Origin: Terriglobales bacterium
GTDB lineage: Bacteria > Acidobacteriota > Terriglobia > Terriglobales > Acidobacteriaceae
Direction of reading: 5' to 3'
Assembly (NCBI GenBank): GCA_035489695.1
Contig: DATHJP010000082.1
Span: 1 to 36,786, forward strand
Length of the DNA stretch: 36,786 nucleotides
Positions within the stretch are counted from its first letter, which is position 1, and each line of letters starts with the position of its first letter. Below are positions 1-36,786 of this stretch, in pieces. The position numbers and the translations under genes were made by a program. The notes beneath the pieces are model-generated. The model was not told the origin of the DNA. It was given only the letters and a program-made list of their open reading frames with translations, and did no database searches.

Positions 1-335
1 TTGCCGTCCTCGATGCGGGTCGAAGGGAAGTTTACGCGGGTCGGTACCAAGTCGCGGCTGACCGAGCCAGGATGATCGACGAGCGCCTAATCACGCTGGA
101 AGCCTTAGCCACCTCGGTTGACGGTCTGACGTTAATGACGCCTGAAAAGAGCATCGCCGAAACGCTTGCTGCAAAAGGAATCTCAGTGGTAGAAGTCCCT
201 GTTCAGCAGAGTGACGCCATTGCCAGTCTGGGCTGGAAAAAGATTTTGGCGGGCGAAACTGTCTCACCGGAAGCCCTGGAAGCGAATTACATCCGGCGAA
301 CCGATGCAGAGATTTTCTCGAAAAGCCGTTCTTAA
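1..335 (+). CDS. tsaB: tRNA threonylcarbamoyladenosine biosynthesis protein TsaB (YeaZ family), C-terminal part; 5' end lies outside the window
   Basis: Frame 3 is open from the window edge (AVLDAGRREVYAGRY...) and runs into the listed ORF 72..335. The C-terminal EANYIRRTDAE is TsaB-like. It sits directly upstream of rimI, the classical tsaB-rimI pairing. Confidence 0.6.
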   Translation, partial: AVLDAGRREVYAGRYQVAADRARMIDERLITLEALATSVDGLTLMTPEKSIAETLAAKGISVVEVPVQQSDAIASLGWKKILAGETVSPEALEANYIRRTDAEIFSKSRS

Positions 336-337
336 TC

Positions 338-365
338 TAGAAACCAGAAACAGGAAACTAGAAAC
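338..365 (+). repeat. heptad array A: TAGAAAC CAGAAAC AGGAAAC TAGAAAC
   Basis: Four in-register NNGAAAC heptads fill the 33-nt tsaB-rimI spacer. The 13-mer GAAACAGGAAACT (347-359) recurs at 6352-6364. Confidence 0.8.
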
Positions 366-368
366 TCG

Positions 369-812
369 TTGCTAGTCCGTCCCGCTACCTCCGCTGACAT
401 TTCCTCCATGATGGCCTTGGAGACGCATGCAGTCACCGCTGCGCACTGGTCGCGACAGCAATATGAACAAGTCTTCGCAGCGCGTGAACCACGCCGGGAA
501 GCGCTGATTATAGAAAGAGAAGGCATCCAAGGGTTCCTTGTGGCGCGGGCCCTGGACAAAGAATGGGAGATTGAAAATATGGCGGTGTCCGGCCCCGCCC
601 GCCGACACGGTCTGGGAACACGTCTGCTCGGCGAGTTTCTTGATAAGGCGCGGATTGCAGGTGCGGAAATGGTGTTTTTAGAGGTGCGCGAGTCTAATCA
701 CGCGGCCCGCGCGTTGTACGAAAAATGGGCTTTCGTCCAATCCGGCTGCCGCCAGGGCTATTACCGCGGACCGGAAGAGGACGCCATCACGTATTGTCTT
801 TACTTTGCATAA
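369..812 (+). CDS. rimI: ribosomal-protein-alanine N-acetyltransferase (GNAT family)
   Basis: 147 aa with a TTG start. GNAT motif A is present (IENMAVSGPARRHGLGTRLL). Size and position after tsaB fit RimI. Confidence 0.75.
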   Translation: MLVRPATSADISSMMALETHAVTAAHWSRQQYEQVFAAREPRREALIIEREGIQGFLVARALDKEWEIENMAVSGPARRHGLGTRLLGEFLDKARIAGAEMVFLEVRESNHAARALYEKWAFVQSGCRQGYYRGPEEDAITYCLYFA

Positions 813-922
813 TTTGCCTCGTTTATGGTGCATATTTTGTTATTAAAGTATGGAATTTGGGATTGAACCAGCATAGGTCGTATGTTAGTTTTAGACTGAA
901 ATCAGGGCAGGAGGTCTGCTGG

Positions 923-1144
923 ATGCTAACTCCGAGGGACCAGCTCCTGGCCAGCCACGAAGAATTTCAAAAGCTGGCGCAGGAACATACCCAATACGCA
1001 CAACGTCTTGATTCACTCACCCAAAAGCGTTATCTCACCGAAGATGAAAAGTTGGAAGAAGTCCGGCTGAAAAAGCTGAAACTGCGCCTGAAAGATCAAA
1101 TGGAATCGATCGAGCGCCAGTATCGGCAGCATCAGGTCGCCTAA
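923..1144 (+). CDS. small coiled-coil protein, DUF465 (YdcH-like)
   Basis: Internal ATG of ORF 725..1144; the upstream part overlaps rimI. A GGAGGT Shine-Dalgarno lies 7-8 nt upstream. The 73-aa sequence MLTPRDQLLASHEEFQKLAQEH...LEEVRLKKLKLRLKDQME is typical of DUF465. Confidence 0.6.
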   Translation: MLTPRDQLLASHEEFQKLAQEHTQYAQRLDSLTQKRYLTEDEKLEEVRLKKLKLRLKDQMESIERQYRQHQVA

Positions 1145-1201
1145 TTCCCGTCCAGACTTTGTGCGGCCAAGCCGCCAAAGGGTTCATTCGCTTAAATCAA
1201 T

Positions 1202-1226
1202 GGCGCTCATAAGCGCCTTTTTTATT
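1202..1226 (+). terminator. putative intrinsic terminator after the DUF465 gene
   Basis: GGCGCT-CATA-AGCGCC hairpin (6-bp stem) followed by TTTTTTATT. Confidence 0.45.
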
Positions 1227-1243
1227 GGCATTTAACATGAAAG

Positions 1244-1274
1244 GCGCATGCGCGCTGTAGCCCTGCACTATAAT
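1244..1274 (+). promoter_or_regulatory. putative psd promoter: perfect TATAAT -10 with a GCGCATGCGC palindrome at the -35 position
   Basis: TATAAT lies at 1269-1274, 13 nt before the psd ATG, and no SD is present in between. A 10-bp perfect palindrome at 1244-1253 occupies the -35 position. Confidence 0.35.
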
Positions 1275-1287
1275 TCTTGTACTCCCC

Positions 1288-1950
1288 ATGGTTGCTGACG
1301 GCTACTATTACGCACTCGCGCTTCTAGGCGCGGCTGTCTTGCTGGGCTGGATTGCGGGCATATTCTGGGCGCTGCCCGCACTGTTTTTAGCGGCGTTCTT
1401 TCTGTGGTTCTTCCGTGATCCGGACCGGGAGATTCCTGACACGCCCGGGGTAGTGGTATCGCCCGCCGACGGAAAAGTTACAGGTATCTGGCCGGTAAGG
1501 GAAAGTGGTGTCCAGCAAACGCGCATCAGCATCTTTCTTAATGTCTTCGATGTTCACGTAAATCGCTCTCCAATCGGGGGAATCATTCGGGAAGTCCGCT
1601 ATCAGGTGGGAAAGTTTGGGAACGCGATGAATTTAACCTCCGCCGAACACAACGAGCAGAATATTGTCACCGTCGAAGGTGAAGGTGAGCCGGTGATATT
1701 CAAGCAAATCGCCGGGCTTTTGGCGCGCAGGATTGTGTTTACCAAAAAGGCAGGCGATCGGGTAGAACGCGGAGAACGGGTAGGACTGATCAAGTTCGGC
1801 TCGCGAGTGGACGTTTTTCTGGACGTCTCCGCGAATCTCCAAGTGAAGATCGGGGATCGGGTAAAAGGCGGAAGCAGTGTGTTGGCGTTTATGCCGCCGC
1901 CCGAACTTGCGGCGGTTGGGGCTGAACAGGCCCGGCAAGGAGCGTTTTGA
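1288..1950 (+). CDS. psd: phosphatidylserine decarboxylase proenzyme (short type)
   Basis: 220 aa with an N-terminal TM pair. It carries the C-terminal FGSRVDVF self-cleavage-type G-S motif. Its stop overlaps the pssA start (ATGA). Confidence 0.85.
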
Positions 1951-2834
1951 TGGACGCGGAATTTCCCGAGACCCCAAAGCGACGACTGGAAGATCGCCCT
2001 CCGAAAAAGCTCCGCAAGGGGATGTTCATTCTCCCCTCCTTGTTCACCACCGCGAACATCGCGTTTGGCTATTATGCGATTCTGCAAGTCACGCACGGCA
2101 ACATCACTGACTTCTGGCACTTCGATAATGCTGCTAAAGCGATTGGCTTTGCCGTGCTGTTCGATGGGCTCGACGGGCGTATTGCCCGGATGACCAAAAC
2201 TAGCAGCGATTTTGGCAGGGAACTGGATTCGCTCGCCGATGTCATCACCTTCGGCGTAGCGCCGGCTATGTTGGCCTGGAGTTGGGGTTTCCGCCAGTTG
2301 CCCGCCGTCCTGGCACCCCAGCTGTTGAGCAAGCTGGGACAATTGGGCGCCATCGCGAGCTTTCTCTTCCTGATGGCCGGGACCAGTCGTCTGGCCCGCT
2401 TCAACATTACGTCCAACCCACAACCCTCAAATCCGGGACCTCCGGGAAAGAAATATTTTGTGGGCATGCCGATTCCCGCTGGCGCCGGAGTCATTGCTGC
2501 CGTAGTGCATTTTTCTGGTGGGGATCCGATCGCATCCTGGTGGACTGCGGTTACCTGGATGCTGATGGTGGTCGCGGTCGCATACTTGATGGTGAGTACG
2601 TGGCGGTTCTACAGCTTCAAAGACATTGATTTCCGTTCGCGGCAACCATTCCAACTTATTATTCTTTTCGGCCTGTTGTTTGCCGCTATCTGGTATTTCT
2701 CAGAGTGGGTTCTGTTCGCGATTGCGCTGCTCTATATGTTCTCGGGTGTGGTCTGGCGTTTGCAATGGATTTTCCGGCGAAGGGGCGGTCCACCATCGCC
2801 TCCGGCTTACAAGGAGGCTTCGCAGACTTCATGA
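1947..2834 (+). CDS. pssA: CDP-diacylglycerol--serine O-phosphatidyltransferase
   Basis: Contains the CDP-alcohol phosphatidyltransferase motif [26 protein letters not shown]. It is a multi-TM protein. Confidence 0.85.
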
Positions 2835-3910
2835 GTTCGCACGCAAAATCGACCGCGCTCGCACATACCGAACCCATGCGGGGCGGCAACTTTTACCGTC
2901 TGGCAATTGTCGGCGCGGGAACGCTCAAGGGAAAAGAAGTTGCGGAAGTGCTCAGCGACCGCAATTTTCCTTCGCTGGATATCAAGCTTCTGGACGACGA
3001 TGAATCTCTAGGACAACTTGAGACCCTGAAAGATGAGATTACTTTCATCCAGAGCGTCCGAACCGAACAGTTCGACAAAATTGATTTCGCTTTTTTCGCG
3101 TCAGATCCGGACTGTACCCGCAGAAATTGGAAGACGGCCCGCAAGGCAGGCAGCGCAATTGTGGATCTTTCCTACGCGCTGGAAGACGAACCCGATGCAG
3201 TAGTACGGTCCCCGTGGGTTGAACGCCAGTTGGGCCAGGCACTAACCGTTGAATTGCAGCCGGGGCCATCGGTCGTGGCGCATCCGGCCGCCGTGGTGCT
3301 GGCTCTTATCCTGTTGCGAGCGCACCGGGCTGGCAAGGTCAAGCGCGCGGTGGCTACCGTGTACGAGCCTGCATCCGAACACGGACAAAAGGGAATGGAC
3401 GAACTGCACGAGCAGACGGTGAATCTGCTCTCGTTCCAGCAATTGCCCAAGAATGTGTTCGACATCCAGGTGGCTTTCAATATGGTAAGCCGCTATGGAC
3501 ACCAGGCGGCTCCCGCCTTGGCCACAATAGAGCATCGAGTGCTGAAGCATTACCAGCGCATCGCAGGCAAGGATGCGCCGCTCCCGTCGCTGCTGCTGGT
3601 GCAGGCCCCGATATTTCATGGACACGCTTTCGCAGTGCATGTCGAATTGGAACAAGCCATGGAATTGGCCACGTTTTCACAGGCACTGGCTGGTGAGCAT
3701 GTGAACATCACTCTTCTGGCCGAAGAAGCGCCCACCAACGTGAACGCCGCGGGACAGGGAGATGTGCTTTTGTCGATAGTTCCTGACCCAAATAGTGCGA
3801 ATAGCTTCTGGTTGTGGGCGGCCTCCGATAATCTGCGGATCGCGGCATCGACTGCGGTCGAGTGTGCAGAGACCATGGCCGCCAGCCGGCCCAAAGGGAA
3901 AATCCAGTGA
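2831..3910 (+). CDS. aspartate-semialdehyde dehydrogenase-like (Asd/USG-1 family) protein that lacks the catalytic Cys
   Basis: The ATG at 2831 overlaps the pssA stop (ATGA); the listed ORF start 2705 lies inside pssA. It has an N-terminal Rossmann segment (LAIVGAGTLKGKEV) and an Asd-like PIFHGHAF block. The expected N-P-N-C-S/T block reads AHPAAVV. Confidence 0.7.
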   Translation: MSSHAKSTALAHTEPMRGGNFYRLAIVGAGTLKGKEVAEVLSDRNFPSLDIKLLDDDESLGQLETLKDEITFIQSVRTEQFDKIDFAFFASDPDCTRRNWKTARKAGSAIVDLSYALEDEPDAVVRSPWVERQLGQALTVELQPGPSVVAHPAAVVLALILLRAHRAGKVKRAVATVYEPASEHGQKGMDELHEQTVNLLSFQQLPKNVFDIQVAFNMVSRYGHQAAPALATIEHRVLKHYQRIAGKDAPLPSLLLVQAPIFHGHAFAVHVELEQAMELATFSQALAGEHVNITLLAEEAPTNVNAAGQGDVLLSIVPDPNSANSFWLWAASDNLRIAASTAVECAETMAASRPKGKIQ

Positions 3911-4419
3911 AGCGCTGGCTCGCGGTGTTGGTTTGTGTGTGCTGCACAAGCTGCGGCTATCACACCGCCGGACACGCCGTTCAGCTTCCCGATAACGTCA
4001 AGACGATTGCCGTTCCAGCGTTTGTCAACAATACCCAGACTTACAAAATCGAGCAGATGCTTACTGCGGCGGTGGTACGAGAGATGGTGACACGCACTCA
4101 TTATCAAGTTCTAAATGGGCCGAATCAGGCAGCGGATGCGACGTTGCAGGGCACCGTCATTTCCAGCTACGCTTCTCCTCTTACTTATGACTCACAAACC
4201 GGACGCGCCGCTAGTGTGCTCGTGGTTGTCGGCATGAGAGTCTCGTTGACCGACAAGCAGGGCAAGGTTCTGTATCAGAATCCTTCTTACATATTCCGTG
4301 AGCAGTACCAGGTATCGCGCGAGCTCTCCAGCTTTTTCGAGGAAGATTCTCCAGCCATGCAACGCTTATCGCGCGAGTTTGCCCGCACCCTGGTCAGTAA
4401 CATTCTGGAGGGCTTTTAA
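3907..4419 (+). CDS. lptE: LptE-like LPS-assembly lipoprotein
   Basis: The GTG at 3907 overlaps the previous stop (GTGA). The signal/lipobox-like N-terminus is VKRWLAVLVCVCCTSCGY. It is about 170 aa and sits immediately upstream of holA, as in the lptE-holA arrangement of many Gram-negatives. Confidence 0.55.
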   Translation: MKRWLAVLVCVCCTSCGYHTAGHAVQLPDNVKTIAVPAFVNNTQTYKIEQMLTAAVVREMVTRTHYQVLNGPNQAADATLQGTVISSYASPLTYDSQTGRAASVLVVVGMRVSLTDKQGKVLYQNPSYIFREQYQVSRELSSFFEEDSPAMQRLSREFARTLVSNILEGF

Positions 4420-5543
4420 TGCGCGCCTTCGCGCAGGCTGACCGCTTCGTATCGGAAGTGGAAGCACACAAGCTGCGGCCTGCATACGTATTCGTTGGAG
4501 ATGAAGTCTTTTTCCGCAAGCGCTGCCGCGAAGCGATTCTCGAACATCTGGTGCCACCCGATTTGCGCGACTTCAGTCTGTTCGACTTTGATCTGTCGGA
4601 AACCGACCTGACCGAGATCCTTGATCGCGCGCGCACCCCATCACTGATGGCGCCTTTCCAGGTATTTTTTATCCGCGGAGTTAAGAACTTATTCGGTCGG
4701 GGATCGAACCAGGAAAAACTGGATGCCATCGAGGCTTACTGCAAGGATCCCAACCCGGCTGCCGTCCTGATCTTTGTAGCCGACCACATCAGCATCCCCG
4801 CCGATGCTCGCCGCATGGATCTGACCGACAAAGAGCGTTACGAACGTATTCGCGAATCGATGGGCGAGTATTGTGCCATCGTCGAATTGGCCCGGGTGGA
4901 AGAAGGCGAAGCCGTACTTTGGATTGGCGAATACTGCGCCCTGCAGTCAGTGAAAATTGAGCCGGATGCAGCACGCGAACTGGTGGACGCCCTCGGTGGC
5001 GACATGATGATGATCTCCAACGAACTGGAGAAACTCATTCTCTACGTGGGCGAGAAAAAGCGAATCACCCTGGGCGACGTCGAGACTATGGTGCTGGCCG
5101 CGAAACAAAGATCGCTTTATGAACTGACCGATGCCATCTCCGCCAAAGATCGCGTCCGTGCGCTGGAGATGCTGGATGCCATCCTCTCTACCGGTGATGG
5201 CGACGAAGCTGCGATCGGTCATCTTTACATGCTGGCAAAAACTTTCCGCCAAATGCTGGTCATTCTCGAGCGCAACGTACGAGATCAGCGCATGCTGTGG
5301 GCCGCGCTGTGGCAGGGCTTCCGCGTGCCTCCCTTTGCCGCCGACGACATCATCCGCCAGGCTCGCCGCTACAAATCGAAACGCGAACTGACTCGGGCTA
5401 TCCGCCAGATCGCAAAAGCCGACCTCGCATTACGCTCCAATCCTCCAAGCAAACGCATGATGTTGGAGAAATTGGTGCTCGACTTGACCACGGAACCAAA
5501 GCCGGAAGTGCCCGGCTGGTCACAGGAAGAGTTGCCGGTGTAA
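4419..5543 (+). CDS. holA: DNA polymerase III subunit delta
   Basis: 374 aa with the delta N-terminal pattern (KLRPAYVFVGDEVFF...). The start overlaps the lptE stop (TAATG). Confidence 0.75.
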   Translation: MRAFAQADRFVSEVEAHKLRPAYVFVGDEVFFRKRCREAILEHLVPPDLRDFSLFDFDLSETDLTEILDRARTPSLMAPFQVFFIRGVKNLFGRGSNQEKLDAIEAYCKDPNPAAVLIFVADHISIPADARRMDLTDKERYERIRESMGEYCAIVELARVEEGEAVLWIGEYCALQSVKIEPDAARELVDALGGDMMMISNELEKLILYVGEKKRITLGDVETMVLAAKQRSLYELTDAISAKDRVRALEMLDAILSTGDGDEAAIGHLYMLAKTFRQMLVILERNVRDQRMLWAALWQGFRVPPFAADDIIRQARRYKSKRELTRAIRQIAKADLALRSNPPSKRMMLEKLVLDLTTEPKPEVPGWSQEELPV

Positions 5544-5558
5544 CTCGGCGACCCGTCG

Positions 5559-6311
5559 ATGCTCAATGTATCTTCCTATCTTGCCCGCATCGGATACACC
5601 GGACCCACAATCCCCAAAGCAGATACATTACGCGCAATTCATCGCGCACATTTGCTGACCGTCCCTTTTGAAAATCTCGACATCGCAAGAGCAACGAAGA
5701 TTGTCTGTGAAGAAGACGCGTTCCTGCGCAAGATCGTTGACCGCCATCGTGGTGGTTTCTGCTACGAGCTGAACGGCGCTTTCGCCGCGTTACTGCGCGG
5801 GTTGGGATTTGAAGTCACTCTGCTATCCGCCCGTGTCCCGCGGGAAGATGGAACGGAAACTCCCGAATTCGATCATATGACGCTGCGTGTGGATCTTGAC
5901 GAACCCTGGCTGGCGGATGTGGGCTTTGGAGATTGCTTCCTGGAACCTTTACGATTGCAGACGCACGCCGAGCAATTACAGGATGGACAGAAGTTTCGTA
6001 TCAGAGAAGAAGGGAAGTCGTGTCACGTAGAAAGAGCTCAACCCGACGGAAGCTGGAAAGGAGAGTACACGTTTTCCCTCATTTCTCGACGCCTGGAAGA
6101 GTTTGCACCCATGTGCCATTACCATCAGACTTCGCCGGAATCACCGTTCACCCGCAAAAGAATCTGCAGCAGAGCCACGCGCGAAGGACGGATCACGCTG
6201 GCAGATCGGAAGTTGATCATCACGCGGCTAGGCAATCGGGAAGAAAAAGTGCTCGAATCAGAAGAAGAGTGGCAAGCGCCCTTACAGAAATATTTCCAGA
6301 TCGTTCTCTGA
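5559..6311 (+). CDS. arylamine N-acetyltransferase
   Basis: Contains the NAT catalytic-Cys block RGGFCYELNGAF, followed by the FDHMTL and ADVGFGD blocks (Cys-His-Asp triad context). Confidence 0.8.
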   Translation: MLNVSSYLARIGYTGPTIPKADTLRAIHRAHLLTVPFENLDIARATKIVCEEDAFLRKIVDRHRGGFCYELNGAFAALLRGLGFEVTLLSARVPREDGTETPEFDHMTLRVDLDEPWLADVGFGDCFLEPLRLQTHAEQLQDGQKFRIREEGKSCHVERAQPDGSWKGEYTFSLISRRLEEFAPMCHYHQTSPESPFTRKRICSRATREGRITLADRKLIITRLGNREEKVLESEEEWQAPLQKYFQIVL

Positions 6312-6342
6312 CCAAACCCAAAGATTATGAAAGATTAGAGAG

Positions 6343-6384
6343 CGAAAACTGGAAACAGGAAACTGGGAACTCGAAACTCGACCT
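6343..6384 (+). repeat. heptad array B: CGAAAAC TGGAAAC AGGAAAC TGGGAAC TCGAAAC TCGACCT
   Basis: Six in-register heptads lie in the convergent NAT/rpsT spacer. The spacer itself opens with CTGACCAAACCC at the NAT stop. Confidence 0.8.
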
Positions 6385-6387
6385 ACT

Positions 6388-6651
6388 CTACTTCAGCGCA
6401 TTCACCCTTACCCGCAGCCGCGACTTATACCGCGAAGCGGTGTTCTCGTGAATCACGCCCTTCTGAATAGCCTTATCGAGAGCGGAAACCGTCTCACGAA
6501 ATACCTGCTCAGCTGACTTTTTCTCGCCTTTGGCCAGCGATTCGCGTAGTTCTCGCAGAGCGCCGCGCAGGCGCGAACGGTTGTTACGGTTGCGGACGGT
6601 GCGTTTCTCAGTCTGACGGGCGCGTTTCAGCGCCGAAAAATGGTTTGCCAT
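6388..6651 (-). CDS. rpsT: 30S ribosomal protein S20
   Basis: 87 aa, [22 protein letters not shown]..., an unmistakable S20. Confidence 0.95.
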
Positions 6652-6722
6652 CTGGCTTCGTTACCTTCGTTTCTGTTGGCTTTCTCTAGAAAGAGAAGTT
6701 CGGGTGGAATACCGACTAAACT

Positions 6723-6752
6723 ATTTTACGGTAGTAAGTTGCGACTGGTCAA
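6723..6752 (-). promoter_or_regulatory. putative rpsT sigma70-type promoter
   Basis: On the minus strand, TTGACC (6752-6747) is followed by 18 nt and then TAAAAT (6728-6723). The leader contains a TTCTCT-AGAA-AGAGAA hairpin (6682-6697). Confidence 0.4.
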
Positions 6753-6786
6753 ACCAGTGTGACCAAACCAATCCGACCAAACCCAT
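6745..6786 (+). repeat. heptad array I: CTGGTCA AACCAGT GTGACCA AACCAAT CCGACCA AACCCAT
   Basis: Six in-register heptads give three GACCAAACC-type units at 14-nt spacing. The array ends exactly at the ATG of the AAA+ gene. Confidence 0.75.
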
Positions 6787-8397
6787 ATGCCGGATGCACT
6801 CGAGCGCCTCAAAATCCTGATCAACTCTTCCACTCCTATCGTGGTCATGGAGACGATCGAGGAAACGCGCGCCGTGGGCCTGGTGCGCGCCGCCTGCGCC
6901 GAACTGAATATGGCCGTCTTTGAATGGAGTATCGCAGACGGACTGGTCCGTTCCGGCAGCAACCTACCCGCGATTCCGGGAGCCAATCTGCAGATGCGAA
7001 TCAATGTGACTCGACATGCTGCGAATCCTGATGCTCCTGAATCCAGCAAATCAGCTATCTACAACACGCAGGATCCGGTGCAGGCTCTCGCCAACCTCGA
7101 GACCATGACGCTGGAAGCCGTCTTCATTCTTAAGGATTTTCATCGTCACATGGACAGCCCGGTCATTGTCCGGCGCCTTCGCGATGTGGGACAGAAGTTT
7201 TCCGCCAATCGGCGGACGTTAATTCTCACCGCCCCGTCGGTTGCGATCCCTCCGGAGTTAACCGGGCTGATCGAATATCTCGATTTACCTTTGCCCGACC
7301 GGCAGCGGTTGTTGCAGATTATCGACGAAATATTCAACAGGCTGGCAAAGACAAAGACCTATGCAGTGAAACGCGCGTTGGATGCGTCCGGAGTGGACGC
7401 GGTAGCGAACAATCTGCGTGGTCTGACCGAGGAAGAAGCCGACAGAGCGGTTTCTCAAGCCTTAGTGCGCCGCAATGCTCTTTGCCCGGAGACGGTTACA
7501 GATGTGCTCGAAGCCAAGAAAGAATTGCTGCGCCACTCCGGCATGCTGGAGTTCATCGATGCTTCTGACAATATGGCCAGTGTTGGCGGTCTGGATAATT
7601 TGAAACGCTGGCTGGCGCAACGTCGTGGGGCCTGGGAAGAGTCAGCCCGGGAGTTCGGCCTGGAGCCGCCGCGAGGGATGATCGTCCTCGGAGTGCAGGG
7701 CTGCGGCAAAAGCCTTTGTGCCAGAGCTGTGGCTGGAGAGTGGAACATTCCTCTCGTCAAGTTCGATGCCGCTGCCATCTTCGACAAGTACATTGGAGAA
7801 ACCGAGAAACGAATTCAGAAAGTTTTTAAAGTGGCCGAGGGTCTAGCGCCCTGTGTGCTGTGGATTGATGAGCTCGAAAAAGTTTTTGCTGGAAGCCAGC
7901 CGGATTCGGCGTCGGTGGACGCCGGAGTTTCCTCGCGCATTCTGGCGGCATTTCTTTCCTGGATGCAGGATCGAAAGGCGCCGGTATTCGTCGCCGCCAC
8001 CTGCAACAATGTGTCCGTGCTGCCGCCGGAGCTGATCCGTAAAGGACGGTTCGACGAATTATTCTTCGTAGACTTGCCGAATCAGACGGAGCGCAAGCAA
8101 ATCTTTGGCATTCAGTTAGTGCGGCGGAAACGAAATCCGGCCGACTTTGATTTGGAGCGGATCGCGGCAGCCGCAGAAGGATATTCCGGTGCCGAAATTG
8201 ATGCCGCAGTGCAGACCGCGATGTATGCAGCATTCTCCAGTAAGCAGCAAGTCTCGACGCAAGGGCTTCTGGATGCACTGAAAGCCACGGTTCCACTCTC
8301 GACCACCCGGGCGGAAGAAATTCAGGAGCTCAGACAGTGGGCACGAACCCGTGCCGTGCCGGCCGCGAATGCAGAGAGCAAAGGAAAAGGAGCTTAG
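6787..8397 (+). CDS. AAA+ ATPase, Ycf46-like (degenerate N-terminal domain plus one classical AAA module)
   Basis: Carries Walker A GVQGCGKS, Walker B VLWIDELE and the second-region-of-homology context ELIRKGRFDE. The N-terminus LKILINSSTPIVVMETIEETRAV resembles the Ycf46-type AAA family (from memory). Confidence 0.8.
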   Translation: MPDALERLKILINSSTPIVVMETIEETRAVGLVRAACAELNMAVFEWSIADGLVRSGSNLPAIPGANLQMRINVTRHAANPDAPESSKSAIYNTQDPVQALANLETMTLEAVFILKDFHRHMDSPVIVRRLRDVGQKFSANRRTLILTAPSVAIPPELTGLIEYLDLPLPDRQRLLQIIDEIFNRLAKTKTYAVKRALDASGVDAVANNLRGLTEEEADRAVSQALVRRNALCPETVTDVLEAKKELLRHSGMLEFIDASDNMASVGGLDNLKRWLAQRRGAWEESAREFGLEPPRGMIVLGVQGCGKSLCARAVAGEWNIPLVKFDAAAIFDKYIGETEKRIQKVFKVAEGLAPCVLWIDELEKVFAGSQPDSASVDAGVSSRILAAFLSWMQDRKAPVFVAATCNNVSVLPPELIRKGRFDELFFVDLPNQTERKQIFGIQLVRRKRNPADFDLERIAAAAEGYSGAEIDAAVQTAMYAAFSSKQQVSTQGLLDALKATVPLSTTRAEEIQELRQWARTRAVPAANAESKGKGA

Positions 8398-8698
8398 TGA
8401 TCGGATCCACCAGCTTCGGTACTGCGATAAGTGTTTTCTTGGACTTTCTAAGTCTCACGTTCCGGGCTCTGGTTGGGCATCGTGCGGCCATTGACTCCCA
8501 TCTAAGGGCGGGGGTACCCTAAACCCAATGGTAGTTGCTTGCACCTCGGGAGCGAGCACCTCGACTGGTTTTATCTCCAGACAGCAGAATAGTTTGTGCG
8601 TAAACGGGCTTATTGGCCGCCACGGGCGGGGCTATGCCCGGGCATCCAGGAACTCTGACACAAAGACTACAGGCGGGAGGGAAGCGCCCTATAACTGA

Positions 8699-9763
8699 AT
8701 GAAGAAGAAGATCGATATCACCCCTAACATTGAAACCTTATTCGGCACGCGGGACGAGAATCTGCACGTGCTGGAAGACGGCCTGAACATCGGCATTGAC
8801 TTGCGCTCCGATTCCATCGAATTGGAGGGAGCAGCGCGCGATGTCGCCCGGGCCGAGCAAGTTTTTGCCGATTACGATCACCTGCAACGTTCCGGATTTA
8901 CTTTCAACAATGGCGATTTAAACAGCATGCTGCGTGTCTTGATGGCTGATCCCAAGACCACGCTGCGGGGCTTGGCGGAAGCGGGACGGCAGCGCTCGCT
9001 CGGTCGTCGTACGGTGCAGCCCAAGAGCGTCAACCAGCGTCGCTATCTGGAAGCCATCGAGAACCACGACATGGTGTTCGGCATCGGCCCAGCAGGTACC
9101 GGTAAAACCTATCTTGCCGTCGCCATGGCCATTTCCGCGCTGCTGTCGAAACGCGTGAATCGGATCATCCTGGCGCGTCCGGCTGTGGAGGCGGGCGAAC
9201 GCCTGGGCTTCCTCCCGGGAACTCTGCAGGACAAGATCGATCCCTATCTGCGGCCTTTATACGACGCCCTCTATGACATGCTCGAACCGGAGAAGGTAGA
9301 TCGTTATCTGGAAAAGAATGTGATTGAGATAGCCCCCATCGCCTTCATGCGGGGGCGCACGCTTAACGATTCTTTCGTAATTTTGGACGAGGCGCAGAAC
9401 ACGACCTCAGAGCAGATGAAAATGTTCGTCACTCGTTTGGGTTTCAACTCCAAAGCCGTCATTACCGGCGACGTCACGCAAATTGATCTGCCGAATGCGC
9501 GGCGTAGCGGTCTGCTCGAAGCGGCGGATGTTTTGAAGCACGTCGAAGGTCTGACATTTGTATACTTCGATGAAAGCGATGTGGTGCGGCATCACCTGGT
9601 ACAGCGCATCATTCGCGCTTACGATGAGCACAAAACTCGGGTAGCGGAAGAGGCCGTGCTGCGCGAATCGCACAACGGCGCCAATGGAAAGCCTGCAGTG
9701 ACCAACTCATTGCCCCAGGAAAAGACTGCAACATTTCCTGCGCAAGCAGAAACTAAGGAATAA
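8699..9763 (+). CDS. phoH: PhoH-family ATPase (YbeZ-like)
   Basis: Contains Walker [14 protein letters not shown] and the ILDEAQN Walker B block. The phoH-ybeY-corC-era neighbourhood is conserved. Confidence 0.9.
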
Positions 9764-9776
9764 AATCCTCTAGACC

Positions 9777-9809
9777 AGGAGGGCCGGGTTCGGTCCTCCT
9801 ATTTATTTT
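9777..9809 (+). terminator. intrinsic terminator after phoH
   Basis: AGGAGGGCC-GGGTTC-GGTCCTCCT forms a 9-bp stem with one G-U pair, followed by ATTTATTTT. Confidence 0.6.
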
Positions 9810-9845
9810 GGAACACGAGGATCGGAATATTTCCCAGGAACGAGC

Positions 9846-10430
9846 TTGATCATTGTTCGAAAAAATGTCGCAGGGCTAAGCGAGATCGCTTTGGCGCGAT
9901 TTGTGACTCGTGCCCGCCTCGCCGCCCGTTTGCATGGTGCGGTGAACGTGCTGCTTACCAGCAACTCGGAATTGCGAGCATTGAACAGCCGCTTTCGCGG
10001 AAAAGACCGGCCCACCGATGTGCTGTCCTTCCCGCCAGTCTTCGGACTGGGGAATGCATTCGCCGGCGATGTGGCGATTTCAGCAGAGATGGCGGCCCAT
10101 AATGCGCGTCGGCTCGGACATTCACCAGCGGAAGAGGTTGAAATTCTGGTGTTGCATGGACTGTTGCATCTCGCCGGGTATGACCATGAGCGCGATCATG
10201 GCGAGATGGCGCGCACAGAAGAGCGCTTGCGGAGGGCTCTGCATCTGCCAGCAGGCCTGATTGACAGAAGCAGCCAGCCGCAAGCGAATGGCGCCGAACG
10301 CAAGGCGCGTTCACCGATTACCACGATGCAACGAAAAAGTGTACGCAAGCGCGTCGCCCAATCTGCTTCTTCAAGCAATAAATTTGCGATGGCAAGAGCC
10401 AGCAAACGCCGCGCAACGCGGGTACGATGA
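9846..10430 (+). CDS. ybeY: rRNA maturation endoribonuclease YbeY with a basic C-terminal extension
   Basis: TTG start. It has the zinc motif HGLLHLAGYDHE. About 54 residues extend beyond the usual YbeY end. Confidence 0.85.
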   Translation: MIIVRKNVAGLSEIALARFVTRARLAARLHGAVNVLLTSNSELRALNSRFRGKDRPTDVLSFPPVFGLGNAFAGDVAISAEMAAHNARRLGHSPAEEVEILVLHGLLHLAGYDHERDHGEMARTEERLRRALHLPAGLIDRSSQPQANGAERKARSPITTMQRKSVRKRVAQSASSSNKFAMARASKRRATRVR

Positions 10431-11692
10431 ACTTCGCCATTGCCATCGCGATTGTGGGGCTCCTGGGCGCGCTGACCCTCGTTTCCTACGTCGACCGGCT
10501 CTATACCGAGATCGGTAGATTCCTGTCCCGTGAATTTCAGGACAACCTCAACGCCTTTGAGCTGAAGGTCGAGCCCAAACTTGGCGTGAGCCGGAACCGG
10601 GCTGCGCTTTCCATGGCGATTCTGACGCAATTGATCACCGCTTCAATCGCTTTGCTGTTGGGCTACGCCGTATTTAGAGACCAGGATTGGAGCGGACACG
10701 AGATTCTGGAAATCATCTTGAGCCTCATCCTGATCGTCATTGTGTTCAACCGCTTTTTGCCTTTTGTATTCTTCTCGCGCACGAAGGGTCAGTGGCTTGC
10801 CCGCTGGACGCTGTTGCTGCGAATTCTTATTTACGTCGTCTTGCCCGTAACCCTGGTGTTGGGCTTTTTGCAGTCGGTCGCAGCGTTGACCCGGGAACAT
10901 TCAGAGGAGCAGCCCGAGACCCACACTGAAGCAGTGGACGCGCTGATTGAGGCAGGCCGGGAAGAAGGTATTCTCCACGAGAGTAATCGCGATTTAATCC
11001 AGTCAGTGGTGGAGTTCGGCGAGAAAACCGTCCGGGAAGCCATGAAGCCGCGGCCGGAAATTGTCGCCGTCCCTACCAACACCACGGTAGAACAATTCAT
11101 CGAACTGTTGCGTGCCAAGCCATTCTCTCGGGTCCCGGTTTTCGACGGAACCATTCACAACATCGTAGGCATCGTCCACGCCCAGGACGTGCTACAAGTT
11201 CCAGACAGCGAAGCTCACACCCGGACCGTGGACTCGCTGATGCGCAAGGACGTGTATTTTGTCCCCGAAAGCAAGCTGGGCAGCGATTTGCTTCGCGAGA
11301 TGCAGAACAACAATATCCGCATGGCCATTGTTGTCGACGAATATGGCGGCGTCGCAGGACTGGTGACCATCGAAGACCTGGTAGAAGAAATTGTCGGAGA
11401 GATTCGCGACGAACACGAAAAAGCTGAAGTCATTCGGGAAAACGAGCATTCCTATATCGTGCCGGGCAACATGGACGTGGACCGGCTGGGTGAACTGCTA
11501 GGCGTCCGTCCCGAGGATAAAGAGTCGGCCACGGTAGCAGGACTGGTAAGCGAACTAGCCGGTCGCATTCCGCGAAAGGGCGAAGTGATCGAAGATGACG
11601 GATTGCGTTTCGAAGTCCTGGAGGCGACGCAGCGGCGCGTGGAGCGCGTGCGAATCTCGGTGGCCCAACCCAGACAGATGAAGCTGATATAG
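10427..11692 (+). CDS. CNNM/CorC-HlyC family membrane protein (TM region, CBS pair, CorC_HlyC domain)
   Basis: The N-terminal half is multi-TM. A CBS-pair region (VREAMKPRPEIVAV...) is followed by a C-terminal CorC/HlyC-like transporter-associated domain. The start overlaps the ybeY stop (ATGA). Confidence 0.8.
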   Translation: MNFAIAIAIVGLLGALTLVSYVDRLYTEIGRFLSREFQDNLNAFELKVEPKLGVSRNRAALSMAILTQLITASIALLLGYAVFRDQDWSGHEILEIILSLILIVIVFNRFLPFVFFSRTKGQWLARWTLLLRILIYVVLPVTLVLGFLQSVAALTREHSEEQPETHTEAVDALIEAGREEGILHESNRDLIQSVVEFGEKTVREAMKPRPEIVAVPTNTTVEQFIELLRAKPFSRVPVFDGTIHNIVGIVHAQDVLQVPDSEAHTRTVDSLMRKDVYFVPESKLGSDLLREMQNNNIRMAIVVDEYGGVAGLVTIEDLVEEIVGEIRDEHEKAEVIRENEHSYIVPGNMDVDRLGELLGVRPEDKESATVAGLVSELAGRIPRKGEVIEDDGLRFEVLEATQRRVERVRISVAQPRQMKLI

Positions 11693-11701
11693 TCCTGCCA
11701 G

Positions 11702-12640
11702 ATGTCTTTTCGCTCCGGATTCGTTTGCATCCTCGGCCGTCCCAACGCCGGCAAATCAACTTTGTTGAACAAACTCGTAGGCCAGAAGCTGGCGATCATC
11801 AGTCCCAAACCGCAGACTACGCGTAATCGTATTCTCGGGATCGTGCACATTCCCAAAAAAAAGGGAAGACCGGCAGCTCAGGTTATCCTCATTGACACTC
11901 CAGGAGTGCATACCCCGGACAGTTCGCTGGGGCGGAAAATGATGGGAGATGTCCGCGATGCTATGCAAGGCTGCAACCTCGTTCTCTGGATAGTGGATGC
12001 GACACGAAAGCATTCGGCTGACGATCAGATCGTGCTCGACATTGTGCGAAAGTCAGGAACGCCGGTATTTCTGCTGCTGAACAAAATTGATTTGCTGCGC
12101 GAAAAAGGAAAGCTCCTCCCCGTCATTGAGGCATACCGCAGTCTGTACCCTTTCAAAGAGATCATCCCAATGTCTGCGCTGAAAGGTGAAGGTCTCGATG
12201 TTCTCCTGGACAAACTGGTCGAAAACCTGCCGGAAGGGCCGCGTTATTTTCCAGATGACCAGGTAACGGATCAGCCCATCCGCTTCATGGTGGCTGAGGC
12301 TATCCGCGAGCAGGTCTTGATGGCGACCAGCGAAGAGGTGCCACACGCCACCACCGTTCTAATCGAGCAATTTGAGGAAGGGGCAAAACTGACACGCATC
12401 GCGGCCGCGATCTACTGTGAACGCGAAGGGCAAAAGAGAATTCTGGTTGGCAAAGGCGGACAGATGCTAAAGAAAATCGGTACAGCCGCCCGTTTGCAGA
12501 TCGAAACAATGGTGGGCACGCGAGTGTTTTTGGAGCTTTTCGTGAAGGTCAGGCCGGACTGGCGGGAGTCACACGGTTTCGTACAAGAGTTGGATTGGCG
12601 ACGTGAGTTGGCGCTTCTGGCAGGACCGGAAAAGACCTAA
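11702..12640 (+). CDS. era: GTPase Era
   Basis: Has G1 GRPNAGKST, G3 DTPG, G4 NKID and a C-terminal KH domain. Confidence 0.95.
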   Translation: MSFRSGFVCILGRPNAGKSTLLNKLVGQKLAIISPKPQTTRNRILGIVHIPKKKGRPAAQVILIDTPGVHTPDSSLGRKMMGDVRDAMQGCNLVLWIVDATRKHSADDQIVLDIVRKSGTPVFLLLNKIDLLREKGKLLPVIEAYRSLYPFKEIIPMSALKGEGLDVLLDKLVENLPEGPRYFPDDQVTDQPIRFMVAEAIREQVLMATSEEVPHATTVLIEQFEEGAKLTRIAAAIYCEREGQKRILVGKGGQMLKKIGTAARLQIETMVGTRVFLELFVKVRPDWRESHGFVQELDWRRELALLAGPEKT

Positions 12641-12678
12641 ACCTGCACTTCCGTCACATCGGACAAAACCGCCGGTTG

Positions 12679-12706
12679 TTGCTGTAACGGCGCAATCTTG
12701 TAGAAT
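12679..12706 (+). promoter_or_regulatory. putative sigma70-type promoter for the RsbW-like gene
   Basis: TTGCTG (12679-12684), then 16 nt, then TAGAAT (12701-12706). Confidence 0.35.
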
Positions 12707-12746
12707 CGAGAGTTGACGCTATCAGAGACACTCGCACTACCGGACC

Positions 12747-13190
12747 ATGTCCAGCGAACTAACGACTTGTAATTTTGATGCCGGCAAATTGATTTTGAAG
12801 CTGCGGGTCAGCCTCGCGGCGGATAAGAATGCCATCGATCCCGTGGTCCGCGGGGTGATGGATCTGGTAAAGCAGAATCATTGTGCCACCGGCAAAGAAG
12901 ATGCGATTGAGGTGGCATTGACCGAAGCCTTAGCCAACGCCGTGGTACACGGTGCTCAGGCTGATGCTACCAAGATTGTCGAATGCGATGTGGCCTGTGA
13001 TGATAAGCAGCAGATCCTGATCGTGGTGCGCGATCCCGGCAAAGGTTTTGATCCCGCAGTGATCCCCAGTCCCATCCAAGGACAGAATATTTACTCCGAC
13101 CACGGCCGTGGAATTTATCTCATCAACCAACTCATGGACGAAGTGAAGTTCCTCAAGAACGGCACCGAGATCCACATGATCAAGCGGTAA
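12747..13190 (+). CDS. RsbW/SpoIIAB-like anti-sigma-factor serine kinase (HATPase_c_2)
   Basis: 147 aa. It has an N-box-like EALANAVVHG and G-box-like blocks DPGKGFD and GRGIYLI. Confidence 0.7.
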   Translation: MSSELTTCNFDAGKLILKLRVSLAADKNAIDPVVRGVMDLVKQNHCATGKEDAIEVALTEALANAVVHGAQADATKIVECDVACDDKQQILIVVRDPGKGFDPAVIPSPIQGQNIYSDHGRGIYLINQLMDEVKFLKNGTEIHMIKR

Positions 13191-13191
13191 C

Positions 13192-13212
13192 CTGGAAACT
13201 GGAGACCAGAAA
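13192..13212 (+). repeat. heptad array C: CTGGAAA CTGGAGA CCAGAAA
   Basis: Three in-register heptads occupy most of the 26-nt convergent spacer. Confidence 0.6.
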
Positions 13213-13216
13213 GTAA

Positions 13217-14572
13217 TCACTCTTTGGCAGCAATCCCCAAAGTTTTCATCTTCCGATACAGGTGGCTGCGTTCCAGTCCCAACACCTCGGCAGTGCGGCT
13301 GACGTTCCCGTGATTCTCATCGAGCTTTTTCAGGATGTAATCTCGTTCGTAGGCAGCGCGGGCCTGATGCAAAGTAGAAAACTCGCTGCCCGCGGCGCCA
13401 CGACTGCCATCCCGATGAACTAACGGAGGCAAGTGTTTGCGGTCGAAACGCGTTGTCGTGGGATTCATGATGACAATGCGCTCGATCACGTTGCGAAGTT
13501 CGCGCACGTTGCCCGGCCATGAATAACGCATCAACGTTTCAATCGCGTCATCACTGATCTCGCGCGGCCGGCGTCCGTATGCTGCCGAGAATTCCTTTAG
13601 GAAGTGGCGAGCCAGCAGAGGAACGTCTTCTTGCCGTTCTCGCAATGGAGGAACCGAGAAGGGAATCACGTTCAGACGATAGAACAAATCCTCGCGAAAG
13701 TTTCCCTTGGAGATTTCTTCCTCCAGATCTTTATTGGTCGAGGCAATCACGCGCACGTCCACGGTGATCGGCTCATCGCTTCCAACCGGCGTAAACCGCT
13801 GCTCTTCCAGCGTGCGCAACACCTTGGATTGAGTCTTCAGGCTCATGTCCCCGATTTCATCGAGGAAAAGAGTGCCGCCGTGCGCTTTCTGGAATTTGCC
13901 TTCTTTGTCGAGGGTGACGGGCGGAAAAGATCCTTTGCGGTGGCCAAATAGCTCGCTTTCGATAAGGTCCTCCGGGATCGCCGCACAGTTCACTTCCACG
14001 AACATCTCATCTTTGCGCAAACTTTGAGCGTGAATCGCGTGGGCTACCAATTCCTTACCAGTACCGGATTCGCCATACACAAGAACACGACCATTGGTAG
14101 GCGCCATGAGTTGAATCTGCTGGCGCAGCGCTTTCATTGGAATACTCTCGCCGACTATGACACTTCTGGGGCTGAGCTGCTTCTTGAGATCGCGGTTTTC
14201 CAGGCGAAGACGCTTGGCATCAATCGCATTTTTGAGCAGGATGAGTGTCTTGTCGACAGACAGGGGCTTCTCCAGGAAATCGTAGGCCCCAAGCTTGGTG
14301 GCGCGGACCGCGGTTTCAATGGTCCCGTGTCCGGAAATCATGATGACCTCGGGAGCATTATCGGTCTCGCGAATTTTCTCCAGAGTCTCCAGGCCGTCCA
14401 TTCCAGGCAGCCAGACATCCAGCAGCACGACATCGAAGGCGCGCTTACGCAGGACTTCCAGGCAGGTCTCACCGCTCTCCGCGGTTGAAATCTTGTAACC
14501 CTCGTCTTCCAGCACGCCCTGAAGTGACTGCCGGATACTGGATTCGTCATCCACGATGAGAATGTTATGCAT
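13217..14572 (-). CDS. ntrX: NtrC-family response regulator (REC, AAA+, Fis-type HTH), NtrX-like
   Basis: Start taken at MHNILIVDDE (ATG at 14572), which overlaps the kinase stop by 8 nt (ATGCATAA). It has Walker A GESGTGKELVAHAIH and a C-terminal HTH. The GAFTGA loop is degenerate (KGSFPPV). Confidence 0.85.
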   Translation of the reverse strand: MHNILIVDDESSIRQSLQGVLEDEGYKISTAESGETCLEVLRKRAFDVVLLDVWLPGMDGLETLEKIRETDNAPEVIMISGHGTIETAVRATKLGAYDFLEKPLSVDKTLILLKNAIDAKRLRLENRDLKKQLSPRSVIVGESIPMKALRQQIQLMAPTNGRVLVYGESGTGKELVAHAIHAQSLRKDEMFVEVNCAAIPEDLIESELFGHRKGSFPPVTLDKEGKFQKAHGGTLFLDEIGDMSLKTQSKVLRTLEEQRFTPVGSDEPITVDVRVIASTNKDLEEEISKGNFREDLFYRLNVIPFSVPPLRERQEDVPLLARHFLKEFSAAYGRRPREISDDAIETLMRYSWPGNVRELRNVIERIVIMNPTTTRFDRKHLPPLVHRDGSRGAAGSEFSTLHQARAAYERDYILKKLDENHGNVSRTAEVLGLERSHLYRKMKTLGIAAKE

Positions 14573-16817
14573 GCTGGACAACGATAGGCACTGAAATGTT
14601 TTCGGAAGCCACCGGCAACTCAACTACAAACTTGGTTCCCACTGGCCGGTTTTCCTCTACTCGAATCGAGCCGCGATGGTCTTCGATGATGCGGTTCACG
14701 ATGGCCAAGCCCAAACCTGTCCCTCGTTTCTTGGTGGAGAAGTAGGGGAGAAAAAGCCGCTCCTTTAATTCCTGCGTGACACCATGGCCGGTATCGGAAA
14801 CTGCGACCTCGATGGCATCGCGACTGGCCACCAGGGATGTGGAAATCTGAATCTCGCGCAACATCGAACCCTGCATAGCTTCGGCAGCATTGTCGACCAG
14901 ATTGGCCAATGCCCGCTTCATAGCTTCCGGGTCAGCCATTACGCGTGGCAGATTCGGCGCCAGAAAAGTCTGTACGCGGATGTTATCCAGGCGGCCATTG
15001 AACATGGCCAGCGCGCTCTCCACAATGGAATTGATGTTGGCAGGCTGAGGCTGGGCGGTCGGAAATCGCGCCAGAGTTGAAAACTCGTCCACCAGAGTAC
15101 GCACCGTTTCCACGGATGCGGCAATAGTTGCGGCACAGTCATCGAGCACGTGGCGCGACCCCGGATCCAGACGCGTACCACGCTCCAGATGCCGCCGGAT
15201 GCGTTCCGCAGAGAGCGCAATCGGCGTGAGCGGATTCTTTATCTCATGAGCCACGCGGCGTGCCACCTCACGCCAAGCAGCTTGCTTCTGAGCCTTCAAC
15301 AGATCGGACAAATCTTCAAATACCAGAACATATCCCAAACTCTGACCCTCATGCTGAAGAGTCGCCACCGTGACCGCGACATTAAGTTTCGCCGGCTGCA
15401 GAACCATTTCCAACTGTGTAGTGGTTGTGCTCATGCGCTCAGCACGCCGCAGCAGTGGCTCCAGATCCTCAAGGATGTCGGCGGCGAACAAGTCACGAAG
15501 TTCAGCGCCGATCAATCCCTCGAGCACGCTGGATTCCGCTCCCACCGGATGGAACATACGCAGCAGCGCATGGTTCAGGTGGGTAACCCGGCGGTTCGCA
15601 TCCAGTGAGAGCACGCCGGTAGGAATGCTCTCCAGGATAGTTTCGATGTGTCTGCGTCGCTGCTCCAAAGCGACGTTGGCGGCGCCAAGATCGCGACTGG
15701 AAGCCTCAATCTGTCGTCGGCTCGCTTCCAGGTCCTCGGCCATCCGGTTGAACGATCGCACCAGATCTCCGATCTCGTCGGCCGCCCGAATCTCTACCCG
15801 GTAATCAAGTCGGCCGCGTGAAATCTCCTGCGTCGCTTCAGCCAGCGCGACTACTGGACGCGTAACCAGTTTGGAGAGAAACAGCGCCAGCCAGGTGGTT
15901 GCGAAAAGCACCAGGACCGTCAGCAGGAGCAGCAGCCCCATGTAGGTTCGACGCAGAAGTTTGCGTTCGCGACTAAGTTCGAAATATCGCTTTTGGCTGG
16001 TTTCCAGCTGCTTCACTGTCTGAGAAAATTTCTCGGGTAACGGCATAGCGATCAGAATCATGCCGTGCTCTCCTACCGGAGCCGTCCCCAGAATGTAGTC
16101 AGTCTGTTCCCAACTTAAATGTACGGGAAGGTCCGACGTGATTCGCTCCCAGGGGATCTTGGATTTGAGCAACGGCCAGGGAGCTGGGGCGCCGAAGCTG
16201 GCCTCGGCATTTCCGTCCTGAATGGCCAACGCGAACCCGCCTTGCAGAGTGAGTTCATGTTCTCGAAACTGGTTCATCACAACCGAAAAACTGTGTCCTG
16301 AAAAAGCATGTTGAGTCTCTGCCGAGGAGGCAATCGAATTAGCTTCGGAACGCGCGTTCTGCGCCGCGTACTTCGAGAGTAGCGACGCCATGGCCGAGGT
16401 GTCCTCGCGCACTTCTTCCACTGGCCGCGAGAACCACTTGTCGATGGATCGGTTCATCAGCCCGTAAGTGAACCAGAACATCACAATCACGGGAAGCAAG
16501 GAAAGCATGAGCCCGCCAACTACCAGGCGAGTTCGGAATTTCGATCCCAGAACGCCCAGCCGCCGTTCCGCAAAAAGCTTCAGCAGATTGCGGGCTAACA
16601 CGAAAGTCAACGCTACAAAGAGGAGAAAGATAACGGCCGAGAGCGCGGCAAAGAACAGGAGTTGCTGATTGGTGTCAGGGTTCAGAAACGGCAGATCGAA
16701 AGAAGACTGTGAGAGAAGCAGCCCAAACAGCAGCAAGATCCCGATAACCAGCAGGATAATAGCTTTCTTGCGGCCTGATGTTTTTCCTGCTGGGCGGATT
16801 GGGTTGACCGTGGACAC
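14565..16817 (-). CDS. ntrY: sensor histidine kinase, NtrY-like (N-terminal TM bundle, HAMP, PAS, HisKA, HATPase)
   Basis: GTG start, 750 aa. The segment GSKFRTRLVVGGLMLSLLPVIVMFWF is typical of the NtrY N-terminus. It has H-box VAHEIKNPLTPI plus DTGHGV and GTGLGLAIV boxes. Confidence 0.8.
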   Translation of the reverse strand: MSTVNPIRPAGKTSGRKKAIILLVIGILLLFGLLLSQSSFDLPFLNPDTNQQLLFFAALSAVIFLLFVALTFVLARNLLKLFAERRLGVLGSKFRTRLVVGGLMLSLLPVIVMFWFTYGLMNRSIDKWFSRPVEEVREDTSAMASLLSKYAAQNARSEANSIASSAETQHAFSGHSFSVVMNQFREHELTLQGGFALAIQDGNAEASFGAPAPWPLLKSKIPWERITSDLPVHLSWEQTDYILGTAPVGEHGMILIAMPLPEKFSQTVKQLETSQKRYFELSRERKLLRRTYMGLLLLLTVLVLFATTWLALFLSKLVTRPVVALAEATQEISRGRLDYRVEIRAADEIGDLVRSFNRMAEDLEASRRQIEASSRDLGAANVALEQRRRHIETILESIPTGVLSLDANRRVTHLNHALLRMFHPVGAESSVLEGLIGAELRDLFAADILEDLEPLLRRAERMSTTTTQLEMVLQPAKLNVAVTVATLQHEGQSLGYVLVFEDLSDLLKAQKQAAWREVARRVAHEIKNPLTPIALSAERIRRHLERGTRLDPGSRHVLDDCAATIAASVETVRTLVDEFSTLARFPTAQPQPANINSIVESALAMFNGRLDNIRVQTFLAPNLPRVMADPEAMKRALANLVDNAAEAMQGSMLREIQISTSLVASRDAIEVAVSDTGHGVTQELKERLFLPYFSTKKRGTGLGLAIVNRIIEDHRGSIRVEENRPVGTKFVVELPVASENISVPIVVQHA

Positions 16818-16930
16818 GCTGATAATGATCCCTCTCGAACCGAATCATCCAGACATAAGTGCCGGGGGCTGAGCGTTCATTATAAGCCGGACGTGCATTT
16901 ATCCACGAACGCAGCGAGCAGTCGAACCCA

Positions 16931-16958
16931 CTGACTACTGCCCACTGGCCACTTGTTA
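16931..16958 (+). repeat. heptad array J: CTGACTA CTGCCCA CTGGCCA CTTGTTA
   Basis: Four in-register CTGNNNA heptads lie between two minus-strand genes. Confidence 0.6.
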
Positions 16959-16973
16959 TATGTTTGAGATTGC

Positions 16974-17789
16974 CTATCTCCACGTCGATGCTTGTGGGAG
17001 AAATGATTGCAGCGGGCACGTCTCACAGCGCGGTTGTGACTTCAAACAATAGTTCTTGCCCACGCCCACGATCAGTCCGTGCATCTCATTGTAGATCTGA
17101 ACCAGGGCCGAGCGTTTAGCGGTACTCATTGCCGACGGTCGGTGCGCGGCCCCGACAACTCTGTTTTCAAGTGTCAGTTTCTTACCATGTGCACCCGAAT
17201 CCCTGCGAGACGTACCGCCGCCCTCTGCACTAGCAACTAGGGCGCGTTGAAAAAGTTGGCGGATCTCATCATACGAAGCGTTCGCCGGCAGAATCCCGTG
17301 ACGAGCCAGGATGCGGCGGGTGTAGGTATCGACCACGAATACCGGATGCTGACCCGCGTAAAGCAAAATGGAGTCTGCCGTCTCTGGCCCGACCCCATTC
17401 AGTGCTAGCAATTCATCGCGGAGTTTTTCCGTAGGTTGGGTGAACATGCGATCCAGTGAACCGCCGTAGTGTGCGTCAAGAAATGCCACAAAAGTTTTTA
17501 GCCGACGGGCTTTCTGGCGAAAATACCCCGAAGAACGAATCAACGTTTCCAGCTGCGACAGCGATATATTTCGAACCCCTTTGAGATTCAGCACACCGGC
17601 CGCTCGCATGCTGCACAGAGCAATCTCTACGTTTGTCCACGCGGTGTTCTGTGTCAGATAGGCTCCAACAATGACTTCAAAACGAGTGCGGGCGGGCCAC
17701 CACTGCTGCCGACCCCAGGCGCGAAACAGCGCTTGATAATAGGCTCTGACATGTTCGTGTTGCGAGGGATTGCGCATCTCACCCATCAT
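16974..17789 (-). CDS. HhH-GPD base-excision DNA repair protein (endonuclease III-related)
   Basis: Contains WWPARTRFEVIVGAYLTQNTAWTNVE and the helix-hairpin-helix LNGVGPETADSILLYA. A Cys cluster CLKSQPRCETC lies near the C-terminus. Confidence 0.75.
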   Translation of the reverse strand: MMGEMRNPSQHEHVRAYYQALFRAWGRQQWWPARTRFEVIVGAYLTQNTAWTNVEIALCSMRAAGVLNLKGVRNISLSQLETLIRSSGYFRQKARRLKTFVAFLDAHYGGSLDRMFTQPTEKLRDELLALNGVGPETADSILLYAGQHPVFVVDTYTRRILARHGILPANASYDEIRQLFQRALVASAEGGGTSRRDSGAHGKKLTLENRVVGAAHRPSAMSTAKRSALVQIYNEMHGLIVGVGKNYCLKSQPRCETCPLQSFLPQASTWR

Positions 17790-18083
17790 AAGTGTAAGGC
17801 GAAAATGCTAGCGGTGGCGTGTCTGGATTGTTTCAAATCGGTTTTCCCGTCTCGAGGGTGCCCCGTTCAAGCTCCGCTTGGGCTTGGCTCTTCTCGTTTC
17901 GGAACCGTAAATGTCCGAAAAACAGCGCCAGATGGATCGGGGCAACCTTACCAAAGGCCATGTCCCGCCAAGTGCCGAAATCGCAAAATGCGCTCCTGAC
18001 GCGCCCTGCGTGAGCTAAAGGACTTTCCGCGGCTCTCATTCGTCCAGGTCAGGTACCAAAGTTACTGGTGTCATAACGCATCT

Positions 18084-18106
18084 GCGTTGACAATTTGTGT
18101 CAACGC
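18084..18106. promoter_or_regulatory. perfect 9-bp inverted repeat GCGTTGACA-ATTTG-TGTCAACGC upstream of pilB (candidate operator overlapping a TTGACA -35)
   Basis: The dyad was read directly from the sequence. TTGACA lies at 18087-18092 and a weak TANNNT (TACGCT) lies 16 nt downstream, 95 nt before the pilB ATG. Confidence 0.35.
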
Positions 18107-18200
18107 GATACGCTGCAAGTTCTCCCCTAATAGCAGCGCACGTCGCGGCAATAGCGACAACGTAACAACATTTCTCTGCCGCTCAGAAGGAGATCGAGGT

Positions 18201-19916
18201 ATGTCTCAACGGCTGGGTGATCTTCTCGTCAAAGAGAAGGTCATATCCCCAGAGCAGTTGGATCAGGCGATCAAGGCCCAGAAGGCGAGCAACTGTCGCC
18301 TGGGTTCGGCATTGGTGAAGCTGGGCTTTCTTACTGATGAAGATGTTACCAACTTCCTTTCACGGCAGTACGGTGTTCCTGCTATCAATCTTTCGTATTT
18401 TGAAATTGATCCTTCCGTCGTAAAGCTAATCCCGTTTGAAACTGCCAAGCGCTACCAGATTTTGCCACTGAGCCGCGTGGGCGCATCACTCACCATCGCT
18501 ATGGTCGATCCGACCAACGTTTTCGCCATGGACGATATCAAGTTCATGACCGGTTTCAATATCGAACCGGTGGTGGCATCGGAAAGCTCGATCCAGGAAG
18601 GCATTGAGAAAGCTTACGGCGGCAGCAATCAGGAAGATCTTGAGCAGGTCATGCAGTCCATGACCGAGCTGGGTGAGCCAGACGTTGAACTGCAATCCGA
18701 AGAAACAGAGATGGAGCTCGCCGATCTTGAAAGAGCGGCTGATGAAGCTCCCATCGTCAAATTGGTCAACCTGGTGCTCACCGACGCGGTAAAGCGCGGA
18801 GCCAGCGATATCCATCTCGAACCATACGAGAAAGAGTTCCGGGTCCGCTTCCGTATTGATGGCGTGCTGCAAAGCATTATGTCGCCTCCGCTCAAGTTGA
18901 AGGACGCGATCACGTCACGCGTAAAGATTATGGCCAAGCTGGACATCAGCGAGAAGCGGCTGCCGCAAGATGGCCGCATCATGCTCAAAATGAATGTCGG
19001 CGGCCGCAAGAAGCAGCTCGATTTCCGCGTCAGCACTTTGCCCACGCTGTGGGGTGAAAAAATCGTGCTTCGGCTGCTGGACAAAGAAAATCTTCGTCTG
19101 GACATGACCAAACTTGGTTTCGAGCCGGAGTCGTTGGTCAAGTTCGAGAAAGCCATCCTGAAACCCTATGGCATGGTGCTGGTGACCGGTCCCACGGGCT
19201 CCGGAAAAACCAACACTCTCTACTCATCGATCTCGCGCTTGAACCAGCCGGATACCAACATCATGACCGCGGAAGATCCCGTCGAATTTCAGTTGGGCGG
19301 TATCAACCAGGTGCAGATGAAGGAACAGATCGGGTTGAACTTCGCAGCGGCACTACGCGCATTTTTGCGACAGGATCCAAACATCATTCTGGTCGGCGAA
19401 ATCCGAGATTTTGAAACCGCAGAAATTGCCATCAAGGCGGCGCTCACCGGACACCTTGTGCTCTCCACCCTGCATACCAACGGCGCACCGGAGACCATCA
19501 CCCGACTAATGAATATGGGTATTGAGCCTTTCCTCGTGGCGACTTCGGTTCACCTCATCTGCGCCCAACGCTTGGTGCGCCGTATCTGCAAAGAATGCAC
19601 CGAAGTGGTTGAAGTTCCCTATCCGGCATTAATCGAAGAGGGCTACACGCCGGAGGAAGCGAAGACGGTAAAAATTCAGAAAGGCAAAGGCTGTGGCGTT
19701 TGTAACAACACGGGATACAAGGGTCGGACCGGCTTGTATGAAGTGATGGAAGTAGATGACGAGATCAGAGAACTGGTCCTGGTGGGCGCCTCTGCCGTGG
19801 AACTGAAGAAAAAAGCGATTGAGCGCGGCATGATTACTTTGCGCCGCAGCGGTCTGATCAAAGTCGCGCTGGGCCAGACCACGTTGGAAGAAGTGGCGCG
19901 CGAAACCATTCACTAA
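18201..19916 (+). CDS. pilB: type IV pilus assembly ATPase PilB (GspE family)
   Basis: ATG at 18201 with an AAGGAG SD; the listed ORF start 18087 has no SD. It has the GSPII_E N-terminal domain (LGDLLVKEKVISPEQLDQA), Walker A GPTGSGKTNTL and the tetracysteine motif CKEC...CGVC. Confidence 0.9.
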   Translation: MSQRLGDLLVKEKVISPEQLDQAIKAQKASNCRLGSALVKLGFLTDEDVTNFLSRQYGVPAINLSYFEIDPSVVKLIPFETAKRYQILPLSRVGASLTIAMVDPTNVFAMDDIKFMTGFNIEPVVASESSIQEGIEKAYGGSNQEDLEQVMQSMTELGEPDVELQSEETEMELADLERAADEAPIVKLVNLVLTDAVKRGASDIHLEPYEKEFRVRFRIDGVLQSIMSPPLKLKDAITSRVKIMAKLDISEKRLPQDGRIMLKMNVGGRKKQLDFRVSTLPTLWGEKIVLRLLDKENLRLDMTKLGFEPESLVKFEKAILKPYGMVLVTGPTGSGKTNTLYSSISRLNQPDTNIMTAEDPVEFQLGGINQVQMKEQIGLNFAAALRAFLRQDPNIILVGEIRDFETAEIAIKAALTGHLVLSTLHTNGAPETITRLMNMGIEPFLVATSVHLICAQRLVRRICKECTEVVEVPYPALIEEGYTPEEAKTVKIQKGKGCGVCNNTGYKGRTGLYEVMEVDDEIRELVLVGASAVELKKKAIERGMITLRRSGLIKVALGQTTLEEVARETIH

Positions 19917-19938
19917 CCGGGAAAAGGAAGAAACGATT

Positions 19939-21066
19939 ATGGCGCTTTCGTTAAGCGATCTGTTGAAACGAATGTTGGAGATGTCAGGTAGCGACTTGCA
20001 CATCACCACCAACTCTCCGCCGCAGATCCGCGTGCATGGACACCTCGTACCGCTCGATCTCCCACAGTTGACTCCGGCCGAGACCAAGCAACTGGCCTAC
20101 AGCGTGATGACCGACGCCCAAAAGCATCGCTTCGAAGAGAGCCTGGAACTCGACTTCTCATTCGGCCTCAAAGGCCTGGCCCGATTCCGTGCCAATATTT
20201 TCAATCAACGGGGCGCAACTGCCGCGGTTTTCCGTCTTATTCCTTTCGAAATCAAATCTTTCAATCAGTTGGGACTGCCCGCCGTGGTCAGCAAATTATG
20301 CGAAAAGCCCCGCGGTTTGGTGCTGGTCACTGGTCCCACGGGATCAGGCAAGTCCACTACGTTGGCCGCGATGATTGACAAGATCAATACCGAACGGCAC
20401 GACCACATCCTCACTATCGAGGATCCGATCGAGTTTGTGCACATGAACAAGAATTGCGTAGTCAATCAGCGCGAACTGCACGCCGATACCAAGAGTTTCG
20501 CTGGCGCTCTGCGAGCCGCGCTCCGTGAAGATCCTGACGTGGTGCTGATCGGCGAAATGCGCGATCTTGAGACCATTGAATCGGCGCTGCGCATCGCTGA
20601 AACCGGTCACTTGACCTTCGGAACGCTGCACACCAACTCGGCATCGTCCACCATTAACCGAATCATCGATGTGTTCCCCGCCCACCAGCAGCCCCAGATT
20701 CGGGCGCAGTTGTCCCTGGTGCTGGAAGGCATCATGTGCCAAAGCTTATTGCCCAAGGTTGATGGCAAGGGCCGCGCCATGTGCATGGAAATCATGGTGC
20801 CCAATGCGGCTGTCCGCAATCTGATTCGCGAGGACAAGATCCACCAGATTTATTCCTCTATGCAATCCGGTCAGGACAAGTTCGGTATGCAGACTTTCAA
20901 TCAGGCATTGGCAACCGCATATTTCAAGAAGGAAATCACGCTGGAAGTGGCCATGGCACGCTCCAGCAATCAGGACGAATTGACCGAAATGATCAGTCGC
21001 GGAGTGGGCTTGAACAAGAATTCGGCCGCACCGATGGCGAAGGGTGCCGCACCCGGCAAGCACTGA
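19939..21066 (+). CDS. pilT: twitching-motility retraction ATPase PilT
   Basis: Has Walker A GPTGSGKSTTL and the PilT signature AVRNLIREDKIHQI. Confidence 0.9.
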   Translation: MALSLSDLLKRMLEMSGSDLHITTNSPPQIRVHGHLVPLDLPQLTPAETKQLAYSVMTDAQKHRFEESLELDFSFGLKGLARFRANIFNQRGATAAVFRLIPFEIKSFNQLGLPAVVSKLCEKPRGLVLVTGPTGSGKSTTLAAMIDKINTERHDHILTIEDPIEFVHMNKNCVVNQRELHADTKSFAGALRAALREDPDVVLIGEMRDLETIESALRIAETGHLTFGTLHTNSASSTINRIIDVFPAHQQPQIRAQLSLVLEGIMCQSLLPKVDGKGRAMCMEIMVPNAAVRNLIREDKIHQIYSSMQSGQDKFGMQTFNQALATAYFKKEITLEVAMARSSNQDELTEMISRGVGLNKNSAAPMAKGAAPGKH

Positions 21067-21179
21067 GCGGCAAGTACGAACCGCCTCCTTCAACATGGAG
21101 CGGAGAAAGTGAAACCAGTTTTTCGCAGCCCATATCGTAGCGTGCGGGTTGCAACGTAGATACCGAGGAGAGGCTTACC

Positions 21180-22388
21180 ATGCCAGTTTTTACATTTTCA
21201 GGCAAGAACGCGTCCGGGGAGAAAATCAGCGGCGAGCGTACAGCCGCCAACAAACAGGTGCTGACCACTCAATTGCGCCGTGAGCGCATCACGCCAGGGT
21301 CCATACGGGAAAAAGGCAAAGAATTTGCCATGCCAACTTTCGGCTCGGGCAAAGTCAAGACCAAGGAGATCGCGATCTTCTTTCGCCAATTCTCGGTCAT
21401 GATCGATGCCGGTCTCCCATTGGTCCAGTGTCTGGAGATCCTGGCCGCGAACCAGGAGAACCCCACTTTCCAGAAAACGCTCAATGGGGTACGGACCACG
21501 GTCGAAGGCGGCGCCACGCTGGCCAACGCCATGAAACAGTTCCCCAAGGTCTTTGACGACCTGACAGTCAACATGATGGAAGCTGGCGAAACCGGCGGCA
21601 TCCTGGACATCATCCTGCAGCGCCTGGCCACCTACGTGGAAAAGGCGGTCAAACTGCGCGCCGCCGTTAAATCGGCATTGATCTATCCAGTATCGGTAGT
21701 CTCGCTAGCATTTCTGATTGTGGGCGCGCTGCTCAAGTGGGTGGTTCCGATTTTCTCCAACCTCTTTACTGGCTTGGGCGTCGCGCTGCCTTTGCCCACA
21801 CGAATCGTAATGGGATTGAGCGCCTTCGTGGGTCACTTCTGGTGGTTCTTCATAGCCGGTATCTTCGGTTTCGTTTTCGGTCTTAAACAGATCCGCAAGA
21901 ATCCGCGCGGACGCTACTACTTCGATTTGTGCATGTTGAAGATGCCGATCATCGGAGTGCTGCTGCGCAAGATTGCCGTGGCCCGCTTCACCCGGACTCT
22001 CGGTACGCTTATCACCTCCGGCGTGCCCATCCTGGAAGGTCTCAGTATCACCGCCAAGACTTCAGGCAATGCGGTGTTGGAAGAAGCGCTGATGAAGGTA
22101 CGCAAAGCCATCGAAGAGGGCCGCACCATCGTAGATCCTCTCCGGGAATCGGGCGTCTTCCCCAACATGGTGGTCCAGATGATCGGTGTCGGAGAAGCTA
22201 CCGGCGCCATGGATGCCATGTTGCAGAAAATCGCCGACTTCTACGAAGACGAAGTCGACTCGGCCACCAAGGACATGTTGGCCATGCTGGAGCCGGTCAT
22301 CATCGGTCTGTTGGGCGTAATGATTGGCGGCATCGTGATTTCGCTGTACATGCCGCTGTTCTCGATGATCGCCAAGCTGGCAGGCTAG
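21180..22388 (+). CDS. pilC: type IV pilus platform protein PilC (two T2SSF domains)
   Basis: 402 aa with a GAGGAG SD and the typical PilC/GspF architecture and sequence. Confidence 0.9.
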   Translation: MPVFTFSGKNASGEKISGERTAANKQVLTTQLRRERITPGSIREKGKEFAMPTFGSGKVKTKEIAIFFRQFSVMIDAGLPLVQCLEILAANQENPTFQKTLNGVRTTVEGGATLANAMKQFPKVFDDLTVNMMEAGETGGILDIILQRLATYVEKAVKLRAAVKSALIYPVSVVSLAFLIVGALLKWVVPIFSNLFTGLGVALPLPTRIVMGLSAFVGHFWWFFIAGIFGFVFGLKQIRKNPRGRYYFDLCMLKMPIIGVLLRKIAVARFTRTLGTLITSGVPILEGLSITAKTSGNAVLEEALMKVRKAIEEGRTIVDPLRESGVFPNMVVQMIGVGEATGAMDAMLQKIADFYEDEVDSATKDMLAMLEPVIIGLLGVMIGGIVISLYMPLFSMIAKLAG

Positions 22389-22405
22389 TTTACGAATATT
22401 GTTTT

Positions 22406-22455
22406 CGGACGGACGGCCGAGCCGGTGCACTGCATCCGGTTCGGCCGTCCGTCCG
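22406..22455 (+). terminator. 20-bp GC-rich hairpin between pilC and pilS (terminator or attenuator candidate, no U-tract)
   Basis: CGGACGGACGGCCGAGCCGG-TGCACTGCAT-CCGGTTCGGCCGTCCGTCCG, with one G-U pair. Confidence 0.45.
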
Positions 22456-22550
22456 GCTGAACAAGCTCTTCCCGCGCGAACGCGTTCAATTTCTCGGCAA
22501 GATTCGTTCCTGCGAAAGAGCATCCGCTATACCGGGAATCGGGATCAGAA

Positions 22551-24266
22551 ATGCACTCCATGTTCGATGAGCGGTTGTGGCTGGCCTGGCTGGTCAAGGC
22601 CCGCATCATCATCCTGACACTTCTATTGGGAATCGAGCTGGCCATTGCCCGTCTCACCCTCTCTCCAGTGCCGGTAAAACTTTTCATCACTAGCATCCTG
22701 CTGTGGTACGCGTTTGCGCTCTTCTATCTCGTACTGCTTTCTTTCTGGGAAGAACACCGGATCCAGTCTCTGCTACAAGTCCTGACCGACTTGGCCCTGG
22801 TCACCCTGGTGGTTTACATCACCGGTGGTGTGGACAGCTCTCTGAACTTTCTTTATCCCTTGATCATCATCGTAGCCAGCATTCTGTTGCCCCGATCCTG
22901 GGCGTACCTTACAGCGGCGTTAGCCTTCATTCTCTATGGGACTGTTCTGGAGCTGACCTATTACGGAATAGTGCCTTCCTACTCCACTACTCATCCGGAA
23001 CTTGCAGCCCTGCAAGCGATTATTTTCGTCAACCTGTTCGCCTATCTGGCCGTGGCCTATCTCACCGGCCTGCTGGCAGCCAAGCTGCGCCTGGTCGATG
23101 TAAAGCTGAAACACACGCGTGGAGCACTGCAGAACTTACAGGCGGTTCACGAAAACATTATCCAGTCGATTAGCGGCGGCCTCATCACCACTGGACTGGA
23201 CGGACACATCACCCTGGTCAACACCGCAGGGCAGAAACTGCTGGAGCGCTCTGAAGACGACCTGCTTGGCCAGCCTGTACATCGTCTGTTCCTCGATCCG
23301 CTGCCCCAGGTTGGTTCTGAACGCGCCCGCACGGAAGTGCGCTTTGTAACCTCTAATTCATTCCGCAAGACCTTCCGGATGATGGTTTCCACCCTGACAG
23401 TTCCGAACCGCGAAACTCTGGGCTATGTGTACACGTTTGATGACTTGACCGAAATCCGGCGCCTGGAGCGCGATCTACGCATGCAGGATCGTCTAGCCGC
23501 GGTCGGAAGGCTGGCAGCAGCCATCGCCCACGAAATCCGCAACCCCCTGACCTCGATTGCCGGTTCCGTGAGCATGCTTTCCGGCATCTCCGATCTGAGC
23601 GAAGAGCATCGTCAACTGCTGCGGATTGTTACCCGCGAGTCCGAACGGCTGAACGGCATCATTACCGATTTTCTGGCGTACTCTCGCGGCAAGCAGTATC
23701 AATTCACGAAAGTCGACTTGTTGCCGCTGCTCGAGGACACTCTTACCCTCCTCGAAAATCGCCTGGTAGCGCAGAAAACAGGCATTCACATCGAGCGACA
23801 CTACGCGGTGAAAGAAGCATGGACCCTGGCTGACGGCGACAAGATCAAACAAGTTTTCTGGAATTTCAGCGAGAATGCTGTCCGGGCTATGCGCGATGGT
23901 GGAAGCCTCAGCGTCACCCTCGATGCGGCAGGAAATGACTGGCAGGTCAATTTTGCTGATACCGGCTCCGGCATGAACCCGCAAGTCATCGAGAAAATCT
24001 TCGAGCCCTTCCAATCCGAGTTTGAAGGCGGTACCGGCCTCGGTTTGGCGATTGTTTATCAGATTGTGCAAGCCCATGAAGGCAAGGTTTGGGCCCGGTC
24101 GAAGCCCGGACAGGGCAGTGTGTTTGTTCTCCGCCTGCGGCGCGCCGCTGCCAGCAGCGCCTCCACAGTAATCGTCAGCGGACCCAAATCACGGGCGCAC
24201 GCCGCGACATCAACATCAAAGACCGCTGCGGCAACCGCCGCCATGGGGGAAAGATCCCATGGGTAA
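22551..24266 (+). CDS. pilS: sensor histidine kinase, PilS-like (multi-TM, PAS, HisKA, HATPase)
   Basis: Six predicted TM segments, H-box IAHEIRNPLTSI, plus DTGSGM and GTGLGLAIV boxes. It follows pilBTC and overlaps the pilR start. Confidence 0.75.
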   Translation: MHSMFDERLWLAWLVKARIIILTLLLGIELAIARLTLSPVPVKLFITSILLWYAFALFYLVLLSFWEEHRIQSLLQVLTDLALVTLVVYITGGVDSSLNFLYPLIIIVASILLPRSWAYLTAALAFILYGTVLELTYYGIVPSYSTTHPELAALQAIIFVNLFAYLAVAYLTGLLAAKLRLVDVKLKHTRGALQNLQAVHENIIQSISGGLITTGLDGHITLVNTAGQKLLERSEDDLLGQPVHRLFLDPLPQVGSERARTEVRFVTSNSFRKTFRMMVSTLTVPNRETLGYVYTFDDLTEIRRLERDLRMQDRLAAVGRLAAAIAHEIRNPLTSIAGSVSMLSGISDLSEEHRQLLRIVTRESERLNGIITDFLAYSRGKQYQFTKVDLLPLLEDTLTLLENRLVAQKTGIHIERHYAVKEAWTLADGDKIKQVFWNFSENAVRAMRDGGSLSVTLDAAGNDWQVNFADTGSGMNPQVIEKIFEPFQSEFEGGTGLGLAIVYQIVQAHEGKVWARSKPGQGSVFVLRLRRAAASSASTVIVSGPKSRAHAATSTSKTAAATAAMGERSHG

Positions 24267-25656
24267 CATCCTGGTTTGCGACGACGAACGCTCCATCTGT
24301 GAAATGCTGGACATCGCTCTGCGCCGCGACAATCACAAGGTCGAGACCGTCAATTCAGGCGAGGCCGCCAAGAGAAAACTCGATAGCGCGCTCTTCGATG
24401 TCATCATCACCGACATAAAAATGCCGAACATCAATGGCATCGAAGTATTGCGCTACGCCCATCAAGTCTCGCCCGACTCCGCCGTAATCCTTATCACCGC
24501 CGTCGATGACTACGAAGCGGCGGTCGAAGCCGTGAAAGCCGGCGGAGCCACCGATTACATCCGCAAATCTCCCGGGCTGGTGGACGAAATCAAGCTCGCC
24601 ATCAACCGTGCGCTGGAGAAGATGACCCTCAGCCGCCAAAATTTTGCCTTCAAGCGTGATGCCGCCACCCGCAACTCGCTGGACAACATCGTAGGGGTGA
24701 GTCCTGCCATGGAGAAGCTGAAACACACCATCCGGACGGTGGCCTCCACGCAAAGCACGATTCTTATTTATGGCGAAAGCGGCACGGGCAAGGAATTGGT
24801 AGCCCGCGCGGTTCACGTCTGCTCACCCCGTGCCGCCGAACCCTTCGTCTCCATTAACTGCGGCGCCTTCCCCGAAACCCTGCTGGAGAGCGAACTGTTC
24901 GGGTACGTAAAGGGAGCATTTACCGGGGCCAATCAGAATAAACGCGGCCTATTTGAAGTAGCCACCGAGGGCACCATCTTCCTCGACGAAATCAGTGAGA
25001 TGACTCTGACCATGCAGGTGAAGCTGCTCCGCGTGCTGCAGGAACGCTGCGTTCGTCCCGTGGGCGGCACCGATGAAATCGCTATCGACGTCCGCGTAAT
25101 TGCCGCCACCAATCGTGATCTCGACCGGCAAGTGGCGGAGAATACTTTCCGCGAAGACCTATATTACCGGCTCAGTGTCATTCCAGTTTCAGTCCCATCC
25201 CTGCGCGAACGTCGCGAGGATATTCCGCTCCTGGTGAATCACTTCCTTAAGAAATATGCGCCGGCGGCAGGGAAGAGCATAATGCGAGTGAATACTGCTT
25301 CGCTCGACGCGCTATGCGGATACGACTGGCCCGGCAATGTGCGTCAGCTGGAAAATACTATCGAACGCGCGGTCGCCCTGGAGACCAAAGAAGAACTCCA
25401 CGTCGAGCTTCCCGCGGAACGTCCCAAGGCGCGCGCCGCAGCTGCTGGTGCGGGTCTGCCGGGCGGAGCCGTCGCCACCTCTACGGGAGGCATCCTGCCC
25501 GACGGAGTTGACATGGAGAAGTATGTCGCGGATATCGAACGATCCTTGATACAGGCTGCGCTGGCCCAATCCCACGGTGTGCAAACCCGCGCCGCCGATT
25601 TGCTGAAAATTTCTTACCGCTCATTCCGCCATCTGGTGAAGAAGTACGAACTGTAA
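24259..25656 (+). CDS. pilR: sigma-54-dependent response regulator, PilR-like
   Basis: REC domain, Walker A GESGTGKELVARAVH, an intact GAFTGA motif, and a C-terminal Fis-type HTH. Confidence 0.8.
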   Translation: MGNILVCDDERSICEMLDIALRRDNHKVETVNSGEAAKRKLDSALFDVIITDIKMPNINGIEVLRYAHQVSPDSAVILITAVDDYEAAVEAVKAGGATDYIRKSPGLVDEIKLAINRALEKMTLSRQNFAFKRDAATRNSLDNIVGVSPAMEKLKHTIRTVASTQSTILIYGESGTGKELVARAVHVCSPRAAEPFVSINCGAFPETLLESELFGYVKGAFTGANQNKRGLFEVATEGTIFLDEISEMTLTMQVKLLRVLQERCVRPVGGTDEIAIDVRVIAATNRDLDRQVAENTFREDLYYRLSVIPVSVPSLRERREDIPLLVNHFLKKYAPAAGKSIMRVNTASLDALCGYDWPGNVRQLENTIERAVALETKEELHVELPAERPKARAAAAGAGLPGGAVATSTGGILPDGVDMEKYVADIERSLIQAALAQSHGVQTRAADLLKISYRSFRHLVKKYEL

Positions 25657-25719
25657 CTGAGAACCGAGAACTAAGATCTGAGATCTGAAGTTTAGATCCC
25701 AGATTCTAGCCCCCGACCT
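25657..25719 (+). repeat. heptad array D: CTGAGAA CCGAGAA CTAAGAT CTGAGAT CTGAAGT TTAGATC CCAGATT CTAGCCC CCGACCT
   Basis: Nine in-register heptads fill the whole convergent pilR/TPR spacer. Confidence 0.85.
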
Positions 25720-26108
25720 TAGAGACTCTTACCCTTCAACTGCTGTTTCCACCCCAGAATACGCGCCTTATTGGCCTCCGCCTCGGCCTCCGGAATCATG
25801 CCTTTTTTCTGATAAAGAACCGACAAACTGGTATGCGCCAAAACGTCATCGGGATCCAGTTCCGCAATCCGATTCGCCACTACAATCGCCTCATCCAGAC
25901 GATTCAAATCCTGCAGAGTACGGGCCATGCCGTGCATAGCTTCAGTAAAGACAGGGTCGGCGTCGAGCGACTTCTGGTATTCGTCAAGCGCACGTTCCTG
26001 CTGGCCCTCAGACACCAGGTCCAGGGCAGCATAGTAATGGTCTTCGGCCTTCTGGTGGGCGTTGTCGTTAGCCATCCAACCGGAATCCTCGCAGAAAAAT
26101 TCTAGCAT
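25719..26108 (-). CDS. TPR-repeat protein
   Basis: 129 aa with three TPR-like units (AEDHYYAALDL..., AMHGMARTLQDLNRLDEAI..., AHTSLSVLYQKKGMIPEA). The start could instead be the internal ATG at 26075. Confidence 0.7.
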   Translation of the reverse strand: MLEFFCEDSGWMANDNAHQKAEDHYYAALDLVSEGQQERALDEYQKSLDADPVFTEAMHGMARTLQDLNRLDEAIVVANRIAELDPDDVLAHTSLSVLYQKKGMIPEAEAEANKARILGWKQQLKGKSL

Positions 26109-26163
26109 GCAATGGAGAGCTGCCCTCCGAGGCGGAACAAGCGGACTATACTAGGCAAGCGGC

Positions 26164-26397
26164 ATGCGCTATATTCTGCGATTTCTGTGGAACGCAACTC
26201 GAGGCCACCGCCTTAGCCCGTGGCGTAGCCCCTATCTGCTGTGGCGGATCGAAACTTATTGTGGCGTGAAGATGCAGCAGATCGGTTTCCTGGAATTTTG
26301 GGAATTCGTGTGGCGGGAACGCCACAATCTTTGGCACTTTCTTAAATGGACAGCGGAAATGGACCGCTATGTCCACCCCCGGCCCAAGGCTCCATGA
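26164..26397 (+). CDS. hypothetical small basic Trp-rich protein
   Basis: 77 aa with 7 Trp and many Arg/His. TATACT lies 11 nt upstream of the ATG. I recognise no domain, and the antisense ORF 26146..26376 looks less protein-like. Confidence 0.4.
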   Translation: MRYILRFLWNATRGHRLSPWRSPYLLWRIETYCGVKMQQIGFLEFWEFVWRERHNLWHFLKWTAEMDRYVHPRPKAP

Positions 26398-26411
26398 AGT
26401 CCGCGCCGGCC

Positions 26412-27242
26412 TTATTGGCCGTTAGACGCGGCCACCGCGCCTTCAAGAACGATACTCACGTCGCTGCCCTTGCCCACACCCAGGATTTGCGCGGCTGAGC
26501 CGCGATTCGCCGCAATCTCCAGGTATCCCATGCTTCCCAGAATCCCGAAGACTTCGCCGGGCGTGCCCGACGCGTATGCTGCCTTGATTTCCGTGATTTC
26601 CCGCTTGCCGATGACTATCTTGAACGCCGGCGGCTGCGACTGGAAGAGGGCAGGAACATCAGCGGGCGTGATGTTGGTGACCAGATTTCCAAAGCGATCT
26701 ACTTTCAGCACCACGCCGCGCAGCGAATTTCCATCTGCCGGCTTGGGTTTGGGCGCATTGAAGCGCACAAAATCTTGCACTTCCTCGCCAAACTTAGCTG
26801 CTTCTACTCCTTTGGCTAAATAAGCCGCCACCGGAGCGAAAATGTCGCGGCCATGGAAAGTGTTGCTGACCGGCTGTAGAAAATAATGTTCTCCGGTGAC
26901 GTGGCGAACGTTAAAGCGTTCTTCCCGCGCGTATACGAGAGAGAGCACGCCGTTGTCCGGCGCAACGAAATGAAACCGGTCGGCGGTGACCACAATCGGA
27001 CGCCGTGCTGTACCCACACCCGGATCCACCACCACCAGATGCACGGTGCGGGCAGGAAAATAGGAGTAAGCCTGGGCAACGGTCAACGCACCGTCGAGGA
27101 CATCAAAAGCCTGCACCGAATGACAGATGTCCACGATCTCGGCCTCCGGAACGATGTTCAAGATGACGCCCTTGATCGTTCCTACAAAGTGATCGTTGAG
27201 CCCAAAATCCGTGGTCAGAGTAATGATCGGCCGCTGCGCCAA
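26412..27242 (-). CDS. S-adenosyl-L-methionine hydroxide adenosyltransferase family protein (DUF62)
   Basis: N-terminus ITLTTDFGLNDHFVGTIKGVI and overall length are typical of DUF62 / SAM-cleaving (chlorinase/fluorinase-related) proteins. Confidence 0.85.
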   Translation of the reverse strand: MAQRPIITLTTDFGLNDHFVGTIKGVILNIVPEAEIVDICHSVQAFDVLDGALTVAQAYSYFPARTVHLVVVDPGVGTARRPIVVTADRFHFVAPDNGVLSLVYAREERFNVRHVTGEHYFLQPVSNTFHGRDIFAPVAAYLAKGVEAAKFGEEVQDFVRFNAPKPKPADGNSLRGVVLKVDRFGNLVTNITPADVPALFQSQPPAFKIVIGKREITEIKAAYASGTPGEVFGILGSMGYLEIAANRGSAAQILGVGKGSDVSIVLEGAVAASNGQ

Positions 27243-27349
27243 GTTATTGCCTCACTTTAAGAAAAGCAGATTTGCCGGGAACTTTTGAAAGTAACCCGTT
27301 GGGAAGTTCTTCGTCAAGGCACTGAGGTAATAGCCTCTTGCCAGTTTAA

Positions 27350-28606
27350 TCATTCGTAGCGCAGCGCTTCCACCGGATCCATGCGGGAAGCTTTTAACGC
27401 GGGGAAAAATCCAGAGATCATCCCTACCAGCGAGAGAATGGCAAACGAAATTGCCATCACGGTCATCGAGGCATGCAGGAAAATGTCGCCCTCGTGGTTG
27501 TCCGTCTTATACAAGTCACTATAAAGGGGCATAGGCGGAATTACCCAGGTGAGAAGGACTGCCACTGCCATTCCAATCAGGCCGCCCGCGAAAGTCAGCA
27601 CCAGAGCTTCCAGCAGGAATTGCACCAGGACATGCCGGGGACGTGCTCCCAGCGCTTTCCGCAGCCCAATCTCGCGCGTTCGCTCCGTCACTGAGACCAG
27701 CATGATGTTCATCACGCCGACCCCACCTACGCCCAATGTCACCGCGCCAATCAGGCCAAGAACCGCCTGCAATCCCAGCGAAAAAGCATTGATCATGGCG
27801 CCATCTTCGATGGTGTCCCACGCCGGCGTTGCCTTTTCATCCTTGGGATCGAAGAGATGGCGGCGGGCTACAACTTCGCGAACCGCCGCCAGCGCCTTCT
27901 TATTTAGCTCAGGAGCGGTCGGCTGGAAAATGATCATGTCCGGATCGCGGATATTTTTCAGATCGCGAAAAACCTCGAAAGGAATAAAACCGTTGTTGTT
28001 GTCCGGACCGTTGTACATCGAATCCTGAATCTTGTTGCGCAACACGCCGATGACTTCGAAATCGAGACCTCCGATGCTTACGTTCTGTCCAATCGAAGGC
28101 GCGCCTTGAAATACTTTCTTGTTGGCGTCGTGTCCCAGGATCACTACCCTGCGATGTTCCACAAAATCGCTCTCGCTGAAGTAGCGGCCATCGTCGATGT
28201 CTAGCTTGCGCATTTGGCCATAGGGCATTTCCACGCCTCGTACCTGCACCGAGACCACTCGTGTACCCACTTTGAATCCGAAATCGCGAACCACTTCAGC
28301 GCTCACTGCACGCACAATCGGAACTTCGTCACGAACGGCTTCCACATCCTCATATTTGAAGGTGACTGCCTTCCCTGCGCGCTGTCCACCCGCCTGAAGA
28401 CTTGTTTGTCCCGGCCAAAGCACGATCACGTTATTGCCCATGTTCATGAAGGCATGCAGGACGCTGCCGCCCAATCCCTGCCCATACGCCAGCAGGATCA
28501 CCACCGACGCCAGTCCCCACACAATCCCCAGCATAGTGAGGACAGACCGCAACTGGTTACGCCTGAGTGCCTGCCAGCTTTGCGAAATGAGTTCTTTTAA
28601 GAACAT
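27350..28606 (-). CDS. MacB-type ABC transporter permease (MacB periplasmic core domain plus FtsX), no ATPase domain
   Basis: 418 aa: TM1, a large periplasmic domain, then three TMs. It has the FtsX block GVMNIMLVSVTERTREIGLRKALGA and ends VEALRYE. Confidence 0.85.
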   Translation of the reverse strand: MFLKELISQSWQALRRNQLRSVLTMLGIVWGLASVVILLAYGQGLGGSVLHAFMNMGNNVIVLWPGQTSLQAGGQRAGKAVTFKYEDVEAVRDEVPIVRAVSAEVVRDFGFKVGTRVVSVQVRGVEMPYGQMRKLDIDDGRYFSESDFVEHRRVVILGHDANKKVFQGAPSIGQNVSIGGLDFEVIGVLRNKIQDSMYNGPDNNNGFIPFEVFRDLKNIRDPDMIIFQPTAPELNKKALAAVREVVARRHLFDPKDEKATPAWDTIEDGAMINAFSLGLQAVLGLIGAVTLGVGGVGVMNIMLVSVTERTREIGLRKALGARPRHVLVQFLLEALVLTFAGGLIGMAVAVLLTWVIPPMPLYSDLYKTDNHEGDIFLHASMTVMAISFAILSLVGMISGFFPALKASRMDPVEALRYE

Positions 28607-28613
28607 AAAAACA

Positions 28614-28753
28614 GTGGTCAGTGGCCAGTGGTCGGTGGCCAGTAAAACCAGGAACTAAGAACCGACAACTGCGAACTAAGAATTAAGACCCAAACTAGGA
28701 ACTCCGAACTGTGTCGGTTTTTACTGGCAACTGACCACTGGCCACTGACCACT
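28614..28753. repeat. heptad array E: 20 in-register heptads whose ends form a roughly 35-bp imperfect inverted repeat
   Basis: The left arm (28614-28649) pairs with the right arm (28716-28752). There are 20 perfect pairs, then 14 more with one G-T, one mismatch and one bulge. The 66-nt centre is made of NNNGAAC-type heptads. Confidence 0.85.
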
Positions 28754-28758
28754 CGTTC

Positions 28759-29775
28759 TTACTGAATTTCAATATTCCCCGATCCTGTCTCTACTTCCAC
28801 AGGCACTCCGCCGCCGCGGACTTTCCCTCGAATCTGTTTTCTTCCCACCGTGCCTTGCACTGTGACCGGATGATCCACAGAAATTGATCCAGAACTGGTG
28901 TGGGCATCCAGATCGAAGGCTGCGTCAGAGGGAAATCGAAGTTGAACGCCTCCCGATCCCGTATGCACAACCCATGCGCCCGTAGGATCGCCTTCGGCAC
29001 GGATGGTTCCGCTGCCCGCCTTCGCCTCGAGTGAGCCACGTACGCCGCGAAGTTCCATACCACCCGAGCCGGTATCGGCTCGCACTGCTCCAGGGGATGT
29101 TTGCTCCAGCGTAATGTGTCCGCTACCGGTATTCGCTTCAAACCCACCCCCGATTGCAGTAGCATGAATCGATCCGCTACCGGTTCTGGCTCGCACGTTG
29201 CCTTTCACGCGGTCGATCTGAACATCGCCCGAGCCCGTGTCAGCGCGCACGGTGTCGCCGATATCGGTAATCTTCAGCTCGCCGGATCCAGTTCCCACCT
29301 CAATCGACCTGCGAATACCTTCCACGGTCTGATGGCCGGATCCAGTGTGTGAGTGCAATTGCGTCTCTCCCGGAACAACCAGTTCGTAGCTGATGGATAC
29401 ATTTTGGCGCAACTCCGAATCATCGATGTGGCCGATGCGAATGTCATTGCCGCTCTGCAGGATCGGAGGATTGGCCTGCAGTTGTTTCACCTTCTCCTCA
29501 CCGTTGCCTCCCAGCCAGTCTCGTGTCTTGATGTGTCCGGTCACCTGCACCTGGTTGGTGGCGCCGGTTCGTATCTGAATGCTTCCGGACCCGGTGCTCA
29601 CGTCCAGATTGACCGGCCCAGTCACCTGTAGGGTTCGCTGGAACGAACCTTCGGCGTAGGCCACCGCCGTCGTCGAGTGAGCGCAAACCAGAATCAAGAG
29701 CAGACATCCCGCCAAACTCCCGGAACCGAACACTCGCCTCAGCAGGATCAGTGAAACATTTCGTCGCAATCGCAT
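28759..29775 (-). CDS. secreted DUF4097 (toastrack-fold) repeat protein
   Basis: Has an N-terminal hydrophobic signal-like segment and about ten TGSG(x)(I/V) rungs at roughly 20-aa spacing. An AGGAGG SD lies 5 nt before the ATG. Confidence 0.8.
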   Translation of the reverse strand: MRLRRNVSLILLRRVFGSGSLAGCLLLILVCAHSTTAVAYAEGSFQRTLQVTGPVNLDVSTGSGSIQIRTGATNQVQVTGHIKTRDWLGGNGEEKVKQLQANPPILQSGNDIRIGHIDDSELRQNVSISYELVVPGETQLHSHTGSGHQTVEGIRRSIEVGTGSGELKITDIGDTVRADTGSGDVQIDRVKGNVRARTGSGSIHATAIGGGFEANTGSGHITLEQTSPGAVRADTGSGGMELRGVRGSLEAKAGSGTIRAEGDPTGAWVVHTGSGGVQLRFPSDAAFDLDAHTSSGSISVDHPVTVQGTVGRKQIRGKVRGGGVPVEVETGSGNIEIQ

Positions 29776-29790
29776 CGTTCCTCCTATTCA

Positions 29791-30723
29791 TTAGTTGATC
29801 TGAACATCGCCAGAGCCGGTATGCACGGTGAGCATCGGACCGCCTCCGCGGACCTTACCGCTGATCGAACGTTGCGCACGTTGCACATTGCCCTGAACCG
29901 TCATGGTCACGGGATGGTCCACTGTGACTGTTCCCGAACCGGTAGACGCTCCCAGATCGAAGGCTGCCTGTGAAGGCAGGCGAAGCCGCACATTGCCTGA
30001 CCCTGTCCTAATATCCCAGATACCTGTCTGGGTACCGTCGATGGTGATATCGCCGCTGCCGGCTTCGGCGCGTACCGTGCCCTGTACGTCGCGAAGCTCG
30101 ATGTTTCCGGATCCGGTGTGAACTCGCACATCCCCGCTACCTTTTGCATTCAGGCGGATGTCCCCGCTGCCGGCTTCAGCGTTGAAGGCACCCGTCACAT
30201 CCTGCGCGTCAATATTTCCGGATCCGGTGTGCGCGTGCAGGTCGCCGTTCAAGTCTTTCAATCGCATATCGCCAGATCCGCTCTCCAGCTCCAGATTGCT
30301 TCGAATACCTTCAATGGTTTGATCTCCTGAGCCGCTGTGGGTGCGCAATCGAGTATCGGCCGGAACTGTTATGTCGTAATCAACGGAGATATTGCGGACA
30401 TTGACGTAGTCAATCCGAATGCTATTGCCGGTTTGGCGAATCGGAGGATTCTTTTCCAATTCGCTGACTTCGCCCTGACGGCCCCCGGAAAACCATTGCT
30501 CGCCAACAAAAATTTTCCCGCTGATGGATACCGTTCCTGCCGGACCACTATGGACCTTGATATCCCCAGAGTGAGTCAGGACTTCCAGGTCCACCGCTCC
30601 AGTAACCTGAAAGCTGCGCTGAAACGACCCTCGAACGGAAGCCGCGGCCGGAAGCGTGCAGCAAAATAAGACCAGCAAACTAAAGCTGAGATAAACCGCT
30701 GAAAATTGAATACGAGATTTCAA
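29791..30723 (-). CDS. secreted DUF4097 (toastrack-fold) repeat protein, paralogue of the downstream gene
   Basis: TTG start preceded by an AGGAGG SD (30736-30731). It has a signal-like N-terminus and about ten (T/A)GSG(D/N)(I/V) rungs. Confidence 0.8.
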   Translation of the reverse strand: MKSRIQFSAVYLSFSLLVLFCCTLPAAASVRGSFQRSFQVTGAVDLEVLTHSGDIKVHSGPAGTVSISGKIFVGEQWFSGGRQGEVSELEKNPPIRQTGNSIRIDYVNVRNISVDYDITVPADTRLRTHSGSGDQTIEGIRSNLELESGSGDMRLKDLNGDLHAHTGSGNIDAQDVTGAFNAEAGSGDIRLNAKGSGDVRVHTGSGNIELRDVQGTVRAEAGSGDITIDGTQTGIWDIRTGSGNVRLRLPSQAAFDLGASTGSGTVTVDHPVTMTVQGNVQRAQRSISGKVRGGGPMLTVHTGSGDVQIN

Positions 30724-30739
30724 GATGTATCCTCCTAGA

Positions 30740-30774
30740 CTAACTACTAGCCACTAATCACTAGCCACTGCCCT
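30740..30774 (+). repeat. heptad array F: CTAACTA CTAGCCA CTAATCA CTAGCCA CTGCCCT
   Basis: Five in-register heptads lie between the permease stop and the SD of the first DUF4097 gene. Confidence 0.7.
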
Positions 30775-32026
30775 ACTCGTACCTCAGCGAATCCACCGGC
30801 GTCATCTCCGCCGCGCGCTGCGCCGGATACATCCCCGCGGTCAACGTAATAATTGAAAGTGTCAGGACCGAAGCAATGATGGAAATGGGGGAAACAATTG
30901 GATGCGGCACGAAGTCTGGCAGCGGGATCACGGTCAGCGCCACACACGCTCCCACTCCGAACGTCAGGCCGAGCACTCCACTCACCACGGTCAGAATCGC
31001 CGACTCCGCAAAAAATTGCCGCAAAATATCCCGCCGAGTTGCTCCAATGGCTTTGCGCACCCCAATTTCGCGCGTACGCTCCGTGACTGAAACCAGCATG
31101 ATGTTCATCACCCCAATTCCGCCCAGGCACAATGTGATAATCGCCACGCAGGCGAAGAAAATCGTGATCACATTGAAGATGTTCTCCACCAGCTTGGCGC
31201 CTTCCATCGTGTCCCAGATGAACAACGCGTCTTTGTCCTTGGCATCGAAGTGGTGAATCCGCCCCAAAGTTCGACGCACTTGCAAAACCGCATCTTCATG
31301 TTCCTCAGGATCAGCGACTTCGAAAACTATATTGTCAAGATAGCCGCGAACGATGCCCGGCTTCTGCGGAGGCGGAAAATCTCGCGCCACCGCCGAGTAT
31401 GGAGCGTACAGATAATCGTTATCCGGCCCGCTGTAATTGGAATTTTGTTTCTTTTTCTGCAGCACACCGATCACGGTGTAGGGAACTCCCTTGATAGACA
31501 ACGCAGCGCCCACTGCAGGTTGTCCACTGAATAATTGCGCGCGGGCGGCATCGCCCAGGATAACTACCCGCCGCGCCTCGCGCTCATCTTCATCGGTGAG
31601 AAGCCGTCCTTCGCTCAACAGCAGAGAACGGAATTGCTGATACGACGGCCACATGCCCACCACACCGCGATTCGCAGAGTTGAATTGGCTGACTTCCGGC
31701 ACGCTGCGTCGCAGTTCCGGACTCACATTCTTGACTTGATAACACTCGTCACGAACCAGCCGGGCATCTTCGATAGTGAGGCTGATTTCGCGTCCTGCGG
31801 CCAGCCCACCCACCTGGGAACTGGTACGCCCGCCCCAGACAATCACCAGGTCTTTCCCCAGAGTCTGCATGCGCTTCTTCGAGTCCACGCTGAAACCCCG
31901 CCCCAACCCGACCAGCAGGATCACCGACGCGATTCCCCACACAATGCCAAACATGGTGAGGAAAACTCGCATCTTGTGTGCCCGGAAGCTCTCCAAGGTC
32001 TGCCGCAGGATTTCGATAACACTCAT
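30773..32026 (-). CDS. MacB-type ABC transporter permease (MacB_PCD plus FtsX), no ATPase domain
   Basis: 417 aa, a paralogue of 27350..28606. It shares the GVMNIMLVSVTERTREIG block with that gene and ends VDSLRYE. Confidence 0.85.
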   Translation of the reverse strand: MSVIEILRQTLESFRAHKMRVFLTMFGIVWGIASVILLVGLGRGFSVDSKKRMQTLGKDLVIVWGGRTSSQVGGLAAGREISLTIEDARLVRDECYQVKNVSPELRRSVPEVSQFNSANRGVVGMWPSYQQFRSLLLSEGRLLTDEDEREARRVVILGDAARAQLFSGQPAVGAALSIKGVPYTVIGVLQKKKQNSNYSGPDNDYLYAPYSAVARDFPPPQKPGIVRGYLDNIVFEVADPEEHEDAVLQVRRTLGRIHHFDAKDKDALFIWDTMEGAKLVENIFNVITIFFACVAIITLCLGGIGVMNIMLVSVTERTREIGVRKAIGATRRDILRQFFAESAILTVVSGVLGLTFGVGACVALTVIPLPDFVPHPIVSPISIIASVLTLSIITLTAGMYPAQRAAEMTPVDSLRYE

Positions 32027-32113
32027 GAATCGGATCTCAAGTCGTTGGCCTGATCACCTACAACTCAGACGCTCGGGAAGGGAAATCGTTAATCAAACCA
32101 GCCTCTAAAGTGG

Positions 32114-32142
32114 CAGAGCCCAAGCCGCCGGCTTGGGCTCTG
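32114..32142. other. 14-bp perfect hairpin in the adaptor-permease intergenic region
   Basis: CAGAGCCCAAGCCG-C-CGGCTTGGGCTCTG. No U-tract follows on either strand. Confidence 0.5.
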
Positions 32143-32168
32143 AAGTTCATGTGCGAGGTCCGACGCTC

Positions 32169-33380
32169 CTACTGCAGCACAACCTGATCGCCTTCCTTCA
32201 ACCCGCTGAGCACTTCGGTCTTGGCCCCATTTGATATACCAATATTGACGGCCATCTTCTTCTTGCCCTCTTTTTCTTTCGGATCCGGCACCTCGACCGA
32301 GGCTTTTTTGTCCTTGTCGTAAATGATCGCGCCTTCTGGAATCTGCAGCACACCCTTGTGCTCGTCCAGAATGATTTCAGCATTCGCAGTCATCGCCGCC
32401 TTCAGTTCGCCGCCGGGATTATTAATCGAGACCCGTACCTCGAACGTGGTTACGTTGTCCTTCTCCACGCCCATGGGCGAGATCTTGGTCACCTTGCCGG
32501 AGAAAGTTTTGTCCTTGAAAGATTCCACTTTAATCCGCGCCGGTTGACCGAGATAAACCTTGCCAATATCGCTCTCATCAACTTTGCCCTTGACGTAAAC
32601 CTCGCTGGTATCGCCCAAAGTCATGATCAAAGTAGCGGACGAACCGAGTACCAGGATGGAGCTCACCGCATCCCCGCGCTCCACATCCCGCGAAAGCACT
32701 ATTCCGTCGATTGGCGATGCGATAGTCGTGTAACCGAGCTGTTCTTCAAGTTGCTTTAAGTTGGCGCGGTCTTGCATCACTTGCGCCTGGGACTGCCCGA
32801 TCTTGGCCTTCAAAACGATAAGCTGCGCTTTCGACACGTTCTGTTTGTTCAGCGCCATTTCGTAGTTCTTCTGCGCATCGTCGAGAGCCGAGGCCGATAC
32901 CACACCTGCTTTGGCCATGCCCGAAGCCCGCTCGTAGGCGCGCCTCAACAAAGGCACATCCGGACCTTCGGCATCCACTTTGGCGCGCTGCCAGTCAGCC
33001 TCTGTGCCTTTCAAGCTGGCATCGCTGGCTTCCAATTGCGCCCGCGCCTGGGCAACACGCGCTTCGATCTCTTCTTTGTCGAGTTCGGCGAGCAGCTGCC
33101 CTCGCTTCACCTTGTCGCCGGCATCCACATAAAGTTTCTTGACGATCCCGCTGGCTTTGGATTTGACCTCCACCTTGGTGATGGGCTCAACTTTTCCCGT
33201 CGCCACCACGCTCTTGGCCAGATCGCCTTTCTCTACTCTCGCCAATTTCGAAGGATCGATCTTCGTGCCGCCGCGAGTAAAGGCGTACAGCACCACCGCT
33301 CCCAGCAGGATGATCCCAACCACGATGCCGCCATAAATCAGCCGTTTACGCTTTTTCTTATGATTACCGTTGCCGTTCAC
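32169..33380 (-). CDS. MacA/HlyD-family periplasmic adaptor (membrane fusion protein)
   Basis: The GTG at 33380 is preceded by an AGGAGG SD; the longest ORF starts at TTG 33395. It has a basic N-terminus plus TM, a lipoyl-like domain, a coiled-coil hairpin (ARVAQARAQLEASDASLKG...) and a beta-barrel domain. Confidence 0.85.
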   Translation of the reverse strand: MNGNGNHKKKRKRLIYGGIVVGIILLGAVVLYAFTRGGTKIDPSKLARVEKGDLAKSVVATGKVEPITKVEVKSKASGIVKKLYVDAGDKVKRGQLLAELDKEEIEARVAQARAQLEASDASLKGTEADWQRAKVDAEGPDVPLLRRAYERASGMAKAGVVSASALDDAQKNYEMALNKQNVSKAQLIVLKAKIGQSQAQVMQDRANLKQLEEQLGYTTIASPIDGIVLSRDVERGDAVSSILVLGSSATLIMTLGDTSEVYVKGKVDESDIGKVYLGQPARIKVESFKDKTFSGKVTKISPMGVEKDNVTTFEVRVSINNPGGELKAAMTANAEIILDEHKGVLQIPEGAIIYDKDKKASVEVPDPKEKEGKKKMAVNIGISNGAKTEVLSGLKEGDQVVLQ

Positions 33381-33648
33381 ATCCGCCTCCTGCAATTAAG
33401 TCGTTGGGACCCGAGTGGTGTTACGCAATCAGTTTGCGTTTTGTTCCGAAGATTCAGAACCAGGATATTGCCCGTTACTGCCCGCGCCCATGCATTAGAC
33501 CGGCAAACCCCGGAAATGAAAGCAGAAAATCTGATGTTTGAGTCGACGAAAAGAATCTCAAAGCAGGCAGTTAGTCACCGCTACTTCCACTATTATGCCC
33601 TATTCTACAACAGCTTAGCCTCGGGATAACTGCTTACGCCCTTTGGAA

Positions 33649-33657
33649 TGTTAGAAT
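33649..33657 (+). promoter_or_regulatory. extended -10 promoter element TGTTAGAAT immediately upstream of the CNNM gene
   Basis: TG-N-TAGAAT at 33649-33657. Only 9 nt separate it from the ATG at 33667, and no SD is present. Confidence 0.3.
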
Positions 33658-33666
33658 TAGCGATCC

Positions 33667-35037
33667 ATGATTGCATTTGTGCTGCTCCGGGTATTTTTGA
33701 TTCTTCTCCTGGTAGCAGCCAACGCTTTCTTCGCCGCAGCCGAATTCGCTCTGGTGAGCGTGCGCGATACGCGCATCCAGCAGCTCATCGAAGCTCGCCG
33801 CATCGGTGCCCGCATTGTCCAGAAACTCCACCGCAATCTGGACGAAGTGGTCAACGGCGTCCAACTGGGAATCACGGTCACCAGTCTTACCCTAGGCTGG
33901 GTAGGCGAGCCGCTGTTGGCCCGCATGGTTGAAGGTTCCATCGGACGCATTCCGCATGCCGCACTTTATTCCCACGGCATCGCTATCGTAGTTGCCTTCG
34001 CTCTAATCACATTCCTGCACGTGATCCTCGGCGAACTGGTTCCTAAATCCCTGGCCCTCCAGCGTGCTGAACAAGTTGCCCTGGCCGTCGCTGGCCCCAT
34101 GGACGTTTTCCTCACCGTCAGCCGCCCCTTCCTTTTTGTGATGAGTCGGGCGGCCGGCGTCGTACTCCGTATATTCGGCTCGCGTAAGATTCGCCAGGGT
34201 CCCATCCACTCGCCCGATGAACTCAAACTGATTGTCACTGCCAGCCGACAGTTCGGCCAGATCCCGCCCTTCCAGGAAGAAGTCATTCATCAGGCGCTCG
34301 ACTTGGAAAACATAACGGTGCGCGAGGTCATGGTGCCTCGCCCGGATATCTTTTCGCTCCCCGGAGACCTCACCTTGGAAGAAGCCCTGGGACGCGTGGT
34401 TGAAGAGCAACACTCGCGCATTCCCATCTATGACCCGCAGCGCGGCCCTGAACACATCATCGGAGTGCTCTACGCCAAGGACTTGATGCGTTGGACCCGC
34501 CTGCGTTATACCGCCAACCCCATGCAGCCAGTGTTACCTCGCATCACCAACATGAAAATCAGCCAGATCATGCACGACGTCCTGGTCGTACCCGAAACCA
34601 AAGTCCTCACCGAACTTCTGGAGGAATTCAAACAACGTAAACGCCATCTCGCAGTAGTAGTGGACGAGTTTGGCTCGACCGCGGGCGTGATCACCGTCGA
34701 AGACATTTTGGAACAACTGGTCGGTGAGATCGAAGACGAATTCGATGTCGTCCCACCTCAGCATGGTGCTCTAGAAGGGAAGACCGCCCTGATGCTCGAA
34801 GGCTCAGCCAGTATTCGCGATCTCGAATCACAACATGATCTGTTACTGCCACGCGACGCTGGATTCGAGACCCTCGCGGGATTTGTGCTCTCCCGATTGC
34901 AGCGCGTTCCCAGCATCGGCGACACCTTCGACTATGAAGGTCATCGTTTCACGGTCGCCGAGATGGAAGGCCACCGCATCGCCCGTGTAAAAATCGAAAA
35001 ACTTGAACCCGCACGCCTAGGCCAGGTAGGAGATTAA
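33667..35037 (+). CDS. CNNM/DUF21 family membrane protein with CBS pair and CorC_HlyC domain (hemolysin-family annotation class)
   Basis: Contains DUF21 TM segments (NAFFAAAEFALVS), CBS pair (VREVMVPRPDIF...) and a C-terminal CorC/HlyC domain. Confidence 0.85.
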   Translation: MIAFVLLRVFLILLLVAANAFFAAAEFALVSVRDTRIQQLIEARRIGARIVQKLHRNLDEVVNGVQLGITVTSLTLGWVGEPLLARMVEGSIGRIPHAALYSHGIAIVVAFALITFLHVILGELVPKSLALQRAEQVALAVAGPMDVFLTVSRPFLFVMSRAAGVVLRIFGSRKIRQGPIHSPDELKLIVTASRQFGQIPPFQEEVIHQALDLENITVREVMVPRPDIFSLPGDLTLEEALGRVVEEQHSRIPIYDPQRGPEHIIGVLYAKDLMRWTRLRYTANPMQPVLPRITNMKISQIMHDVLVVPETKVLTELLEEFKQRKRHLAVVVDEFGSTAGVITVEDILEQLVGEIEDEFDVVPPQHGALEGKTALMLEGSASIRDLESQHDLLLPRDAGFETLAGFVLSRLQRVPSIGDTFDYEGHRFTVAEMEGHRIARVKIEKLEPARLGQVGD

Positions 35038-35039
35038 AA

Positions 35040-35177
35040 CTAAGAACCGAGAACCAAGAACTGACAACTGAATTGAATATCCCGAACCCAGACACCCGGC
35101 ACCAACCCGACACCGGGCACCAAGCTGAGATCTGGTCCCTTACTGACAACTGGCAACTGAGCACTGACAACTGATTC
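35040..35177 (+). repeat. heptad array G: CTAAGAA CCGAGAA CCAAGAA CTGACAA CTGAATT ... CTGACAA CTGGCAA CTGAGCA CTGACAA CTGATTC
   Basis: The array fills the whole 141-nt spacer from the CNNM stop to the dppB-like ATG. One phase shift occurs in the C-rich centre. Confidence 0.85.
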
Positions 35178-35178
35178 C

Positions 35179-36096
35179 ATGCTCCGCTACCTCTCCCTTC
35201 GCCTGCTGTACACGTTACCGGTTGTCTGGCTTGTAGTCTCCCTGGTTTTCCTGTTAATTCATCTGGTCCCCGGCGATCCCATCCTGCAGATGCTAGGCGA
35301 AAGTGCTCCAGCGACAGACATACAAGCCGCCAGGCATCAATACGGACTGGACGTCCCGCTTGGCCAGCAATACCTCCACTACTGGAAAGGCGTGCTGCAC
35401 GGCGATCTCGGCCCCTCGGTCCGCTTCAACCAGAGCGTCACCAGCCTGATCGCACAGCGCTATCCATATACTCTGCAGTTGACGCTCGCGGCGCTGCTCG
35501 TTGCAATTCTGCTTTCCGTTCCTGCGGGCGTCCGCTCCGCGCGCCGCCGCGATCGATGGGATGATCGTCTGCTCAGCGTAGTCAGCCTCTTCGGCCTTTC
35601 CTTTCCAAACTTCGCCCTCGGTCCGATATTAATTTTATTTTTCGCCATCAATCTCGGCCTCCTTCCCGTATCCGGCTCCGGAACTTTCGCCCACCTGGTC
35701 CTTCCCGCCATCACCATGGGCGGCGCTTTGGCTGCGATCCTCACCCGCATGGTGCGCACCTCGATGCTGGAAGAACTGGGCCAGGACTACGTCCGCACCG
35801 CGCGCGCCAAAGGACTTTCAGAGGGAACCGTCGTCTACCGCCACGCCTTGCGCAACGCCATGATCCCCGTCATCACCGTCCTCGGCCTGCAATTCGGAGC
35901 ACTGCTCGCAGGCGCGATTGTCACCGAGACGATTTTTTCCTGGCCCGGCATCGGGCGTCTGACCATCCAAGCCATCGGCAATCGTGACTATTACCTGGTA
36001 CAAGGCTGCATCTTGGCCATTGGGCTGACTTATGTCGCAGTGAATTTTCTGACAGATTTGTTGTACTCGGTGGCGAATCCGAGGATACGGCAATGA
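35179..36096 (+). CDS. ABC transporter permease, DppB/OppB type (binding-protein-dependent transport inner membrane component)
   Basis: 305 aa. The N-terminus MLRYLSLRLLYTLPVVWLVVSLVFLLIHLVPGDP and the EAA-loop region YVRTARAKGLSEGTVVYRHALRNAM are typical. Confidence 0.85.
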   Translation: MLRYLSLRLLYTLPVVWLVVSLVFLLIHLVPGDPILQMLGESAPATDIQAARHQYGLDVPLGQQYLHYWKGVLHGDLGPSVRFNQSVTSLIAQRYPYTLQLTLAALLVAILLSVPAGVRSARRRDRWDDRLLSVVSLFGLSFPNFALGPILILFFAINLGLLPVSGSGTFAHLVLPAITMGGALAAILTRMVRTSMLEELGQDYVRTARAKGLSEGTVVYRHALRNAMIPVITVLGLQFGALLAGAIVTETIFSWPGIGRLTIQAIGNRDYYLVQGCILAIGLTYVAVNFLTDLLYSVANPRIRQ

Positions 36097-36221
36097 ACGT
36101 CGCAGCAGGTCTTGCGCTAGAATCTTTACCCGTCTCAGCCCGAGGATTGCCTTCCCTTAGCCGATCAGCGCGTTTAGTGAACGCGTGTGTGACGCACGCC
36201 GCCACCTGTTGGGCCAGAGGG

Positions 36222-36361
36222 GTTAGAGAACCTCAAACCAACCTGTAAACTGAGAACCGAGAACGATGAACTGACAACTGATTTGATGTCTCGACACCTA
36301 ACACCCTGATACCTGTCCCCTGACCGACACTCGACAACCGACAACTGACCACTGATTAATG
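36222..36361 (+). repeat. heptad array H: ...CTGTAAA CTGAGAA CCGAGAA CGATGAA CTGACAA CTGATTT ... ACAACTG ACCACTG
   Basis: About 20 heptads in one register. Positions 36250-36290 are about 80 percent identical to 35040-35080. Confidence 0.85.
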
Positions 36362-36403
36362 CCCCCTTCCTCCTCGCTCGAGCATTGTCGAGCGCTGGGG
36401 GGG

Positions 36404-36432
36404 TTGACAAGTGTTAAGCTACAGGCTACACT
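36404..36432 (+). promoter_or_regulatory. near-consensus sigma70 promoter for higBA
   Basis: TTGACA (36404-36409), then 17 nt, then TACACT (36427-36432). Confidence 0.5.
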
Positions 36433-36439
36433 TTCCCAG

Positions 36440-36730
36440 TTGAGGATACGCAACTTCACTCATAAGGGTCTGAAAAGGCTCTATGCGGAAGACAGCGTCA
36501 AAGGCATTCCGCCCGATTCGGCGGATAAGCTGCGTAAGATGTTGGCCTTTCTCGACGACATGCAAGAAGCGGAGGAAGTGCGTTCGCTTCCCGCGTGGAA
36601 GGCGCACACGCTGACCGGTGACCGCAAGGGCACATGGAGCCTCAGCGTGACCCGCAACCGCCGTTTAACGTTCCACATCGACGCCACAGAGGGTGAAATC
36701 TGCGACGTTGATCTGGAAGACTGCAACTAG
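36440..36730 (+). CDS. higB: type II toxin HigB (plasmid maintenance system killer, RelE/ParE superfamily)
   Basis: (M)RIRNFTHKGLKRLY...LTGDRKGTWSLSVTRNRRLTF matches the HigB killer-protein pattern. I prefer the TTG at 36440 because the listed ORF start 36359 lies upstream of the promoter. The start codon is uncertain. Confidence 0.75.
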   Translation: MRIRNFTHKGLKRLYAEDSVKGIPPDSADKLRKMLAFLDDMQEAEEVRSLPAWKAHTLTGDRKGTWSLSVTRNRRLTFHIDATEGEICDVDLEDCN

Positions 36731-36749
36731 CACAGAAGGAGCAAACGCC

Positions 36750-36786
36750 ATGCCTATGAAGAACCCGCCCCATCCTGGAGCTTTTT
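36750..36786 (+). CDS. higA: HigA antitoxin (HTH, Xre family), N-terminal fragment; continues beyond the window
   Basis: An AAGGAG SD precedes the ATG at 36750. MPMKNPPHPGAF is the characteristic HigA/VapI N-terminus. It lies 19 nt after higB. Confidence 0.6.
   Translation, partial: MPMKNPPHPGAF

Follow-up and report, generated by a model that had tools for sequence, protein, structure and literature searches.

Ten intergenic gaps in the genome of an uncultured soil acidobacterium of the order Terriglobales are built of decayed tandem repeats of seven bases, and the period-7 (in one case period-14) structure of all ten far exceeds chance. We found them in a stretch of 36,786 nucleotides, here called the window, and they belong to a described class, the intergenic heptanucleotide simple-sequence repeats. 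The best explanation, to which we would assign a probability of about 0.55, is that they are slippage-made STRR or long-SSR arrays that act, or are tolerated, as unstructured leaders lacking a Shine-Dalgarno sequence (SD) and as intercistronic hairpins.

The preliminary description of this DNA had listed ten heptad spacers, and degenerate heptads can be read at every one of them. TRF called a period of 7 or 14 at 12 places inside these spacers. The comparison of lag-7 identity with shuffled sequence that had been proposed there gave a clear excess: pooled over intergenic DNA, identity was 0.314 against 0.253 ± 0.008 in 1000 dinucleotide-preserving shuffles (z = 7.5), with 0.294 at lag 14 and 0.275 at lag 21. 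Coding DNA showed period 3 only. When spacers were tested one at a time against 2000 shuffles, nine gave significant lag-7 local scores (p ≤ 0.004), the tenth (6745-6786) has a period of 14, and the remaining 13 spacers of at least 20 nt had no lag-7 signal. A strict scan returned 9 arrays at lag 7 and none at lags 4-6 and 8-11. All arrays are intergenic and coding regions hold none, which bears out their description as non-coding.

Thirteen of the 14 sub-arrays have the same chromosomal orientation (plus strand, 7a alone being on the minus strand), and four are antisense to their own operon. Array 1 (337..368; four to five NNGAAAC units, in CTAGAAA register; p = 0.0005, TRF, strict scan, family D6) runs from the stop of ORF 72-335 to the TTG that starts a GNAT gene at 369 and is in sense orientation to the two genes. 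Array 2 (6343..6384; six NNGAAAC units; p = 0.0005, TRF) lies in the convergent spacer between an N-acetyltransferase gene (5559-6311, plus strand) and rpsT (6388-6651, minus strand). Array 3 (6745..6786; three 14-nt units of the CTGGTCAAACCAGT type; TRF, lag-14 score 13) extends to the start codon of an AAA ATPase gene (ATG at 6787) without an SD, and its first unit shares bases with a minus-strand TTGACC that resembles a -35 element and faces rpsT. Array 4 (13192..13212; units CTGGAAA, CTGGAGA and CCAGAAA; p = 0.004) occupies a 26-nt convergent spacer, and array 5 (16928..16958; four CTGNCYA units; p = 0.0015, TRF, strict scan) is antisense to both flanking minus-strand genes. Array 6 (25651..25719; CTGAGAA-type, with one copy of the 46-nt module of family D1) sets in within the last codons and the TAA of a PilR-like gene, its palindromic tail filling the convergent spacer.

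Three sub-arrays make up spacer 7. On the transcript, 7c (28719..28755; ACTGGCA and ACTGACC units; TRF, strict scan) follows directly on a liaG-like stop and would form the 5' arm of a long hairpin; 7b (28652..28688; CTAAGAA and CCGACAA units; TRF, D1 copies), antisense to the operon, would be the loop; and 7a (28612..28647, minus strand; CTGGCCA and CCGACCA units, sense to the operon; strict scan) would be the 3' arm, ending in ACTGTTTTT-ATG at a macB-like start (28606) without an SD. The two arms are the inverted pair I2 (35 nt, 94% complementary). Array 8 (30740..30774; five CTARYYA units; TRF) is antisense to its two flanking minus-strand genes and is followed on the transcript by the normal AGGAGG SD of gene 29791-30723. 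Array 9a (35038..35083; a module copy with CTAAGAA, CCGAGAA, CCAAGAA, CTGACAA and the tail; D1, 80%) begins right behind the TAA of a CNNM/CorC gene, and 9b (35142..35178; ACTGACA, ACTGGCA and ACTGAGC units; TRF, strict scan) ends in ACTGATTCC-ATG at an ABC permease start (35179), also lacking an SD; this start call is sound, since the Pfam match to the product begins at residue 1. The first bases of array 10a (36243..36293; module copy; D1, 70%) are the TAA closing a 51-aa ORF (36093-36248), and 10b (36323..36358; CCGACAA and CTGACCA units; TRF, strict scan) ends in ACTGATTA-ATG, without an SD, at the called HigB-like start (36359).

The arrays are related to one another, as had been claimed from two shared strings, both of which proved exact in letters and position. 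Family D1 is a 46-nt module, including a non-periodic tail, at 25655, 35038 and 36248 (identity 70-80%), and families D3 and D6 connect the other flavours; most arrays have units in common without longer homology. As to folding, the preliminary description had allowed a dyad to one copy, and two spacers turned out to have a significant one: 28604-28753 on the minus strand (predicted fold of -73.4 kcal/mol, z = -9.1) and 25650-25725 (-20.8 kcal/mol, z = -4.4). The other eight of the ten have none; most arrays have neither structure nor a U-tract, and arrays 9 (9a and 9b included) and 10 are unpaired in the predicted fold. Inverted-array hairpins are also predicted in seven to eight corC-era spacers of Terriglobales, and their arms remain complementary across lineages despite changes of unit and period. 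That the arrays are neither CRISPR nor REP/BIME stands: their likeness to REP/BIME is functional only, in that spacer 7 and the corC-era hairpins of relatives would be stable intercistronic stem-loops in an operon, whereas the window has tandem heptads and, in most spacers, no significant dyad. The REP/BIME of enterobacteria are intercistronic palindromes, with REP units of 20-40 nt rather than tandem heptads.

The arrays extend beyond the window, a metagenome scan having found ACTGRSM arrays on more than 120 contigs, and there they are placed and oriented with respect to start codons. On the ACTG strand, 25 of 88 arrays have an ORF start at most 15 nt downstream, compared with 6 of 88 on the opposite strand; with the limit set at 30 nt, the numbers rise to 39 and 7. 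GGAG, GAGG or AGGA is missing in 32 of the 39 start-proximal arrays (≤ 30 nt, ACTG strand), and the junction in which a U-rich linker joins the array to the AUG recurs on unrelated contigs. In the window itself, anti-SD duplex energies are -1.9 kcal/mol or weaker at the gene starts 6787, 28606, 35179 and 36359; a clear SD is also missing, by crude start calls, in about two-thirds of the array-free genes, so that its absence is not specific to genes preceded by arrays. Further arrays on 80 metagenome contigs, each selected for one ACTGRSM array, had period 7 in 38 cases, against at most 10 for each of the other periods from 4 to 15, and the units of these further arrays are unrelated.

The preliminary description knew of no element class with such an architecture, but the class is known (PMC2670836; PMC4692102; PMC4679880; bioRxiv 10.1101/2022.06.06.494920). 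The TAACTGA repeats of marine Beggiatoaceae, some Cyanobacteria and Bacteroidetes (MacGregor, 2015, PMC4679880) are, like ours, contiguous heptamers, typically in two to six copies. Those of Beggiatoaceae are likewise intergenic and mostly forward, stand directly before start codons at a distance of a few nucleotides and cover the position of the missing SD; TAACTGA is ACTGATA in another register, and GAACTGA and CAACTGA of the window are one base away. The window differs in having several intergrading flavours in degenerate copies instead of one dominant perfect unit, in having arrays also behind stop codons, in convergent spacers and in antisense, and in its acidobacterial host, a phylum outside that survey's list (PMC4679880). 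Cyanobacterial STRRs, of unknown function, also consist of 7-bp tandem units in several flavours per genome, lie between operon genes and form hairpins, as at hupS-hupL (PMC2670836; PMC4692102). They come from another phylum and are often long and perfect, whereas our arrays are short and decayed. Their units, as Mazel et al. reportedly gave them in 1990, are CCCCAGT, TTGGTCA and CAACAGT. The CAGT/ACTG and TGACCA cores resemble ACTGACC and TGGTCAA of the window, which holds no canonical STRR1-3 dimer even with 2 mismatches allowed. The heptameric SSRs GGGAATC of Xanthomonas and GGGGAYT of Nostoc (Rehm et al., 2015, PMC4692102), together with the 'long SSR' class of Mrázek, share the over-represented heptamer period, the intergenic location, some inverted pairs and slippage as a proposed origin; their G-rich units form G-quadruplexes, whereas the A/C-rich units of the window never have more than two G in a row. 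Nostoc heptamers also overlap start codons (bioRxiv 10.1101/2022.06.06.494920).

An alternative that we regard as possible, if doubtful, is that the arrays are platforms for a putative protein that would read single-stranded RNA, or else DNA, seven nucleotides at a time and govern a post-transcriptional regulon; ribosomal protein S1 with its OB folds, or a protein with cold-shock domains, would be examples of such a reader. Cold-shock domains bind 6-7 nt each and HutP reads NAG triplets spaced 7 nt, which counts for such a reader. It would account for a period strictly held while the unit varies, for the sense-strand, start-proximal bias and the recurrent junction with the AUG, and for arrays unpaired in predicted folds; lineage-specific units and the 7-versus-8 period would then reflect co-evolution with the reader. 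S1, Csp and CsrA have already been suggested for TAACTGA repeats (PMC4679880), and a putative heptamer-binding partner was inferred in Nostoc (bioRxiv 10.1101/2022.06.06.494920). Yet one genome holds several unrelated flavours, orthologous genes in close relatives have the array lost, replaced or absent, some arrays are antisense to the operon or in convergent spacers, and our analysis identified no candidate protein.

At orthologous spacers, relatives show indels of roughly one, two or four units, or else have another flavour or no array. In L001, the site of array 2 carries another flavour (CTGAGAC/CTGACAC), array 3 has a single unit where the window has three (the 28-nt indel is clean and its flanks are near-identical) and array 4 has two (7-nt indel); array 2 has a 9-nt deletion in L215. 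L002 has a GC-rich palindrome in the stead of array 4, array 5 is missing in L001 and L002, and L081 has six CTG-type units at the site of array 8. Array 6 is extended on its 5' side by a unit of 7 or 6 nt in strains L217 and L222, and L081, L083 and L084 have a 7- or 8-nt unit indel in array 9a. The corC-era spacer is 9 nt long in the window, L001 and L002; several further relatives have 0-2 nt there, and another eight have 64-177 nt of arrays. These indels, flavour changes and losses are consistent with slippage and turnover. What counts against our explanation is that copy number is hardly polymorphic among near-identical strains: 5-10 assemblies show no variation in arrays 2, 3, 9b and 10. 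The arrays are slow, decayed repeats, not hypermutable loci.

Such weak conservation and turnover, the degenerate units and an era gene that works behind spacers of 0-9 or 64-177 nt alike might also be expected of neutral junk, produced by a 7-nt slippage bias, without effect on expression and merely not purged from spacers; the polymerase-slippage hypothesis of Mrázek (2007), as related in PMC4679880 and PMC4692102, points the same way. The orientation bias at start codons would then have no other cause than the harm done there by the G/T-rich antisense version. We consider this rather improbable given the 25-versus-6 asymmetry, the SD-less junctions with the AUG in unrelated organisms and the inverted arms that stay complementary while unit and period change.

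It is very unlikely that a small mobile or cassette-associated element left the arrays behind. In that case a composite spacer, made up of a 5' module, a centre and a 3' module, would have been inserted or have travelled with gene cassettes, and the heptads would be its internal structure. The 46-nt module and the similar 3' modules that end at start codons would fit, as would spacer 10, which sits at the junction of a HigBA / ParE toxin-antitoxin block interrupting an ABC permease operon and whose TAA closes a stump ORF. However, neither terminal inverted repeats nor target-site duplications nor a transposase came to light, the other junctions of the toxin-antitoxin block in L082 are free of arrays, longer homology is missing from most arrays, and the unit-sized indels indicate change in situ. 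We give almost no credence to transcription punctuation (terminators, Rho-loading sites or all-frame stop 'insulators'): arrays do lie in all three convergent spacers of the window, spacer 6 has a terminator-like match on the minus strand, L002 has its palindrome, and units with TGA, TAG or TAA close every reading frame within 21 nt, but terminator-like sites are not enriched over shuffles, most arrays lack structure and U-tracts, several lie within apparent operons directly 5' of start codons, and many related arrays (ACTGGCA, ACTGGCC, ACTGGGA) are stop-free, so that insulation is not general. Among the roles first proposed, slippage-made spacer DNA and a role around translation thus stay live, and Rho loading found no support.

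Slippage-made arrays acting, or tolerated, as leaders and hairpins do not explain everything: slippage alone leaves open the period of 7 (8 in some lineages) and the module with a non-periodic tail at three loci, and a purely transcript-level role predicts neither antisense sub-arrays nor a shared chromosomal orientation. We infer both slippage itself and any effect on expression. Slipped-strand mispairing would create and remodel the arrays, some would occasionally be copied from spacer to spacer, and point mutation would let them decay; only in intergenic DNA would they last, since expansion by a 7-nt unit shifts the frame of an ORF. Sense direct arrays would provide an A/C-rich, unpaired leader without an SD, leading through a short U-rich linker to the start codon, where initiation would therefore have to be SD-independent. 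Inverted pairs would make the entire spacer one long hairpin between cistrons, which may play a part in processing, stability or termination comparable to that of REP elements or STRR hairpins. We found no literature report of such heptanucleotide repeats for Acidobacteriota; the kind itself is known from cyanobacteria, Beggiatoa and Xanthomonas.

Heptanucleotide repeats between genes have been known since 1990 and, to our knowledge, their function has never been settled; the arrays of the window belong to this known kind, unsolved in function, and extend it to a new host phylum. All ten spacers proposed in the preliminary description to consist of degenerate heptads do resolve in a 7-nt register (arrays 1, 337-368; 2, 6343-6384; 3, 6745-6786; 4, 13192-13212; 5, 16928-16958; 6, 25651-25719; 7a-7c, 28612-28755; 8, 30740-30774; 9a/9b, 35038-35178; 10a/10b, 36243-36358), with the same three intergrading flavours, NNGAAAC, CTGAGAA/CTGACAA and CTGRCCA, and the two long strings said to be common to different loci are found exactly, at 347-359 and 6352-6364 and at 25651-25671 and 36243-36264. 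The feature is real and statistically robust. In 3.3 kb of manually curated intergenic DNA, pooled lag-7 identity is 0.314 against 0.253 ± 0.008 in 1000 dinucleotide-preserving shuffles (z = 7.5), with echoes at lag 14 (0.294) and lag 21 (0.275), and period 3 is the only period in the coding DNA of the window. Tested singly, nine spacers are significant (p ≤ 0.004) and the tenth, 6745-6786, has a unit of 14 nt; the other 13 spacers of at least 20 nt give no lag-7 signal in the same test. Tandem Repeats Finder independently places period 7 or 14 at 12 sites, all inside the ten spacers, a strict scan of the window returns nine arrays at lag 7 and none at lags 4-6 or 8-11, and a three-unit pattern matches six times where 0.00 matches are expected. 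No array lies in a gene of the window, and at a strict threshold all four arrays called are intergenic, with none in coding sequence. These figures rest on manual gene coordinates checked with Pfam and NCBIfam, those for other loci being approximate.

All three convergent spacers of the window bear arrays, and 13 of the 14 sub-arrays, which are not independent copies, are oriented alike on the + strand regardless of gene direction, so that four of them lie antisense to their operons. Replichore was rejected as the cause of this common orientation, as cumulative GC skew turns inside the window and the arrays do not flip. Sequence families join arrays 1, 2 and 4 (D6) and arrays 5, 7c, 8, 9b and 10b (D3), and a 46-nt module recurs in three spacers (at 25655, 35038 and 36248) with 70-80% identity, includes a non-periodic tail and begins at a stop codon in every copy. 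In arrays 6 and 10 the first degenerate unit contains the stop TAA itself; an all-frame stop cassette was discarded as a general rationale because many related arrays have no stop codon. Three sense-strand arrays lead, by way of a short linker, into a start codon, as ACTGATTCC-ATG at 35179, ACTGATTA-ATG at 36359 and, on the minus strand, ACTGTTTTT-ATG at 28606, and array 3 adjoins the ATG at 6787. No Shine-Dalgarno (SD) match is found at these four starts, where the anti-SD duplex is -1.9 kcal/mol or weaker.

The window's genes include PhoH, YbeY, CorC, Era, S20, PilB/T/C, MacAB-like transporters, a HigB-like toxin and two sigma-54-dependent two-component pairs; neither ORF 72-335 nor the macB-like gene gave a match when looked up by exact protein sequence. 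The TAA of array 10 terminates a 51-aa ORF (36093-36248) at the edge of a toxin-antitoxin insertion; overlapping the permease stop, this ORF seems to be a truncated remnant of the permease gene that follows. Here (36093-36730, and 1620-3605 of the compared locus L082) the HigB-like toxin gene interrupts an ABC permease operon, and in L082 an HTH antitoxin and then a pair of ParE type come next, with the remainder of that permease gene past the toxin-antitoxin block. Three heptad spacers lie at the junctions of a duplicated block (27350-32026) of tandem paralogous pairs, macB-like permeases (27350-28606 and 30773-32026) and liaG-like genes (28759-29775 and 29791-30723). ORFs for a GNAT acetyltransferase (369-812) and a DUF465 protein (725-1144) have 88 nt in common, read in different frames, and the real start of the latter is probably further downstream. 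Directly 3' of pilC (21180-22388), a 20-nt inverted repeat (22406-22455; 95% complementary, 10-nt loop) is likely a terminator or regulatory hairpin before the PilS/PilR-like pair.

Comparison with relatives shows how the arrays change. Era is 94% identical to that of two 'Acidobacteriales bacterium' soil MAGs (loci L001 and L002), whose DNA is about 87% identical to the window; the next Era relatives are dozens of Terriglobales MAGs at 68-78%. The window and L002 each have three 14-nt units in array 3, where L001 has a single one, the indel being a clean 28 nt and the flanks near-identical; in array 4, L001 has two units against the three of the window; array 2 is made in L001 of another heptad flavour, CTGAGAC/CTGACAC; and array 5 is missing from both MAGs. 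Near-identical strains hardly differ in their arrays; variation is limited to the 5' edges of array 9, by one unit of 7 or 8 nt, and of array 6, by one of 7 or 6 nt. In a more divergent, putatively recombined block of the strain locus L081, array 8 has six CTG-type units, against five of CTA type in the window. Indels inside arrays measure 28, 7, 7, 7-8 and 6-7 nt, in agreement with copy-number changes by whole units; two others, of 9 nt and about 14 nt, agree less well with this. Near-invariance among strains together with unit-sized indels indicates that the repeats turn over slowly, are decayed and change by whole units. Hypervariable contingency loci or hypermutable switches were dismissed, since arrays 2, 3, 9b and 10 do not vary among 5-10 near-identical assemblies.

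The same comparisons yielded several side observations. At the position of array 4, L002 carries instead a GC-rich palindrome of the form GCGGGCGCCCTCGYCCGCG (about 6620-6680 of that locus), which recurs in the corC-era spacers of L016, L018 and L044 and may be a REP-like dispersed element of related MAGs. Upstream of the minus-strand gene rpsT (S20; 6388-6651), L001 and L002 match the non-coding stretch 6652-6744 at about 99%, against the loci average of 87%; this stretch is probably a conserved leader or promoter of rpsT. The minus strand has a promoter-like site at 6752-6723 (TTGACC, 18 nt, TAAAAT). Over 30540-36784, L081 is a mosaic, 100% identical for several kb and 78-95% in left-end blocks and a few 200-nt windows, a pattern that suggests recombination between strains.

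The prospect that the arrays might be confined to this window has not been realized, as they also occur in other MAGs and in metagenome contigs. The intergenic lag-7 excess is strongest in the window's species (0.065-0.095), other loci giving approximate values of at most 0.034. The corC-era spacer, only 9 nt in the window, L001 and L002 and 0-2 nt in several other relatives, spans 64-177 nt in eight other lineages, with heptad arrays of CTAGNAG type (13 near-perfect copies in one of them), and holds octad arrays (AATTGGGT, CACAGAGG) in about ten further lineages. The arrays of this spacer usually form an inverted pair that is predicted to fold the entire spacer, with 16-38 bp between arms (z -1.8 to -6.0). 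Octads occur as inverted pairs, either unit with its complement, in L003, L005, L010, L011, L012, L048 and L050 (about 9900-10000) and in L030 and L043; their architecture is like that of the heptad hairpins, but the period differs. Heptad arrays built of different units also occur in further MAGs, including Nitrospirota. Among the loci compared, arrays are densest in a 16-kb locus of uncultured bacterium N1_Bin_METABAT_18_1, where six arrays of period 7 and five of period 8 use a wide variety of units.

A metagenome scan for three ACTGRSM units followed by ACTG matched at least 120 contigs, with a G+C content of 36% to 76% among the matches listed. In 80 of these contigs, other arrays with unrelated units have period 7 in 38 cases, and any other period between 4 and 15 accounts for at most 10. 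In the same 80, an ORF starts within 15 nt downstream of 25 of 88 arrays on the ACTG strand versus 6 of 88 on the opposite one, and within 30 nt in 39 versus 7; GGAG, GAGG and AGGA are all absent from 32 of the 39 start-proximal arrays (≤30 nt). Many of these start-proximal arrays have a junction like those of the window, in which the array is followed by TT to TTTTT and then ATG.

Predicted folding separates the spacers into two kinds. The direct arrays of spacers 9 and 10 are predicted to be unpaired, with an overall z near 0. Spacer 7 is predicted to form a hairpin over its whole length (-73.4 kcal/mol, z = -9.1), whose arms are inverted arrays of 35 nt, 94% complementary, and which stops 9 nt short of the AUG. 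Spacer 6 has a smaller predicted palindrome (z = -4.4) and is terminator-like on the minus strand in a consensus scan. Only these two beat shuffles, six other folded spacers giving z between -1.4 and +1.1. A known RNA family was rejected as the identity of the arrays, as Rfam 15 returned no match at gathering score in the whole window. Promoter or terminator clusters were also rejected, consensus sites being below shuffles in 1-18500 and not above them in 18501-36786; a terminator-like hit in spacer 6 and a -35-like one at the first unit of array 3 are the only overlaps with the arrays.

The preliminary description knew of no element class with this architecture, and here it has to be corrected, since intergenic heptamer repeats are already described (PMC4679880, PMC4692102, PMC2670836). 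Heptanucleotide units are the most abundant long SSRs in many prokaryotes according to Mrázek et al. (2007), as cited in PMC4679880 and PMC4692102, where these authors' proposal is also reported that about 7 nt is the length contacting the polymerase, which would favour slippage. The window arrays agree with long SSRs in that sense, with head-to-tail 7-nt copies, a length beyond composition, whole-unit copy changes between relatives and units of a non-multiple of 3 kept out of coding sequence. In Xanthomonas (GGGAATC) and Nostoc (GGGGAYT), related species have such repeats at equivalent intergenic positions but with great variation in length and sequence, and some form inverted pairs (PMC4692102); Nostoc GAC(C/T)AAT x8 overlaps the recO start codon, and its deletion alters reporter behaviour (bioRxiv 10.1101/2022.06.06.494920). 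The TAACTGA repeats of an Orange Guaymas Beggiatoaceae are mostly forward and directly upstream of start codons without SD (PMC4679880), a placement shared by the starts at 6787, 28606, 35179 and 36359 and by part of the metagenome arrays. Window units GAACTGA and CAACTGA are one substitution from this Beggiatoa/cyanobacterial TAACTGA; no exact TAACTGA dimer occurs in the window, the best matches having two substitutions (TAACTGAGAACCGA, GAACTGACAACTGA). Cyanobacterial STRR are 7-bp repeats between operon genes, hairpin-capable and without known function (PMC2670836). In the window, dimers of STRR1-3 (CCCCAGT, TTGGTCA, CAACAGT) at up to 2 mismatches are absent from both strands, and the host differs, being no (heterocystous) cyanobacterium but the bearer of an acidobacterial Era and sigma-54 activators. 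A cyanobacterial origin was ruled out by sigma-54-dependent regulators, PilB/T/C and an Era 94% identical to Acidobacteriales MAGs, which make the host an uncultured acidobacterium of the Terriglobales. CRISPR was rightly set aside, as the 7-nt units are contiguous and lack spacers, unlike repeats of about 23-50 nt with unique spacers of similar length. The arrays are not REP/BIME-like either, each such element being an imperfect palindrome, although the accompanying statement that only one copy has a dyad fails, as spacers 6 and 7 both fold. No report of heptad arrays in Acidobacteria came up in the literature searched, which is only absence of evidence.

We favour, with a probability of roughly 0.55, the reading that these are heptanucleotide SSRs generated by slippage and surviving only between genes, the sense arrays giving unstructured SD-less leaders and the inverted pairs intercistronic hairpins. 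Slippage would supply the arrays, those between genes alone would persist and, once transcribed, the two arrangements could each affect expression. It is possible, but rather unlikely, that a single-strand-binding protein reads the heptads, S1, Csp and CsrA being the readers proposed for TAACTGA repeats (PMC4679880). That the arrays are pure junk appears somewhat less probable. A protein reading the repeats as double-stranded DNA also seems less likely, because each contiguous 7-bp site would be rotated on the helix by some 240 degrees from the one before, and the heptamer-repeat activators known have sites spaced at 11 bp. We give little credit to a mobile composite spacer, and least of all to terminator, Rho or insulator roles.

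Beyond slippage-generated repeats, a bolder and doubtful extension is that contiguous ACTGNNN heptads, a short U-rich linker and AUG would form a cis element of widespread SD-independent initiation and operon punctuation, common to Acidobacteriota, Beggiatoaceae, Cyanobacteria, Bacteroidetes and many uncultured soil bacteria. A single-strand-binding protein whose footprint covers 7 nt (a cold-shock domain or S1 OB fold) would read the heptads in register, unit and period (7 or 8) would co-evolve with this reader, and inverted arrays would be hairpins that can switch between masking the leader and making it accessible. Annotation is affected too: starts preceded by heptad arrays will be mis-scored by gene callers and RBS models. 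With this work a soil acidobacterium joins the hosts of intergenic heptanucleotide repeats, and a cross-phylum hint on SD-independent start sites emerges: because the same succession of sense array, U-rich linker and AUG, mostly without SD, recurs at G+C contents of 36-76%, a common role in SD-independent initiation is worth testing.

Follow-up and report, generated by a model that had tools for sequence, protein, structure and literature searches.

Gene content and hairpins of the locus

The stretch of DNA analyzed in full, hereafter the window, comprises 36,786 nt from a Terriglobales bacterium (GCA_035489695.1, DATHJP010000082.1), a soil acidobacterium (Acidobacteriota). ORF and domain calls confirmed the gene order of the initial annotation, i.e., five co-directional genes on the minus strand running from an adaptor gene through permease 1 (P1), toastrack 1 (T1), and toastrack 2 (T2) to permease 2 (P2), with a hairpin element between the T2 and P2 genes. 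This architecture matches no characterized operon type.

26412-27242, minus strand: SAM_HAT/DUF62 flank gene
27350-28606, minus strand: permease 2, 418 aa (MacB_PCD + FtsX)
28613-28753, no strand assigned: heptamer-repeat inverted-repeat element (arms and RNA fold)
28759-29775, minus strand: toastrack 2, DUF4097, 338 aa (Pfam; paralogue of T1)
29791-30723, minus strand: toastrack 1, DUF4097, 310 aa (Pfam, AF2, Foldseek)
30773-32026, minus strand: permease 1, 417 aa (MacB_PCD + FtsX)
32115-32141, minus strand: GC-rich stem-loop (read from sequence)
32169-33395, minus strand: MacA-like periplasmic adaptor, 408 aa (HlyD_D23, HlyD_3, Biotin_lipoyl_2; TIGR01730)
33667-35037, plus strand: CNNM flank gene, divergent

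The adaptor (HlyD_D23, E = 4e-28 in Pfam) scored 181.7 bits against TIGR01730 (cutoff, 94.9) and fell below the cutoff of the MacA model; its best PDB match was E. coli MacA (5nik_D; E = 1e-32). The protein is anchored by an N-terminal TM segment and has lipoyl, hairpin, beta-barrel, and membrane-proximal domains. T1 and T2 matched DUF4097 (E = 5e-27 and 6e-22, respectively, in Pfam) and were 44% identical, with 10 GSG rungs in T1 and 11 to 12 in T2, in line with the initial description of two paralogous proteins of about ten rungs each. The AF2 model of T1 (pLDDT 90) matched 4qrk, 3pet, 3lyc, and 4opw in Foldseek. Both toastracks carry Sec signal peptides that are conserved among relatives, as the signal-like N termini had suggested, and in T1 a conserved AxA cleavage site precedes a conserved mature N terminus; the toastracks are therefore likely to be periplasmic. 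The AGGAGG Shine-Dalgarno sequences at both toastrack genes were indeed the strongest in the operon (the start codon of T1 is TTG), and none was found before the P1 and P2 genes.

The large inverted-repeat element was present as claimed, with arms of 35 nt each (28613-28647 and 28719-28753; 94% complementary; 71-nt spacer) and an RNA fold of -80.1 kcal/mol (z = -8.9); the P2 ATG lies 6 nt past the end of its 3' arm, which is followed by TTTTT. It is a member of a dispersed intergenic repeat family rather than a component particular to this system: related CAGTGGT-type repeats recur between other genes of the window, and a different heptamer hairpin occupied the equivalent position in a related locus (L009). 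The stem-loop AGAGCCCAAGCC-GGC-GGCTTGGGCTCT, 28 nt past the adaptor stop codon, was passed over by the terminator scan because it has no T run; judged by its sequence, it may act as an attenuator or as an RNA-stabilizing hairpin.

Paired permeases and the ATPase gene

P1 and P2 (37% identical) both matched MacB_PCD (E = 3e-37 and 2.5e-37, respectively) and FtsX (E = 5e-21 and 2e-21) in Pfam, in agreement with the claim that both have the MacB periplasmic core and FtsX fold and no nucleotide-binding domain (NBD). P1 is MacB-type, with four TM helices and a periplasmic core domain but without an NBD, and its alignment to MacB (5lil; E = 1e-49) covers the permease part only. An 18-residue block common to P1 and P2, GVMNIMLVSVTERTREIG, corresponds to TM2 and the major coupling helix; it had been offered as evidence of a heterodimer and was rejected as such because a near-identical counterpart occurs in the homodimeric MacB of Aggregatibacter and Acinetobacter (PMC5985334). 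What stood of the heterodimer claim was the obligate pairing of the diverged paralogues, never found one alone. P1 and P2 represent two ancient paralogue lineages, which stay adjacent with P1 first even at identities as low as ~40%, and behave as an obligate pair that is gained and lost only together. We infer that they form an obligate, LolC/LolE-like heterodimer. P1 orthologues average 83% identity, with the coupling helix and C terminus as the most conserved parts, and purifying selection acts strongly on both permeases (on average 83% identity among orthologues where present, above the toastracks). The motif ERTREIGxRKAxGA and the C-terminal PAxRAAxLxP(I/V)EALRYE were equally conserved in ATPase-less P1/P2 and in ATPase-linked relatives; in MacB, the coupling helix and C-terminal elements contact the NBD (PMC5985334).

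The absence of an ATPase gene from the operon was borne out. Pfam ABC_tran had no match in window ORFs of at least 150 aa, and an HMM for MacB-type NBDs, trained on related loci, gave no match in stop-to-stop segments of at least 60 aa in all six frames of the whole window, which speaks against an ATPase in an overlooked frame. The only two Walker-A strings in the interval were chance occurrences in 23- and 25-aa pieces, and the LSGGQ motif was absent anywhere in the window. An ATPase gene in cis was likewise found in 0 of ~37 related loci with the permease pair. In a wider metagenome sample, in which loci with flanks of at least 1.2 kb were counted, a neighboring NBD was found in none of 18 loci with paired P1-P2 permeases, whereas 17 of 19 loci with single MacB-type permeases had an NBD adjacent or fused to the permease; the other two are truncated orthologous contigs. 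P1-P2 pairs also occurred as orphans without an adaptor (L104-L112, L122), and no alternative energizer was found conserved next to P1-P2 pairs.

Among known systems, MacAB-TolC (E. coli, A. actinomycetemcomitans, and A. baumannii; 5nik, 5lil, and 5gko) is similar in that the adaptor aligns full-length to MacA, P1 and P2 align over the whole permease part of MacB, TM2 and the major coupling helix being almost the same, and the adaptor gene comes ahead of the permease gene, as it does in mac operons. Unlike MacAB-TolC, the locus has no fused or adjacent NBD and no nearby outer-membrane factor, two diverged permease paralogues stand in place of the MacB homodimer, and two toastrack genes are embedded. 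LolCDE also has two paralogous 4-TM MacB-type permeases, there a heterodimer, and a dedicated periplasmic partner, LolA, but its operon also includes the gene for LolD and lacks an adaptor; scores here for the NCBIfam LolC/LolE models were 25 to 50 bits, far short of the cutoffs (362 to 540). Split MacB-type systems with an adaptor are also known: the permease of Spr0693-0695 of S. pneumoniae (5xu1) is a separate polypeptide of ~419 aa, as here (P1/P2 versus 5xu1_M, E = 7e-38 to 1e-40), and orthologous adaptors of related loci had precomputed Pfam matches to BSH_YknX and Beta-barrel_YknX; unlike the locus, the Spr0693-0695 operon and the B. subtilis YknXYZ operon, another system of this kind, each include an ATPase gene (Spr0694, YknY) and only one permease gene.

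P1 and P2 matched the C-terminal half of the ADOP model (TIGR03434) better than any Lol or FtsX model (125 to 126 bits; cutoff, 622). To our knowledge, which rests on the description of that model, ADOP genes essentially never adjoin an ATPase gene. ADOPs are single polypeptides of ~800 aa with the halves fused, as opposed to separate genes of 417 and 418 aa here, and have no described adaptors or toastracks. Still, this acidobacterial MacB_PCD/FtsX family, described as orphan, is a precedent for ATPase-less permeases (PMC3914696). Of the proposal of a novel envelope system, the uncharacterized architecture held, but the missing ATPase is common to a much larger P1-P2 family, mostly without toastrack.

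The toastracks share Pfam family and fold with those of Lia/PSP modules (DUF4097/DUF2154/DUF2807; LiaG, LiaF, YvlB, and VraT; JCSG structures 4qrk and 4opw), although PspA, PspC, LiaF, and LiaRS were all absent nearby and the LiaG equivalog model scored 86 to 95 bits (cutoff, 285). Ravi et al. found toastrack genes also in transport operons with an ABC ATPase and permease and argue that the domain is generally intracellular (PMC11237479); the cleavable Sec signals of T1 and T2, in contrast, point to an extracytoplasmic location. FtsEX-EnvC and YbbAP-TesA resemble the locus in concept, in that force passes from a permease of the MacB fold to a periplasmic partner, either soluble or anchored (PMC7668044, PMC12646458), but there the ATPase is in cis, and here the partner would be a putative toastrack beta-helix.

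Distribution and evolution of the components

The locus was syntenic in ~70 Terriglobales species and in all 80 GTDB species-representative loci; related loci were nearly all from metagenome-assembled genomes. Among the 67 species representatives whose locus was recovered in full from the adaptor to SAM_HAT, adaptor (A), permease (P), and toastrack (T) genes were arranged as A-T (30), A-T-T (19), A-P-T-P (13), or A-P-T-T-P (5). Hence both permeases were present in 18/67, a single permease was found in none, and 49/67 had an adaptor and toastrack(s) without permease. The adaptor, found in every related locus, was the sole component always present, and T2 was missing from ~60%. Conversely, two metagenome relatives had adaptor-P1-P2 without toastrack. 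The expected co-conservation of DUF4097 proteins with the permeases was thus not seen; toastracks tracked with the adaptor instead, and toastracks and permeases were each lost independently, which leaves any direct physical or functional link between them putative.

Parsimony on a four-protein tree placed the permeases at the root with ~6 state changes, both permeases changing together each time. Deletion scars remained in L014, where the first ~20 P1 codons precede T1 and the last ~19 P2 codons plus stop follow T2. Outgroup operons (L113-L124) were adaptor-P1-P2 without toastrack, so the adaptor-permease link is older than the adaptor-toastrack link. The likely course began with an adaptor-P1-P2 operon; a toastrack gene then entered between P1 and P2 and was duplicated, and the permease pair was later lost repeatedly.

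The 20-kb neighborhood (OppB, CNNM, SAM_HAT, TPR, and PilR) was syntenic throughout the clade; that genes lie side by side is therefore, by itself, only a weak pointer to function. The nearby OppB/OppC permease genes likewise had no ATPase gene within 10 kb in relatives, an observation that we counted in favor of dispersed ABC components.

Reading of the module

We give about an even chance to the explanation that P1 and P2 form a heterodimer that works with an ATPase encoded elsewhere and with the MacA-like adaptor, the toastracks being periplasmic accessories. The heterodimer would dock an ABC ATPase dimer via the conserved major and minor coupling helices; this ATPase, encoded elsewhere, would probably be shared. 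Among the sugar ABC importers of Streptomyces, MsiK is shared in this way. The periplasmic domains, moved at the expense of ATP, would work beneath a hexameric adaptor, and this adaptor would join an outer-membrane factor whose gene also lies elsewhere. The toastracks would be binding or sensing accessories of this adaptor-centered machine, neither obligate permease partners nor cargo, in a role comparable to that of LolA, EnvC, or TesA in other type VII ABC systems. Against this explanation count the two strong hairpins inside the putative operon, in which co-transcription is only presumed, and the absence of a cis ATPase from all ~37 pair loci, which is unusual if an ATPase is required.

That same absence, set against the 17/19 single relatives with an NBD, would fit a P1-P2 clade that no longer uses an ATPase, the heterodimer being a passive scaffold or sensor in the periplasm or else energized in another way, with the toastracks as its ligand-sensing periplasmic partners. 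The orphan ADOP relatives point the same way, as do the fusions of FtsX/MacB-PCD to HAAS signaling domains in Acidobacterium capsulatum reported by Ravi et al. (PMC11237479), by which the fold is used in signaling contexts. We nevertheless regard loss of the ATPase as fairly improbable, since the NBD-contacting coupling and C-terminal helices are highly conserved and indistinguishable from those of ATPase-linked relatives and no other energizer is conserved beside the pairs. The functional unit might instead be adaptor plus toastrack(s), with the permease pair an ancestral remnant and the adaptor serving a transporter elsewhere. Adaptor column conservation was 0.91, equal with or without permeases, so the main partner of the adaptor may not be P1/P2; the 49 permease-less species representatives agree with this, the adaptor-toastrack pair survives where synteny is broken on both sides (toastrack identity down to 46%), and the adaptor-less P1-P2 pairs could serve adaptors in trans. 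The purifying selection on P1/P2, stronger in identity than on the toastracks, and the toastrack-less outgroup operons make this reading unlikely, though worth keeping in view.

Both remaining alternatives concern the toastracks. Their insertion might be a frozen passenger, unrelated to an ordinary pump operon in a highly syntenic region; unrelated genes were inserted at the operon edges in several lineages, and this locus is the only one in the P1-P2 family with a toastrack insertion. We consider this very unlikely: the inserted genes share the strand of the two subunit genes that they separate, the gaps are 15 to 150 bp, and the insertion is kept in >30 permease-carrying lineages; the adaptor-toastrack adjacency outlasts synteny; and locus L172 (ADOP-BlaI-BlaR1-toastrack) provides a second, independent link of the subfamily to an orphan MacB-type permease. 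Least probable of all, the toastracks would be secreted cargo (e.g., surface adhesins), moved outwards from the periplasm by an adaptor/P1-P2 pump, as their signal peptides, their strong Shine-Dalgarno sequences, and the annotation of PDB relatives as "putative adhesin" might suggest. The MacAB substrates known to us are far smaller than a folded beta-helix of ~30 kDa. The cargo reading, already raised in the initial annotation, is weakened because the toastracks persist, conserved, in the 49 representatives that lost both permeases and because the same subfamily is fused as an extracytoplasmic, membrane-tethered sensor domain in BlaR1-type (M56) proteins, the whole mature domain being placed after the last TM helix; export of periplasmic peptides and proteins by MacAB-type pumps is, however, established in other organisms (PMC5985334).

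In our best reading, built on the P1/P2 heterodimer with an ATPase encoded elsewhere, the module is chromosomal, vertically inherited, and envelope-associated in Terriglobales and goes back to a tripartite system of the MacAB type (type VII ABC). The locus belongs to a widespread, uncharacterized group of paired permeases that, among the sampled loci, is never seen with an adjoining ATPase gene.

Gene content of the operon and the search for an ATPase

ORF listing and profile searches showed that the five-gene minus-strand map of the initial annotation was correct:

32169-33395, minus strand: MacA-like adaptor (A), 408 aa; HlyD_D23/HlyD_3, TIGR01730 above cutoff
30773-32026, minus strand: permease 1 (P1), 417 aa; MacB_PCD and FtsX
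29791-30723, minus strand: toastrack 1 (T1), 310 aa; DUF4097
28759-29775, minus strand: toastrack 2 (T2), 338 aa; DUF4097
27350-28606, minus strand: permease 2 (P2), 418 aa; MacB_PCD and FtsX

The operon is flanked by SAM_HAT (DUF62) downstream and by a divergent CNNM gene upstream. Amino acid identity was 37% between P1 and P2 and 44% between T1 and T2. Both permeases scored above the Pfam cutoffs for MacB_PCD (129 bits) and FtsX (75-76 bits) and aligned end to end with the permease part of MacB, with four TM helices and, separating TM1 from TM2, a large periplasmic core domain. Their N termini begin ~20 residues ahead of TM1, and the MacB model was matched only from model position 255-258 onward. 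The top solved relative of the adaptor was E. coli MacA (5nik_D, E 1e-32, residues 16-407); it scored 165.9 bits against the NCBIfam MacA equivalog (cutoff, 342) and is therefore MacA-like rather than a MacA equivalog. The strong ribosome sites noted at the toastracks were confirmed, with AGGAGG Shine-Dalgarno sequences at T1 and T2 and none at either permease. Two CNNM/CorC-type genes were present in the window (8699-11692 and 33667-35037), one in the usual PhoH-YbeY-CorC cluster and the other divergent from the adaptor gene and syntenic with it clade-wide.

No ABC_tran domain was detected by Pfam in any window ORF of at least 150 aa. A nucleotide-binding domain (NBD) HMM, built from 20 MacB-type NBDs of distant related loci and run on stop-to-stop segments of at least 60 aa in all six frames, matched neither the window nor any P1-P2 locus. 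As a positive control, this HMM hit every canonical relative, fused MacB included (320-368 bits), and together with a regex also detected the NBDs of an unrelated ABC-2 transporter in one related locus (L051). Only two Walker-A strings were present in the operon interval, both chance matches in 23- and 25-aa pieces, and a motif scan found no LSGGQ in the whole window. With Pfam, HMM, and motif scans all blank, an overlooked ATPase in the window was ruled out, and the initial description of an ATPase-less operon was borne out in every frame. Nor is an ATPase or other energizer hidden in the widened intergenic gaps of relatives, where the genes are unrelated (DUF1330, MFS, amidohydrolase, Ser/Thr kinase, glycosyltransferase, and hydrolases). 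None of the window ORFs of 150 aa or longer was an OEP-family member that could represent a TolC-type factor.

The inverted repeat between T2 and P2 (28613-28753; 35-nt arms; fold of -80 kcal/mol, z = -8.9) is made of CAGTGGT-type heptamers, and similar heptamer repeats were present in the P1-T1 spacer. Intergenic runs of such 7-nt repeats (CAGTGGT/CAGTTGT), often arranged as long inverted repeats, were located at 28613-28753, 30735-30770, 16810-16980, 35037-35179, and 36096-36359. The repeats resemble a REP- or MITE-like family of elements scattered through these Terriglobales genomes, and their dispersal in other intergenic regions ruled out the inverted repeat as a system component. In one relative (L009, 11938-12022), a hairpin of a different heptamer (GTCGTTG) sat at the equivalent position, right against the P2 start codon. 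A hairpin and U-run immediately ahead of the P2 ATG may reduce P2 expression.

Permease pairs and their relation to a cis-encoded ATPase

T1 homologues were plentiful in Terriglobales metagenomes and metagenome-assembled genomes (MAGs). The contexts of five of them formed one shared neighborhood, in which relatives of at most 74% identity had neither permease. Scanning the GTDB species representatives returned 80 loci, all in Terriglobales/Acidobacteriota MAGs, and tblastn with the window proteins showed a single syntenic locus throughout, with the order OppB<, CNNM<, adaptor>, (P1>), T1>, (T2>), (P2>), SAM_HAT>, TPR>, PilR<. Related loci came almost exclusively from MAGs or metagenome contigs and were annotated by tblastn and a self-built HMM.

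Architectures of the 67 species-representative loci complete from adaptor to SAM_HAT (A, adaptor; P, permease; T, toastrack)
A-T: 30/67
A-T-T: 19/67
A-P-T-P: 13/67
A-P-T-T-P: 5/67
One permease only: 0/67

Co-presence and co-absence of the permeases were thus strict, with both found in 18 species representatives and neither in 49. The gene-order conservation of permeases and DUF4097 genes, put forward for testing at the outset, held as synteny across the clade but not as obligatory linkage, since those 49 of 67 loci carried one or two toastracks without permeases. Fitch parsimony placed the permeases at the root, with ~6 state changes in each of which P1 and P2 switched jointly; the tree was a quick neighbor-joining tree of four flanking proteins, and recombination among relatives could lower the number of independent losses. 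In one A-T-T locus (L014), a remnant of the P1 N terminus, TILRQTFASFRAHKMRI, was present in frame directly before T1 (4914-4988), and the P2 C terminus with its stop codon (...LNSIEALHYE, stop) was present in frame directly after T2 (6935-7012); these remnants show that the permeases were deleted in situ. In a long-read MAG (L038), P2 (11991-13246) contained two frameshifts within ~60 nt, which represent either nanopore assembly error or early decay toward a pseudogene. The adaptor was present at every locus, and its column conservation across all its domains was 0.914 with and 0.908 without permeases.

With P1 orthologues as seeds, a scan of metagenomes extended the comparison to loci from 83% down to 29% identity.

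Gene arrangement at related loci by identity to P1
At least 72%: A-P1-T-(T)-P2; syntenic orthologues
53-70%: P1-P2, with adaptor, toastrack, and ATPase all absent
40-46%: A-P1-P2, lacking both ATPase and toastrack
At most 35%: adaptor-ATPase-single permease, or fused MacB; canonical form

The neighbors of orphan P1-P2 pairs were unrelated housekeeping genes, and two loci (L090 and L092) had A-P1-P2 without a toastrack, the P1-P2 gap in the latter being 52 bp. With flanks of at least 1.2 kb, an NBD was found near none of 18 pairs and near 17 of 19 single permeases, both exceptions being truncated orthologous contigs; among the loci sampled, permease pairing and a cis ATPase were perfectly anticorrelated. 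In all pairs, down to ~40% identity, the first gene was P1-like and the second P2-like, which makes the duplication ancient and the order fixed. Toastrack insertion was limited, within this family, to the Terriglobales locus. An A-P1-P2 ancestor would have received a toastrack between P1 and P2, followed by toastrack duplication and then by losses, several times of the permease pair and occasionally of the toastracks. A second ATPase-less MacB-type pair (37-40% identity to P1/P2) was present in one relative (L024, 3195-5692, minus strand), adjoining CNNM in the same direction and followed by a DinB-type polymerase gene.

In MacB, the NBD contacts are the major coupling helix and the C-terminal minor coupling helix (Greene et al., PMC5985334). 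The major helix, between TM2 and TM3, was kept in all P1/P2 orthologues and in distant pairs; its sequence, VSVTERTREIGVRKAIGA, is near-identical to that in MacB of 5lil and 5gko. The 18-residue block common to P1 and P2, initially read as a sign of a heterodimer, consists of TM2 plus this helix and is family-wide; that reading was not borne out, because homodimeric MacB has almost the same block, in Aggregatibacter (5lil) as well as in Acinetobacter (5gko), so that the block is uninformative on heterodimers. Coupling helix and C terminus were among the most conserved segments in 22-24 orthologues (93% conservation versus 83% overall in P1). The motifs ERTREIGxRKAxGA and PAxRAAxLxP(I/V)EALRYE were retained by P1 and P2 of ATPase-less pairs down to 40% identity and were equally well kept in ATPase-less pairs and ATPase-linked singles. 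Because these elements stay conserved without an ATPase in cis, we infer that an NBD encoded elsewhere would still dock on P1 and P2.

Dispersed ABC parts seem to be the normal state in this lineage. OppB- and OppC-type importer permease genes adjoin the operon in the window (35179-36096, plus strand) and in relatives (L004-L009); in relatives, neither an ABC ATPase nor a binding-protein gene was found within 10 kb, and toxin-antitoxin-like genes intervene between OppB and OppC.

Secreted toastracks and the adaptor

The toastracks scored 95.2 and 78.6 bits for DUF4097 (cutoff, 22.9). Their signal-like N termini, noted at the outset, were corroborated by conserved n-, h-, and AxA signal-peptide features in both families, directly preceding a conserved mature N terminus, (Q/E)GSF(E/Q)RTxQV(T/S)G; no lipobox was found in the N termini of either family. 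The estimate of about ten rungs each agreed with the 10 and 11-12 GSG rungs counted. A sequence search against the PDB found nothing, so a fold search was needed. The AF2 model of T1 (pLDDT 90) was a beta-helix with an intertwined N-terminal region, and its top Foldseek matches were the JCSG "putative adhesin" toastrack structures 4qrk, 3pet, 3lyc, and 4opw, of which 4qrk and 4opw are the two cited by Ravi et al. (PMC11237479). The model also matched 7muc_AM of the Legionella Dot/Icm type IV secretion core (E 2e-4, TM ~0.4), a hint from modeling that toastrack-like beta-helices may be structural parts of trans-envelope machines.

An exhaustive search for toastrack representatives gave 336 clusters at E 1e-30 or better, with 3 BlaR1-type M56 proteases among the representatives listed. 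In one of these whose sequence was read (P0202), the last TM helix is followed by an entire mature toastrack, in the position that the extracellular sensor domain has in BlaR1. Two toastrack-BlaR1 genes adjoin BlaI-type repressors (L172, JGI Ga0645781_04750, 1983-7055; L174, 4431-7183), and their sensor toastracks are 38-42% identical to those of the window. In L172, an 831-aa ADOP-like duplicated MacB_PCD/FtsX permease precedes the BlaI-BlaR1 pair, which may be a signaling system that controls this orphan permease. Elsewhere, a 46%-identical toastrack lay 90 bp downstream of a 73%-identical adaptor on a contig whose flanks were not syntenic. Signal peptides, fold, BlaR1 fusions, and adaptor adjacency outside synteny lead us to regard the toastracks as more likely to bind or sense something outside the cytoplasm, in connection with the adaptor, than to be cargo.

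Relation to known systems and implications

The operon is a variation on the MacAB/type VII ABC theme, whose function we infer. P1 and P2 share with that superfamily the 4-TM fold, periplasmic core, and coupling helix, but the superfamily has its cognate ATPase fused or encoded alongside, whereas none is present in the window or at P1-P2 loci. MacAB-TolC likewise has a MacA-type adaptor encoded with the permease, but its MacB is homodimeric with an N-terminally fused NBD, in contrast to two NBD-less paralogues of 37% identity. LolCDE has an adjacent lolD, unlike the operon, and LolC, LolE, and lolCE models gave only 20-50 bits with P1/P2 (cutoffs, 362-540). P1 and P2 may nonetheless form a heterodimer of the LolC/LolE kind, a reading favored by their strict co-occurrence (none of 67 species-representative loci with a single permease) and by the fixed P1-P2 order down to 40% identity. 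ADOP, recognized acidobacterial orphan MacB-type permeases (PMC3914696), provide a precedent, resembling P1/P2 in lineage and in lacking, in essentially all cases, an adjacent ABC ATPase gene. They carry two MacB_PCD/FtsX units in one ~800-aa polypeptide, whereas P1 and P2 are separate proteins of 417 and 418 aa; P1 and P2 matched only half of TIGR03434 (positions ~526-803; 125-126 bits, cutoff 622) and were thereby ruled out as ADOP members. Lia/PSP envelope-stress modules are linked to Psp/Lia genes, unlike the operon: Pfam detected no PspA, PspC, LiaI/F, or LiaRS in window ORFs of 150 aa or more, and the toastracks scored 86-95 bits against the LiaG equivalog (cutoff, 285). A cluster of PspA_IM30, flotillin/Band_7, and NfeD genes, families tied to envelope-stress systems (Ravi et al., PMC11237479), lies beyond OppC in relatives (L005/L006, 1-3900), ~6-10 kb past the operon, and was not counted as linked because of distance and intervening genes, PspA itself being >8 kb beyond the operon.

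Type VII ABC systems (MacAB, LolCDE, FtsEX, and YbbAP) are viewed as ATP-driven force-transmitting machines. An alternative to an NBD acting in trans is that unfused P1-P2 pairs and, by extension, ADOP gave up ATP hydrolysis and are ATP-independent periplasmic scaffolds or sensors, with the secreted toastracks of Terriglobales as ligand-sensing partners and the MacA-like adaptor as a constant hub; the perfect anticorrelation with a cis ATPase can be set beside it, and the conserved coupling elements beside the trans-acting NBD, and we consider this alternative improbable. The most robust new features are the both-or-neither presence of nonadjacent permease genes, the anticorrelation of pairing with a cis ATPase, and the adaptor-toastrack association. 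As far as literature searches show, the operon is uncharacterized, in agreement with the initial suggestion that it could be an undescribed system, and no description of ATPase-less MacB/FtsX pairs was found in such searches.

Acidobacteria rank among the most abundant bacteria in soil, and to our knowledge little of their envelope and efflux biology has been explored. The toastrack domain, widespread yet functionally opaque, gains an extracytoplasmic context with a MacA-like adaptor and BlaR1-type sensors, and extracytoplasmic toastracks are at odds with a recent proposal that the domain is generally intracellular. The large clade of permease pairs in soil bacteria recasts, in testable form, a puzzle that the acidobacterial orphan permeases first posed, namely, which ATPase, if any, drives them.
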